From an uncultured bacterium (GTDB lineage Bacteria > Zhuqueibacterota > QNDG01 > CAYUAG01), in NCBI GenBank assembly GCA_964442615.1, contig CAYUAG010000009.1, positions 1 to 58,794 of the forward strand: a stretch of 58,794 nucleotides of DNA. The letters run 5' to 3'. The translations under genes and the position numbers were made by a program. Under the pieces are notes generated by a model, which was given only the letters and a program-made list of their open reading frames with translations, had not been told where the DNA came from and did not search any database. Within the stretch, counting starts at the first letter, position 1. Each line of letters begins with the position of its first letter. Shown here in pieces: positions 1 to 58,794 of the stretch.

Positions 1-3
1 AAA

Positions 4-1527
4 ATGAGAATTAATGAAGATGGAAAGATGGAAACATTTAATATACTATTTAGTAATCTTGATCACTTTGAGGATAAAGAAGAAAAACGAATTTTAGTGA
101 GATATTATTATTGGCCTGATGATAGTATTATAATAAGTCCAGAAACTGAGGTAAAATATCCAATGCAATCCAAAATAGACCGTAAAAATTTTGTTACCTT
201 AGATTATGCAGGGCTATATAATATATCAACTCCACAAGGAATATGTGAAAGCCCTTTTGATCAAAAATATTTTATGAATTATTATTTATATTCAAATACT
301 GACAGATTTAATGATAATGATGTAGTCAAACATTTCGACAACGGAAGAAGCTTTTATACTGGTTATACTTTCTTTCACGATTATGAATTTTCATATACTA
401 ATACCTTGAAAATAATAGGTATTTCTCCTGTTTATGAAATCTGTAATCAGAAGGGTATTAGTATTACAGAAAATGTTTTTAACTATAATGAAGAAGATAT
501 TAATGATGATCAAATTATTGATATACCTGTATTAGAATTATTTCAAATCATTTCTTCAGGGCGAATTGTCACCAATGTAATTCCCGGTAAAGGAAATTTT
601 GTACAATTTAAACTGTATGATGAGAAAAATAATATTGATAAAGTTCACACAAGTCTGATATATAATAATGGTAAAGAGATAAGATTATTTACTGAAAAGG
701 TATTTGGAAGTGAATTCTATAAAGCTGAAATCCCATCAGATTTACCTAATGAGTTTATTGATGTGATAATATCTGTAAAAGATAGTATGAAATCAACTAC
801 GTCCTTTATTGCTTCTCCCGGTTTTTATTATGGGGAACCCGATAATATTTCATATGAAAACAGAATACATCTAATGAAATATGACATGATAAATGGAGAA
901 AAGTTTCAGTTTGATAATTTTAAAATAAACGACACCTTGAAATTTCAATTAAACTATCAGAATATCGGAAATGTTGCTGCAGAAGAAGTTAATTGGTATT
1001 TTCCACAAAATTATTTTTTTAATCCTGTAAATAATAAAATAAAATTGACAAGGAATTTAGAACCCGGTGATTCATGTTTAATAAACTTAGATTTAGTAAT
1101 TAAAAGAAATAATACAAATGATACAACCTTTGCTTATTCCCCAAAAGTTAATTGGAAAATTAAAGAAAAACGATTTAGCAGAACTCATTCAGTTTTTAAT
1201 CAATATATAAAAATATCCAATCCTTCTGAACAAATACATATTCCTATAGAATATAAATTATGTGATAATTTCCCCAATCCCTTTAATAATAAAACAACTA
1301 TTCCTTTTCGGATAGTTGAAGATGATAAAGTAAAAATAGCAGTTTATAACATTCGAGGGCAACTGATTAAAACTTTAACAAATAGATTTTATGGAAAAGG
1401 ATACCATTCAGTTTCCTGGGATGGGAAAAATAAAAATGGAATCAATGTCAGTTCGGGGATTTATTTTTACCGTATGGATACTGAAAATGGCTTTAATAAA
1501 AATTTAAAAATGATATTATTAAAGTAG
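4..1527 (+). CDS. Secreted protein with C-terminal T9SS/Por-type sorting (FlgD-Ig-like) domain; probably 5'-truncated by the window edge
   Basis: C-terminus NFPNPFNNKTTIPF...IAVYNIRGQLIKTL...WDGKNKNGINVSSGIYFYRM...KMILLK matches the typical sorting-domain pattern. No signal peptide at the apparent start, and the ORF begins at base 4. Confidence 0.75.
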   Translation: MRINEDGKMETFNILFSNLDHFEDKEEKRILVRYYYWPDDSIIISPETEVKYPMQSKIDRKNFVTLDYAGLYNISTPQGICESPFDQKYFMNYYLYSNTDRFNDNDVVKHFDNGRSFYTGYTFFHDYEFSYTNTLKIIGISPVYEICNQKGISITENVFNYNEEDINDDQIIDIPVLELFQIISSGRIVTNVIPGKGNFVQFKLYDEKNNIDKVHTSLIYNNGKEIRLFTEKVFGSEFYKAEIPSDLPNEFIDVIISVKDSMKSTTSFIASPGFYYGEPDNISYENRIHLMKYDMINGEKFQFDNFKINDTLKFQLNYQNIGNVAAEEVNWYFPQNYFFNPVNNKIKLTRNLEPGDSCLINLDLVIKRNNTNDTTFAYSPKVNWKIKEKRFSRTHSVFNQYIKISNPSEQIHIPIEYKLCDNFPNPFNNKTTIPFRIVEDDKVKIAVYNIRGQLIKTLTNRFYGKGYHSVSWDGKNKNGINVSSGIYFYRMDTENGFNKNLKMILLK

Positions 1528-1540
1528 AGTTGTACCAGCC

Positions 1541-1563
1541 TCTCAGAGGTTCTGCCTCTGAGA
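1541..1563. repeat. REP-like hairpin, left of the RAYT remnant
   Basis: TCTCAGAGG-ttctg-CCTCTGAGA is a perfect 9-bp stem. An inverted related copy lies at 1957-1981. Confidence 0.65.
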
Positions 1564-1579
1564 CAAAGCACATAAAACC

Positions 1580-1993
1580 ATGACAACGAGAAACCATCAA
1601 TCACTCGAACAATTCGGTGGAACATATGCGATTACGACAACCGTAATGAGTTGGAAACATGTATTCATTAAAAAGAAATATTTAGACTATATTATTGATT
1701 CCTTTCATTTTTTCCAGAATCATAGAGATGTCTATACGGTTGTGTATTGTATAATGCCAAATTATATACATTGCGATGTAAAATTGATAGAATCGTATGC
1801 ATTCTTACGATAGAAACTGGACTATATTCATAATAATCCAATCCAAGATAAATGGAGAATTGTCGAGGATCCCTCTAAATATCAATACAGCAGTTGTAAC
1901 TATTATACGAATGGTGTGGATTGGAACGAACTGAGGATCGTTAACCTGTTTAATCTTTTCAGAGGCAGAGCCTTTGCGAGACCTGAAAGTTAG
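1580..1993 (+). pseudogene. REP-associated tyrosine transposase (RAYT, Y1/HUH family) pseudogene
   Basis: N-part TYAITTTV...W..VF...YCIMPNYIH has the HUH motif MPNHIH altered to MPNYIH. After an in-frame TAG at 1811-1813 the same frame continues KLDYIHNNPIQDKW...P..YQYSS..YY, the RAYT catalytic Tyr region. The middle of the protein appears deleted. Confidence 0.8.
1957..1981. repeat. Degenerate inverted REP-like copy, right of the RAYT remnant
   Basis: Its reverse complement tctcgcaaaggctctgcctctgaaa matches 1539-1563 cctctcagaggttctgcctctgaga at 20/25 positions. Confidence 0.6.
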
Positions 1994-2003
1994 GAAATGA
2001 AAA

Positions 2004-3692
2004 ATGTTAGAATCGATTCTAAAATCCTTAGTAGATACCGTTAATAAATATATTTGGGAATCACCGACCGAATTACCCTGGTTGGTGATTTTGCTTTTAG
2101 GGACAGGTATTTTTATCACATTCCGTATGGGGTGGATTAATGTGCGCTATTTCAAACATGCCATAGATGTCTTGCGTGGTCGATATGACAATCCTAAGGA
2201 TGAGGGGGATATCAATCATTTTCAAGCCCTCACCACAGCTCTTTCCGCTACCGTAGGTATTGGAAACATAGCTGGTGTAGCAACTGCCATTCACTATGGT
2301 GGACCTGGAACTATCTTCTGGTTGTGGGTCTCGGGGATTTTCGGTATGACATTAAAGTATGCTGAGTGTACCCTCTCTATGCATTATCGGATTTTTGATG
2401 AAAAGGGTAATGCTTCAGGTGGTCCCATGTACTATATAGAGCGAGGATTGGGAAAGGGATGGAAGTGGATGGCTGTGCTGTTTGCTGTTATGGCCGTCGT
2501 AGGCTCTTTTGGTACTGGAAACATGAATCAGTCGAATACAGTGGCTGTGAGTGCAGCTGCGGATTTCAATGCACCTGATTGGTTGGTTGGGCTCATTCTG
2601 GTAACTCTCGTTTCTCTGGTAATTTTGGGAGGGATTAGACGTATTGGATCTTTTTCTTCCAAATTAATGCCTACAATGGCTGTGATTTATATTTTAGGTG
2701 CATTGTATATTCTTTTTATCCATCTGCCTGAACTACCTAATCTATTCATCACCATTGTCTCGGATGCATGGAAACCTAAGGCGGCATTTGGGGGTACGGC
2801 AGCGGGAATTTGGAATCTGACTCTTCTCTGGGGAATTAAGAGGGCTGTTTTTTCCAACGAAGCAGGCCAGGGGAGCGCACCCATCGCCCATGCGGCTGCT
2901 AAGACAAAGGAGCCAGTGAGAGAGGGGGTATTAGCTATGATAGGTCCATTCGTTGACACCCTCATTATTTGTACTTTAACAGGTTTAGTGATTGTTGTGA
3001 CTGGTGTTTGGAATCAGAAGAAAGAGGATTTTCGGTTTCTCAATGCCAATAAAATTGAGATTTTTGCCGATCCTGGTTTTGCAGTGGATGATAACTACTT
3101 ACATGGGGAAAATGTTGTCCCTCTATCACCCTTTTCTGGAACGACACAGGTTGATAGTGGAAAGGCCCTTGGTGTGCTGTTTGTGGTGGATGATGGTTTC
3201 ATTGAAAATTCAGTCCTTATTAAGGAAGGAAAACCTTATACAGGAATGTTCAGGTTGAAAGGTACCGTCATTAAGGACGGAAAGGATAAAACCCTTAAGC
3301 TAAACATACAGGGCAAGATGCTACAACACAGCTCAGCCCTGACAGCATGGGCTTTCCAGAAAGGATTCATGGATATTGGTGGATTTGGGAATTATATTGT
3401 AACTATTTCTGTATTTCTGTTTGCCCTTTCTACCATCATTTCATGGTCGTATTACGGGGATCGCTGTATTGAGTACCTTTTCGGTGTAAAGTATGTTGTG
3501 TTGTATCGCATCATTTATATTTGTTTTGTTTATTTAGGTGCTGTTCTTGCCTTGGAAACGGTGTGGGCTTATGGGGACATGGCATTAGGTCTGATGATTG
3601 TGCCAAATCTGATTGCTGTGCTGCTCCTATCTCCTAAGCTGGTTCCTTTAACTAAAGACTACTTCTCCAGGAAGCATAAGAGATTTAAATGA
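2004..3692 (+). CDS. Alanine/glycine:cation symporter (AGCS family) with a soluble insertion of roughly 100 aa
   Basis: Motifs ALSATVGIGNIAGVATAI, GGPG..FW.W, GGPMYYI, FSNEAGQGSAPIAHAAAKT, SWSYYG; multiple TM segments. Confidence 0.93.
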   Translation: MLESILKSLVDTVNKYIWESPTELPWLVILLLGTGIFITFRMGWINVRYFKHAIDVLRGRYDNPKDEGDINHFQALTTALSATVGIGNIAGVATAIHYGGPGTIFWLWVSGIFGMTLKYAECTLSMHYRIFDEKGNASGGPMYYIERGLGKGWKWMAVLFAVMAVVGSFGTGNMNQSNTVAVSAAADFNAPDWLVGLILVTLVSLVILGGIRRIGSFSSKLMPTMAVIYILGALYILFIHLPELPNLFITIVSDAWKPKAAFGGTAAGIWNLTLLWGIKRAVFSNEAGQGSAPIAHAAAKTKEPVREGVLAMIGPFVDTLIICTLTGLVIVVTGVWNQKKEDFRFLNANKIEIFADPGFAVDDNYLHGENVVPLSPFSGTTQVDSGKALGVLFVVDDGFIENSVLIKEGKPYTGMFRLKGTVIKDGKDKTLKLNIQGKMLQHSSALTAWAFQKGFMDIGGFGNYIVTISVFLFALSTIISWSYYGDRCIEYLFGVKYVVLYRIIYICFVYLGAVLALETVWAYGDMALGLMIVPNLIAVLLLSPKLVPLTKDYFSRKHKRFK

Positions 3693-3919
3693 GAAGAGGG
3701 GATGATTTGATCATCATTACTTAAGATCTATTTCTAGAGATAAAACATGAGTGAGTTTCCAGTTTCACATTCTTTAACTCTGATTTTTTCCTAGAATAGT
3801 ATGAATAATCAGCCCAAGATTTTCATATTAAACTGATGATTGAAGAAGCTCTGCAGAGATTGAAAAAATTCAGATCAAACAAAATTTAAGGTTAATCAAA
3901 TAATAAAAAAGAACCGGAT

Positions 3920-5251
3920 ATGCAGATTTTATTCGAACTAATAAAGAAGATCGCAGATTTTATCTGGGGTCCTCAAATGCTCATTTTTATTTTAGGGAGC
4001 GGTCTTTATTTTTCTTTTCGTTTGAAGGGTATTCAATTTACTAAATTTGTGCAGGCTCTGAAATCATTATATAAATCCAAAGAAGAAACTGGAGAAGGAA
4101 ATATCACTTCTTATCAGGCATTAATGTCAGCTCTTTCAGGAATTATTGGTAATGGAAACATTGCAGGTGTAGCTACAGCCATTGCGGTTGGTGGTCCAGG
4201 TGCTGTTTTTTGGATGTGGATATCTGCAATTCCCATGATGGCTACCATGTATTCGGAATCTTTGCTGGGTTTTAAATATCGGCAAAAGGATAAAGACGGC
4301 ACTTTTCTTGGTGGTCCCATGGTTTATATTCAAAAGGGTCTGCGGTGGAAGTGGCTGGCAGTCTCTTTTGCACTTTCTATGGCATTAAAAACCCTGATCG
4401 CCACAACTTCGATTCAATCAAACTCCATGTCCATTGTATTGAACAATCAGTTCAACATACCTCATCTTTATTCCTGTATTGTGATTGCTTTTCTGGTTTG
4501 GTTGGTTATCATCGGTGGTTTGAAAACTATAGCTAAAACCGCTGAATTTCTTTCACCCTTTATGACACTGTTTTATATTGCTGGGGGTTTTTTGGTAATT
4601 TTTTTGAGCGCAGATAGACTCGGATTTGTGTTTCGAGACATTTTTGTCTATGCATTTACGACTAAAGGAGTAGTAGGGGGATTTGCGGGTGCTAGTATGC
4701 TTATGGCACTGCGTTACGGTGCTGCTCGGGGGGCCTATAGCAATGAAGCAGGAACCGGATCAGTAGCCATTATGCACGCCACTGCCAAGACAGATGATCC
4801 CATACGGCAGTCTCTCATTGCCATGATAGGAGTTTTTATAGATACCATTTTATGTACTATCACAGCTTTAGTCATTCTCACAGCAAATATCTGGACCAGC
4901 AGTTTGAACAGCACCGCCCTTGCATCAGCGAGTTTTTCATCCAAATTTGTGTATGGTCACTGGATTGTTCTGGCTGCATCGCTTTTATTTGGCTATTCAA
5001 CTCTTATCACCTGGTGTTTTTATGGTGAACAGAGTGCAGCCTATCTTTTTGGTGATAAGATAAAAAAAAGCTACCGTTGGTTGTTTTGTTTAGCTATATT
5101 AGTTGGAGCTACTCCTGATGCAGAGAAGATATGGAGTATGGGTGATCTGTTAAATGGAATGACAGTCATTATTAATCTTATTGGTATTGTCGCCTTGAGT
5201 TCTGTAGTTATACGATCAACCTTTAGTCGATTTATGGAGAGGAGGAAGTAA
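3920..5251 (+). CDS. Alanine/glycine:cation symporter (AGCS family)
   Basis: Motifs GNGNIAGVATAI, GGPGAVFWMW, GGPMVYI, SNEAGTGS..I.HA.AKT, W.FYGE. Confidence 0.93.
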   Translation: MQILFELIKKIADFIWGPQMLIFILGSGLYFSFRLKGIQFTKFVQALKSLYKSKEETGEGNITSYQALMSALSGIIGNGNIAGVATAIAVGGPGAVFWMWISAIPMMATMYSESLLGFKYRQKDKDGTFLGGPMVYIQKGLRWKWLAVSFALSMALKTLIATTSIQSNSMSIVLNNQFNIPHLYSCIVIAFLVWLVIIGGLKTIAKTAEFLSPFMTLFYIAGGFLVIFLSADRLGFVFRDIFVYAFTTKGVVGGFAGASMLMALRYGAARGAYSNEAGTGSVAIMHATAKTDDPIRQSLIAMIGVFIDTILCTITALVILTANIWTSSLNSTALASASFSSKFVYGHWIVLAASLLFGYSTLITWCFYGEQSAAYLFGDKIKKSYRWLFCLAILVGATPDAEKIWSMGDLLNGMTVIINLIGIVALSSVVIRSTFSRFMERRK

Positions 5252-5432
5252 AAGTTTTAAAATTGTATACCCAATCAAATTGAGTACAGGCCCTGTTCCG
5301 TAATTTGAATAAAAAATTAAGCAGTACTATTTCTGCTTTAGAAGGAATGACAGTATTAAAGTACTTTCTGGATGGTTTTTAGGAGTAAAATTGTAAATAA
5401 AATTAAATAATTTAAATGGAGGAATATGATTA

Positions 5433-6818
5433 ATGTCTAAAGATAGAGGAAGTTTTAGTAAAATGGGGTTTATTTTGGCTGCTGCTGGATCAGCAGTAGG
5501 ATTAGGAAATCTGTGGAAGTTTCCTTATATCGCATGGCATAATAATGGTGGGTCGTTTGTACTGATTTATTTGATCAGTGTTGTCATTATAGGCTGGCCG
5601 ATCATGATGGCTGAAATCGTGATTGGGCGGAATACACAGAGGAGTCCAGTTCCCGCATTTGAGAAGCTGGGTGGGAAAAAATGGAGTTTCGCCGGCTGGT
5701 TGGGAGTCATCACGGGCCTAGTCATCCTCGGATACTATAGCATCATCGCCGGTTGGACGATTACTTCGTTTACATCCTGTCTAAAATGGAGTTTTACGGG
5801 ATATATCATTCAGCCCGAAGGCTCATTTGATCATTTCATCGGTAATGGACCGCTCCAACTTTTACTCTCCTTTATCTTTATAGCAATTACCGCCGTCATT
5901 ATTTGGAAGGGTGTCAAAAAGGGGATCGAGCGTACCACTCGGATCTTAATGCCGATACTCTTCTTGATTATCATTTATCTGGTCATAATGGTCCAGTTTT
6001 TACCAGCACGTGCTGAGACTTTTCGGTTTTTATTTCGTCCCAACTTCGCAGATTTGCCAATTACAGGAATACTCGAAGCAGTTGGTCATGCATTTTTCAC
6101 GCTCTCTTTGGGGATGGGCGCAATGATTACCTATGGGTCGTATATGGACCGCAAAGAATCCATCCAACGGAATGCGGCCGTGGTTGTGTTTTTAGATACA
6201 TTAATAGCCATTTGTGCCTGTATCATCATGTATACGATTATCTTCTCAGCACCGAGTATCAAAGAGAGTATTTCTGGCTCCACAATAGGAATGCTGTTTA
6301 TCACACTTCCCAACTTATTATATACTCAAATTCCTTTTGGGGCGGCTGTTGCTCCTGCATTTTACATTCTTGTGGGATTTGCTGCCTTGTCTTCGACTAT
6401 TTCTTTACTGGAAGTCATTGTATCACTCTTGATTGATAAATTGAATTTTAATCGTCACAAGGCAACCCTGATCGGCGCCATCTCGGCTTATGTGGTTTCA
6501 ATTTTTGCAGCACTCTCTCTGGGTGCCATATCAGGCTTATCCGATTTTAGGATATTTGGCGAAGGTAAGGAGGGTGTACTGAGTACGCTGGACCATCTGG
6601 CGGCAAACTGGATGTTACCTATAGGGGGCTTTTTTATTACAATTTTTGTGGGCTGGTTTTTAGATAAAAAAATATGTCAGGCAGAACTCGGTTTGTTTAA
6701 GCCTGGCGGGATATCAAAAATAATCTATACAGTATTCCGTTTTTTTATTAAATATCTTGCTCCTATTGCGATTTTAGCGGTCATCATCGCTATCATTCTG
6801 GGTAAGGACTTCAGTTAG
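5433..6818 (+). CDS. Sodium-dependent transporter, NSS/SNF (LeuT-like) family
   Basis: Motifs GFILAAAGSAVGLGNLWKFPY, GGSFVLIY, AFFTLSLGMGAMITYGSY. RBS GGAGG upstream. Confidence 0.95.
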   Translation: MSKDRGSFSKMGFILAAAGSAVGLGNLWKFPYIAWHNNGGSFVLIYLISVVIIGWPIMMAEIVIGRNTQRSPVPAFEKLGGKKWSFAGWLGVITGLVILGYYSIIAGWTITSFTSCLKWSFTGYIIQPEGSFDHFIGNGPLQLLLSFIFIAITAVIIWKGVKKGIERTTRILMPILFLIIIYLVIMVQFLPARAETFRFLFRPNFADLPITGILEAVGHAFFTLSLGMGAMITYGSYMDRKESIQRNAAVVVFLDTLIAICACIIMYTIIFSAPSIKESISGSTIGMLFITLPNLLYTQIPFGAAVAPAFYILVGFAALSSTISLLEVIVSLLIDKLNFNRHKATLIGAISAYVVSIFAALSLGAISGLSDFRIFGEGKEGVLSTLDHLAANWMLPIGGFFITIFVGWFLDKKICQAELGLFKPGGISKIIYTVFRFFIKYLAPIAILAVIIAIILGKDFS

Positions 6819-6862
6819 TTTCTAGGATATTTTGAAACAAGTATGTTCCCATCATAGGTCAT

Positions 6863-7362
6863 GGATCCGGCGTGATGTTTATCACCCCGCTTAGTCCTTT
6901 TTGCTAAGATGCCGGGCGGTTCGATTTTTGGATCCTTTTTTTCTACTCCTTTCAATAGCAGCTCTTACTTCTACAATTTCCATACTAGAAGTACCTGTTG
7001 CCTATTTAATTGATGAAAAAAAGTGGAAGAGAAAAAAGGCAGCTTTACTCATCGGTTCCATTGCTTTTGTTATTGGAATTTGTTCAGCTCTTTCTAATGG
7101 CGGCTCTGAATTTTTTTCTAATTTGCCTATTATTAACATTGGTTTTCTAGATCTATGGAATAAAATATGGGGTAATGTTGCTCTAAGTATAGGCGCCTTA
7201 TTAGAGGCAATATTTGTTGCTTATATTTGGAAAACTCATAAGGCAGTAAAAGAAATTGAGTTGGGAACAAAGAGATTTACTTTAGCAAAGCCCTGGAGTA
7301 TCTTAATTAAGTATATTGCTCCTGTGCTTATTACCTTAATTTTAATCGGCTATTTTATTTAA
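6863..7362 (+). pseudogene. 3' remnant of a second NSS-family transporter
   Basis: ORF 6901-7362 has LSIAALTSTISILEV and ends like the upstream NSS protein. The preceding NSS motifs GSGVMFITP (frame starting 6863) and FAKMPGGSIFGSFF (frame starting 6900) are in two other frames. The N-terminal two-thirds are absent. Confidence 0.8.
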
Positions 7363-7363
7363 C

Positions 7364-7579
7364 ATGTGTATTATTATCGAAATTTTCCTAATAACCATCA
7401 TTATTTTGATTAGTTGTTCTACTGATATCAGTGAGCAGATTAACCTAACTTTAGTTTTGAATAATCGAATTATTATTGATAGTGATACAGTCTGGTTCAA
7501 CCAAGTTAATACATTGTTAGAAAAAATTGGTATTAGTTCTAAAAAATCTATTACTATTTGGTCATCTGAAACAATATAG
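7364..7579 (+). CDS. Small hypothetical protein, possible lipoprotein fragment
   Basis: Hydrophobic N-terminus followed by LISC, resembling a lipobox. Short and with no recognisable family. Confidence 0.3.
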   Translation: MCIIIEIFLITIIILISCSTDISEQINLTLVLNNRIIIDSDTVWFNQVNTLLEKIGISSKKSITIWSSETI

Positions 7580-7677
7580 ATGAAGAGTATATACTATATA
7601 AGGAAAAAATAATAAATTATGGTGGTGAAAAAGTCACATTTAAGTCAATAAAAAATGAATAAATTTTTTAAGGAAAC

Positions 7678-7707
7678 TTGACATTTGTATAGATTTATAT
7701 ATATTAT
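7678..7707 (+). promoter_or_regulatory. Sigma70-type promoter for tRNA-Met
   Basis: TTGACA at 7678-7683 and TATTAT at 7702-7707 (18-bp spacer), 16 bp before the tRNA. Confidence 0.65.
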
Positions 7708-7723
7708 AGATACCAATTTATAT

Positions 7724-7796
<73 letters not shown>

Positions 7797-7974
7797 CTAT
7801 TTTTTAAATATTTTTATATCACATAAGCCTTTTTTCCTTGATTTAATAATTAGCATTCAATATATTAATAATGATTTATTATTATTAAACCATTGATTTT
7901 TTATAATATGTATTTTGGTTGTCAATAAATTATTATTAAATAAAATTATTTTTTATTATTAACCAGGGCATACC

Positions 7975-10941
7975 ATGAATGAAAAAATAAGAATATTAGT
8001 TGTTGAGGATGAAAGAATAGTAGGAGAAGATATCCAAAATTCATTGGAGACGCTTGGTTATTATGTTACCAATATTGTTTCTTCAGGTAAAATGGCACTT
8101 ACTGAAGTAGAAAATAATCCACCTGATATTATATTAATGGATATTGTTTTAAATAGTCCATTAAGTGGGATTGATGTTGCAGAGAAGATTAAGAAGGAAT
8201 TTGATATTCCTGTTGTATATTTAACTGCTTATGCTGATATGGAAACTCTTAACAAAGCAAAGTTGACTGAACCATATGGATATATCCTTAAACCTTTTAA
8301 TATGCTGGAACTCCAGAGTACTTTAGAAATGGCCTTGTATAAATACAGAATGGAGAAAAAACTAAGAGAGAGAAATGCATGGATATCTTCGGTGTTAGGA
8401 AGTATTGCAGATGGAGTTATAGCAACAGATAAACAAGGGAGAGTGACATTTGTAAATGATATTGCAGAACACCTCATCGGAACCAGTAGAAATAAGATTA
8501 TTGGAGATTCAATTGAAAAGGCATTGAATTTAGTTGATGAGAATACTGGTAAACCTGTTAAAGGTTACTTGACTAAGTTATTTGAGGGTAAAAAGGTTGA
8601 TAGTCTATCCTGGACAGAAGTATTAATTTCAAGGAAAGGATTAAGAATTCCTGTTGATAGTAGTATTGCTCCTATAAGAAATGATAAAGGTACTATTGAG
8701 GGAGTTGTTAAAGTTTTTAGGGATGTTACTGAGAGGAAAGAAAATGAAAAAGCACTGAAATATAGATTTAATTTTGAAAGAATTATATCAAAGATTACCT
8801 CAAATTTCATTAAAAATCCTTTCCATAAACTGGATGAGACTTTTAATAGTGCTCTTAAGGAGATAGCTAGTTTTGCCCAAGGTGATAGTGTATGTATGTA
8901 TATCTATTCCAAGAAAAATGATTCTTTATTTCTTAAATATAAATGGTGTAAAAAAAAGGATCCAGATCTGAATACATTTATAAATATTATAATAAAAGCG
9001 GAAGATAATTTTTTGAAATTATTAAAAGATCGTGATATTCTAGTTGTGAATACAATAGAAGAATTCCCTAAAAATATTGATTCAGAATTAAAAAAGATAG
9101 TGGAAACTAGTTTTCGTCCCTTTCTTTTAGTTCCAATGATTTTAGATAATACTCTTTATAGTGTTTTGGGATTTTATGGTAAGGGAGATAAACAAATAGA
9201 AAAATTAGAAGATTTAATTTTTTTGATTAATACAGTTTCTGATATATTTATAAATGTTATGGAAAGAAGAAGAGCTGAAGAAAATTTACAGGTATCTGAA
9301 GAGCGATATAGAGGACTTTTTGAAGCAATGCACTCAGGGGTGATTTACTTTAATACTGACAAAAAAATAATTTCATGTAATCAATCAGCTGAAATAATTT
9401 TTGGAGTAAATTCCTCAGAAATGATAGGATTAGAATTAGTAAGCAGCAAATGGAAATTGATTAATGAATATGGAGTGGACTTAATTAGCAAGGAAAATCC
9501 GGTTGATATTGCATTTAACACTGATAAATCCGTTTTAAATAAAATAATTGGAGTAGTAACTTCTGAGGGAGAAAAAAAGTGGCTGTTAGTAGATGTTACT
9601 CCTGTTTTTAGAGTAAATACGAATAAGCCTGAAACATTTTTCATGATTTTTACAGATATTACCCAGAGAAAAGAAATGGAATTTGCTTTAAAAGCAAGAA
9701 ATTTAGAATTAGAAGCTTTAAATACAATTGCAAATATTGTAAGCGATACTCTTGATTTAAACATTATAGTGAATAAAGCACTTGATGAGATTTTAAGAAT
9801 CATGGATTTTTCCAATGGATGTGTTTTTATTTATAATGAAGAGAGGAATTTAGTTGTTGTGAAATTTTTTCGGCATATATCAAAAGAGTTGTCCAAAGCT
9901 CTTCTATATTATCATGAGGATAATTCATCTGAGTACTGGAAAAAATTAAATGAAGGTAATATTAAATGTTTTTTAACTAAGCAGGTATTAGCAGGAGGTA
10001 ATTATAAATTCAAAAAAAATCCGGAAGAGTCTTCATTAAATTGTCTTCTTGTCCCTTTAAAAGTAGGGGATAAAATAATTGGATCATTGAATTTTTTCAG
10101 TAAAAAATTATTATCTTCCCAGGATTTTGGATATTATTTCTTTTCAAATGTTGGTAATCAGATTGGTCTGGCAGTCAGAAATGCTAGATTATATGAGAAA
10201 ACAAATCAAACTTTAAAGGAGTTAAAGATTACCCAGGATAAACTTGTGGAATCTGAAAAACTTGTTGGTTTTGGTGAGATGGCAAGCAGTGTTGTACATG
10301 AGATTGGGAATCCATTGGGATCAATATCTAATTCAATCCAATTGCTTCAAAAAAAATTAAATGTTAGTGGCACCATGAAGGAATTAATGAATATTATTGC
10401 TTGGGAAGCAGAACGATTGAGCAAATCTGTTGATCAATTAAGAGAGTTGTCTAAACAACGTAGTTATAATTTCAAGAATAGTGATTTATGTGATATTGTA
10501 AAGAGAGGTTTATTAATAATTAATAAGGATTTTGAGCTTTTAATGGGTAAAGATATCGAGACCTATTTTCCCAGAAATCTTCCTCAAACTAAGCTTGATT
10601 CAGATGCAATGCAGCAGGTTGTTTTTAATTTGGTAAAAAATGCTTTACAGGCAATTGAGGAAGGAGAAAAAATTGAGGTTAGGGTGAAAAATATTACCAA
10701 AAAGAGTGAAAAATATCTTGTGCTTGAGGTAAAAGATTATGGAAAGGGAATATCGGAAAAAGATATTAATTCAATATTTGAACCATATTTTTCAACCAAA
10801 TCCAAAGGAATGGGACTAGGAATGCATGTTGTTAAGCAGATTGTTGAAGCTCATAATGGAACTATTTATATTAAAAGCAAGGAAAATGTTGGAACTACAA
10901 TTACAGTATACATACCAGTTGTAGGAGATAATAATGGTTAA
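7975..10941 (+). CDS. Soluble hybrid sensor kinase REC-PAS-GAF-PAS-GAF-HisKA-HATPase
   Basis: N-terminal REC (ILVVEDE, ILMDI, KPF). PAS starts SIADGVIATD and AMHSGVI. GAF end NARLYE. H-box VVHEIGNPL, N-box NLVKNA, DYGKGI, FEPYFSTK, GMGLGM. Confidence 0.92.
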   Translation: MNEKIRILVVEDERIVGEDIQNSLETLGYYVTNIVSSGKMALTEVENNPPDIILMDIVLNSPLSGIDVAEKIKKEFDIPVVYLTAYADMETLNKAKLTEPYGYILKPFNMLELQSTLEMALYKYRMEKKLRERNAWISSVLGSIADGVIATDKQGRVTFVNDIAEHLIGTSRNKIIGDSIEKALNLVDENTGKPVKGYLTKLFEGKKVDSLSWTEVLISRKGLRIPVDSSIAPIRNDKGTIEGVVKVFRDVTERKENEKALKYRFNFERIISKITSNFIKNPFHKLDETFNSALKEIASFAQGDSVCMYIYSKKNDSLFLKYKWCKKKDPDLNTFINIIIKAEDNFLKLLKDRDILVVNTIEEFPKNIDSELKKIVETSFRPFLLVPMILDNTLYSVLGFYGKGDKQIEKLEDLIFLINTVSDIFINVMERRRAEENLQVSEERYRGLFEAMHSGVIYFNTDKKIISCNQSAEIIFGVNSSEMIGLELVSSKWKLINEYGVDLISKENPVDIAFNTDKSVLNKIIGVVTSEGEKKWLLVDVTPVFRVNTNKPETFFMIFTDITQRKEMEFALKARNLELEALNTIANIVSDTLDLNIIVNKALDEILRIMDFSNGCVFIYNEERNLVVVKFFRHISKELSKALLYYHEDNSSEYWKKLNEGNIKCFLTKQVLAGGNYKFKKNPEESSLNCLLVPLKVGDKIIGSLNFFSKKLLSSQDFGYYFFSNVGNQIGLAVRNARLYEKTNQTLKELKITQDKLVESEKLVGFGEMASSVVHEIGNPLGSISNSIQLLQKKLNVSGTMKELMNIIAWEAERLSKSVDQLRELSKQRSYNFKNSDLCDIVKRGLLIINKDFELLMGKDIETYFPRNLPQTKLDSDAMQQVVFNLVKNALQAIEEGEKIEVRVKNITKKSEKYLVLEVKDYGKGISEKDINSIFEPYFSTKSKGMGLGMHVVKQIVEAHNGTIYIKSKENVGTTITVYIPVVGDNNG

Positions 10942-12310
10942 TGTATTAATTGTTGATGATGAAAAAAATATGCGCCGTACATTATCTATTGCTCTAAAAG
11001 AGGATGGGTATGAGGTTTCTGAAGCTGCAAATGGCAAGGAGGCTTTTGATTATATTAATAATGAAGTATACGATATAGTTATAACAGATCTGGTTATGGA
11101 TGATATTGATGGCATTGAATTGCTTTGTAAGATTAAAGAGGTTAATCCGTTAACGGAAGTACTGCTAATGAGTGCTCATGGAACTATCCCTAAAGCTGTT
11201 GAGTCCATGAAAGAGGGAGCTTTTGATTTTATTGTAAAACCATTTACCATTGAACAACTTGATATAATCTTGAATAAAGTATTAAATCAATTAGAATTAA
11301 AGAAAACTGTAAAACATCTGAAAGCAGTACTCGCTGATCATTATCCTTTTAAAGATATTATAGCTGTCAGCTCCGAGATGAGGAATGTTTTGCATAAAAC
11401 TACTCAGATTGCTGACTGGTCCGTACCTGTCTTAATACAAGGTCCCAGTGGAGTTGGTAAAGAGCTTATTGCAATGGCAGTGCATCATTTAAGTAGCAGG
11501 AATAAAGGGCCTTTTGTACCAATTAATTGTGGTGGATTTCCAGATACTCTCCTTGATAGTGAACTTTTTGGTCATTGTAAGGGGGCATTTACTGGAGCAA
11601 CGGTGAATAAACGAGGACTTATTGAAGAAGCTGATAAAGGGACACTTTTTTTAGATGAGATTGGTGAAGCTCCTTTTGCTATGCAAATCAGGCTTCTTCG
11701 TTTTTTGGATAATGGACGCTTCAGAAGAGTAGGGGAAGTAAAAGAACGTATCAGTGATGTTCGTATAATTGCTGCCACAAATAAAGATTTAAATAGTTAT
11801 ATTAATGAGGATAAATTCAGAGAAGATTTGTTTTTCAGACTTTCGGTCGCTGTAATATCAATCCCTCCTTTGAGTATGAGAAAAGAAGATATTACTCCTC
11901 TTGTTCAACATTTTATTGATCTTTACAGTAAAAAGATGAATAAACCAGCACCTAAAATAAATCCCCATGTCAGTGCTATTTTTCAAACATATGACTGGCC
12001 AGGAAATGTAAGAGAAATTGAGAACACAATTGAACAAGCCTTAATCGTATCAAATACAAATCAGATAGTAGTTGAGGATTTACCACAAAAATTTCATGAA
12101 TACTCTATTGACAATGAGTTATTTAATGAAGGTAATCCTACCCTTGAAGAGATTCAGAAACGGTATATACTTTCAGTTCTTAAAAAAACTGATGGCAATA
12201 AAAAGAAAGCTGCAAAGATATTAAAAATTTCCCGCACTACGTTAATCTCTCGCTTAAAAAAATATAAATCTAATAAAAAAAGTGTTCAAAATCCAAAGAT
12301 AAAAAATTGA
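10934..12310 (+). CDS. NtrC-family sigma54-dependent response regulator (REC-AAA+-Fis HTH)
   Basis: Walker A GPSGVGKE, SELFGHCKGAFTGA, GTLFLDEIGE, FREDLFFRL, WPGNVRE and a C-terminal HTH. Overlaps the kinase stop. Confidence 0.95.
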   Translation: MVNVLIVDDEKNMRRTLSIALKEDGYEVSEAANGKEAFDYINNEVYDIVITDLVMDDIDGIELLCKIKEVNPLTEVLLMSAHGTIPKAVESMKEGAFDFIVKPFTIEQLDIILNKVLNQLELKKTVKHLKAVLADHYPFKDIIAVSSEMRNVLHKTTQIADWSVPVLIQGPSGVGKELIAMAVHHLSSRNKGPFVPINCGGFPDTLLDSELFGHCKGAFTGATVNKRGLIEEADKGTLFLDEIGEAPFAMQIRLLRFLDNGRFRRVGEVKERISDVRIIAATNKDLNSYINEDKFREDLFFRLSVAVISIPPLSMRKEDITPLVQHFIDLYSKKMNKPAPKINPHVSAIFQTYDWPGNVREIENTIEQALIVSNTNQIVVEDLPQKFHEYSIDNELFNEGNPTLEEIQKRYILSVLKKTDGNKKKAAKILKISRTTLISRLKKYKSNKKSVQNPKIKN

Positions 12311-12435
12311 AAGTGAACACTATATATTTGATAAAGATTAATTATACTAAATAGTTTTTCTTTTAAGAATATTATAAATTTAAAAAGAATAATAATTTAT
12401 AAAAAATTTTTTAAGGAAGGGAAAAGATGTATCTT

Positions 12436-12451
12436 TGGCATGACTTTTGAT
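12436..12451 (+). promoter_or_regulatory. Possible degenerate sigma54 promoter (GG-N10-GA)
   Basis: TGGCATGACTTTTGAT has a good -24 element but GA instead of GC at -12. It lies 34 bp before ORF 12485. Confidence 0.4.
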
Positions 12452-12484
12452 GTATATTTATAATATTAAAATTAGGAGTTATAG

Positions 12485-12838
12485 ATGAACCATATTCTTC
12501 TTGTTGATGATGATTTAAATTTTCGTCGTTCCTTATTAATACATATGGAACTTGAAGGGTATAAAGTAACAGGAGTAGAAAGTCCAATGCAGGCATTATC
12601 AATTCTTAATAAATATGAAATGGAAGATATTCTACCAGATGTGATTATTACTGATATAAAAATGCCTGAAATGGATGGAAGGAATTTTGCAAAAGAAATT
12701 AAAAGAAAACATCCGGAAATGCCAATTATTATGATATCGGCTTTTGATGTACCTGGTAATACCTTAGAATTTCCATTTTTAAAAAAACCTTTTAAAGTTC
12801 AAGAGATTTTAAACGTTGTGAAAAAATTAAATAAATAG
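12485..12838 (+). CDS. Single-domain response regulator
   Basis: ILLVDDD, IITDIKMPEMDG, MISA, KKPF. RBS AGGAG. Confidence 0.9.
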   Translation: MNHILLVDDDLNFRRSLLIHMELEGYKVTGVESPMQALSILNKYEMEDILPDVIITDIKMPEMDGRNFAKEIKRKHPEMPIIMISAFDVPGNTLEFPFLKKPFKVQEILNVVKKLNK

Positions 12839-12846
12839 GGTAAGTA

Positions 12847-13197
12847 ATGCGAAGTATCTTATTAGTAGATGATGATAATAATTACAGACGATCATTAGCC
12901 TTGAGTCTTGAGATATTAGGTTATCGTGTTTTTGAAGCAAAAAGTGGTATGGAAGCATTACATTTTCTAAAAGACAATCAAAAGGAAAAAGATAAAGTAG
13001 GGGGGGTAATTGTTGATGCTCGTATGCCTGGCTTAGATGGTTTTTGGTTAACAGATCAGCTATTGATGAGTTATCCTGAATTACGGATTATTATTCTATC
13101 TGCTTATCCTTATCCGACTCAATCTGATCAATATACTTTTTTAACTAAGCCTGTGAAAATGGATACCTTAACTCAGGCATTGGATAAAAAATATTAA
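12847..13197 (+). CDS. Single-domain response regulator
   Basis: ILLVDDD, VIVDARMPGLDG, ILSA, TKPV. Confidence 0.9.
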   Translation: MRSILLVDDDNNYRRSLALSLEILGYRVFEAKSGMEALHFLKDNQKEKDKVGGVIVDARMPGLDGFWLTDQLLMSYPELRIIILSAYPYPTQSDQYTFLTKPVKMDTLTQALDKKY

Positions 13198-13390
13198 TCT
13201 GAGTTTTTAATTATCAGAATAAAACCAGTAGATCACAAAGAGACAAAAATAAATATCAGTTTGAATTAAATTTTATAATATTATTTCTTTACCCCGTAAC
13301 CCTACAAAATATTATTTAAAAATTTAATACTATTTTTTTGTATAGATTAGGTTTATTAAAAAATGTTATATTATATTTAGGAGATATAAA

Positions 13391-15424
13391 ATTCAGAAAG
13401 AAAATTATAATACAGTAGTAAGTCAGAAAAAAGATCCTGTATTAATTTTTGCTCAGAGGTATAAGGCTTTTTTTGACTCAACTACTGATGGGATAGTTAT
13501 ATTTAATATAGATGGTCAAATACTTGATTCAAATCCTAGTCTTATCAAATTAAGTGGTTACTCGTTTGATAATCTTGTTTCATTGCGTATTGATGATTTA
13601 TTTGATAAGAATAGTATTGAGTTAATACACCGTAAGATTAAAAAGTTGTTAGAAAAACAAGATAAAATAAGGTATCCTTTTGAATGTAATTTAATATCTA
13701 AAAAATCAAAAAGGAAACCAGTTGAGATTGGTTTAAGTTTATTAGAAAACCAATATGGATTTTCTAAATCAATACTTGCAGTAATAAGAGATATTACCCG
13801 TAGAAAAGAAGCAGAAAAAAATCTTATACAGCGAGCAGAGGAATTACAGAAAGTCTTTGATGCAGTACCTACAATGCTCTGTGTTATTGATGAGGGAAAA
13901 CGAGTTAAAAAGATTAATCTTGAAGGTGTTATTTTATTTAAAAAGCAAGAAAAAGAGATTATTGGAAAAAAAATTGGTGAGATAATTAATTGTAAATATA
14001 AAAATAATTCTAAAAGAGGTTGTGGTTTTGGGGAAAAATGCAGTGAATGTTCAATCAATGAGAGTATATTAAGATGTTTAAAAAACGATGAAAATGTTCG
14101 AGATGTTGAGGTGTCAATCATTACTAAAAAAAGAAAAAATGAAATTATAAAATTTTATCAGCTGAATGCCATACCACTCCGAGCATATGGAAAGAGATGT
14201 GGTGTAGTTTCATTAAAGGATATTACAGCCAGAAAAGAAGCAGAACTCAAGACTGAACATCTGCATAATAATATTGAACAGACTAATATTGAATTAAAAA
14301 AGGCTTTGGATGATCTTGCTAGAAGTCAATCTCAGTTAATTGAATCACAGAAACTCCAGCAGATAGGCTTACTAAGTTCTGGATTGGCACATAATTTAAA
14401 AACACCGATAGCTGGAATAAAAGGGTATGCTCAACTCCTTAATTATAAGTATCCTGATTCAGATGAGTTAAATATGATTCTTGATGAGGTTGAAATAATT
14501 GAAAAGATTACAAATGATTTAATGTTAAAGAGTAGAAAAGATCATAGTAATCAACAAGAAAATATAAATTTAAATGAACTAATTCGTATAGAGTTAAGTT
14601 TTTTAAGTGCAAATTTATTTTTTAAACATAAAATTAAAAAGATAATCGAACTTGATGAGCATCTTCCCCTTCTCACAGGAGTATATACTCATTTTAGTCA
14701 GAGTTTAATGAATATCATTCAAAATAGTATTGATGCCATGTATCATACTGAGAAAAAAATTTTGAAAATTAAATCATTTCACGATAAAAATTCTATTTAT
14801 ATCAAAGTAGAGGATACAGGGACAGGAATTCCGGATGAAATTCAAGATTCAGTGTTTGATCCATTTTTTACAACTAAATCTTCAAGTTTTGATAGTAGTG
14901 AGAATAAGCCTGTAGGAACAGGACTGGGTTTAAGTAGTGCCAGTTATTTTATTCACCAATATAGTGGGAATATAGATATTTTCAGCACTGAGGGAAAAGG
15001 TACCAAAGTAACAATTAGCCTACCATATAAATCTAAAAGAATGGAAAACAATAATAGACGTATGATTATTGTTGATGTTTCTAAGGAGATGGTGGATATT
15101 TTTGTACAGATATGCAGGGATATGGGATTAGAAGCTCATGGAACCACACAAGGCTTAAAAGTGCTTGAATTATATAAAGAGATTAAACCAGTCCTATTAG
15201 TTATAGATTTATCTTTATCAGATTTAAATGGTAAAGATCTTACCAAGAGAGTTCGGGAGTTAAATCCTGAACAAAAAATTATATTTATTAAAGGGTATTC
15301 AGAGGATTCAAAATATCATGAGTGGCTTTCTCATCAATGCCAGAAACCTTCCATATCATCAGCTATCAAAAAACCATTTTCATTAAATGAATTCAGAAGA
15401 ATAATTCAGAGAATGCTTTTTTAA
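13391..15424 (+). CDS. Hybrid histidine kinase PAS-PAS-HisKA-HATPase-REC; probable ATT start at 13391 (ORF track start is 13583)
   Basis: H-box LAHNLKTP, NIIQNSIDA, DTGTGI, FDPFFTTK, GTGLGL and a C-terminal REC. The frame is open for 64 codons upstream of 13583 and encodes a PAS start (RYKAFFDSTTDGIVIFNIDGQILDSN). AGGAG at 13379-13383 lies 7 nt before ATT. Confidence 0.85.
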   Translation: MQKENYNTVVSQKKDPVLIFAQRYKAFFDSTTDGIVIFNIDGQILDSNPSLIKLSGYSFDNLVSLRIDDLFDKNSIELIHRKIKKLLEKQDKIRYPFECNLISKKSKRKPVEIGLSLLENQYGFSKSILAVIRDITRRKEAEKNLIQRAEELQKVFDAVPTMLCVIDEGKRVKKINLEGVILFKKQEKEIIGKKIGEIINCKYKNNSKRGCGFGEKCSECSINESILRCLKNDENVRDVEVSIITKKRKNEIIKFYQLNAIPLRAYGKRCGVVSLKDITARKEAELKTEHLHNNIEQTNIELKKALDDLARSQSQLIESQKLQQIGLLSSGLAHNLKTPIAGIKGYAQLLNYKYPDSDELNMILDEVEIIEKITNDLMLKSRKDHSNQQENINLNELIRIELSFLSANLFFKHKIKKIIELDEHLPLLTGVYTHFSQSLMNIIQNSIDAMYHTEKKILKIKSFHDKNSIYIKVEDTGTGIPDEIQDSVFDPFFTTKSSSFDSSENKPVGTGLGLSSASYFIHQYSGNIDIFSTEGKGTKVTISLPYKSKRMENNNRRMIIVDVSKEMVDIFVQICRDMGLEAHGTTQGLKVLELYKEIKPVLLVIDLSLSDLNGKDLTKRVRELNPEQKIIFIKGYSEDSKYHEWLSHQCQKPSISSAIKKPFSLNEFRRIIQRMLF

Positions 15425-15449
15425 TTTAATGATTTTTTATAAGGCGATA

Positions 15450-15484
15450 GGTAAAAAGTACCATCTTAATGCCACATTTTTACC
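15450..15484. promoter_or_regulatory. Putative tandem bEBP enhancer sites
   Basis: GGTAAaaaGTACC at 15450 and ccacatttTTACC at 15472, 22 bp apart, about 130 bp upstream of the 15613 promoter. Confidence 0.55.
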
Positions 15485-15612
15485 TACTTTACTATATATT
15501 GTAAAGTGATAGTTTTATATTACTATAAATTTATTTATTTTAAATTTAGCAAAAATAGTATAATAGAATGAACATGATTAGTTTAAATGGACATCTTAAT
15601 TTTTCCTAATAA

Positions 15613-15628
15613 TGGTGTTATTTTTGCA
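15613..15628 (+). promoter_or_regulatory. Sigma54 -24/-12 promoter
   Basis: TGGTGTTATTTTTGCA (GG-N10-GC), upstream of the 15923-19171 gene run. Confidence 0.6.
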
Positions 15629-15922
15629 TATTAAAAGATCAGTAAATTTACTTTAGTAAGTAGAAAGGGAGAAATTTTAATTTAAATAAATCATTACCAA
15701 TACAGTTGCATTGTCTACTTATATATTAGTAAATTTTTATTATATGAGATTTTATCAGTAAGTTGTTAAACGAGTAACGAGTAAAAAAAGAATAGTAGTT
15801 CGAATGAATAATGATATAGTTACGAAACAATATGAAAGTACTACTCTATTTCCAGTAAGTTTAATTCTTGGTAATATAGTGAAAATTTTTTATATATTTT
15901 GATTATGGAGAAGATGTAAAAA

Positions 15923-16528
15923 ATGGAGAAAGATAAAAAAGAAAGTTTAATAGAAAAATTTAATAATGTACTTGTTATTGATGATGATACCTTTATGATA
16001 GATATTCTTTCGCGTTATTTAACTCAATTAGGTTTTAATGTAACAGCTGTTCAGACAGGAGAAGAAGCAGTCAAGACTATTAAAAAGACAAAAATTCATA
16101 TTTCTATAGTTGATTTATTACTTTTTGAGATGGATGGTATTGAACTGATTAATAAATTTAAAATAATTGATGATGAAATGATAATAATTCTCATTACTGG
16201 ACATCCTAGTTTTGAAACTGCCGTAGAGGCTTTAAAGCTAGGAGTACAAGATTATCTTGTTAAACCATTTAAATTGGAACAACTTGATAAAGTCTTGAAA
16301 AAGTCTTTAGAAGAAAAAAAGATGATTATGGAAAATAAGAATTTACGAAAAGAGTTAAAGAAAATTAAGGATAAACTTCAATATTATAAAGAACTTGTTA
16401 ATCAATCTGAAGATATTAAACAATGGGTGACTAATAATTTACAGAAATTGGAAGAGTTGAAAGATAAAGGAATTATTACAGAGGAAGAATACAAACAAAG
16501 GCGAAATAATTTAAATGCAAATAAATAG
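15923..16528 (+). CDS. Response regulator with REC, coiled coil and C-terminal SHOCT-like domain
   Basis: VLVIDDD, IVDL, ITG, VKPF. C-terminus LQKLEELKDKGIITEEEYKQRR matches the SHOCT pattern. Confidence 0.85.
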   Translation: MEKDKKESLIEKFNNVLVIDDDTFMIDILSRYLTQLGFNVTAVQTGEEAVKTIKKTKIHISIVDLLLFEMDGIELINKFKIIDDEMIIILITGHPSFETAVEALKLGVQDYLVKPFKLEQLDKVLKKSLEEKKMIMENKNLRKELKKIKDKLQYYKELVNQSEDIKQWVTNNLQKLEELKDKGIITEEEYKQRRNNLNANK

Positions 16529-16536
16529 GTAATATT

Positions 16537-17802
16537 ATGGTTAGAAAAATATCTGTAAATAATAAAAATGAGGTTTTACCCTTAGCTGAAGCTTTTAATT
16601 CATTTAATAATATAATATCAGATTTGGATTTATCCTATAAAGATTTAAAAGGTAGTATTGAAGAGTTAAATTTGAAGATATCTGAAAAAAATAAATTTTT
16701 AGAAAAAAATTTTTTTGAGGTAAATAGAGTACGCTGCTTTTTTGATTCTATACTGAATAGTATGAGAGATGGAGTCATTGTTGTGGATATGAAAGGAAGA
16801 ATAGTGCTATTGAATAAAAGTATAAAAAAAATGACTGGTTATTCTGATTACGAGGTGATTGGAGAATCTTATAAAAAAATTTTTGGAAAAACAGTAAGTG
16901 AAAGGTTTTCTCCAATCTATACGCTATCACATAATATTCCTCTTGTTATGGAGGAGAAAGAGTTAACAACTAAATCTGGTAAAAAAATCCCTGTTCGTTA
17001 TAGTACTTCTATTGTTTATGATAGTGAAGATGAGGTGATTGGTGTGGTTGAAGTGAGCAGTGATTTGACCAGAATAAAAAGACTTGAAGTTCAGATGCAG
17101 AAGATAAAAACTCAAGCTGCATTAAATCAAATGGCAGGATTGGTTGCTCATGAAATAAGAAATCCTTTGGCTGGTATTAAGGGATATATAGATTTATTAA
17201 AAGAATCGTTTGATAAATCGGACAAAAAGCAAGAGAAAATCAATGAAATATATTCATTAATTAAAAAACTAAATAAGATCGTGGTTAATTTTATGATAAT
17301 GGCACAACCTATTAAACCCAATTTTGTTAAAACCGATATCATAGAATTTATACAAAATGTAACTGATTATTTTTGCTCAAAAAATAATTTAGAAGAAAAA
17401 AAAATAACACTTGATATTTCAATTCCCGAAGGTATGGATACTCTTTTGATAAATTGTGATCCCATATTAATGGAGCAGACCTTAATCATGATACTTGACA
17501 ATGCTGTAAAAGCTATGGACATAGGGGGAAATTTGGGAATAAAACTTAAAACAGAACATATTCAAGAGAGGAGAAAAAGAGAAATAGCCATTATAATTTC
17601 TGATTCAGGTTGCGGAATGTCAAAAGATGTTAAGAATAAAATATTTAATCCTTTTTTTACTACAAGAGATAAGGGAATGGGATTGGGATTATCACTTGCA
17701 AGGAATTTTATTAAGTTTCATGATGGTAATATTTTTGTAGAGAGTGAAGAGGGGATAGGAACAACAGTAAACATAATTTTACCTAAAAGTTATGAGGTAT
17801 AA
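16537..17802 (+). CDS. Soluble PAS histidine kinase, FleS/FlrB-like
   Basis: N-terminal LAEAFNSFN...L..SY..L coiled coil as in FleS-type kinases, PAS SMRDGVIVVD, H-box VAHEIRNPL, GMGLGL. Lies upstream of a bEBP and fliE. Confidence 0.85.
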   Translation: MVRKISVNNKNEVLPLAEAFNSFNNIISDLDLSYKDLKGSIEELNLKISEKNKFLEKNFFEVNRVRCFFDSILNSMRDGVIVVDMKGRIVLLNKSIKKMTGYSDYEVIGESYKKIFGKTVSERFSPIYTLSHNIPLVMEEKELTTKSGKKIPVRYSTSIVYDSEDEVIGVVEVSSDLTRIKRLEVQMQKIKTQAALNQMAGLVAHEIRNPLAGIKGYIDLLKESFDKSDKKQEKINEIYSLIKKLNKIVVNFMIMAQPIKPNFVKTDIIEFIQNVTDYFCSKNNLEEKKITLDISIPEGMDTLLINCDPILMEQTLIMILDNAVKAMDIGGNLGIKLKTEHIQERRKREIAIIISDSGCGMSKDVKNKIFNPFFTTRDKGMGLGLSLARNFIKFHDGNIFVESEEGIGTTVNIILPKSYEV

Positions 17803-19171
17803 AATGGTTAATAGAAAAATACTTGTAGTTGAAGATGATCCAATTCTTAGAAAATTTATTACTGATGTATTGGAAAAAAGAGGAGCTGAGGTAACTCGAT
17901 GTGAAAATGGAGAAAAGGCATTTAAAAAGATAAAGAGTAATTCATACCATTTGATATTAAGTGATTTAAAAATGGAAGGGATGGATGGTTTAGAATTACT
18001 TACAGAGACAAAAAAAATATCACCTTCAACAGAAGTAGTAATAATAACAGCGTATGGTACGGTTTCCAGTGCAGTCGAGGCAATTAAAAAAGGAGCTTTT
18101 GATTATATTACTAAACCCATAGAATTGGAAGAGCTTTATATAGTTTTAGATCGTGTGTTTGAGCATCAGAAACTTATTGATGAGAATAAATATCTAAAAG
18201 AGAGATTGAATAAAAATGATGCTACAAACAAAATTATTGGAAAGAGTCAAAAGGCTCAAAAAGTCAGAGAGCTTGTTGAAATGGTTGGGCCTCTTGATTC
18301 TACTATTCTCATACAAGGGGAAACAGGTACAGGTAAAGAAGTAATTGCTAATTCTATTCGCCAAATGAGTCCGAGAAAAGATGCACCCTTTATTAAAGTT
18401 AACTGTGCTGCTTTACCTGATACTCTTCTGGAGAGTGAGTTATTTGGTCATGAGAAAGGAGCTTTTACTGGTGCTATTCAAAAGTCTAAGGGGCGTTTTG
18501 AACTGGCAGATGAGGGCACTATTCTTCTAGATGAAATAGGTGAGCTTGGTCTTCAAGTTCAAGCTAAACTTTTACGTGTTCTTCAGTATCAACAATTTGA
18601 GCGGGTAGGAAGTGGTATAAGTATTAAAGTTGATGTACGTGTTTTAGCAACTACAAACAGAAATTTAAAAGAAGAAGTAAAAAAGGAAAAGTTTAGAAAA
18701 GATCTTTTCTTTAGATTGAACGTAGTTTCAATTACCAGTACTCCTTTACGTGAACGCAGAGAAGATCTGCCTTACTTTATTGAATATTTTCTACAAATGT
18801 ATAATAAAAAATATAATAAAAAGAAATCCCTTTCAAAAAAAGCCATGGAATTGCTGATTAAGTATGATTGGCCGGGAAATGTCAGAGAATTAGAAAACTG
18901 TATTGAGACTGCTATAATACTTAATCATGAGACAATTTTAGAACCTAAAACTTTTCTTTTTTTAGAGGAAAATCGGGATCTCCTGGAAGAAGGCAGTACT
19001 TTCAATTCCAATATGTCTATTGCTGAAGTAGAGAAACAGTTAATAATTAAAACTTATAGAAAAATGAATCATAATAAAACCCGTACTGCTAAAGTTCTTG
19101 GAATTACAATAAAAACTTTAAGAACAAAATTAAAAGAATATGGGGTTATAGAGTCTAAGAAAAAAGGGTAG
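17792..19171 (+). CDS. Sigma54-dependent response regulator, FleR/FlrC-like
   Basis: REC, GETGTGKE, ESELFGHEKGAFTGA, LLDEIGE, WPGNVREL and HTH. Position is directly before the flagellar genes. Confidence 0.92.
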   Translation: MRYKMVNRKILVVEDDPILRKFITDVLEKRGAEVTRCENGEKAFKKIKSNSYHLILSDLKMEGMDGLELLTETKKISPSTEVVIITAYGTVSSAVEAIKKGAFDYITKPIELEELYIVLDRVFEHQKLIDENKYLKERLNKNDATNKIIGKSQKAQKVRELVEMVGPLDSTILIQGETGTGKEVIANSIRQMSPRKDAPFIKVNCAALPDTLLESELFGHEKGAFTGAIQKSKGRFELADEGTILLDEIGELGLQVQAKLLRVLQYQQFERVGSGISIKVDVRVLATTNRNLKEEVKKEKFRKDLFFRLNVVSITSTPLRERREDLPYFIEYFLQMYNKKYNKKKSLSKKAMELLIKYDWPGNVRELENCIETAIILNHETILEPKTFLFLEENRDLLEEGSTFNSNMSIAEVEKQLIIKTYRKMNHNKTRTAKVLGITIKTLRTKLKEYGVIESKKKG

Positions 19172-19201
19172 AAAATACTCTTTAAATAGTGAAATATTTC
19201 C
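19167..19201. promoter_or_regulatory. Putative tandem bEBP enhancer sites
   Basis: GGTAGaaaATACT at 19167 and GTGAAataTTTCC at 19189, 22 bp apart, about 120 bp before the 19320 promoter. Confidence 0.5.
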
Positions 19202-19206
19202 TGGTT

Positions 19207-19248
19207 GGTCTTACCTTAATATTTTATATTAAGGTAAGACCTTTTTTT
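19207..19248 (+). terminator. Intrinsic terminator after the FleR-like gene
   Basis: Perfect 16-bp stem GGTCTTACCTTAATAT-ttt-ATATTAAGGTAAGACC followed by T7. Confidence 0.85.
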
Positions 19249-19319
19249 AAATTATTTTAAATTACTGATAATAAAATATTTATAAAACTCTAAATATTAA
19301 TTAGAGAATAGTGTATTGT

Positions 19320-19335
19320 TGGCATACCCCTTGCT
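19320..19335 (+). promoter_or_regulatory. Sigma54 promoter for fliE-flgD
   Basis: TGGCATACCCCTTGCT, near consensus. Confidence 0.85.
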
Positions 19336-19398
19336 TGAATTTTCTAATGGAATATTATAGATAATTAAGAAAGCCATAAAAATTATAAGGAGGAACAA

Positions 19399-19686
19399 GT
19401 GAATTCAATTTCAAATATTTCCGGTAAAAATCAAAATTCTGCATTTCCTATAAAAGAACCAGTACTGGTCGATAAAAATTTCAGTAAAACAATAAAATCA
19501 GCTTTACATGTGATTAATAATCTCATTCACGATTCTGGTGAAACTGTTAAGAAAATGTCTAAAGGAGAGATTAATGATATTCAAGATATGATGATAGCAG
19601 CTGAGAAAACCTCAATAGGTTTAGAATTAGTAGTTGAGGTCAGAAATAAACTGTTAGAATCATATTGCCATACATTGGGATTGTAA
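19399..19686 (+). CDS. fliE: Flagellar hook-basal body protein FliE with an aberrant C-terminus (possible pseudogene)
   Basis: F...K.A...N...GE..D..D.MIAAEK.SI.LE..VEVRNKLLESY is FliE-like. The usual QEIMRMQV-type end is replaced by CHTLGL. GTG start with AGGAGG RBS. Confidence 0.85.
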   Translation: MNSISNISGKNQNSAFPIKEPVLVDKNFSKTIKSALHVINNLIHDSGETVKKMSKGEINDIQDMMIAAEKTSIGLELVVEVRNKLLESYCHTLGL

Positions 19687-19803
19687 GTGTAATTTTTGTT
19701 TTAGTAATTTTGGGAGTTTTTGTAATGGATTTCATAGGTTCAGTAGAATCAAAGAATACAGTTGTCATGAAATATGTATATCAATAAGAGGAGGTGAGGT
19801 AAT

Positions 19804-20466
19804 ATGAGTACAGGACAGATCAATCAGGTAATTCAATCTCAACAGCAACAAATTAGTACGATTCAGTTCCAACAGTTAAGAAGATATACTTTTTTGAATC
19901 TTTTATTTACCCGGCTTAGTAATCAGAAGCCCCTTAATCTAATGGAAAATACAGAGTTTATTACTCAGTTGACAGAGATTAGTTCATTGGAACAATTGTA
20001 TTCAATCAATGAATCTTTGTTAGTAAGTCATAACATTAATAATTCAATTAATAGTTCATTGTTGACAAATTTACTCGGTAAAGGAGTTAAAGTAAAAAGT
20101 AATATTATCCACTATTCTGATGAATATACTCCTGGAATTGGGTATGATTTAGCAAAAAGTGGAAATATTTTTATACAAATATCTAATAGTTATGGAGAAG
20201 TAATTAGAAACATTGATCAGGGAATTCAAACTGCTGGTGAATATAGTGTAGAGTGGGATGGAAAAGATAAATCTGGAAATAAGGTAGAAGAAGGTAATTA
20301 TACCTTCAAAGTAGTAGTCCAGGATAGGGAAGGTGAGACCGAAGTAAGAGTTACATATTTAATTGGGAAAATATCAGGAGTAAAATTTAAAGATAGAAAT
20401 CAGGTTTTATTTATGGGAGATCAACCTGTTGATAGTTTAAAAATAATGTATGTTTGTATGTCTTAA
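19804..20466 (+). CDS. flgD: Flagellar hook-capping protein FlgD with degenerate motifs
   Basis: FLNLLFTRLSNQKPLNLMENTEFITQLTEISSLEQL resembles FL.LL..QL.NQDPL.P.D..EF..QLAQFS.LEQ. Ig domain WDGKDKSG....GNYTF. Confidence 0.88.
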   Translation: MSTGQINQVIQSQQQQISTIQFQQLRRYTFLNLLFTRLSNQKPLNLMENTEFITQLTEISSLEQLYSINESLLVSHNINNSINSSLLTNLLGKGVKVKSNIIHYSDEYTPGIGYDLAKSGNIFIQISNSYGEVIRNIDQGIQTAGEYSVEWDGKDKSGNKVEEGNYTFKVVVQDREGETEVRVTYLIGKISGVKFKDRNQVLFMGDQPVDSLKIMYVCMS

Positions 20467-20555
20467 ATTGTATTTTTAAATCTAATCTTAATTTTATCAT
20501 CCTCTCTTGTTTATAATCTTAAAAATTTTAATATTTTATTTTTTATTAATAATAA

Positions 20556-20590
20556 GTTAGAAAATACACCCCTAATAGTAAATTTTTAAC
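20556..20590. promoter_or_regulatory. Putative tandem bEBP enhancer sites
   Basis: GTTAGaaaATACA at 20556 and GTAAAtttTTAAC at 20578, 22 bp apart. 20555-20594 matches 19166-19205 at 28/40 positions without gaps. Confidence 0.45.
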
Positions 20591-20707
20591 TGGTCATTTT
20601 TTTATATTATATGTTAAGTGGTAAACAGTCTGTATTGTTGAGATTGTAAGTTTTTTAAATTTAAATAATTATATCACTCATAATATATTTTGTAATTGGT
20701 CTATTAT

Positions 20708-20723
20708 TGGCATATTGCTTGCT
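20708..20723 (+). promoter_or_regulatory. Sigma54 promoter for fliN
   Basis: TGGCATATTGCTTGCT (GG-N10-GC). Confidence 0.85.
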
Positions 20724-20846
20724 TAATAAAATATATTGGAAATAGAAATAGGGTAAAAAAATATTTAATGAGAAAAGTAACCAAGTAGTATAATTTCTTG
20801 CTTTTGGGAGTGAATGTTAGTGAAAAAATAAAAAGGAAATAAGACT

Positions 20847-21287
20847 ATGCAGAATATGGAAAATAAAAAGAAGAATATTGGAGAGAAGAAGAATAAAAAA
20901 CAGGATGTATTTTTTCAGAACAAAAAATTTACTACTATGGATGCAAAAAATAAGAAAGAAAATATAAACGAGCAGCAGTTTACTCTTGTTAACTTTAGTG
21001 AAAGAAAAGTTAAATCTGAAGATAATATTAATAGATTAATGGATCTGGAACTTCCTATATCGGTGGAATTAGGCAGAAAACGTTTGTTGGTAAAAGAGAT
21101 ACTTGAATTAGAACCTGGGGTAGTAATTGAGTTGAAAAAGTTTTCAGGTGAGCCCGTAGATATTTATGTTGATAATAAGAAGTTTGCAGAAGGGGAAGTA
21201 GTTAAAATAGAACAGAATTTTGGAGTAAGGATAACCGCCTTAGTGGGACCTGATGATCGGTTACCCAGGTTAGATAAGCATAAATGA
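20847..21287 (+). CDS. fliN: Flagellar motor switch protein FliN (SpoA domain)
   Basis: LMDLELPISVELGR...KEILEL.PG.VIEL.K..GEPVDIYV..K.FAEGEVV....NFGVRI. Confidence 0.92.
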   Translation: MQNMENKKKNIGEKKNKKQDVFFQNKKFTTMDAKNKKENINEQQFTLVNFSERKVKSEDNINRLMDLELPISVELGRKRLLVKEILELEPGVVIELKKFSGEPVDIYVDNKKFAEGEVVKIEQNFGVRITALVGPDDRLPRLDKHK

Positions 21288-21515
21288 GTTTAATTAAGTG
21301 AATATTTGGATTAGTAAAAAAAATATATTTTTTGATAAACTGAGTGTTTGTGTAGATTACCAAATTTCGGTTTAGTAACCAAAGTTAGAATGTTTATTTA
21401 ACGCAGAGTGCGCAGAGACAATTTAGTTTTTTTAGTATTGGTGGCCTTTGCGTTGAGAAGGAAATTTTAATAGATAAAACATATTATCATTTTTAGTTAG
21501 TTTTAAAATACAGTG

Positions 21516-21550
21516 ATTAATTATTTCCTAGTTAATAGGTAATTTTTTCC
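21516..21550. promoter_or_regulatory. Putative tandem bEBP enhancer sites
   Basis: ATTAAttaTTTCC at 21516 and GGTAAtttTTTCC at 21538, 22 bp apart, about 90 bp before the 21642 promoter. Confidence 0.55.
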
Positions 21551-21641
21551 AGTATTTTTTTACCATTTATCAGTTTTTAAAAAGTAATACTATATATTAA
21601 ATAATATTAAGGATTTAGAAAACATTAAAAAATTATTGAAA

Positions 21642-21657
21642 TGGCATGTCATTTGCT
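21642..21657 (+). promoter_or_regulatory. Sigma54 promoter pointing into the sensor-phosphatase array
   Basis: TGGCATGTCATTTGCT (GG-N10-GC). Confidence 0.82.
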
Positions 21658-21753
21658 TGTAGTAATAAATTGAGATGATGTTTTAAGAACAACCAAAAGT
21701 ATTCTGTAGTTGTAATTGATATTAATTAGAAGGTTCTTGAAAAAACCAAAATC

Positions 21754-22251
21754 ATGAATCCAGTTTTGATTTTAGAACATTCTCATGAGCAAGTTAGTAC
21801 TACCCTGAAGCAACAGAAAAAAGCAGTGGAAAACCAGAATAACATGGATGTGTGTCTCTGTGTTTTAGAGAAAAACGGTGGTCAGCAACTGTTATTTGCC
21901 GGAGCTAAGCGTTCCCTGTATATCATAAAACGAGGAGAGAATACACTAACTGAGATAAAAGGAGACCGAAAGTCCATTGGAGGAAGGCAGCGGGAGGAGG
22001 AGCGGGTATTTACCGGACATGAGCTTAAGGTTCGGAAAGGAGACAGGTTATACTTAACCACAGACGGATTTGCTGATCAGCAGAATTCAAAGAACAGACG
22101 ATATGGATCAAGACGGCTGAAAACTTTTCTACAGTCAGTTTCTGAGCTGGAGATGCAGGAGCAGGAGAAAGTATTAGCTCAGGAATTAGCCAGACATCAG
22201 GGTAAGGAGGAACAGCGGGATGATATTACGGTGGTAGGGGTGAAGATATGA
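21754..22251 (+). pseudogene. Array unit A0: C-terminal fragment of a SpoIIE/PP2C phosphatase
   Basis: Starts mid-domain at the internal Met of the paralogs' KIMNP. Lacks VSGDFY and DCTGHG, and DGMD has become NNMD. The 3' half is nearly identical to the paralogs (TTDG, RDDITV). Confidence 0.85.
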
Positions 22252-22269
22252 ATAACAGAATGAACAAGA

Positions 22270-25200
22270 GTGAAATATACAGGGAATCTGTTTGGAAGAG
22301 AACAAAGCTGTTCAATTTTTTTTTATTGTACGATTTTAATGATGAAAAGGAGTAATGTGATGATGTTATGTTCAAGATTATTTTTACAATTAAAACTAAA
22401 ACTACAATTAGTATGTGTTGTATTTGTAATTAGTTTACCTGTTGTACTGTTTTCAGAAAATAATATCCATTTTGAAAATATTTCTGTTGAACAGGGGCTT
22501 TCTCAAATTTCAGTCAATTGTTTGCTTCAGGACAGGAATGGATTTATGTGGTTTGGAACCCTAGATGGACTCAATAAATATAATGGCTATAACTTCAAAA
22601 TTTATCAATATGAGATAAAGGACCCCAGTACATTATCTCATAACTCTATACTTTCAATCTTTGAAGATCGATCCGGTTTGATATGGATTGGTACGGATGG
22701 GGGCGGTCTTAATAGATATGATCCTAAAACAAATCAGTTTAAACATTATAAATATGATCCCCAAAATGCTCATAGCATCAGTGATAACAGGGTGACTGCC
22801 ATATTTGAAGACAAATCGAATATACTCTGGATTGGAACAATAAATGGCCTCAATAAATTTGATCCCAAAGAACAGCAGTTCTTTCGTTATTTCCATGATC
22901 CAGAAAATACCAACAGCCTGGGGAATAATTATATTCAATGTTTATGTGAAGTCCAAACAGGTGACATCTGGATTGGAACAGGTGGCGGTGGGATATCTGT
23001 CCTGAGTCGGAATAACCAAGGTAAAGATCAGTTTACCCATATCAAACGGGATCCAAAAAATCTCAGCAGTTTGATCAATAATACTGTTAACTCAATTCTT
23101 CAAGACAACACGGGGATGATATGGATCGCAACTAATGGAGGACTGGATAAATATGATCCGGGAAAAAAACAATTTACCCATTTCCAAAATGATCCAGACA
23201 ATCCCAAAAGCCTGATTAATAATACTGTTAACTCAATTCTTCAAGATAGCACAGGGATGATATGGATCGGAACTAATGGAGGACTGGATAAATATGATCC
23301 AGGAAAAGAACAATTTGTCCACTATATGGATGAATCTTTTTCTATCACAACATTTTGCAAGGATAGAACAGGTGTTCTTTGGATAGGGACCATTGGCAGT
23401 GGGATCTATAAATTTTATAGAGAAAAAGAAAATTTTCTCCATTACAATCGAGATCTTTCTGATACCAATAGCTTGATCAGCAATGTGGTATGGTCTTTTT
23501 GTGAGGATAGCCGGGGAATACTATGGATTGGAACTGTGAGTGGACTGGATCAATTCGATCGTTCTAAAAACCAATTCATTCACTATACAAATGACCCTCA
23601 AAATCCAAACAGTTTGAGTAACAATGATGTCAGATCAATCCATGAAGATCAAAGTGGAGCCCTTTGGATCGGAACCAGCGGAGGGGGGCTGAATAAACTG
23701 AACAGAGACCGAAACCAATTTAAAAGATTTCTGAATAATCCCCGTAATCCCACCAGTTTGAGTCATAATTTTGTCTCAATAATCTTTGAGGATAGAAAAA
23801 AAATGTTATGGATTGGAACCTACGGTGGTGGTTTGAATAAATTTGATCGACACAAAGGAGAGTGTACCCGTTATGTGAAAGATCCAAATGATATCAATAG
23901 TCTGGCACACAATTATGTTAATGTCATTTATGAAGACCGTACCGGGAAACTCTGGATCGGCACCCGCGGTGGGCTGGATAAATTTGATCAACAGAACAAC
24001 TGTTTTATTCACTACAAAAATGACCCGGATAATCCCAATAGCCTGAGTTATAATTTGATTTTTTCTATCCTTGAGGACCAATCAGGTATGTTGTGGATCG
24101 GGACATATGGAGGTGGATTAAATAGATTAAATCCCAGAACAGAAACATTTACTCATTTCACAGAAAAGGATGGGCTTCCAAATGATGCTATTTATGGGCT
24201 TCTTATGGACAAAGCTGGAAATATTTGGATAAGTACAAATAATGGGTTGTCACAATTTAATCCAGAAACACAAATATTTAAAAATTTTAATATAAGCGAC
24301 GGACTGCAAAGCAAGGAATTTGATAGAGGAGCATATTATAAAAGCATAAGAACGGGAGAAATGTTTTTTGGTGGCGTTAATGGTTTTAATGCATTTTTTC
24401 CTGATAAAATTAAAGATAATCCATTTATTCCTCAGATTGTCATAACGGATTTTAAGTTATTCAATACATCTGTTTTGATTGGAGAAAAGATTGATGATCG
24501 AATCATCTTGACGAAAAGCATAACAGAAACAGACAAGATTGAAATCTCTTACAAACAAAATGTTTTATCCTTTGAGTTTGCCGCGTTACATTATATCTCC
24601 CCGGAAAAAAATCAATATGCATATATGATGGAAGAACTGGATAAGGATTGGAATTATGTGAACAACCGGCGATTTGCCTCCTATACAGGTATTCCTCCAG
24701 GTAAATACACTTTCAGAGTTAAAGCCTCCAATAATGATGGGGTGTGGAATGAAAAGGGAGCATCCATTAAAATAACCATTACTCCTCCTTTTTGGCAGAC
24801 CTGGTGGTTTCGAACTTTGATAGCAATTTTTATTATAGGAATTGCTTTCAGCTGGTATAAGATGAAAGTTAGAAACCTGGAAAGACAGAAACAGAAACTT
24901 GAAAAGCAGGTTAAGGAGAGGACTACCGAAATTCGACATAAGAATAAACAACTTGAGAAAAAGAATGAGCAGATCTTAAGCAGCATCCGCTACGGAGAGC
25001 GTATTCAGAATGCTATTTTACCCCTGACTGAAAAGATACGATCTTCTATACCTCAACACTTCATTCTTTATAAACCAAGAGATATTGTCTCCGGTGATTT
25101 TTACTGGTTTAATCAAATTGATGGGAAGATAGTATTAGCTGTGGTAGACTGTACTGGTCATGGAGTACCAGGAGCCTTCATGTCAATGATGGGTAATGCT

Positions 25201-25734
25201 TTTTTGAATGAAATAGTTACTGAACAAAAGATCATGAATCCCTCTTTGATTTTAAAACGTCTTCATGAAGAGGTCCGTACTGCTTTAAAGCAGAAACAAG
25301 AGAAGGTTGACACCCAGGATGGTATGGATGTGTGTCTCTGTGTTTTAGAGAAAAACAGTCACACCCAAAAGCTTTTATTTGCGGGAGCCAAGCGTCCGCT
25401 CTTTGTTTTCAAAAAGGGAGAGTCTAAACTTACTGAAGTTAAAGGAGACCGCAAATCAATTGGGGGAAAGCAGCGGGAGGAGAAGCGGGAATTTACCGGA
25501 CATGAGCTTAAGGTTCGGAAAGGAGACAGGTTATACCTGACCACAGACGGATTTGCTGATCAGCAGAATTCAAAGAACAGACGGTATGGATCAAGACGGC
25601 TGAAAACTTTTCTACAGTCAGTTTTTGAGCTGGAAATGCAGGAGCAGGAGAAAGTATTAGCTCAGGAATTAACCAGACATCAGGGTAGAGAGGAGCAGCG
25701 GGATGATATTACGGTGATGGGGGTGAGGGTGTGA
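22270..25734 (+). CDS. Array unit A1: Reg_prop beta-propellers, Y_Y_Y, TM, SpoIIE/PP2C phosphatase
   Basis: Repeated D..G.LWIGT.GGL..FD blades, YTGIPPGKYTFRVKASNNDGVW, PPFWQTWWF plus TM, VSGDFY, DCTGHG, DGMD, TTDG, RDDITV. True start is probably downstream of the GTG. Confidence 0.92.
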   Translation: MKYTGNLFGREQSCSIFFYCTILMMKRSNVMMLCSRLFLQLKLKLQLVCVVFVISLPVVLFSENNIHFENISVEQGLSQISVNCLLQDRNGFMWFGTLDGLNKYNGYNFKIYQYEIKDPSTLSHNSILSIFEDRSGLIWIGTDGGGLNRYDPKTNQFKHYKYDPQNAHSISDNRVTAIFEDKSNILWIGTINGLNKFDPKEQQFFRYFHDPENTNSLGNNYIQCLCEVQTGDIWIGTGGGGISVLSRNNQGKDQFTHIKRDPKNLSSLINNTVNSILQDNTGMIWIATNGGLDKYDPGKKQFTHFQNDPDNPKSLINNTVNSILQDSTGMIWIGTNGGLDKYDPGKEQFVHYMDESFSITTFCKDRTGVLWIGTIGSGIYKFYREKENFLHYNRDLSDTNSLISNVVWSFCEDSRGILWIGTVSGLDQFDRSKNQFIHYTNDPQNPNSLSNNDVRSIHEDQSGALWIGTSGGGLNKLNRDRNQFKRFLNNPRNPTSLSHNFVSIIFEDRKKMLWIGTYGGGLNKFDRHKGECTRYVKDPNDINSLAHNYVNVIYEDRTGKLWIGTRGGLDKFDQQNNCFIHYKNDPDNPNSLSYNLIFSILEDQSGMLWIGTYGGGLNRLNPRTETFTHFTEKDGLPNDAIYGLLMDKAGNIWISTNNGLSQFNPETQIFKNFNISDGLQSKEFDRGAYYKSIRTGEMFFGGVNGFNAFFPDKIKDNPFIPQIVITDFKLFNTSVLIGEKIDDRIILTKSITETDKIEISYKQNVLSFEFAALHYISPEKNQYAYMMEELDKDWNYVNNRRFASYTGIPPGKYTFRVKASNNDGVWNEKGASIKITITPPFWQTWWFRTLIAIFIIGIAFSWYKMKVRNLERQKQKLEKQVKERTTEIRHKNKQLEKKNEQILSSIRYGERIQNAILPLTEKIRSSIPQHFILYKPRDIVSGDFYWFNQIDGKIVLAVVDCTGHGVPGAFMSMMGNAFLNEIVTEQKIMNPSLILKRLHEEVRTALKQKQEKVDTQDGMDVCLCVLEKNSHTQKLLFAGAKRPLFVFKKGESKLTEVKGDRKSIGGKQREEKREFTGHELKVRKGDRLYLTTDGFADQQNSKNRRYGSRRLKTFLQSVFELEMQEQEKVLAQELTRHQGREEQRDDITVMGVRV

Positions 25735-28700
25735 TGATTGACAATGAAGTTAACATAATAATTCTTAGTATAGAGAATATATTTTTATAATAATTAAAGG
25801 AATTTGTTATGAAAAATCGTAAACAATGGTATTGGGTACAATTTTTTATATTTTTAGTTTTTAGTTGTGTTTACGCTTCAGACAAAGATATTCATTTTCA
25901 ACATATTACTATCAATGATGGTCTATCTCAAAATTCTGCCAATTGTTTACTCAGGGACAAGAAAGGATTCATGTGGTTTGGAACCCAGGATGGATTGAAT
26001 CGATTTGATGGGTATGAATTTACTGTCTATAGAAACGATCCCATGGACTCAACCTCAATATCTGATAATTATATTCTGTCTATGATTGAAGATTATACCG
26101 GAGCTATCTGGGTTGGAACCCAGAATGGATTAAATAGATTTTCTGTTGAGAAAGAGATATTCAAACGATATTGCTTTTGTACTGATAGTCCTTATTGCTT
26201 GTGTGACAAACAAATAAAAACTATTCATGAATCATTTGTTGAGCCCGGGATTCTCTGGATCGGTACTGAGAATGGGTTAAGTCAATTGAATGTTGAAAAC
26301 GAGCAAGTGACAAATTATTTTCACGATACTCAATAATTCAATAGTCTGATTCACAATAATGTGGAGGTGATTTATCAAACACGTTCACATCCAGAAGTCA
26401 TCTGGATTGGTACTGAGGGGGGATTGGATAAGTTTAATATAGAAAAGCAACAATTCATTCATTATCAATATGATCCGGATAATTCCAACAGTTTATGTCA
26501 TAATCATGTGATGGCCCTTTATAAAACTCCATCAGAACCGGGAGTGCTTTGGATCGGAACCAGGCATGGATTGGATCGATTTGATATGGAGAAAGAACAG
26601 TTTACTCATTACCGTCATAATCTCAATAATCCCAATAGTCTTATTCATGATTACATCAGGGCTATTTATGAATCCCCGGAAGAACCAGGAATACTCTGGA
26701 TAGGTACCTTTGGAGGAGGTTTGGATAAATTCAATAAAGCAAATAAAAAATTCACCCACTACGTTTATAAAATTGAAAATTCCAGCAGCATCAGTGATAA
26801 TTTTATTTTAAATTTTTGGGAGGATGAATCGAAAATTTTATGGATTGGAACTGAGGGAGGAGGAATTAATCAATACAATCGAGTTTCCAAACAGTTTCTA
26901 TTATATCAGCATGATCCTAATAATCCCAACAGTTTAAGCATTAATCACGTTCGCTCCATTTATGAATCTCCATTAGATTCAACTATTTTGTGGATAGGAA
27001 CCTACGATGGATTGAATAAATGGGATCGAGAGAGAGGGATTTTTACCTGCTATAATCATGATCCGAAAAATCCAAATAGTTTGAGCAGTAATTTGATACG
27101 GGTTGTTTATGAAGACAGAAGCGGTTTAGTATGGATTGGGACTTATAATGGTGGTCTCAATCAATTTGATCCTAAAACAGGAGTGTTTAATCACTATCGT
27201 CATGATCCGGATGATTCCTATAGTATAAGTAATGATTATGTCAGGACTTTGTATCAAGACAGATCAGGAGCGATATGGATAGGAGCGGTTGGAGGTGGAC
27301 TGGATCGTTTTGATAATAAAAATGGCCGTTTTTATCACTATACTTATAATCCAGATGATTCCACTGGTATAAACAGTGATCGTGTATATGCTATCTGTGA
27401 AGATAAAGAGGGTATTCTCTGGTTGGGAACATCTAAGGGATTGAATCGATTTGATCGAGAGTCAGAAACATTTACCTATTATACCCATGATCCAAATGAT
27501 CTTACAAGTATAGGGAATAATCTTGTTATGAGTGTTTATAAAGATAGAAGAGGACAGTTGTGGATAGGAACATGGGGAGGAGGAATAAACAGGTTTGATC
27601 ATCAGACTGAAAAATTTTATCGTTATACAAAAAAAGATGGTCTGGCTAATGATGTGGTGTATGGTATTCTTGAAGATAAGCAAGGAAATCTCTGGCTCAG
27701 CACCAATTATGGATTGTCAAAATTTAATCCAGAGAAAAAAACTTTTAAAAATTATGATGTGACTGATGGCCTTCAGAGCAATGAATTCAATGCTGGTGCT
27801 TATTATCAGAATATAAGAGGAAAAATGTTTTTTGGAGGAATCAATGGATTGAATGCATTTTATCCCGATAAAATCAGAGACAATCCCTATATTCCTCCTA
27901 TTGTGATTAATGATTTTCAGATATCGAATCAAACAGTTCCAATTAAGAGTCAAGATGAGGAAGATGTGATTTTATCAAAATCCATTATCTATACTAATGC
28001 AATTACTCTCTCTTATAAAGAGGATGTTATATCTTTTGAATATTCAGCACTGAATTATGTGTCTTCTGAAAAGAATCAGTACGCCTATATAATGGAGGGT
28101 TTGGATAAAGAGTGGAATTACGTAGGAGAGAGGCGTTTTGTAACCTATACTACTCTTCCTCCAGGTGAATATACGTTTCGAGTAAAAGGCTCCAATTGCG
28201 ATAGGATATGGAATGAGGAGGGAACATTTTTAAAGATCATCATTACTCCTCCTTTCTGGCAGACGTGGTGGTTTAAAATAGTAGCCGGGTTGTTACTCAT
28301 GGCCGTAGTTTATTTTATATTCTATCTTAAGACAAAGAGTTTTAAAAAAAGAGAGAAAAAACTTCAAAAAACTGTTCAGGAACGAACCAAGAAGTTAGAG
28401 CAAGCAAACAAAAATTCTAAAATCCTGAAAGATGAGGCTCAAAAGAAAGCTGTTCAATCTGATTTATTATATAGAATAGGGCAGAGAGTGAGTAGCGAAT
28501 TGGAAACAAAATCTCTTTTTAATGAAATAGTCAAGTCCATACGAAAAACTTATAATTATTTCCATGTAGCGATTTTATATTTAGATGAAAACACAGAAAA
28601 GATCAAATTAAAAGCCATATCCAGCGCTGAACCCGAAAAACATCTTAAAGAATTAACCCTGTCTTTAGGACAAGGAATGATAGGGCAGGCAGTTTTAACT

Positions 28701-28956
28701 GGTAAAATCAAGATAACTGGCAATGTTCGAAAAAATCCTCACTATGTTAGAATCAAAGAAGAAACCATACAATCTGAACTTGATATTCCGTTAAAAAGCG
28801 GTAATAAGGTTATGGGTGTTCTTAGTATACAAAGTGATAAATTAAACGCATTTGATAAAACAGATATTACAGTAATGGAGATTCTCAGTACTCAAATTGT
28901 TTCGGCTATAGAAAACGCCCGGCTTTATGAACAGACAAAACGACGAGCAGTTCAAT

Positions 28957-29344
28957 CTGCGATAATTTATAAGACTGGTCAGCGGGTTGGCAGTCAGTTA
29001 GAAATTGATGCTCTGCTGCCTGAAATTGTGACCTCTGTTTGTGATGAATTTGACTATTACAGCGTAGCTCTTTTAATGATAAATGAGAAGTCAGATCATT
29101 TAATTTTGAAGGCTATAGCTGGGGAAAATGCTAAGTTTGCTCCAGTTAGTTCAAAGATTAGAATGGGAGAGGGAATAACAGGATATGTTGCCCAGTGTGG
29201 TGAGACACAGGTCTCAGGAGATATTAGAAAGAATTCTCATTATGTTTCTTTTGGAAAAGAAAAAACCAAATCTGAGCTGACAGTACCATTAAGGAGTGGG
29301 AAGAGAATTATTGGTGTTCTTGATATTCAAAGTGATACATTAAA
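28957..29344 (+). repeat. 388-bp GAF-coding direct repeat; second copy at 44746-45133
   Basis: I found no differences by eye from ctgcgataatttataagactgg to gtgatacattaaa. Offset 15789. Confidence 0.85.
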
Positions 29345-30867
29345 TGCCTTTGATAAAACTGATGTTACAGCCATGGAGATTCTAAGCACTCAAATTGTAT
29401 CAGCAATAGAGAATGCTCGACTTTATGAACAGACAAAACGGCGGGCAGCTCAAACTGCTTTGATTTATGAGGTAGGTAAACGTTTGAGCAGTAACTTAAA
29501 TTTTAAAGAGTTATTAACCACTATTGTGACCACTATTTGTGAAGCCTTTGATTACTATGGTGTTATGATGCTTATGTATGATGAGAAGTATGAATATCTT
29601 ACTCTTCAGTCCATCACTGGAGGGTATGTAGGTACATTTCCTCTTGATCTTCGCATTGCTAAAGGAAAAGGAATGATCGGGCAGGCAGCAAAAACGGGAA
29701 AAATCCAGGTAAGTGGGGATGTTAGTCAAGACCCTCATTTTGTTCGGAAGGAGAAAGAAAAAACAAAATCCGAACTTTCGGTACCGATTAAGCTTGGTGA
29801 TAAAGTGATCGGAGTACTTGATATACAGAGTGATAAACTCCATGCATTTGATAACACGGATGTGACTGCTATGGAAACTCTCAGTACCCAGATCGCTTCA
29901 GCTATTGAGAATGCCAGGCTTTATGAACAAGCTCAATATGAAATTTCAATACGAAACAAGACGGAGAAAGAGTTAGAGAAACGCAAGAGTTATTTGGAGT
30001 CGGTATTGCAAAATGCTCCGGATGCAATTGTAACCATGGACAAATCCCACAACATTGTTGACTGGAATGAAGGTGCTGAGAAAATATTTGGATACAAGGA
30101 AAAAGAGGTATTGGGAAAAAATATTGACAACCTTATAACCTCTCCTGATGTTAAAGTTGAGTCACAAGGAATGACCAAGCAAGTCCTTTCAGGTAATAAG
30201 GTTCCTTCCAGGGAGTCAATTCGTTATAGGAAAGATGGAACTTCTGTGAATGTTATTGTAGCTGGTTCTCCAATAATAATTGAAAATAAATTTCATGGCA
30301 TTGTAGCAGTATATACTGATATCACTAAGCGGAAAAAAGCAGAAAAAGAGCTAAGTCAGAAGAATAAAGAGCTTGAAACCATGGACAGTGTAGTAAAGAT
30401 TATTAACAAGAAGATTGATCTAGAAAATGTTCTTCAGTCGCTTTTAAGACAAACACTAAATTTTTTCCCCCAGGCGGAGAAAGGTTCCTTTTTAATTTAT
30501 GATGAGGATATGGAGAAGTATCGGTATGCGGTAGTAAATGGATATAATGTAAAAGATGTTAAAAATATTCATCTTACTGAAAAAGAAGTAATGGACAGTT
30601 ACACCGAGCATTCAGAACAGTTGGATGCAGGAGTTTATGTTATACGGAATATTAAAGGTTTATCAACTCAGAATAAGTTACATCGTGTTGAAACTCCCAA
30701 GTCAATGTTAGCCATGTCAGTGATTTTGGAAGGCAGGTTAGAAGGATTTTTGATATTGGACAATATGAAAGATCAGGATGCATTTAATAAGACAGATGTT
30801 CAGAAATTGCTTCGTTTTCGGGAGCATGCAGTATCAGCATTTATCAGGGCAAAGAGCCTGCGGTTGC

Positions 30868-31627
30868 TGGAGGAGAAGAATAAGAATATCTTAAGCAGTA
30901 TTCGATACGGAGAGCGTATTCAGAATGCCATTTTACCCCTGACCAAAAAGATACGATCTTCCCTGCCTCAACACTTTATTATCTTCAAACCCCGAGACAT
31001 AGTCTCTGGTGATTTTTACTGGTTCAATCAGGTGGATGGGAAGATTGTCCTGGCAGTAATAGACTGTACCGGTCACGGTGTCCCCGGGGCCTTTATGTCC
31101 ATGTTAGGTAATGCATTCCTGAATCAAATAGTTACTGAACAAAAGATCATGAATCCCTCTTTGATTTTAAAACGTCTTCATGAAGAGGTCCGTACTGCTT
31201 TAAAGCAGAAACAAGAGAAGGTTGACACCCAGGATGGTATGGATGTGTGTCTCTGTGTTTTAGAGAAAAACAGTCACACCCAAAAGCTTTTATTTGCGGG
31301 AGCCAAGCGTCCGCTCTTTGTTTTCAAAAAGGGAGAGTCTAAACTTACTGAAGTTAAAGGAGACCGCAAATCAATTGGGGGAAAGCAGCGGGAGGAGAAG
31401 CAGGTATTTACCAGTCATGAGATTAAGGTTCAGAAAGGAGATCAGTTATACCTGACCACAGATGGTTTTGCGGATCAGCAGAATCCGAAAAACAAACGAT
31501 ATGGCTCAAGACGGCTGAAGGCTTTTCTCCAGTCAGTTTCTGAGTTGGAAATGCAGGAGCAGGAGAAAGTATTAGCTCAGGAATTAGCCAGACATCAGGG
31601 TAGAGAGGAGCAGCGGGATGATATTAC
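30868..31627 (+). repeat. 760-bp PP2C-coding direct repeat; second copy at 45781-46540
   Basis: I found no differences by eye from tggaggagaagaataag to gatgatattac. Offset 14913, and the translations are identical. Confidence 0.88.
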
Positions 31628-31645
31628 CGTGGTGGTGGTGAAGAT

Positions 31646-34600
31646 ATGAAAAAGTTAAACAATCACGAGCAGAAGGATTTTGGGAACTTTCATCGTTCAC
31701 AAGTAACTGTTATGAATCAGAGGCAAGTCTCATCCTTATTGAAACAGATGTTACAAGGGATTTGGCTTCTGTTCTGTTTTGTCGGTCCGGAATGGGTTGC
31801 CACACAGGACATCCATTTTGAACACATCACCATCGATGATGGCCTTTCACAAAATTCTATAAACTGTATGTTGCAGGATAATAAAGGTTTCTTGTGGTTT
31901 GGTACTCAGGATGGTCTTAACCGTTATGATGGTATTAAGTTTAAAATAATCAAAAATGATCCGAATGATATTAACAGCCTGAGCAGTAATTGTATTACTG
32001 CATTACACCAGGACAGCGCCGGAATACTTTGGATCGGTACTTTTGGCGGTGGACTAAACAGATTTGATGTGATAAATGAAAAATTTACGCGTTTTCTAAA
32101 TGAACATAATGACCCCAATAGCCTTATTGATAATACAGTGAATGCAATAATGACTGACCAACTGGATTATTTATGGATTGGTACCAGAAATGGGTTAGAC
32201 CAATATAATCTTTTAACGAAAGAATTTACACATCACCTTAGTGATTTGAATTCCCCGAATGGTATCAGTAACAATGACATAAAGTGCTTCTATATTGACA
32301 ATGCAGGTGTCCTGTGGGTAGGAACTGCAAATGGAATTAACCGATTTGATCGTTCCACAAATCAGTTTAAAAAATATTTGCTTAACTCCGATATTGCTGA
32401 TTTTATAGTTATATCGTCGATTTGTGAGGTTAATAAAAGGGGGCTTTATGTTGGCAGCAATAAAGGGATTTTTGTATATGATAATAATTTAGATGATTTT
32501 AAGCCATTTGAATGTAGTGATCCGCAGAGTAAATTAATAAAAAGTGTTATGGTTTTACACCCGGATAAGAACAATAATTTATGGATTGGTTCCGGCAATA
32601 ATGGTTTGTTTATACTTGACTTGGAAAAAGATAAATTATCAAATTACAGGCATAATCCACAAAATGTAAATTCGTTAAGTAATGATGGTATAAATGCCAT
32701 TTGTGAAGATTTGTCGGGTGTATTTTGGCTTGGTACTACTGCTTATGGCATTAATAAATATTATTATTCTACTAAAGAGTTTGTACATTTTCATAATAAC
32801 CCTGAGAGATCATATAATTTGTTAGGTAATGCTGTATTCGGATTTATTGAAGATTCGCAGGGAATATTGTGGATTGGTACATTCGGTGGTATGAACGAAT
32901 ATGATCGTAATAACAATGAGATTACACATTATACGAATGATTCTAATAATGAATACAGTATAAATTCAGGGATGGTTTTTTCAATATATGAGGATCCTGA
33001 TGAAGCTGGAGATTTTATTTGGCTTGGGACTTACGGCGGAGGTATAAATAAATTTGACAGGAAAAACAATAAATTTATACATTATACTCATGATCCTGAA
33101 AATGAAAATAGTATAAGCAGCAATATTGTATATAGAATAATCGAAGATTACCAGGGAATATTATGGTTAGGCACAACAAAAGGGTTAAATCGGTTTGACA
33201 GGTCAACCGGTAATTTTAAAAGTTATATAAATGATCCTCAAAATCCTAATAGCATAAGCAGCGATTATGTTTATTATGTACTTGAAGACAGTAAAAAGAG
33301 GTTATGGGCAGCAACCGCTGACGGTTTGAATATTTTCGATCGGGAAACAGAGCAATTTCAAAGGTTTATGAATGATCCGAATGATTACAGCAGCCTTAGT
33401 AATAACAGGATTTACTCGGTTTTTGAAGATAGTAATGATACAATATGGATTGCAACCCAGGGAGGTGGATTAAATAAATATAATGAAGATAGCACATTTG
33501 AAAGATTTACTAAAAAAGATGGCCTTTCAAACAATTCACTTTATGGTATACTCGAAGATGAGAATGGAAATTTATGGATAAGTACAAACAGGGGATTATC
33601 AAAATTCAATGTTGCAAATAAAGAGTTTAAAAATTACTTTTCAACAGATGGCTTACAAAGCAATGAATTCAATACAAATGCATTTTTTAAAAGTAAAAGC
33701 GGCGAAATGTTTTTTGGCGGTATAAATGGTTTTAATTCCTTTTTCCCTGCTAATATTCTTGATAATCAAAATATACCGCCAGTTGTTTTTACCAATTTTC
33801 AGTTATTTAACCAGAATGTTCCCATTGGGACAATGAACAATGGCAGGACATTATTAACAAAGTCTATATCCGAAACACCGGAAATAAAGCTTAACTATTC
33901 CGACAGGATTTTCGCTTTTGAATTTGCAGCGCTTGATTATGTTGCGCCTGAAAATAATGAGTATATGTATTTAATGGAAGGAATAGAGAATGAATGGATT
34001 GGTCTTGGCAACAAGAACTACATATCATTTCATACCCTTCCGCCTAAGAAATATACTTTAAGGATAAAAGCATCCAATAACGATGGCGTCTGGAATGAAG
34101 AAGGCGCCAGCATCAAAGTGACCATTCTTCCGCCTTTTTGGAAGACTGGCTGGTTCCGAGTTTTGATAGCGGTTTTTATTGTAGGCACTGCTTTCAGCTG
34201 GTATAAGATGCGAGTTAGAAACCTGGAAAGACAAAAGCAGAGGCTGGAAAAGCAGGTAAAAGAAAGGACTAAGGAGATACAGGAGAAGAACGAACAAATC
34301 CTGAGCAGCATCCGCTACGGAGAGCGGATTCAGAATGCTATTTTACCCTTGACTGAAAAGATACGATCCTCTCTTTCTGAACACTTTATTCTTTTCAAAC
34401 CCAGAGATATTGTTTCCGGTGATTTTTACTGGTTTAACCAGATAAATGGAAAGACCGTGCTGGCAGTGGTGGACTGTACCGGACACGGCGTTCCAGGGGC
34501 TTTTATGTCCATGTTAGGGAATGCGTTTTTGAATGAGATAGTTTTGGAACATAAGATTTTGAATCCTACTTTGATATTAAAACAGCTTCACCTGCAAGTT

Positions 34601-35059
34601 CGTTCAGCTCTGAAACAGGAACAAGAGCGGACCAAAACCCAGGATGGTATGGATGTGTGTCTCTGTGTTTTAGAGAAAAATAGTCATAAACATAAAGTCT
34701 TATTTGCCGGAGCAAAACGTCCCTTATATATTATCAAGGAGGGAGAGACTGATCTAACTGAGATTAAAGGAGATCGTAAATCTATCGGAGGTAGACAGAG
34801 GGAAGAGGAGCGAGTTTTTACAGCTCATGAGCTTAGCCTACAGAGTGGAGACAAGGTGTATCTGACAACGGACGGATTTGCCGATCAGCAGAATGTCGGG
34901 AACAGACGGTATGGATCGGGTCGTCTGAAAACCTTTCTTCAGAGGATTTCCATTCTGGAAATGCAGGAGCAGGAGAAAGTATTAGCTCAGGAATTAGCCA
35001 GACATCAGGGTAGAGAGGAGCAGCGGGATGATATTACGGTGGTGGGGGTAAAGGTGTAA
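31646..35059 (+). CDS. Array unit A3: propellers, Y_Y_Y, TM, PP2C
   Basis: Same blade repeats, TLPPKKYTLRIKASNNDGVW, PPFWKTGWF, DCTGHG/DGMD/TTDG/RDDITV. Start uncertain (ATGA overlap with A2, or a later ATG). Confidence 0.92.
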   Translation: MKKLNNHEQKDFGNFHRSQVTVMNQRQVSSLLKQMLQGIWLLFCFVGPEWVATQDIHFEHITIDDGLSQNSINCMLQDNKGFLWFGTQDGLNRYDGIKFKIIKNDPNDINSLSSNCITALHQDSAGILWIGTFGGGLNRFDVINEKFTRFLNEHNDPNSLIDNTVNAIMTDQLDYLWIGTRNGLDQYNLLTKEFTHHLSDLNSPNGISNNDIKCFYIDNAGVLWVGTANGINRFDRSTNQFKKYLLNSDIADFIVISSICEVNKRGLYVGSNKGIFVYDNNLDDFKPFECSDPQSKLIKSVMVLHPDKNNNLWIGSGNNGLFILDLEKDKLSNYRHNPQNVNSLSNDGINAICEDLSGVFWLGTTAYGINKYYYSTKEFVHFHNNPERSYNLLGNAVFGFIEDSQGILWIGTFGGMNEYDRNNNEITHYTNDSNNEYSINSGMVFSIYEDPDEAGDFIWLGTYGGGINKFDRKNNKFIHYTHDPENENSISSNIVYRIIEDYQGILWLGTTKGLNRFDRSTGNFKSYINDPQNPNSISSDYVYYVLEDSKKRLWAATADGLNIFDRETEQFQRFMNDPNDYSSLSNNRIYSVFEDSNDTIWIATQGGGLNKYNEDSTFERFTKKDGLSNNSLYGILEDENGNLWISTNRGLSKFNVANKEFKNYFSTDGLQSNEFNTNAFFKSKSGEMFFGGINGFNSFFPANILDNQNIPPVVFTNFQLFNQNVPIGTMNNGRTLLTKSISETPEIKLNYSDRIFAFEFAALDYVAPENNEYMYLMEGIENEWIGLGNKNYISFHTLPPKKYTLRIKASNNDGVWNEEGASIKVTILPPFWKTGWFRVLIAVFIVGTAFSWYKMRVRNLERQKQRLEKQVKERTKEIQEKNEQILSSIRYGERIQNAILPLTEKIRSSLSEHFILFKPRDIVSGDFYWFNQINGKTVLAVVDCTGHGVPGAFMSMLGNAFLNEIVLEHKILNPTLILKQLHLQVRSALKQEQERTKTQDGMDVCLCVLEKNSHKHKVLFAGAKRPLYIIKEGETDLTEIKGDRKSIGGRQREEERVFTAHELSLQSGDKVYLTTDGFADQQNVGNRRYGSGRLKTFLQRISILEMQEQEKVLAQELARHQGREEQRDDITVVGVKV

Positions 35060-35119
35060 TGAAGATTGAATATAAAGGTGGTTTCTATTTAGTTATTAAA
35101 AAATAAAGTATACGGTGTA

Positions 35120-38100
35120 ATGAATATTAATAACAATAAGAGCTCTGAAATTACAATTTTTCTTAATATGTATAAGCAGTTTAGAGATAACATATTATTC
35201 TTTATATTTTTGAATATTTTTATTAATCTTTATGCTCAGAAGCCGAATATTATATTTAAACATATAAATAATGAAGATGGGCTTTCACAAAATACAGTTA
35301 ATTGTATTTTACAGGATAATAAAGGATTTATGTGGTTTGGTACTCAGGACGGACTGAATAGATTTGATGGTGAAAGATTTGAGTACTATAAAAACAGACC
35401 AAATAATCCAAACAGTTTATGTGATAATTATATTCAATGTATTTATGAAGATGAAAATGGTATTTTCTGGATAGGTACCATGAATGGAGGCTTAAATCGA
35501 TTTGATGCTTCAATAAATCAATTTAATAGATATAATTATAACAGTGATGATTCATTAAGTATAAGTAATAATATGGTAAATTGCATATTTAAAGATCAAT
35601 TAGGAAATCTGTGGATTGGTACTCAGAATGGTCTTAATAGATTTGACTTCCAAACTTCTACCTTTATCCGATATCTTGCTAATCCAGATGATCCTTTTAG
35701 TTTAAGTCATAATTATATTAATACAATATTTGAAGATCACTCCGGTATACTTTGGATAGGTACTGCAAATGGATTAAATCAATATGACAAGAAAACAGAA
35801 AAATTTTTATTTAATAAAACTGACTTTCAAAATAAAAAGGACAAAAATTATTATTCTATAAATTGTATAAGTGAAGATAATGCTGGCAACATGTGGCTTG
35901 GAACAAATAAGGATTTAATACGCAGAGAAAGTAATACAGGAAAAATGACTTTATATCAGGATATTCCTGGGAATAATAACAGCTTGAGTGGTAATACAGT
36001 AAATACTATATGTGTTGATCATCAAGGTAGGGTATGGATAGGGACAGATGCGGGTGGTTTAAATCTGTATGATCGTAAAAATGATTGTTTTTATCATTAT
36101 AAAAATGATGAGCAAAACCCGAATAGTATAAGTGATAATAATATTGTATCGTTATTTCAGGATCGATCAGGTATTTTATGGATAGGAACTACTGGATATG
36201 GTCTGAATCAAGTATGTAATTTTAGTAAGGATTTTAAATATTATCATGAATTCTCAGATGTGCAGGATTCAAATGAGAATATAACAATCCATGCTATTTG
36301 TGAGGATCATAAGGGGGTTTTATGGTTGGGAGTACGGGATGCGCTTATTCAATATGATCGTAACAATAAGCGAACTATCGCCTCTTATAATTATGATTCT
36401 CTTGATCCTAAAGGAATAAGTAAGGGATTTATTTTTTCCATTGCTGAAGACAGTGATAACCACGGGAACAGTCTTTGGATTAGTACTTTTGGTGGTGGTT
36501 TGAACTGTTTTAATCGTGAAACTGGAATTTTTAAACATTATCAAAACAACCCTAATGATCCTCATAGCCTTAGTAGTGATTATATTTATTTTCTTTTTAT
36601 AGACCATAGAGGAGATCTTTGGATTGGAACCAGAAAAGGAATAAACTGTTTTGATAGAAAGGCTGAGCATTTTAAGTCGTATCAGCACCAGCAATACAAT
36701 CAAAAGAGTCTGAGTAATGATTATGTATATACAATTTTCGAAGATCATTTACATCAATTATGGCTCGGAACCGGAAATGGCCTCAATCGATTTGATCGCA
36801 AGACAGAAACTTTTCTATCTTATAAAAATAATCCTCAAGATCCATATAGTATTAGTAATAATCGAATTTATGCAATAGCAGAAGATCAGGAAGGAGCACT
36901 GTGGATCGGTACTCAGGGTGGGGGACTTAACCGTTTTAGTAGAGATACAGAGAAATTTATTTACTACACTGAAGAAGATGGTTTATCTAATAACACTATC
37001 TATGGAATCCTGATTGATAACCATGCCAATTTCTGGATGAGTACTAATCGAGGTATATCAAAATTTAATCCAGATACAGAAGAATTTGAGAATTTTGATG
37101 TATCAGACGGATTGCAGAATCTTGAATTCAACACAAATTCTTATTTTAAAAGTAAAGAAGGTGAATTCTTTTTTGGAGGAATTGATGGATTCAATTCCTT
37201 TTATCCTGATAGTATTGAATATAATACATACATACCACCTATTGTTATAACTGATTTTAAGTTATTCAATAAATCTGTTCCTATATCTCTGGATTCTGAT
37301 AAAAAATCATTATTATCTATGTCAATTACTGAAACCGAAGAGATAAAACTTACTTACCAACAAAATATAATTTCTTTTGGTTTTGCTGCCTTGGATTTTA
37401 CCGTTCCTGAAAAAAATCAATATGCATATATTCTAAAGGGATTTGAGAAAGAATGGAACTATGTAGGCAATAACAGGAATGCAAATTTTATTGGTCTTCC
37501 TCCCGGAAAATATACGTTCTCAGTTAAAGGATCAAATAATGATGATGTTTGGAATCAAAAAGGCACCTCTTTAAAGATCACTATTCTTCCCCCTTTCTGG
37601 GAAACCTGGTGGTTTCGAACTCTGCTCATTATTATGATTTGTGTGATTGCTTACAGTTGGTATCGGATGCGGGTGAGAAAGTTGGAAAGACAAAAACAGA
37701 AACTTGAAAAACAGGTTAAAGTGAGGACGGCTGAAATTCGAAATAAAAATAAGCTGCTTGAGGAAAAGAATGAACAGATTATAAGCAGTATACGGTATGG
37801 TGAACGTATCCAAAATGCTATTTTACCTTTGACTGAAAAAATACGCTCTTCTCTTCCCGAACATTTTATTCTTTACAAACCACGAGATATTGTATCTGGG
37901 GATTTTTACTGGTTTAATAAGACGGATGGAAAGACGGTTTTGGCGGTAGTGGACTGTACCGGACATGGTGTTCCGGGAGCTTTTATGTCCATGCTGGGAA
38001 ATGCATTTTTAAATGAGATAGTAACCATACAAAAGATCCTAAATCCGGCTTTGATTTTAAAATATCTCCACCAGGAGATTCGCACTGCCTTAAAACAGGA

Positions 38101-38539
38101 AAAAGAACAAACCGAGACGCAGGATGGTATGGATGTGTGTCTCTGTGTTTTAGAAAAAAACAGTCATACACAAAAGCTTTTATTTGCCGGGGCCAAGTGT
38201 TCTCTCTATATCATTAAAAAAGGAGAGACTGAGCTTATCGAGATAAAAGGAGACCGTAAGTCAATTGGGGGAAAGCAGCGGGAGATGAAGCGGGAATTTA
38301 CCGGACATGAGTTTAAGGTTCAGAAAGGAGACAGGTTATACTTAACCACAGATGGTTTTGCGGATCAGCAGAATTCAAAGAACAGACGGTATGGATCAAG
38401 ACGGCTGAAGGCTTTTCTCCAGTCAGTTTCTGAGCTGGAAATGCAGGAGCAAGAGAAGGCATTAGCTCAGGAATTAGCCAGACATCAGGGTAAGGAAGAA
38501 CAGCGGGATGATATTACCGTGGTGGGGGTGAAAGTGTGA
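35120..38539 (+). CDS. Array unit A4: propellers, Y_Y_Y, TM, PP2C
   Basis: Blade repeats, GLPPGKYTFSVKGSNND, PPFWETWWF, intact PP2C motifs. Confidence 0.93.
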   Translation: MNINNNKSSEITIFLNMYKQFRDNILFFIFLNIFINLYAQKPNIIFKHINNEDGLSQNTVNCILQDNKGFMWFGTQDGLNRFDGERFEYYKNRPNNPNSLCDNYIQCIYEDENGIFWIGTMNGGLNRFDASINQFNRYNYNSDDSLSISNNMVNCIFKDQLGNLWIGTQNGLNRFDFQTSTFIRYLANPDDPFSLSHNYINTIFEDHSGILWIGTANGLNQYDKKTEKFLFNKTDFQNKKDKNYYSINCISEDNAGNMWLGTNKDLIRRESNTGKMTLYQDIPGNNNSLSGNTVNTICVDHQGRVWIGTDAGGLNLYDRKNDCFYHYKNDEQNPNSISDNNIVSLFQDRSGILWIGTTGYGLNQVCNFSKDFKYYHEFSDVQDSNENITIHAICEDHKGVLWLGVRDALIQYDRNNKRTIASYNYDSLDPKGISKGFIFSIAEDSDNHGNSLWISTFGGGLNCFNRETGIFKHYQNNPNDPHSLSSDYIYFLFIDHRGDLWIGTRKGINCFDRKAEHFKSYQHQQYNQKSLSNDYVYTIFEDHLHQLWLGTGNGLNRFDRKTETFLSYKNNPQDPYSISNNRIYAIAEDQEGALWIGTQGGGLNRFSRDTEKFIYYTEEDGLSNNTIYGILIDNHANFWMSTNRGISKFNPDTEEFENFDVSDGLQNLEFNTNSYFKSKEGEFFFGGIDGFNSFYPDSIEYNTYIPPIVITDFKLFNKSVPISLDSDKKSLLSMSITETEEIKLTYQQNIISFGFAALDFTVPEKNQYAYILKGFEKEWNYVGNNRNANFIGLPPGKYTFSVKGSNNDDVWNQKGTSLKITILPPFWETWWFRTLLIIMICVIAYSWYRMRVRKLERQKQKLEKQVKVRTAEIRNKNKLLEEKNEQIISSIRYGERIQNAILPLTEKIRSSLPEHFILYKPRDIVSGDFYWFNKTDGKTVLAVVDCTGHGVPGAFMSMLGNAFLNEIVTIQKILNPALILKYLHQEIRTALKQEKEQTETQDGMDVCLCVLEKNSHTQKLLFAGAKCSLYIIKKGETELIEIKGDRKSIGGKQREMKREFTGHEFKVQKGDRLYLTTDGFADQQNSKNRRYGSRRLKAFLQSVSELEMQEQEKALAQELARHQGKEEQRDDITVVGVKV

Positions 38540-38610
38540 TGATTGATATGAAGTTATAATAATAATTTTCAGCATGGAGAATATGTTTTAAAAAATGAAG
38601 GACAGATATT

Positions 38611-41600
38611 ATGAAGAATTGTAAACAGTGGTATTTGGTACAATTTTTAATATTTTTAGTTTTTAGTTGGGTTTATGCTTCAGGTAAAGATATAAAATTT
38701 CAGCATATTACTATTGATAACGGTCTTTCTCAAAATACAGTATATTGTATATTACAGGATAAAGATGGATTTATGTGGTTTGGAACCCAGGATGGATTAA
38801 ATCGATTTGATGGATATCAATTTAAATTGTATCGACACGAACAAGATGATAGCAATAGTATTAGTAACAAATATATCGTCTCTATTCACGAAACAAGATT
38901 AGGTGTTTTATGGATTGGAACTCAAAACGGCCTGAATAAATTAGATCGTAATATTGATGGATTTAAAAAATTTTTTTACAATCCCCAAAATCACAACAGC
39001 CTAAGCCATAATTTTGTGACTTCTATTTATGAAGATAAGACTGGCAGGTTATGGATAGGTACTAAGGATGGATTAAACAGATATAATAGTGAGAGTAAAC
39101 ATTTTACTCGTTACTATCATAGCAATCAGAAATCAAACAGTTTGAGTTCTAATAAAATAACCACAGTTTTTCAAGGTCAGTCAGGTACACTCTGGATTGG
39201 AACCGAGAACGGCCTTAATCAATATCATTCTGGAGTTGAGGATTTTACTCGGTATTTTCATGATCCAAAAAATCCCCATACCTTAAGTAATAATCATGTA
39301 ACATCGATTTATCAAGATCGTTCTGGTATACTTTGGATTGGAACAGAGGATGGACTCAATCAATTTAATCAAAACACAGGATATTTTACAAGTTATTTTA
39401 ATAAACTGGGTAATCACAATAGTTTGAGTAATAACCATGTCCTATCGATTTATGAAGATAATTCAGGTATATTATGGATTGGAACAACTAATCAGCTTAA
39501 TCAACTTGATCGTTCTTCAAACAGTTTTATCCGTTACAAAACCAATCCCGGTGATAGAGCCGGCTTAAACAATAATTATATTCTCTCAATATACCAAGAC
39601 CGATCAGGTATGCTGTGGTTAGGCACATATGGTGGGGGATTGAATACTTTTGACGGAACAGTAAAATATTTTATTCATTATCGTGCCATAGCAGATAAAT
39701 CCAATAGTTTAAATAATAATGATATTTTATCATTTTATGAAGATAAGCAGGGTATGCTCTGGATTGGTACGCATGGAGGGGGACTCAATCGGCTTAATCT
39801 GTCATCAGGTCAGTTTAGGTTTTATCAGAACGATCCTGGTGATCTTTACAGTCTGAGTAATGATTATGTAAGGGCCATTTGTGAAGACCACAAGGGAACA
39901 CTCTGGATTGGTACAGATGGGAGTGGGATTAATAAATTTGACCGTAAAACAGAGAAATTTATTCGTTATCAGAAGGATAACAGTGATATCCACAGCATAA
40001 ACAGCAATATAATCAGGAGTATTTGTGAAGATAGTTATAACAACCTCTGGATTGCCACATTTGGGGGTGGATTAAACCGATTTGATCGGGATTCAGAAAA
40101 TTTTCATCATTTTAAATACGATTCCAATGATACTACAAGTCTGAGTTATGACGATGTATACGTAGTTCATGAGGACCGCTCCGGTGTACTCTGGATTGGC
40201 ACCTATGGTAAAGGATTAAACAAACTCATAAACAATAAAGAGAAAATCTTAAATCCAAGATTTGTTAGTTATAAACATAATCCCGATAATTCGAATAACT
40301 TAAGTAACAATTTTATCATGTCAATCTGTGATGATCAATCAGGTATGCTTTGGATTGGTACTCATAATGGATTAAATAAATTTAATCCTAATGAAGAAAC
40401 CTTCCAGGTTTATACTGTTAAGGATGGTCTTCCCAACAACATGATATATGGAATATTAGAAGATAACCAGAGAAACATTTGGGTGACCACAAACAAAGGT
40501 TTATCAAAATTTAATCCAAAAACAGAAACGTTTAAGAATTATGATGTCAGTAATGGACTGCAGAGCAATGAATTTTGGGGTGGATCTTATTTTAAAAATA
40601 AGAAGGGGGAACTCTTTTTTGGTGGTGTGAATGGTTTTAATGTTTTCTATCCGGACAGTGTAAAAGAGAACTCCTATATTCCACCTGTTGTAATCACTGA
40701 TCTACAAATATTCAATAAACCAGTTTCGATTGGAGAGGAAGTGAATGGTCGAGTAATATTAGAAAAATCAATATTGAAAACTGACAAAATTAAACTGAGT
40801 TATAAGGAACGTTCTTTTTCATTTGAATTTGCTGCGCTTAACTATATCTCCCCAGAAGGGAATGAATATAAATATAAAATGGAGGGTTTTGAGAAAAAAT
40901 GGAATTATATCGGAAATAGACGTTTTGCTACTTATACATCTCTACCTCCTGATCATTATACATTTCAGGTTATTGGTTCAAACAACGATGGTATATGGAA
41001 CCAGGAAGGCACTTCCTTAAAGATAACCATAACTCCTCCTTTCTGGCAAACCTGGTGGTTTCGAGCTTTAATAGTAATTTTTGTTGTAGGAGTAGCTTTC
41101 AGTTGGTATAAAATGAGGGTTAGAAATCTGGAGAAGCAGAAGCAGAAATTAGAAATACAGGTTAAAGAAAGGACAACAGAAATTCGTTATAAGAACAAAC
41201 AGCTTAAGGAGAAGAATAATCAGATTCAAGATAAGAACGAACAGATCCTGAGCAGTATCCGATACGGGGAGCGTATTCAAAATGCTATTTTACCCCTGAC
41301 CGAAAAGATACGGTCTTCCCTGCCTCAACACTTCATTTTTTACAAACCCAGAGATATTGTCTCCGGTGATTTTTACTGGTTTAATCAAATTGATGGGAAG
41401 ATAGTATTAGCTGTGGTAGACTGTACTGGTCACGGGGTACCGGGAGCCTTTATGTCCATGTTAGGGAATGCTTTCCTGAATCAAATAGTTACCGAACAAA
41501 AGATTCTTAATCCACCTTTGATTTTAACACGTTTTCATGAAGAGGTGCGCGCTGCCTTAAAACAAGAACAAAATAATATTAACACTCAAGATGGAATGGA

Positions 41601-42006
41601 TGTATGTCTCTGTGTTTTAGAAAAAAACAGTCATACACAAAAGCTTGTATTTGCCGGAGCCAAGTGTTCTCTCTATATCATTAAAAAAGGAGAGACTGAG
41701 CTTATCGAGATAAAAGGAGACCGTAAGTCAATTGGGGGAAAGCAGCGGGAGAAGAAACGGGTATTTACCGGACATGAGCTTAAGGTTCGGAAAGGAGACA
41801 GGTTATACCTGACTACAGACGGATTTGCTGATCAACAGAATTCAAAGAACAGACGATATGGATCAAGACGGCTGAAGGCTTTTCTCCAGTCAGGTTCTGA
41901 GTTGGAGATGCAGGAGCAGGAGAAAGCATTAGCCCAGGAGTTAGCCAGGCATCAGGGTAAGGAGGAACAGCGGGATGATATTACAGTGGTGGGAGTGAGG
42001 GTGTGA
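38611..42006 (+). CDS. Array unit A5: propellers, Y_Y_Y, TM, PP2C
   Basis: Signal peptide MKNCKQWYLVQFLIFLVFSWVYA, blade repeats, PPFWQTWWF, intact PP2C motifs. Confidence 0.93.
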   Translation: MKNCKQWYLVQFLIFLVFSWVYASGKDIKFQHITIDNGLSQNTVYCILQDKDGFMWFGTQDGLNRFDGYQFKLYRHEQDDSNSISNKYIVSIHETRLGVLWIGTQNGLNKLDRNIDGFKKFFYNPQNHNSLSHNFVTSIYEDKTGRLWIGTKDGLNRYNSESKHFTRYYHSNQKSNSLSSNKITTVFQGQSGTLWIGTENGLNQYHSGVEDFTRYFHDPKNPHTLSNNHVTSIYQDRSGILWIGTEDGLNQFNQNTGYFTSYFNKLGNHNSLSNNHVLSIYEDNSGILWIGTTNQLNQLDRSSNSFIRYKTNPGDRAGLNNNYILSIYQDRSGMLWLGTYGGGLNTFDGTVKYFIHYRAIADKSNSLNNNDILSFYEDKQGMLWIGTHGGGLNRLNLSSGQFRFYQNDPGDLYSLSNDYVRAICEDHKGTLWIGTDGSGINKFDRKTEKFIRYQKDNSDIHSINSNIIRSICEDSYNNLWIATFGGGLNRFDRDSENFHHFKYDSNDTTSLSYDDVYVVHEDRSGVLWIGTYGKGLNKLINNKEKILNPRFVSYKHNPDNSNNLSNNFIMSICDDQSGMLWIGTHNGLNKFNPNEETFQVYTVKDGLPNNMIYGILEDNQRNIWVTTNKGLSKFNPKTETFKNYDVSNGLQSNEFWGGSYFKNKKGELFFGGVNGFNVFYPDSVKENSYIPPVVITDLQIFNKPVSIGEEVNGRVILEKSILKTDKIKLSYKERSFSFEFAALNYISPEGNEYKYKMEGFEKKWNYIGNRRFATYTSLPPDHYTFQVIGSNNDGIWNQEGTSLKITITPPFWQTWWFRALIVIFVVGVAFSWYKMRVRNLEKQKQKLEIQVKERTTEIRYKNKQLKEKNNQIQDKNEQILSSIRYGERIQNAILPLTEKIRSSLPQHFIFYKPRDIVSGDFYWFNQIDGKIVLAVVDCTGHGVPGAFMSMLGNAFLNQIVTEQKILNPPLILTRFHEEVRAALKQEQNNINTQDGMDVCLCVLEKNSHTQKLVFAGAKCSLYIIKKGETELIEIKGDRKSIGGKQREKKRVFTGHELKVRKGDRLYLTTDGFADQQNSKNRRYGSRRLKAFLQSGSELEMQEQEKALAQELARHQGKEEQRDDITVVGVRV

Positions 42007-42077
42007 TGATTGATATGAAGTTAAAATAATAATTTTCAGCATGGAGAATATGTTTTAGAAAATGAAAGGGGGATATT

Positions 42078-45000
42078 ATGAAGAGTTGTAAACAGCGATA
42101 TTGGGTACAATTTTTAATATTTTTAGTTTTTAGTTGGATTTACGCTTCAGACAACAATATTCATTTTCAACATATTACTATTAATGATGGTTTGTCTCAG
42201 AATACTGTTAATTGTATTCTTCAAGACTCAAAAGGATTCATGTGGTTTGGTACGAATGATGGGTTGAACAGGTATGATGGTTACAATTATAAAGTATATA
42301 AGTTTGACGCTGAGGATGTGAATAGTTTGAGCAATAATTATATCCATTCTATTATTATGGATCGTTCAGGTATCATTTGGATTGGTACATATGGTGGTGG
42401 ATTGAATCGATTTGATAGGGAAAAAGAACAGTTTGTCCGTTATCAGGTTGATCCTGATAATCTCAATAGTTTAAGCAATAATTTTATTTATTCTGTTTTT
42501 GAAGATCATTTAGGCGCACTTTGGATTGGTACTCTGGATGGGCTCAATAAATTAATTCCAAGTGAAGAAGAAGGCACACCTCCGACTTTTATCCATTACC
42601 GAAATGATCTTAAAAATCCTAAAAGTTTGAGTTGTGACATAGTTGTATCAGTGTACGAAGATCAATCAGGTGATCTTTGGATTGGTACTTGGGGCAGTGG
42701 GCTGAACCGTTTTGATCGACATACAGAGGAGTTTATTCATTATCAACACAATCCAAATGATCCTTTTAGTCTAAGCCATAATAGGATTTGGTCTATTAAT
42801 GAGGATAGGACAGGTTCTTTATGGATTGCAACAGATGGTGGTGGATTAAATCGATTTGATAAGCAAACAGAAAAATTTCATAGGTACCAGAACGATCCTG
42901 ATGATCCGAACAGCTTGAATTGTGATGTTGTTGTCACGATATACAAAAATAGGTCAGGTTGCTTCTGGATTGGAACCGATGGTGGTGGGCTGAATTATTT
43001 TGATTTGAAAACAGAACAATTTATTCATTATGAGAATAATCTTACTGATCCTAATAGTTTAAGTCACAATGTGGTTCGATCAATATGGGAGGATAAATTT
43101 GGTATACTCTGGATTGGAACTTTGGGAGGGCTCGATAAATTCGATCCTGATAAGGTACAGTTTGCACATTATCAGAAGGAACCTGGAAATTCCAATAGTT
43201 TAAGCCATAATGAAATCAGGGCTATTTATGAAGATAAGGAAAATGTACTCTGGATCGGAACTGATGGTGGGGGATTGAATTGCTTAGATCGAAAAACAGG
43301 GCAATTTATTCATTACAGGCACGATCCGAGCAATTCCTGCAGTTTGAGTGATGATGTTGTCTTGTCCATCTATAAAGATAGATCAGACGTGCTCTGGCTT
43401 GGCACCTATATGGGAGGTCTAAATCGATTTGACCAAAAAACGAAACGATTTATACATTATCAAAACGATCCTGATAATCCCAATAGTATAAGTGATAATT
43501 TTGTGAGGTGTATTTATGAAGATAGATCAGGTGTACTATGGATTGGTATTAGTACAAATGGCGGTTTGAATAGATTTAATCAAAAAACTCAAAAATTTAT
43601 TCGATATCTACATGATCCAAATAAACCCCATAGCCTTAGTCACAATGGAGTGTCGACTCTTTATGAGGATCGATTGGATAGGTTTTGGGTTGGTACGTTT
43701 GGGGGAGGACTCAATCGATTTGACCGGAAGAAAAAACAATTTATTCATTTCAAGAACGATCCCAACGATTCTAATAGTCTGAGTGATAATAGAGTTTATT
43801 CGATTCATGAAGATTCATCTGGGGTGCTCTGGATCGGAACTGGCGGTGGGCTGAATCGTTTTGATCCAGAAAAAAGGACTTTTCAACATTACAAAGTAAA
43901 AGATGGACTGCCGAACGATGTAATTTATGGAATATTGGAGGATGATCATGGAAATCTTTGGTTGAGTACAAATAATGGATTGTCCAAGTTTAATCCGATT
44001 ACTGAAACATTTAAAAATTATAATATTGATGATGGTCTTCAGAGTAATGGATTTTATCTTGGTGCTTACTATAAAACCAGAAAAGAAGAAATGGTTTTTG
44101 GTGGTATTAATGGTTTTAATATTTTTTATCCAGACAGCATCAAGGATAATCTACACGCTCCACCAGTAGTAATTACTGATTTTCAGATTTTTAATAAGTC
44201 CGTTCCTATAGGAGAAAAAGAAGATAGATCTGCAATCCTGAAAAAATCAATCACAGAAACTAAAGAAATTGAGCTTTCTTATAAAAATAAAGTTATCTCT
44301 TTCGAGTTTGCAGCACTTCATTATGCCTCTCCTGATAAAAATGAGTATGCCTATATGATGCAAGGATTTGAAAAGGATTGGAATTATGTTGGGAACAGGC
44401 GTTTTGCATCCTATACGAATCTTCCTCCGGGTGACTTTATATTCTGGGTTAAAGCATCGAATAATGATGGTATTTGGAATGAAGAAGGGATCTCGCTAAG
44501 AATAACGATAGCACCTCCCTTCTGGAAGACATGGTGGTTTCTGACTTTAGGTATTGTTTTGCTTATTGGTTTTACTTTTTCTATCTATAGAGTTCGAGTG
44601 CAAAGTATTCAAAAGAGAAATCGAGAACTAGAAGCAAAGGTTAATAAACAAACCTATGAATTAAAAAATACAAATAAAACACTTAGAAAAGAAGTGGCAG
44701 TACGGAAGAGAATGGAGAAAGATGCCAGAAGAAGAGCTGCTCAGGCTGCGATAATTTATAAGACTGGTCAGCGGGTTGGCAGTCAGTTAGAAATTGATGC
44801 TCTGCTGCCTGAAATTGTGACCTCTGTTTGTGATGAATTTGACTATTACAGCGTAGCTCTTTTAATGATAAATGAGAAGTCAGATCATTTAATTTTGAAG
44901 GCTATAGCTGGGGAAAATGCTAAGTTTGCTCCAGTTAGTTCAAAGATTAGAATGGGAGAGGGAATAACAGGATATGTTGCCCAGTGTGGTGAGACACAGG

Positions 45001-46562
45001 TCTCAGGAGATATTAGAAAGAATTCTCATTATGTTTCTTTTGGAAAAGAAAAAACCAAATCTGAGCTGACAGTACCATTAAGGAGTGGGAAGAGAATTAT
45101 TGGTGTTCTTGATATTCAAAGTGATACATTAAAAGCCTTTGATAAAATCGATGTTACAGCAATGGAGACCCTTAGTATCCAGATCACTTCAGCCCTAGAA
45201 AATGCACGACTCTATGAAAAAGCTCAACATGAGATTTCAGTACGAAAAAAAGCAGAGAAAGAGCTTAGCCAGAAGAATAATGAGCTTGAGACATTGGACA
45301 GTGTAGTAAGGGTTATCAACAAAGAGATAGACCTGGAAAATGTTCTCCAATCACTTTTAGGACAAGCACTTAGCCTCCTGCCTCAGGCTGAGAGAGGTTC
45401 ATTTTTGATTTATGATGAGGATTTGGAGAGGTATCGATATGCTGTAGTAGATGGGTATAATATAGAAAATGTGCAGAACATTCATCTTACTAAAGAAGAG
45501 GTGATAAGTCGTTATACGGAACATTCGGAACAATTGGAAGAGGGATCGTATGTTATACAGAGTATGGAAGGATTAAGTGCTCAGCATAAGTTGCAGCATC
45601 TTGAGACACCCAAGTCAATATTGGCCATGTCAGTGATCTTGGAAGGCAGGTTAGAAGGATTTTTGATATTGGATAACATGTCAGATCAGTATACCTTTGA
45701 TAAAACTGATGTTCAGAAATTGCTTCGTTTTCGGGAACACGCAGTATCAGCATTTATCAAGGCAAAGAGCCTACGGTTGTTGGAGGAGAAGAATAAGAAT
45801 ATCTTAAGCAGTATTCGATACGGAGAGCGTATTCAGAATGCCATTTTACCCCTGACCAAAAAGATACGATCTTCCCTGCCTCAACACTTTATTATCTTCA
45901 AACCCCGAGACATAGTCTCTGGTGATTTTTACTGGTTCAATCAGGTGGATGGGAAGATTGTCCTGGCAGTAATAGACTGTACCGGTCACGGTGTCCCCGG
46001 GGCCTTTATGTCCATGTTAGGTAATGCATTCCTGAATCAAATAGTTACTGAACAAAAGATCATGAATCCCTCTTTGATTTTAAAACGTCTTCATGAAGAG
46101 GTCCGTACTGCTTTAAAGCAGAAACAAGAGAAGGTTGACACCCAGGATGGTATGGATGTGTGTCTCTGTGTTTTAGAGAAAAACAGTCACACCCAAAAGC
46201 TTTTATTTGCGGGAGCCAAGCGTCCGCTCTTTGTTTTCAAAAAGGGAGAGTCTAAACTTACTGAAGTTAAAGGAGACCGCAAATCAATTGGGGGAAAGCA
46301 GCGGGAGGAGAAGCAGGTATTTACCAGTCATGAGATTAAGGTTCAGAAAGGAGATCAGTTATACCTGACCACAGATGGTTTTGCGGATCAGCAGAATCCG
46401 AAAAACAAACGATATGGCTCAAGACGGCTGAAGGCTTTTCTCCAGTCAGTTTCTGAGTTGGAAATGCAGGAGCAGGAGAAAGTATTAGCTCAGGAATTAG
46501 CCAGACATCAGGGTAGAGAGGAGCAGCGGGATGATATTACGGTGGTAGGAGTGAAGGTTTAA
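42078..46562 (+). CDS. Array unit A6: propellers, Y_Y_Y, TM, GAF, GAF, PP2C
   Basis: Signal peptide like A2 and A5. First GAF matches GAF2 of A2, second is homologous to the last GAF of A2, and the PP2C matches A2. Confidence 0.93.
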   Translation: MKSCKQRYWVQFLIFLVFSWIYASDNNIHFQHITINDGLSQNTVNCILQDSKGFMWFGTNDGLNRYDGYNYKVYKFDAEDVNSLSNNYIHSIIMDRSGIIWIGTYGGGLNRFDREKEQFVRYQVDPDNLNSLSNNFIYSVFEDHLGALWIGTLDGLNKLIPSEEEGTPPTFIHYRNDLKNPKSLSCDIVVSVYEDQSGDLWIGTWGSGLNRFDRHTEEFIHYQHNPNDPFSLSHNRIWSINEDRTGSLWIATDGGGLNRFDKQTEKFHRYQNDPDDPNSLNCDVVVTIYKNRSGCFWIGTDGGGLNYFDLKTEQFIHYENNLTDPNSLSHNVVRSIWEDKFGILWIGTLGGLDKFDPDKVQFAHYQKEPGNSNSLSHNEIRAIYEDKENVLWIGTDGGGLNCLDRKTGQFIHYRHDPSNSCSLSDDVVLSIYKDRSDVLWLGTYMGGLNRFDQKTKRFIHYQNDPDNPNSISDNFVRCIYEDRSGVLWIGISTNGGLNRFNQKTQKFIRYLHDPNKPHSLSHNGVSTLYEDRLDRFWVGTFGGGLNRFDRKKKQFIHFKNDPNDSNSLSDNRVYSIHEDSSGVLWIGTGGGLNRFDPEKRTFQHYKVKDGLPNDVIYGILEDDHGNLWLSTNNGLSKFNPITETFKNYNIDDGLQSNGFYLGAYYKTRKEEMVFGGINGFNIFYPDSIKDNLHAPPVVITDFQIFNKSVPIGEKEDRSAILKKSITETKEIELSYKNKVISFEFAALHYASPDKNEYAYMMQGFEKDWNYVGNRRFASYTNLPPGDFIFWVKASNNDGIWNEEGISLRITIAPPFWKTWWFLTLGIVLLIGFTFSIYRVRVQSIQKRNRELEAKVNKQTYELKNTNKTLRKEVAVRKRMEKDARRRAAQAAIIYKTGQRVGSQLEIDALLPEIVTSVCDEFDYYSVALLMINEKSDHLILKAIAGENAKFAPVSSKIRMGEGITGYVAQCGETQVSGDIRKNSHYVSFGKEKTKSELTVPLRSGKRIIGVLDIQSDTLKAFDKIDVTAMETLSIQITSALENARLYEKAQHEISVRKKAEKELSQKNNELETLDSVVRVINKEIDLENVLQSLLGQALSLLPQAERGSFLIYDEDLERYRYAVVDGYNIENVQNIHLTKEEVISRYTEHSEQLEEGSYVIQSMEGLSAQHKLQHLETPKSILAMSVILEGRLEGFLILDNMSDQYTFDKTDVQKLLRFREHAVSAFIKAKSLRLLEEKNKNILSSIRYGERIQNAILPLTKKIRSSLPQHFIIFKPRDIVSGDFYWFNQVDGKIVLAVIDCTGHGVPGAFMSMLGNAFLNQIVTEQKIMNPSLILKRLHEEVRTALKQKQEKVDTQDGMDVCLCVLEKNSHTQKLLFAGAKRPLFVFKKGESKLTEVKGDRKSIGGKQREEKQVFTSHEIKVQKGDQLYLTTDGFADQQNPKNKRYGSRRLKAFLQSVSELEMQEQEKVLAQELARHQGREEQRDDITVVGVKV

Positions 46563-46628
46563 CTAAGTGAACTATCTAACCTAAATTTAAGCTTCAGATT
46601 ATTTAAGTAGAACTGATTTCAACAATTA

Positions 46629-49600
46629 GTGAAATCTGCGCTATCAGTGGCTAAAAGGAATAAGGAAAAACAAATGACAAGTTTTAATTATATCAAAACT
46701 GCATTATTAACACCAATGAAACATTGCTTATATTCAGTGACTGTCAATTATTTATTTTATATTTTTAAAATGGTTGTTTTACTGATTATTGTTTTGTGGA
46801 GTTCTTTTGATGGTTGGGCACTTGATCCCCAAAAAGCGATAACACAATATATTATGAATAACTGGCAGTTGAAAGAAGGGCTTCCACATAACTCTATCCT
46901 TGCAATAGTCCAAACTCGTGATGGTTATATTTGGTTAGGAACAGGAAATGGTCTTGTGCGTTTTGATGGAGTTCGTTTTATTGTCTTTAATAAAAGGAAC
47001 ACAGAACAAATAAAAATGAATGTTATCGAGACGCTTTATGAAGATAGAATAGGAAACCTTTGGATTGGTACCAGCAGTGGACTGGTCTGTCTGCGAGATG
47101 GTAAATTTACTATTTATACAATAGAGGAAGGCTTGTCCCACGACTATGTGAAATCAATCTATGAAGATAGGGTGGGTAATCTCTGGATCGGAACCAAGGG
47201 TGGCGGATTGAACCGGCTTAAAGATGGAAAATTTACTGCTTATACTACAGAAGAGGGCTTATCAAACAATAATGTCAAGTCAATTTATTTGGATCGAGAA
47301 GGGACTCTCTGTATCGGTACTGAGGGTGGGGGATTGATGTTGTTGAGAGATGAAAAGTTCACCATCTTTACTACAAAAGATGGTCTGTCAAACAATTATA
47401 TATCTTCTCTTTATGAAGATCAAAAGGGGAATCTATGGATTGGTACCTTGAATGGACTTAATAAATTCAGAGATAGTGAATTTACAGCTTTCACTACGAA
47501 AGAGGGTATGTGTAACAATGAAGTGAACGTGATCTATGAGGACAGGGAAGGTAATCTCTGGATTGGTACTGATGGCGGGCTTAATCGATTCAAAGATGGT
47601 GAATTTGCTTCTTTGACGATGAAAGAGGATTTGTCTCACAACATTGTGTGTTCAATCTATGAGGACAGGGAAGGGAATCTATGGGTAGGTACCTTGGATG
47701 GCGGGCTAGTCTGTCTTCGAGATGGTAAATTAAGTACTTATAGCACCAAAGAAGGTCTTTCGCATAATTTTATCTATTCAGTTTATGAAGATCGAGTAGG
47801 GAATATATGGATTGGTACTAGTAATGGTGGTCTGAACTGTTTAAAAGATGGTAAATTCACAACTTATACTTCCAGAGATGGTATTTCAACAAACAGCAAC
47901 ATTTTGACTATCCTGGAAGACCGAGAAAGAGCTCTCTGGATTGGTACTGATTGTGGCCTAAATCGAATGAAAGAAGGAAAATTCACCATCTACACAATCA
48001 AAGAAGGTCTTTCTGATGACATGGTCAGATGTGTTTATGAAGATCAAGCTGGCAATCTATGGATCGGTACTCACAATGGCGGTCTAAATCGGCTGGAGAA
48101 TGGAAAGTTTATCAATTACACAACCAATGATGGATTAATGAGCAATACAATCACATATCTTCATGAAGATAAAGAAGGAGCACTCTGGATAGGTACTCTT
48201 GGTGGATTGAACTGCATTAAGGAGGGAAAAATTACCTCCTATACTACTAAAGAGGGGCTGACAAACAACAACATTAATACTATCTATGGAGATCATGAGG
48301 GAACACTCTGGATAGGTACACGATGTGGCGGTTTGAATTGTCTCAAAGATGGAAAATTTACCTCTTACAGTATTAAAGACGGCCTCTTTAGCGATGTTAT
48401 TATTCATATCCTTGAAGATAATAATAATAATCTTTGGATTAGTTACAATAATGGAATTTTTCAGGTTAGTAAGAAAGATCTCAATGATTTTACAGATGGG
48501 AAAATCAATGCCATCCATTCCACCTCATACGGCTTAGTCGATGGAATGAGGAGCAGTTCATGTACTGGGGGTGTACAGTCTGCAGGATTGAAGAGTCATG
48601 ATGGAAAACTTTGGTTTCCAACCTTAAACGGAGTTGTTATGATTGATCCAGATAATATTAAAATTAACAAACTGCCGCCGCCTGTGATTATTGAGGAAGT
48701 ATCAGTTGATAATATGATAATTAACCCTGAATTAATAAAAAAAATTGATCGGATTGTTTTTTCTCCAGGAAAAGAAAGGTTTGAATTTTACTATACTGCA
48801 TTGAGTTTCACAGTTCCCGAAATGGTAAAATTCAAATACAAATTGGAAGGGTTTGATATAAATTGGATAGATACGGATAATAGAAGAATGGCTTATTACA
48901 TGAACATTCCACCAGGGGACTATATATTTAAAGTTATTGCATGTAATAACGATGGTGTTTGGAACACGACAGGTGCTAGCTTTTCCTTTTATCTAAAACC
49001 TTTTTTTTATCAGACAAAGTGGTTTTATGGTTTGTGTGTTGTGTTAGTTTTTTTTATGGGATTTATAGGGTACCGTCTGCGAGTTCGACAGTTAAAAGTA
49101 CAGAAGAAAAAGCTCGAAAGGAAAGTAGAAGAAAGGACGAAAGAAATAAGAGAACAGAAATATATTATCGAAGAAAAGAATGAACAACTCCAAAAGAAGA
49201 ACGAACAAATACTTAGCAGCATCCGATACGGGGAGTGTATACAAAATGCTATTTTACCCCTGACCGAAAAGATACGATTTTCTATACCTCAACACTTCAT
49301 TCTTTATAAACCAAGAGATATTGTCTCCGGTGATTTTTACTGGTTTAATCAGGTAAATGGAAAGATAGTTTTGGCAGTGGTGGACTGTACCGGTCACGGT
49401 GTGCCGGGAGCCTTTATGTCCATGTTAGGTAATGCTTTCCTAAATCAAATAATTACTGAACAACAAATAATGGATCCTTCTTTGATTTTAACACGTCTTC
49501 ATGAGGAAGTTCGGACTGCCTTAAAGCAGGAACAAGGGGAAGCCGACACTCAGGACGGTATGGATGTGTGCCTCTGTGTTTTAGAGAAAAACAGGCACAA

Positions 49601-49970
49601 ACAAAAGGTTTTCTTTGCCGGAGCCAAATGTCCGCTCTATATCATAAAAAAAGGAGAGACTGAGATTACGGAGATAAAAGGAGACCGCAAGTCAATTGGG
49701 GGAAAGCAGCGGGAGGAGAAGCAGTTATTTACTAATCATGAGATTAAGGTTCAGAAAGGAGACAGGTTATACTTAACCACAGATGGATTTGCGGATCAGC
49801 AGAATTCAAACAATAGACGATATGGCTCAAGACGGTTGAAAATTTTTCTTCAGTCAGTTTCTGAGCTGAGTATGCAGGAACAGAGGGAAGCACTGGTACA
49901 AGAGTTGGCCAGTCATCAGGGAATAGAGGAACAGCGAGATGATATTACAGTAGTGGGAGTGAAGGTTTAA
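46629..49970 (+). CDS. Array unit A7: short-blade propeller subtype, Y_Y_Y, TM, PP2C (start probably ATG 46674 or later)
   Basis: ALDPQKAITQY start of the mature domain, about 42-aa blades of type YEDREGNLWIGT.GGL..LKDGKFT.YT..EGLS, PFFYQTKWF, PP2C motifs. Confidence 0.92.
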   Translation: MKSALSVAKRNKEKQMTSFNYIKTALLTPMKHCLYSVTVNYLFYIFKMVVLLIIVLWSSFDGWALDPQKAITQYIMNNWQLKEGLPHNSILAIVQTRDGYIWLGTGNGLVRFDGVRFIVFNKRNTEQIKMNVIETLYEDRIGNLWIGTSSGLVCLRDGKFTIYTIEEGLSHDYVKSIYEDRVGNLWIGTKGGGLNRLKDGKFTAYTTEEGLSNNNVKSIYLDREGTLCIGTEGGGLMLLRDEKFTIFTTKDGLSNNYISSLYEDQKGNLWIGTLNGLNKFRDSEFTAFTTKEGMCNNEVNVIYEDREGNLWIGTDGGLNRFKDGEFASLTMKEDLSHNIVCSIYEDREGNLWVGTLDGGLVCLRDGKLSTYSTKEGLSHNFIYSVYEDRVGNIWIGTSNGGLNCLKDGKFTTYTSRDGISTNSNILTILEDRERALWIGTDCGLNRMKEGKFTIYTIKEGLSDDMVRCVYEDQAGNLWIGTHNGGLNRLENGKFINYTTNDGLMSNTITYLHEDKEGALWIGTLGGLNCIKEGKITSYTTKEGLTNNNINTIYGDHEGTLWIGTRCGGLNCLKDGKFTSYSIKDGLFSDVIIHILEDNNNNLWISYNNGIFQVSKKDLNDFTDGKINAIHSTSYGLVDGMRSSSCTGGVQSAGLKSHDGKLWFPTLNGVVMIDPDNIKINKLPPPVIIEEVSVDNMIINPELIKKIDRIVFSPGKERFEFYYTALSFTVPEMVKFKYKLEGFDINWIDTDNRRMAYYMNIPPGDYIFKVIACNNDGVWNTTGASFSFYLKPFFYQTKWFYGLCVVLVFFMGFIGYRLRVRQLKVQKKKLERKVEERTKEIREQKYIIEEKNEQLQKKNEQILSSIRYGECIQNAILPLTEKIRFSIPQHFILYKPRDIVSGDFYWFNQVNGKIVLAVVDCTGHGVPGAFMSMLGNAFLNQIITEQQIMDPSLILTRLHEEVRTALKQEQGEADTQDGMDVCLCVLEKNRHKQKVFFAGAKCPLYIIKKGETEITEIKGDRKSIGGKQREEKQLFTNHEIKVQKGDRLYLTTDGFADQQNSNNRRYGSRRLKIFLQSVSELSMQEQREALVQELASHQGIEEQRDDITVVGVKV

Positions 49971-50020
49971 AAATAAAGAGCAGACTTAATCAATTTGTTA
50001 GTTTCACAAAATATGTACAG

Positions 50021-53000
50021 GTGATTTTTAACAGAAGAAATACTATGCACATAAAGCTATTTGGGAATGAAAAAATTAATTGGAATGTGATTTTTTATTT
50101 ATGGATACTCGAATTTATTTTTATTGAGCCTGTTTATGTACAGTCAGGAAGGGATATCCGTTTAGAACAGATTTCCCTTGAACAGGGCTTGTCCCAAGTT
50201 ACAGTCAATTGCATACTTCAAGATAGACAGGGTTTCATGTGGTTTGGGACCCAGGATGGATTAAACAAGTATGACGGTTATCAATTTACAGTGTACCGCC
50301 ATGAACCAAATGATAGTACAAGTTTAAGTTATAATCTTATTTTATCGATATTTGAAGATCAGGACGGGTATCTGTGGATTGGTACTGAGGGAGGAGGATT
50401 AAATAGATTCAATCCTAATACTGAATCCTTTATTCATTATAAGAATCAAATTGGAGACTCACTCAGTCTTAGTAATAATTCTGTTTATTCCATTTTAGAG
50501 GATACCAGAGGTAACTTGTGGGTAGGAACTTATAATGGATTAAATAAGTTTGATCGAAACTTAAAAAAAATTATTCGTTATCAGAACCAGCCTAATAATC
50601 CCCATAGTTTGAGTCATAACAGAATTTCATTTATATTGGAAGATCACAATGGTAATCTGTGGATTGGAACGGAACATGGATTAAATAAATTTGAACAAAA
50701 TTCGGAATCTTTTATTTCTTACCTGAATAATCCTGATAATTCTCTAAGCCTTAGCAATAATAATATCAAGTCTATATTAGAGGATTATAGAGGTAACTTG
50801 TGGATTGGCACTTTTGGTGGTGGATTAAATAAATTCAATATAAAAACTGAAACCTTCACCAGTTACCAAAATCAAGTTGATAATCCCAACAGCCTTAGTA
50901 ATAATTTTATCATGTCAATTTTTGAAGATTCCAGAAACAACTTGTGGATTGGGACTTCTGGTGGTGGGATAAACAAGTTAAATCCAGAATCGGAGATTTT
51001 CATAAACTATCAGCACAAGCCTAATGATCCTAAAAGTCTTGGTAATAACATAGTAATGCCAATTTTTGAAGATAGAGGAGAAAATCTGTGGATAGGAACT
51101 ATTGGAGGCGGATTGAATAGGTTTGATCCTAAGACTGAATCCTTTACTTGTTATAAACACCAAGTAAATAATCCTTATAGTCTCAATAATAATTTTGTGT
51201 TGTCGATTTTTAAAGATTCGAATGATGACCTGTGGATCGGAACAGCTGATGGTTTAAATAAATTTAATCCACTAACAAAGATCTTTACATTATATCAGCA
51301 CTACAAGGATGATCCACATAGTCTTAGCCTTAACAATGTTATGTCTATTATTGAAGATACAGATGGCAGCTTGTGGATTGGGACTTATGGTGGTGGATTA
51401 AATAAATTCGATCGTAAAACTGAAACTTTCATCTGCTATAAGAACCAGGATGGCAATCCTGAAAGTCTAAGTAATAACTTTGTGTTAAGACTTTTGAAAG
51501 ATTCGGAAGGAATTTTATGGATTGGGACAAAAAATGGTTTAAATAGATTTGATGAAAAAACAGAAACTTTTACTCATTTTTGGCACCAAACTGATAATCT
51601 CCATAGTCTTAGCCATAATAATGTATATTCTATTTTTGAAGATTGCAGTGGAATCCTTTGGTTTGGGACACAAGATGGATTAAATAAATTTGATAGGAAG
51701 TCAGAAACCTTCACTCAATATAAAAATCAGGTTAATAATCCCCATACAATAAGTCATAATTTAGTCAGGTCGATTTATAAGGATGCCGAAGGTAACCTGT
51801 GGATTGGGACAGATGGCGGATTAAATAAACTTGTCCCGAGTGATAACGAGGGATCTCCCCCAACCTTCACTTGTTACAGAGAAAAGGATGGTTTGTCAAA
51901 TGATGTTATATATGGAATTCTTGAGGATGATAATGGTTGTTTATGGTTAAGTACCAATAAAGGAATTAGTAAGTTTAATCCTGAAATTAATTCCTTCATT
52001 AATTATGATGTAAAAGATGGTCTGCAAAGTAATGAGTTTAATACAGGTTCATGTTATAAGGATGGAAATGGTCAAATGTATTTTGGTGGAGTAAACGGTT
52101 TCAATGTTTTTCACCCTGATAGCATAATGAATAATACATATGTGACACCTGTAGTTATTACAGATTTTTTGCTATTTAATAAACCAGTGAAAGTATCCCG
52201 AAATGGCAACAAATCCGACCGGTTTGAACTACAGAAACACATAAATTTCATAGGAGAAATAACTTTAGATTATACGGACTACATTTTTGCTTTTGAATTT
52301 TCAGCTTTGAATTACCGGCAATCGGAAAAAAATCAATTTGCCTATAAATTAGAAGGTTTTAACAAAGAGTGGATTAAAACAGATCATCTTCACCGCAGAG
52401 CGACTTATACGAATTTGCCTCATGGCGAATATGTATTCAGAGTAATAGCTTCAAATGATGATGGCTATTGGAACGAGGAAGGTACCAGTATTACGTTGAC
52501 CATCCTTCCTCCATTTTGGAAAACCTGGTGGTTTCGAAGTCTGATTATTGCGTTCATTGTAGGGAGTGCTTTTAGTTGGTATAAAATGCGGGTTAGAAAT
52601 CTGGAGAGACAGAAACAGAAACTTGAAAAGCAGGTTAAAAAAAGGACAATAGAAATACGTTATAAGAATAAACAACTTATGGAGAAGAATAATCAGATAC
52701 AAGAAAAGAACGAACAGATCTTAAGCAGCATCCGATATGGGGAGCGTATTCAAAATGCTATTTTACCCCTTGCCGAAAAGATACGATCTTCTATACCCGA
52801 ACATTTCATTTTTTTTAAACCAAGAGATATTGTTTCAGGTGATTTTTACTGGTTTAATCAACTAGATGGAAAAACTGTTCTGGTTGTGGTTGACTGTACT
52901 GGTCACGGTGTGCCTGGAGCCTTTATGTCCATGATTGGTAACATTGTGCTCAACGAGATTATTATCGAACAACAGATTACTAATCCTAAAAAGATTTTAG

Positions 53001-53479
53001 AGCGTCTTCATGAAGAAGTACGAACTGCCTTAAAACAGGAACAAGAAGAAGGTGTTACCCAGGACGGTATGGATGTGTGTCTCTGTGTTTTAGAGAAAAA
53101 TAGTCATAAACAAGAGCTTTTATTTGCCGGAGCCAAGCGTCCCTTATATATTATAAAAAAAGGTGAGATTGAACTTATTGAAATAAAAGGTGACCGTAAG
53201 TCAATAGGGGGGAGGCAGCGGGAGAAAAATCGGGTATTTACCAGTCATGAGATAGAGGTTCAGAAAGGAGATCAGTTATATCTGACTACAGATGGTTTTG
53301 CAGATCAGCAGGATTCAAAGAACGGGCGGTATGGATCAAGGCGTTTGAAAACTTTTCTCCAGTCAGTTGCTGAGCTGGAAATGAAGGAGCAGGGAGAAGT
53401 ATTAGCTCGGGAAATAGCCAAGCATCAGGGTAGAGAAGAACAGCGGGATGATATTACAGTGGTTGGGATAAAGGTGTGA
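50021..53479 (+). CDS. Array unit A8: propellers, Y_Y_Y, TM, PP2C
   Basis: Blade repeats with NPNSL-type loops, YTNLPHGEYVFRV, PPFWKTWWF, intact PP2C motifs. Confidence 0.93.
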   Translation: MIFNRRNTMHIKLFGNEKINWNVIFYLWILEFIFIEPVYVQSGRDIRLEQISLEQGLSQVTVNCILQDRQGFMWFGTQDGLNKYDGYQFTVYRHEPNDSTSLSYNLILSIFEDQDGYLWIGTEGGGLNRFNPNTESFIHYKNQIGDSLSLSNNSVYSILEDTRGNLWVGTYNGLNKFDRNLKKIIRYQNQPNNPHSLSHNRISFILEDHNGNLWIGTEHGLNKFEQNSESFISYLNNPDNSLSLSNNNIKSILEDYRGNLWIGTFGGGLNKFNIKTETFTSYQNQVDNPNSLSNNFIMSIFEDSRNNLWIGTSGGGINKLNPESEIFINYQHKPNDPKSLGNNIVMPIFEDRGENLWIGTIGGGLNRFDPKTESFTCYKHQVNNPYSLNNNFVLSIFKDSNDDLWIGTADGLNKFNPLTKIFTLYQHYKDDPHSLSLNNVMSIIEDTDGSLWIGTYGGGLNKFDRKTETFICYKNQDGNPESLSNNFVLRLLKDSEGILWIGTKNGLNRFDEKTETFTHFWHQTDNLHSLSHNNVYSIFEDCSGILWFGTQDGLNKFDRKSETFTQYKNQVNNPHTISHNLVRSIYKDAEGNLWIGTDGGLNKLVPSDNEGSPPTFTCYREKDGLSNDVIYGILEDDNGCLWLSTNKGISKFNPEINSFINYDVKDGLQSNEFNTGSCYKDGNGQMYFGGVNGFNVFHPDSIMNNTYVTPVVITDFLLFNKPVKVSRNGNKSDRFELQKHINFIGEITLDYTDYIFAFEFSALNYRQSEKNQFAYKLEGFNKEWIKTDHLHRRATYTNLPHGEYVFRVIASNDDGYWNEEGTSITLTILPPFWKTWWFRSLIIAFIVGSAFSWYKMRVRNLERQKQKLEKQVKKRTIEIRYKNKQLMEKNNQIQEKNEQILSSIRYGERIQNAILPLAEKIRSSIPEHFIFFKPRDIVSGDFYWFNQLDGKTVLVVVDCTGHGVPGAFMSMIGNIVLNEIIIEQQITNPKKILERLHEEVRTALKQEQEEGVTQDGMDVCLCVLEKNSHKQELLFAGAKRPLYIIKKGEIELIEIKGDRKSIGGRQREKNRVFTSHEIEVQKGDQLYLTTDGFADQQDSKNGRYGSRRLKTFLQSVAELEMKEQGEVLAREIAKHQGREEQRDDITVVGIKV

Positions 53480-53488
53480 GAAATATAA

Positions 53489-56400
53489 ATGGATCAGGCA
53501 ATGAAAATTAAATTTATTCACTTTAACAATATTTCCTTTTGGAGACTTAGGTTTATTATTATAATTACAGTTTTGTTGGGTCCAATTACTGGCTTGGCGC
53601 TTGATCCAAATAAGGCTGTTACACAATATAGTCATGATGTGTGGCAGACAGAGGACGGTCTTCCACATGAAAACATTATAGCTATAATCCAAACACACGA
53701 CGGTTACATCTGGCTGGGGACACCAGTGGGGCTCGTCCGTTTTGATGGAGTACGGTTTACTCTATTTGATAAGAGTAATACAGCTAACATAAAAAATAAT
53801 AATATTACAGAACTTTTTGAGGACAGAGAAGGAACGCTTTGGATTGGTTCAGAGGGTGGATTATACCAATTGAATGATGGGGAATTTACCTTATATACTG
53901 TGAAAGATGGCTTATCAAGCAATTACATTAGGTCAATCTATGAAGATAAGGAAGGGAGTCTCTGGATAGGCACATACGGTGGCGGGGTAAATCGATTGAG
54001 AGATGGAAAATTCACATTTTACACTACACAAGAGGGTTTGTCTTACGATTATGTGATGTCTATCTGCGAGGACCGAGAAGGGAATCTTTGGATTGCCACA
54101 CAAGGACGTGGGCTTAATCGACTAAAAGATGGGAAAATTACTACTTATACCACTCAAGATGGTTTGTCTAATGATGTCGTGATGTCAGTCTATGAGGACC
54201 GGGAGGGAAATCTCTGGATAGGCACATACGGTGGCGGGGTAAATAAACTACAAGACGGAAAATTTACTTCTTATACTACCTCAGAAGGCCTGTCGCATAA
54301 TTCTGTTATTTCAATTGTTGAGGATAAAGATTGGAATCTGTGGATTAGCACTGATGGAGGGGGGGTGAGCCGGCTAAAAGATGGAAATTTTTCCACCTTT
54401 ACCACTAAAGACGGTCTGTCTAACAATACAGTACGGTCAATCTTTGAGGATAGAGAGGGGAGCCTTTGGATAGGCACATATGGGGGTGGATTGAACCGAC
54501 TTAAAGATGGAAAATTTACAACATACACTTCAAAAGAAGGGTTGTCTGGCGAACTTGTGATGTCAGTTTATAAGGACATGGAAGGCAGCCTTTGGCTTGG
54601 CACATCCGTTGGTGGCATAAATCGATTCAAAGATGGAAAATTTACAGCCTACACCACAAAGGAAGGGCTTTCGCATAAAATTGTGACGTCGATCTATGAA
54701 GACAGAAATGAAATCCTATGGATTGGTACACTAGGTGGCGGAATTAACCGATTTAAAGACGGAAAATTTACAATTTATGCCAGAAAAGAAGGACTGTATA
54801 ATCCCTATATAAGGTCACTCTGTACAAGTAAGGATGGTAGTCTTTGGATTGGCACACACGGAAGCGGACTTTTCTGCATGAACGATGAGAAATTTATAAA
54901 TTACACCGTAGAAGATGGTCTTTCTAACGGTATTATATGGTCAATATATGAAGACAGAAAAGGCTTCCTCTGGGTTGGCACAAATGGCGGGTTGAACCGA
55001 TTCAAAGACGGGGAATTTACAGTCTACACCACGAAAGAGGGATTATCTGACGATATCGTACTATCAATATATGAGGATAGAGAAGGAAACCTCTGGGTTG
55101 GTACACATCATGGCGGGCTAAATCTATACAGAGATGGGGAATTTACAACATATACAAAGCAAGAAGGACTGTATGAGGAAAGCATTTTTAAAATCCTCGA
55201 AGATAACAAAGGAAACCTCTGGATGAGTTCTATAAAGGGCATCTTCAGAGTCTGCAAAAAAGAACTTATTGATTTCGCCGATAGGAAAATTAAGTCAATT
55301 AATTCTTATGCTTATGACAAGGCAGATGGAATGAAGAGTAATGAATGCACTATTGGTTGCCCTGCAGGATGGAAAAGCAGTGATGGAAAATTATGGTTTC
55401 CGACTATGAAAGGTCTGGCAATGATTGACCCGGAAAATATAAAAACAAATGAACAGCCCCCACCTGTGATACTTGAGCAAATCATTATTGACAATGAATT
55501 AATTGACCTGGAGGAGAATGTCCCGTTCTCTCCGGGCAAAAAGAAATTTGAGTTTCACTATACTGGACTGAGTTTTTTGGTACCTGAGAAGGTTAAGTTT
55601 AAATACAAATTAGATGGATTTGATAAGGACTGGATAGACGCTGGTACACGCCGAACGGCTTATTACACCAACATTCCACCTGGGGATTATACATTTAAAG
55701 TTATTGCTTGTAATAACGATGGAGTATGGAATGAAACCGGTGCTTCCTTTCACTTTTATTTAAGATCCTATTTTTATCAGACGAAATGGTTTTATGGTTT
55801 ATGTGTTTTGTCCTTATTATCAATGGGATTTATGATTTACCGGTTACGAGTTCGACAATTGACGGCCCAGAAGAAGAAACTTGAAATAAAAGTAACAGAA
55901 AGGACAAAAGAGATCAGGGAACAGAAAGAAATTATTGAGCAAAAGAAGGAACAACTCCAAGAGAAGAACGAGCAAATTACGAGCAGTATCCGATACGCAA
56001 AACGTATTCAACAAGCGATTCTACCATTGGATGAAAGAATTCAATCTTTTCTGCCGGAACATTTTATCTTATATAAGCCGAAGGACATTGTCTCTGGTGA
56101 TTTCTACTGGTTCAATCAAATCAATGGTAAGATCCTTCTTGCGGTTGTGGACTGCACGGGTCACGGCGTACCCGGCGCTTTCATGTCCATGATCGGGAAT
56201 ATCCTGTTGAATGAAATCGTCAATGAGCTGCACGTCACCGATCCGGCATTGATTTTAGAGAATCTGCATATAGGTGTACGTTCTGCCTTAAAGCAGGAGA
56301 ATGGAGAGACTAATACAGATGACGGCATGGATATTTGCTTATGCGTTTTGGATAGGAAAATGAAAAATGTTGTCTTTGCTGGTGCAAAGCGTCCGCTTTA

Positions 56401-56746
56401 TTTAGTAAGGGGAAATAATCACGGTTTAGAACAATCTGAAATCATAGAAATTAAAGGGGATCGGAAGTCAATCGGTGGAAAACAAAGAGAAAAAAGACGC
56501 ACCTTCACGAGAAGGAAAATCAAAATTCAAGAAGAAGACGAAATTTATCTGATGAGTGATGGGTTTATCGATCAATCGGATACTGAGAATAGAAAATATG
56601 GAACGAAGCGAATGAAGAATTTCTTAGAGTCGATTGCGGGATTGGATGTTGAAAAACAGAAAGAAGCATTACTTCAGGAATTGGTGAACCATCAGGGAAA
56701 GGAAGAACAGAGGGATGATATTACCGTGGTGGGAGTAAGGGTGTAA
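53489..56746 (+). CDS. Array unit A9: short-blade propeller subtype, Y_Y_Y, TM, divergent PP2C
   Basis: ALDPNKAVTQY, 42-aa blades, YFYQTKWF. PP2C has YAKRIQQAILP, DCTGHG, DDGMD, MSDG, RDDITV. Confidence 0.93.
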   Translation: MDQAMKIKFIHFNNISFWRLRFIIIITVLLGPITGLALDPNKAVTQYSHDVWQTEDGLPHENIIAIIQTHDGYIWLGTPVGLVRFDGVRFTLFDKSNTANIKNNNITELFEDREGTLWIGSEGGLYQLNDGEFTLYTVKDGLSSNYIRSIYEDKEGSLWIGTYGGGVNRLRDGKFTFYTTQEGLSYDYVMSICEDREGNLWIATQGRGLNRLKDGKITTYTTQDGLSNDVVMSVYEDREGNLWIGTYGGGVNKLQDGKFTSYTTSEGLSHNSVISIVEDKDWNLWISTDGGGVSRLKDGNFSTFTTKDGLSNNTVRSIFEDREGSLWIGTYGGGLNRLKDGKFTTYTSKEGLSGELVMSVYKDMEGSLWLGTSVGGINRFKDGKFTAYTTKEGLSHKIVTSIYEDRNEILWIGTLGGGINRFKDGKFTIYARKEGLYNPYIRSLCTSKDGSLWIGTHGSGLFCMNDEKFINYTVEDGLSNGIIWSIYEDRKGFLWVGTNGGLNRFKDGEFTVYTTKEGLSDDIVLSIYEDREGNLWVGTHHGGLNLYRDGEFTTYTKQEGLYEESIFKILEDNKGNLWMSSIKGIFRVCKKELIDFADRKIKSINSYAYDKADGMKSNECTIGCPAGWKSSDGKLWFPTMKGLAMIDPENIKTNEQPPPVILEQIIIDNELIDLEENVPFSPGKKKFEFHYTGLSFLVPEKVKFKYKLDGFDKDWIDAGTRRTAYYTNIPPGDYTFKVIACNNDGVWNETGASFHFYLRSYFYQTKWFYGLCVLSLLSMGFMIYRLRVRQLTAQKKKLEIKVTERTKEIREQKEIIEQKKEQLQEKNEQITSSIRYAKRIQQAILPLDERIQSFLPEHFILYKPKDIVSGDFYWFNQINGKILLAVVDCTGHGVPGAFMSMIGNILLNEIVNELHVTDPALILENLHIGVRSALKQENGETNTDDGMDICLCVLDRKMKNVVFAGAKRPLYLVRGNNHGLEQSEIIEIKGDRKSIGGKQREKRRTFTRRKIKIQEEDEIYLMSDGFIDQSDTENRKYGTKRMKNFLESIAGLDVEKQKEALLQELVNHQGKEEQRDDITVVGVRV

Positions 56747-56767
56747 ATAGAGTAAACATCATATTTT

Positions 56768-57667
56768 TCATTCAAGAATAAAGTTAAAAGGATCTTGAGG
56801 AATATCATTATAGAAAACACCATAATGAAGATGAGGGGAAGTCGATTTGCCACTATTGCCAGTTAAACCGATTTCATCCCATCGTTCAATTTTTTGACCT
56901 ATTTTGACATGAATTTCTGATAAATGGGCGTAGAGTGTTTTATACCCAAAGCCATGATTTATTATTATGAATTTTCCATATCCTTTATTTTTTATAAAGT
57001 TTTCCCTGACAGCAACTATAGTTCCTCCACCAGTTGCTATTATTTTTGTACCAATTTCTGTACAGATATCTATTCCGGGATGTTCAACAGTTTTATTTGT
57101 AAATGGATCTTTTCTTTTACCAAAAGTTGATGAAATCCATCCTTTTCTAACAGGTCTAATGGAAGGATAGTGTGAAATTTTAAACATGCTCGAAGAAATA
57201 TTTTCTTTTAAATGAGACATGCTTTTATTTAACCAATTGATTTCATTTTCTATTTTTGATAATTCCATCTCTGTTTTTATGATTTCGGGATGATTAAAGT
57301 TTTTTAAAGATGGATAACTTTCTGGCCCTCCTACACCATATTGGATATTAGTGGTAGAATTTGGAGAGAGTATACTTATTTTTTTGTTTTCTTTTTTTAA
57401 TTTATTTAAATGCATTAAAATGGAATCAGTTCTGTCCTGCCATGAACTAAATTTTATCCGTAATAAATTATTTTCATTTTTTAAATTATAGATTTTAAAT
57501 TCATTAACACCTTTAAATAGAAATTGTGCTAAAGGTAATGATATTAGAATGAATATCACTAATAGAGTTATTAACATAAGTAAACCCTTTAACCTTGATA
57601 GATATGTACTGTATGATTTTTCACTTTCTGTTTCAATAAGTGTTAAAATGTAATGTTTTTTAGCCAT
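56768..57667 (-). CDS. M23 family metallopeptidase (peptidoglycan endopeptidase) with N-terminal TM and coiled coil
   Basis: ISSTFGKRKDPF, HPGIDI (HxxxD), GYGKFIII.H, YAHL, TGNSGKSTSPHLHY (HxH). Confidence 0.93.
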   Translation of the reverse strand: MAKKHYILTLIETESEKSYSTYLSRLKGLLMLITLLVIFILISLPLAQFLFKGVNEFKIYNLKNENNLLRIKFSSWQDRTDSILMHLNKLKKENKKISILSPNSTTNIQYGVGGPESYPSLKNFNHPEIIKTEMELSKIENEINWLNKSMSHLKENISSSMFKISHYPSIRPVRKGWISSTFGKRKDPFTNKTVEHPGIDICTEIGTKIIATGGGTIVAVRENFIKNKGYGKFIIINHGFGYKTLYAHLSEIHVKIGQKIERWDEIGLTGNSGKSTSPHLHYGVFYNDIPQDPFNFILE

Positions 57668-57709
57668 TTTTTCCTTTAATTTTATTTAATTATTTTTATA
57701 CTTACTTAT

Positions 57710-57725
57710 TGCAAATATAGTGCCA
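57710..57725 (-). promoter_or_regulatory. Sigma54 promoter for the M23 peptidase
   Basis: Minus strand TGGCACTATATTTGCA is a perfect TGGCAC-N5-TTGCA, 43 bp before the start codon. Confidence 0.9.
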
Positions 57726-57863
57726 TAATTATATATAAAGTAGTTAGTTGCTGAATTAATATTTTAAGAATTTTAGTATTTTTTGAAACAAATAATATTG
57801 TAAGGTTAACAAAAAGATAAACTATAATTTTTTAAATTAAATTTGTTTAGATGATATTATTGT

Positions 57864-57898
57864 GGTATTTATTTCCTATATATCTGGTAATGTTTACC
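57864..57898. promoter_or_regulatory. Putative tandem bEBP enhancer sites shared by the divergent promoters
   Basis: GGTATttaTTTCC at 57864 and the perfect palindrome GGTAAtgtTTACC at 57886, 22 bp apart, between the two promoters. Confidence 0.65.
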
Positions 57899-58006
57899 TA
57901 AATTTTTTTTAATTTTATTTAATATATTAGATAAATAATATAAAAATAAATAATAAAAAATAAATACTTAGCAGGAAATTATATAATTCATTTTAAAAAT
58001 AAATCA

Positions 58007-58022
58007 TGGCATGTGGTTTGCA
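58007..58022 (+). promoter_or_regulatory. Sigma54 promoter for flgN
   Basis: TGGCATGTGGTTTGCA (GG-N10-GC). Confidence 0.85.
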
Positions 58023-58183
58023 TTTTTAAAAATTGAAAATAAAAGAGAGTGATGTTGTGATAAAAAAGTTTATGAAGATTTTTTAAGTAGTAAATTATAT
58101 TTATTGTGTTTTGAAAGAATTTAATTAGAATCAAGAGCGGATTTTATCGGAATTTGTATAATTATTTTGTGAAGGGGAAATTT

Positions 58184-58678
58184 ATGGCTATTATTTTTGA
58201 AAAAGATGATGATAATAACATCAAGATGGAACAATTGGTTAAACAATTAACTGAGATTGTAGTAGACGAAGTTAATGCTTATAAGTTGCTTTTGGATGCT
58301 TTGGTTGAACAACAATCAGCGATTTTAAAAGGAGATTCTGAATTTGTTTCAAATTCAAATATTGAAGTTGATAAAATCATAAAAAAAACAAAAGAACTGG
58401 GCAAACAAAGAAAAGGAACTTCTGAGGATTTTTTAGACTATTTGGAAGTTGCAGGAGAGATAAGCTTAGATAATATAATTCCTCATATTGAAACGAAGTA
58501 TGCAAAACGTTTAAAAGAGTTCAAAAATATTTTGAAAATTTTATCCGAAAAAGTTCAGACAACAAATAAACGGAATAAATATTTACTTGAAAATTCTTTT
58601 GAATTTGTAGATAAATGTTTAAAAATGCTAACTGAAGAACAAAATATGACAAAGAATTATACAATTTTCTTGAGATGA
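58184..58678 (+). CDS. flgN: Flagellar export chaperone FlgN, C-terminus probably truncated (ORF track start is 58154)
   Basis: Helical pattern L..I...E..AY..LL.AL.EQQ.AI..GD...L...R...L...N..N..LL..S..FV...L. ATG at 58184 follows AAGGGG. Confidence 0.75.
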   Translation: MAIIFEKDDDNNIKMEQLVKQLTEIVVDEVNAYKLLLDALVEQQSAILKGDSEFVSNSNIEVDKIIKKTKELGKQRKGTSEDFLDYLEVAGEISLDNIIPHIETKYAKRLKEFKNILKILSEKVQTTNKRNKYLLENSFEFVDKCLKMLTEEQNMTKNYTIFLR

Positions 58679-58792
58679 ATCGTCACCCTGAGAGATTGGT
58701 ATTTTATGGTGGAATTCTAAATCACATTTTGACCAACACCTTTCACATTTATGGCCTGCTCTTTCTAAAGAAATTTTTTTTACTATTTGTGA
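58628..58792 (-). pseudogene. HNH endonuclease remnant, open at the window edge
   Basis: Manual minus-strand translation SQIVKKNSLERAGHKCERCWSKCDLEFHHKIPISQGDDSSQENCIILCHILFFS* has CxxC, HH.IP.S.G and EN...LC, but lacks the final CxxCH. Overlaps flgN by 51 bp. Confidence 0.75.
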
Positions 58793-58794
58793 AA

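Follow-up and report, generated by a model that had tools for sequence, protein, structure and literature searches.

Probable concerted evolution of the PP2C output module in a tandem array of bacterial genes with anciently diverged sensors

When genes of one locus carry closely similar output domains behind dissimilar sensors, are they recent duplicates, or has the output domain been exchanged between older genes? This question is raised by a tandem array of predicted sensor phosphatase genes in a 58,794-nt stretch of DNA (hereafter, the window) from an uncultured bacterium. The original prediction held that the PP2C-coding segments are mosaics resulting from gene conversion or unequal exchange. 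This is supported by pair-specific tracts, by the PHI and AU tests, and by a conflict between the sensor and PP2C trees. We consider it very likely that the locus is a tandem array of SiaA-like sensor phosphatases with old sensors, in which the PP2C module of A0 to A8 undergoes concerted evolution.

The array comprises nine genes on the same strand (+), A1 to A9, and a 5'-truncated relic, A0. It extends from 21730 to 56746 and is wider than the region initially delimited (24960..53479). The ten PP2C segments that had been proposed were all found (n = 10), as nine complete SpoIIE genes and a 165-aa 3' fragment, A0. The features of the array are as follows.

21730..22251, + strand: A0, 5'-truncated PP2C relic at the upstream edge of the array, lacking the first third of the module (SpoIIE match)
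21754-22251, + strand: ORF of A0, 165 aa
22270..25734, + strand: A1, Reg_prop propellers, Y_Y_Y and PP2C; constant module 24955-25731
25809..31649, + strand: A2, propeller, Y_Y_Y, three GAF, PAS and PP2C; constant module 30870-31646
31646..35059, + strand: A3, propeller, Y_Y_Y and PP2C; constant module 34280-35056
35120..38539, + strand: A4, propeller, Y_Y_Y and PP2C; constant module 37760-38536
38611..42006, + strand: A5, propeller, Y_Y_Y and PP2C; constant module 41227-42003
42078..46562, + strand: A6, propeller, Y_Y_Y, GAF and PP2C; constant module 45783-46559
46629..49970, + strand: A7, propeller, Y_Y_Y and PP2C; constant module 49191-49967
50021..53479, + strand: A8, propeller, Y_Y_Y and PP2C; constant module 52700-53476
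53489..56746, + strand: A9, same architecture (propeller, Y_Y_Y and PP2C); PP2C 55958-56743, outside the homogenised set

A1 to A9 exhibit a propeller/Y_Y_Y sensor at the N-terminus, to which GAF/PAS domains are added in some genes, and a 777-nt PP2C module at the end. The Pfam SpoIIE profile scores above its curated cut-off in all nine full genes (74.8-91.6 bits, cut-off 25), and it matches A0 partially (profile positions 40-190 of 192). The motifs SGDFYWF, VDCTGHG, DGF.DQ and QRDDIT, which we take to be the catalytic metal-binding aspartate motifs of PP2C, are kept in A1-A9. The frame of A2 is interrupted by an in-frame TAA (26337-26339), leaving ORFs at 25809-26336 and 26361-31649. Elsewhere in the genome, tblastn detected no further copy of the module, the next-best matches being 22-26% identical and located on 6 other contigs. 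A scan of 21000-40900 gave 78 promoter-like sites for 81.3 expected and 8 terminator-like sites for 9.9 expected, none within a spacer, and is uninformative on operon structure.

Within this array, the sequence shared between genes is organised in tracts with sharp borders, the main ones being listed below.

30868..31627, + strand: tract of A2 identical to A6 45781-46540, 760 nt (direct comparison, Logan branch points)
25211..25486, + strand: tract of A1 identical to A2 31126-31401 and A6 46039-46314, 276 nt, with diverged flanks
28941..29390, + strand: second near-identical A2/A6 tract, in the GAF region, partner 44730-45168 (150-column windows)
25732..26030, + strand: junction repeat (stop codon, spacer and leader of the next gene), common to 38537-38840 and 42004-42300

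The two identities originally noticed proved exact, with 760/760 bases between A2 and A6, the adjoining bases differing at both ends, and 276/276 bases between A1 and the matching part of A2 and A6. The flanks of the A1 tract are approximately 12-18% diverged: alignment of the two modules shows 49 A1/A2 differences over the 270 nt preceding the tract and 30 beyond it. The tract itself comprises 127 concordant polymorphic sites in a run (global P 0.0005). A1 was also thought to switch to an A0/A5-type sequence beyond this tract. The window contains the 39-nt string that marks the switch at exactly three places, 22009 (A0), 25492 (A1) and 41764 (A5), so A1 does switch partner. A0 and A1 are also nearly the same between aligned nt 540 and 720, with 0-2 mismatches in each 30 nt. 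The peptide patch attributed to both A4 and A5 is present in the two genes, and their DNA shows 2 mismatches in 150 aligned nt over this patch and 8-11 per 30 nt directly upstream; the longest exact tract of this pair measures 61 nt (38225-38285 = 41692-41752). Altogether, exact tracts of 760, 276, 88, 83, 72 and 61 nt are observed between pairs that are 11-25% diverged elsewhere. The GAF-region tract of A2 and A6 is 96-100% identical per 150-column window (94.9% over 488 nt by blastn), and its surroundings are 77-83% alike or unalignable. The junction repeat unit is found at 3 of the 9 junctions, its likeness fading approximately 300 nt beyond the stop, and the spacers that follow A4 and A5 agree at 96% over their first 60 nt.

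A single unrecombined history is rejected by all three kinds of test applied, namely site permutation, PHI and AU. A GENECONV-like permutation of the sites of seven segments (A0, A6 and A9 excluded; 332 of 777 sites polymorphic; 2000 permutations) yielded fragments with a global P<0.05 in 8/21 pairs, in agreement with the original prediction. Third codon positions alone (192 of 259 polymorphic) still gave significant fragments in 6/21 pairs. The PHI statistic was below all 1000 permutations in all four settings (P=0.001). Nor does one tree fit all PP2C segments: in the AU cross-tests, three segments of the module, whose borders were picked after the mismatch map had been seen, reject one another's trees in 6/6 cases (p 2e-5 to 0.018). 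Two of these three segments fail to reject the tree built from the whole module (AU p 0.10 and 0.061).

The homogenisation reaches sites on which protein-level selection has little hold, as had been anticipated for synonymous sites: these show third-position tracts, unsaturated pS and codon identity above expectation, and the spacers are alike as well. Codon identity was counted at residues identical in both genes. For the PP2C part of A1-A8 (15 pairs), it reaches 0.57-0.75, compared with 0.41-0.42 expected, whereas the sensors show 0.35-0.52, compared with 0.40-0.44 expected. The six pairs with A9 give 0.42-0.45 for the PP2C part, although the GC3 of the A9 module is similar; this module is 64-67% identical to the others at the nucleotide level, with synonymous sites at random expectation. 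The NG86 pS values of the sensors are 0.70-0.79 (0.54 for A2-A6), those of the PP2C part 0.30-0.67 (0.02 for A2-A6); synonymous sites are therefore saturated in the sensors and unsaturated only in the PP2C parts of A1-A8. The non-coding spacers are 82-96% alike. Judging from its truncated sequence, A0 cannot be a phosphatase and is still kept alike to the array copies, which counts against protein-level selection.

With regard to the history of the two parts, the trees disagree. The sensor tree contains the groups {A7, A9, L018} (100/100) and {A1-A6, G014b, G027_C66} (97/99), so that the sensors of the window are interspersed with genes from two genomes that belong to another family. The PP2C tree instead groups {A1-A8}, with a support of 94/94 that is below the maximum, and joins the two genes of genome G014 (100/98). 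Both groups of the sensor tree are rejected when tested on the PP2C data (p-AU 0.0023 and 0.0046), and the sensor data reject {A1-A8} (AU p 1e-13). A7 illustrates the conflict, its sensor being sister to that of A9 and its PP2C domain belonging to the A1-A8 set, in which A3 is the most diverged member. The sensors are thus shown to be old paralogs, older than the output module, and the age of the duplications cannot be read from the similarity of the modules. Modules within a genome are closer to each other than to their homologues in other genomes, against the history of the sensors, which is the pattern of concerted evolution.

The PP2C module is present in 4/41 related genomes, where it stands behind Peripla_BP_4, GAF-PAS and propeller sensors, and the homogenisation pattern recurs in two other genomes, G014 and G002. 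The G014 case involves a propeller-PP2C gene and a GAF-PAS-PP2C gene whose common stretch of 784 nt is 97.7% identical and contains an exact core of 697 nt; directly upstream, the identity is 27.5%. The two modules of G002 are 87% alike and 71-76% identical to any copy of the window. They form a pair in the short C-terminal tree (100/100) that is placed beside A3 (87/87), and part of the similarity may consequently predate the G000/G002 split. Congeners differ in array content, and in G003 the syntenic place was found and lacks the array region. A search for an orthologous array from a close strain yielded none, the matches being 10 loci at <=53% identity in genome contigs and 9 loci at <=49% in metagenome contigs.

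The source is a metagenome bin (146 contigs, 85.7% complete). The common tracts were compared with Logan contigs from four runs (X1-X4), which belong to two samples of one study and may be the genome's own source. In these contigs, two separate in-branches join exactly at 30868 and the out-branches depart at 31627; a second assembler places the branches of the four runs at the same points (30868; 31126/31155; 31598/31627). The depth of the common piece is close to the sum of its in-branches (10.6 versus 3.8+5.1; 15.2 versus 4.4+13). The collapse of repeats by the assembler, raised at the outset as a possible source of the identity, is thus not supported by the four runs. Since X1-X4 are contigs only, the order of the copies and the pairing of flanks across common tracts are those given by the assembly of the bin. 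The X1 and X4 contigs carry variants at 30945 and 30983 within the 760-nt tract, so the A2 and A6 copies may differ at <=2/760 sites within single genomes. Two loose ends of Logan contigs were looked up and correspond to the ends of A4/A5 and of A0, not to extra copies. One 30-mer before 31065 is absent from the genome.

The mechanism that we propose is as follows. Each gene would encode a periplasmic Reg_prop propeller/Y_Y_Y sensor, a membrane segment, a helical linker and a SiaA-like PP2C domain, with GAF/PAS domains added in A2 and A6. RecA-type recombination between the repeated modules would copy tracts of approximately 60 to 760 nt from gene to gene, whether the genes are adjacent or 15 kb apart, some of the tracts extending across the spacer and into the following gene's leader. 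Overlapping events of differing age would generate the patchwork, and A9 would have escaped homogenisation. The A0 stump probably arose by unequal exchange between modules, as did the recurring junction unit. Expansion, contraction and shuffling of the array by means of the module, the last part of the original prediction, are indicated by the A0 relic, the repeat unit at three junctions and the differing array content of congeners. These events are deduced from sequence patterns. Programmed cassette variation of the pilE/pilS type was considered and set aside: copying affects the constant part, the variable sensors show synonymous saturation, and the only fragment, A0, is a piece of the constant part and not a silent variable cassette.

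Other histories could be envisaged for such an array. The genes could be young tandem duplicates, the sensors of which diverged rapidly under diversifying selection while the catalytic domain was held by purifying selection. This would agree with the protein identities (79-91% for the PP2C parts, 32-62% for the sensors), with the location of every copy in one array and with the lineage-specific expansions with new sensor domains described for histidine kinases (PMC1630713, as far as its available text goes). It is nevertheless very improbable, because the synonymous sites of the sensors match random expectation, conserved residues included, genes of another family nest among these sensors, the grouping of A1-A8 is rejected by the sensor data, and selection on proteins generates neither exact tracts specific to pairs, nor third-position mosaics, nor similar spacers. 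A scarcely more probable explanation is that repeat collapse or wrong paths in a short-read metagenome assembly created false identities and false chimeras. The fragmentation of the bin, the variants at 30945 and 30983 and the unequal depth of the A2-type and A6-type in-branches in X2 (4.4 versus 13) point in this direction, and all module matches in G002 (3/3) and G027 (2/2) touch a contig end inside the module, which indicates that assemblers struggle here. However, collapse could hide a few differences but not the approximately 50 expected over 276 nt at the divergence of the flanks, a second assembler gave the same branch places for four runs and two samples with depths that add up, identical cores remain between diverged flanks whichever way these are paired, and the pattern of G014 retains 18 mismatches and is therefore not collapsed.

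A less distant possibility, though still an unlikely one as the principal process, is that a recent module was placed behind old sensors in a small number of long exchanges, through unequal crossover or joint replacement of PP2C, spacer and leader, and that the patchwork is secondary. The repeat unit spanning stop codon, spacer and next leader, the A0 stump, the A1-A8-type module of A7 behind an A9-type sensor, and the occurrence of the same module behind three kinds of sensor in relatives would all fit. In contrast, single modules contain tracts of 60-280 nt with differing partners, and the trees of three segments all differ, so that several short events are needed. The difference between such long exchanges and recurrent conversion of short tracts is a matter of degree, and the two are compatible.

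The genome also offers a candidate common target for the nine phosphatases. The PP2C domain of A1 has a sole match in the PDB, 6K4E (E 2.8e-41, residues 6-258), a structure code under which the SiaABC paper alone is listed, and the module can be classed as SiaA-like by this match. Contig C45 carries, in this order, genes for a DUF6272 protein, a SiaC-family protein (E 2e-40) and another DUF6272 protein, with a hybrid histidine kinase gene downstream. The SiaC-like protein matches chain C of 6KKO (E 4e-22), and the one DUF6272 protein that was queried matches chain A (E 3e-19); our literature search returned nothing on DUF6272. The genome contains one SiaC-like match and two SiaB-like genes, and no PP2C gene lies beside the SiaC gene, the array being on contig C9 and the SiaB/SiaC genes on C45. 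Full-length SiaC occurs in 4/41 related genomes, the same four that carry this PP2C module, a co-occurrence that spans only two genera (g1, g10) and hence non-independent samples; G003 has SiaC only as a 66-aa remnant. Many sensors therefore probably feed one switch, and we infer that all nine phosphatases may act on the single SiaC-like phosphoprotein of the genome, encoded on C45. STAS and RsbW-like partners, which are present elsewhere in the genome with PP2C genes of their own nearby (C60, C10), were set aside as the likely target once the module had matched SiaA. If nine phosphatases act on one SiaC-like protein, a common output module would be tolerated or favoured while the inputs diversify. 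It is conceivable, albeit speculative, that homogenisation is more than a side effect of repeats and keeps this circuit of many inputs and one output coherent, conversion spreading module changes suited to the partner, and that the escaped A9 drifts to another role. In such a circuit, the nine phosphatases would have to fit one SiaC-like protein, and perhaps pair via the PPM dimer face.

Concerted evolution is known in prokaryotes from rRNA operons and tuf, and bacterial paralogs are well documented to undergo gene conversion; the mechanism itself is therefore not new, and the present case is clear rather than unprecedented. It is an unusually clean example of homogenisation limited to one domain, comprising nine genes, a fragment and spacers, with A9 as internal control and recurrence in two genomes. 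Our literature search found no report tying gene conversion or concerted evolution to bacterial PP2C genes, the sole match dealing with seed proteins of plants, nor any pairing Reg_prop/Y_Y_Y with SpoIIE. Reg_prop and Y_Y_Y are the periplasmic sensors of the hybrid two-component systems of Bacteroides. The array has the same Pfam sensor domains, but its output is PP2C and not HisKA-HATPase-REC-AraC; no HisKA, HATPase, REC or AraC-type HTH was found in the domain search of A1-A9.

The genome resembles Pseudomonas aeruginosa, as far as the SiaABCD system is described in the available part of PMC7647112, in having a SiaA-type domain (6K4E match) and SiaB-like and SiaC-like genes. It differs in having nine predicted input phosphatases where SiaABCD has one; these carry propeller/Y_Y_Y sensors and are not encoded beside SiaB/SiaC. 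Downstream of the SiaC-like gene lies a hybrid histidine kinase instead of the diguanylate cyclase of SiaABCD. These data suggest a testable circuit in a little-known marine-sediment lineage, in which nine SiaA-like sensors would converge on one SiaC-like switch.

The expansion of histidine kinases (Alm et al. 2006, PMC1630713) likewise combines close output domains with unlike N-terminal sensors in one genome. In the available text of that study, trees are based on the kinase domain alone, close output domains are read as recent duplication, and the term gene conversion does not occur, whereas in the array the sensors are older than the output module. Closely related output domains need not mean recent duplication, which bears on the dating of kinase, phosphatase and cyclase expansions. 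If the coherent-circuit reading were general, output-domain trees would systematically date signalling expansions too young, and some reported cases of lineage-specific expansion with domain shuffling would instead reflect an output module evolving in concert.

Among the 26 long-lasting cases of interlocus gene conversion in prokaryotic paralogs reported in the accessible text of PMC6053082, as in the array, paralogs within a genome are closer than relatives between genomes, tracts are mosaic and synonymous sites are homogenised. The main text of that paper contains neither the word phosphatase nor the word kinase, and unlike those cases, the array homogenises one domain across nine tandem multidomain genes, the remainder being anciently diverged. 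The RsbU/RsbP PPM phosphatases, presented in the available part of PMC12143880 as an 'exchangeable toolkit', share with the array their diverse N-terminal sensors, helical linker and PPM domain. There, modularity is argued from structures, whereas the array appears to show the exchange of output modules at the DNA level within one locus.

The ten PP2C-coding segments span 21.7-56.7 kb of the window, every one on the + strand, and a search of the whole genome found no copy of the 777-nt C-terminal module outside this array. The window makes up all of contig C9 of its bin (3.58 Mb, 146 contigs), which is 85.7% complete, and the contig is present in four metagenome runs from marine sediment. The features concerned are:

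21754-22251, + strand: A0, a 165-aa 3' PP2C fragment
within 21.7-56.7 kb, + strand: A1 to A9, nine large genes
26337-26339, + strand: single in-frame TAA in A2, leaving ORFs of 175 aa (N-terminal) and 1762 aa that share one frame

Seven of the nine large genes combine Reg_prop propellers, Y_Y_Y and a membrane segment with a Pfam SpoIIE/PP2C domain at the C terminus. Additional domains are three GAF and one PAS in A2 and one GAF in A6. The sensor domains of A1-A9 are probably those of glycan-sensing hybrid two-component systems. The TAA in A2 is either a pseudogene mark or a sequence error, depth there being low (about 4-6x in run X1). The array sits among flagellar genes, following FlgD and FliN and preceding an M23 peptidase and FlgN. 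Two PAS/GAF histidine kinase sets, each with a sigma-54 activator, are also encoded upstream (7975-12310 and 13583-19171), alongside a receiver-SHOCT protein. The region 5433-7362 has an SNF-family transporter ORF of 461 aa and, after it, a 153-aa ORF that matches the same end of the SNF profile (positions 351-478) and looks like a partial duplicate or remnant.

The original prediction described the PP2C segments as mosaics, and this observation is confirmed. A2 (30868-31627) and A6 (45781-46540) agree at 760 of 760 bases and mismatch immediately beyond both ends, and A1 25211-25486 equals A2 31126-31401 and A6 46039-46314 at all 276 bases. Outside this 276-nt tract, alignment of the A1 and A2 modules shows 49 differing sites in the preceding 270 nt and 30 after it. 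The switch of A1 to A0/A5-type sequence was also as described, the 39-nt string quoted for it being confined to A0, A1 and A5, and the patch common to A4 and A5 shows the same quoted peptide, with 2 of 150 nt mismatched there. The first third of the domain is missing from A0, which nevertheless has 0-2 mismatches per 30 nt to A1 across 180 nt. Over the 777 nt, the modules of A1-A8 are 76-90% identical (A2-A6 99.2%), and the A9 module is 64-67% identical to all others. A second A2/A6 tract, 96-100% alike, lies in the GAF region beside indels of several hundred nt.

Recombination tests point the same way. In a GENECONV-like permutation on seven segments (332 polymorphic sites; A0, A6 and A9 left out), 8 of 21 pairs had a fragment at global P<0.05, and 6 of 21 did so at third positions only (192 polymorphic sites). 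PHI was below all 1000 permutations in each of four settings (with and without A9; all sites and third positions). The module was split at aligned nt 258 and 546 for AU tests, with borders picked after the mismatch map, which somewhat inflates the test; all six cross-tests rejected the ML trees of the other segments (p 2e-5 to 0.018). Segment 1 rejects the whole-module tree (p 0.017); segments 2 (0.10) and 3 (0.061) do not. Gene conversion very probably explains these mosaics.

Two other sources of likeness have to be weighed, namely selection on the protein and the assembly itself. As had been claimed, homogenisation at synonymous sites exceeds what protein-level selection alone can account for. 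Codon identity, scored at columns where the two genes share a degenerate amino acid and compared with the expectation from codon usage, is 0.35-0.52 in the sensor parts (expected 0.40-0.44) and 0.57-0.75 in the PP2C parts of the 15 pairs among A1, A3, A4, A5, A7 and A8 (expected 0.41-0.42). The six pairs with A9 reach 0.42-0.45 in the PP2C part, and since the GC3 of the A9 module resembles that of the others, A9 serves as internal control against an effect of composition only. Between sensors, Nei-Gojobori pS is 0.70-0.79 (A2-A6 0.54), and between the PP2C parts of A0-A8 it is 0.30-0.67 (A2-A6 0.02). At three junctions (A1 to A2, A4 to A5, A5 to A6) the similarity also extends beyond the stop codon: spacers agree at 82-96% over their first 60 nt, the leaders of the following genes are 83-93% alike, and the likeness dies away about 300 nt downstream.

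Repeat collapse by the assembler could not have erased the roughly 50 differences expected over 276 nt. Logan contigs from four runs (on two samples, in a single study that may itself have yielded the bin) argue against it as well. Two 167-nt contigs cover 30731-30897, one identical to A2 and the other carrying the 15 differences of A6; the two types remain distinct until 30868, where they merge into a single contig whose depth approximates the sum of its in-branches (10.6 against 3.8+5.1 in X1; 15.2 against 4.4+13 in X2). A1 joins at the following break, 31126/31155, and the out-branches depart at 31598/31627. The order of the genes, and which flanks belong together across the shared tracts, are taken as assembled in the bin. 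Contigs of X1 and X4 have variants at 30945 and 30983 inside the 760-nt tract, with a phase not resolvable from contigs, and in single genomes the A2/A6 identity may be 758-760 of 760. Depth is uneven at 29800-30900 in X4 and X2 (in X2, A2-type branch 4.4, A6-type 13), a contig upstream in A2 having a depth of 16.5 and A3 5-6; this may reflect strains with differing arrays, or coarse contig depth figures.

In the modules, GC3 is 0.41-0.47 for A1-A7, 0.35 for A8 and 0.43 for A9, compared with 0.23-0.32 in the sensors (A9 0.37) and a genome GC of 34.8%. The rise is smaller in the two modules of the related genome G014, and absent or slight in L018, L020 and L029, three homologues that are single in their loci. 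It could be due to GC-biased gene conversion, the sample being small.

Sensors and modules have different histories. The sensor tree groups A7 and A9 with a gene from a bin labelled as another phylum (100/100), and A1-A6 with genes of G014 and G027 (97/99), two genomes of the same order and another family. In the PP2C tree, A1-A8 form one group (94/94). Neither sensor split is compatible with the PP2C data (p-AU 0.0023 and 0.0046), and the sensor data reject the A1-A8 group (p 1e-13). This conflict means that the sensor paralogs predate the split between these families, and that the modules of A7 and A8 became like those of A1-A6 after it.

The module is present in 4 of 41 related genomes, this one included. 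In G014, a GAF-PAS-PP2C gene and an adjacent propeller-PP2C gene are 97.7% identical over 784 nt, including a core of 697 nt that matches exactly; over the 120 nt that precede the tract, similarity is 27.5%. G002 belongs to the same genus as the window; its two comparable module halves are 87% alike, against 71-76% to any window copy, and are sisters in the tree (100/100). All three matches in G002 and both in G027 run into the end of a contig within the module, which is the effect that a repeated homogenised segment has on short-read assembly. A third G002 gene (L038, on G002:C279) has the module behind a Peripla_BP_4 periplasmic-binding-protein sensor, and one G014 gene (L039, 609-2795) has it behind a cytoplasmic GAF-PAS-PAS sensor, so that at least three kinds of input have been combined with it in the lineage.

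The further claim that the array expands and contracts is plausible. The A0 stump, the repeated junction unit, the broken A2, the second A2/A6 tract and differences between congeners point indirectly to such dynamics. The last copy in G002 adjoins M23 and FlgN, like A9, but its module protein is 68-69% identical to A1, A3 and A5 and only 49% to A9. In G003 (L047, G003:C159 118-6170, compared with window 2004-12310 and 56768-57667), the M23 gene lies directly against a broken part of the gene for the sigma-54 activator (window 10934-12310), followed by the Na:alanine/SNF transporter genes of window 2004-6818. About 44 kb is thus not at that place, comprising two kinase/activator sets, FlgD, FliN and the entire array. 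No module match was found at E 1e-40 in G001 and G003 (93% and 96% complete).

The sole solved-structure match of the module is 6K4E (E 2.8e-41), a code with one linked paper, the SiaABC study of Pseudomonas aeruginosa, which treats SiaA-PP2C, SiaB and SiaC (PMC7647112). The genome has one SiaC-family gene, in the following locus:

G000:C45:10918-15419: L048, Sia-like locus with DUF6272, SiaC, DUF6272, then a GAF-HisKA-HATPase-REC-REC-Hpt gene, without an adjacent phosphatase

The hybrid histidine kinase, with two receivers and Hpt, occupies the position where a diguanylate cyclase would be expected. The SiaC-like protein matches 6KKO chain C (E 4e-22), and the downstream DUF6272 protein, the one of the two that was queried, matches chain A (E 3e-19). 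Full-length SiaC occurs in exactly the four module-carrying genomes among the 41, a weak count since only two genera are involved; G003 has a 66-aa remnant. G014 and G027 have two SiaC genes apiece, on one contig. We lean slightly towards nine SiaA-like sensor phosphatases feeding one SiaC-like switch. Such a circuit would account for uniform output modules being tolerated or favoured.

That bacterial paralogs undergo gene conversion and concerted evolution is established (PMC6053082), and our search, supplements aside, found no report of gene conversion in bacterial PP2C genes. What goes beyond ordinary cases is the scale and cleanness of the domain-limited homogenisation, and what it teaches about dating. 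Work on histidine kinases, based on output-domain trees, took closely related outputs behind unlike sensors as a sign of recent expansion and domain shuffling, with no mention of gene conversion (PMC1630713). In the array the order of events is the opposite of that reading, which is a lesson for the dating of such expansions.
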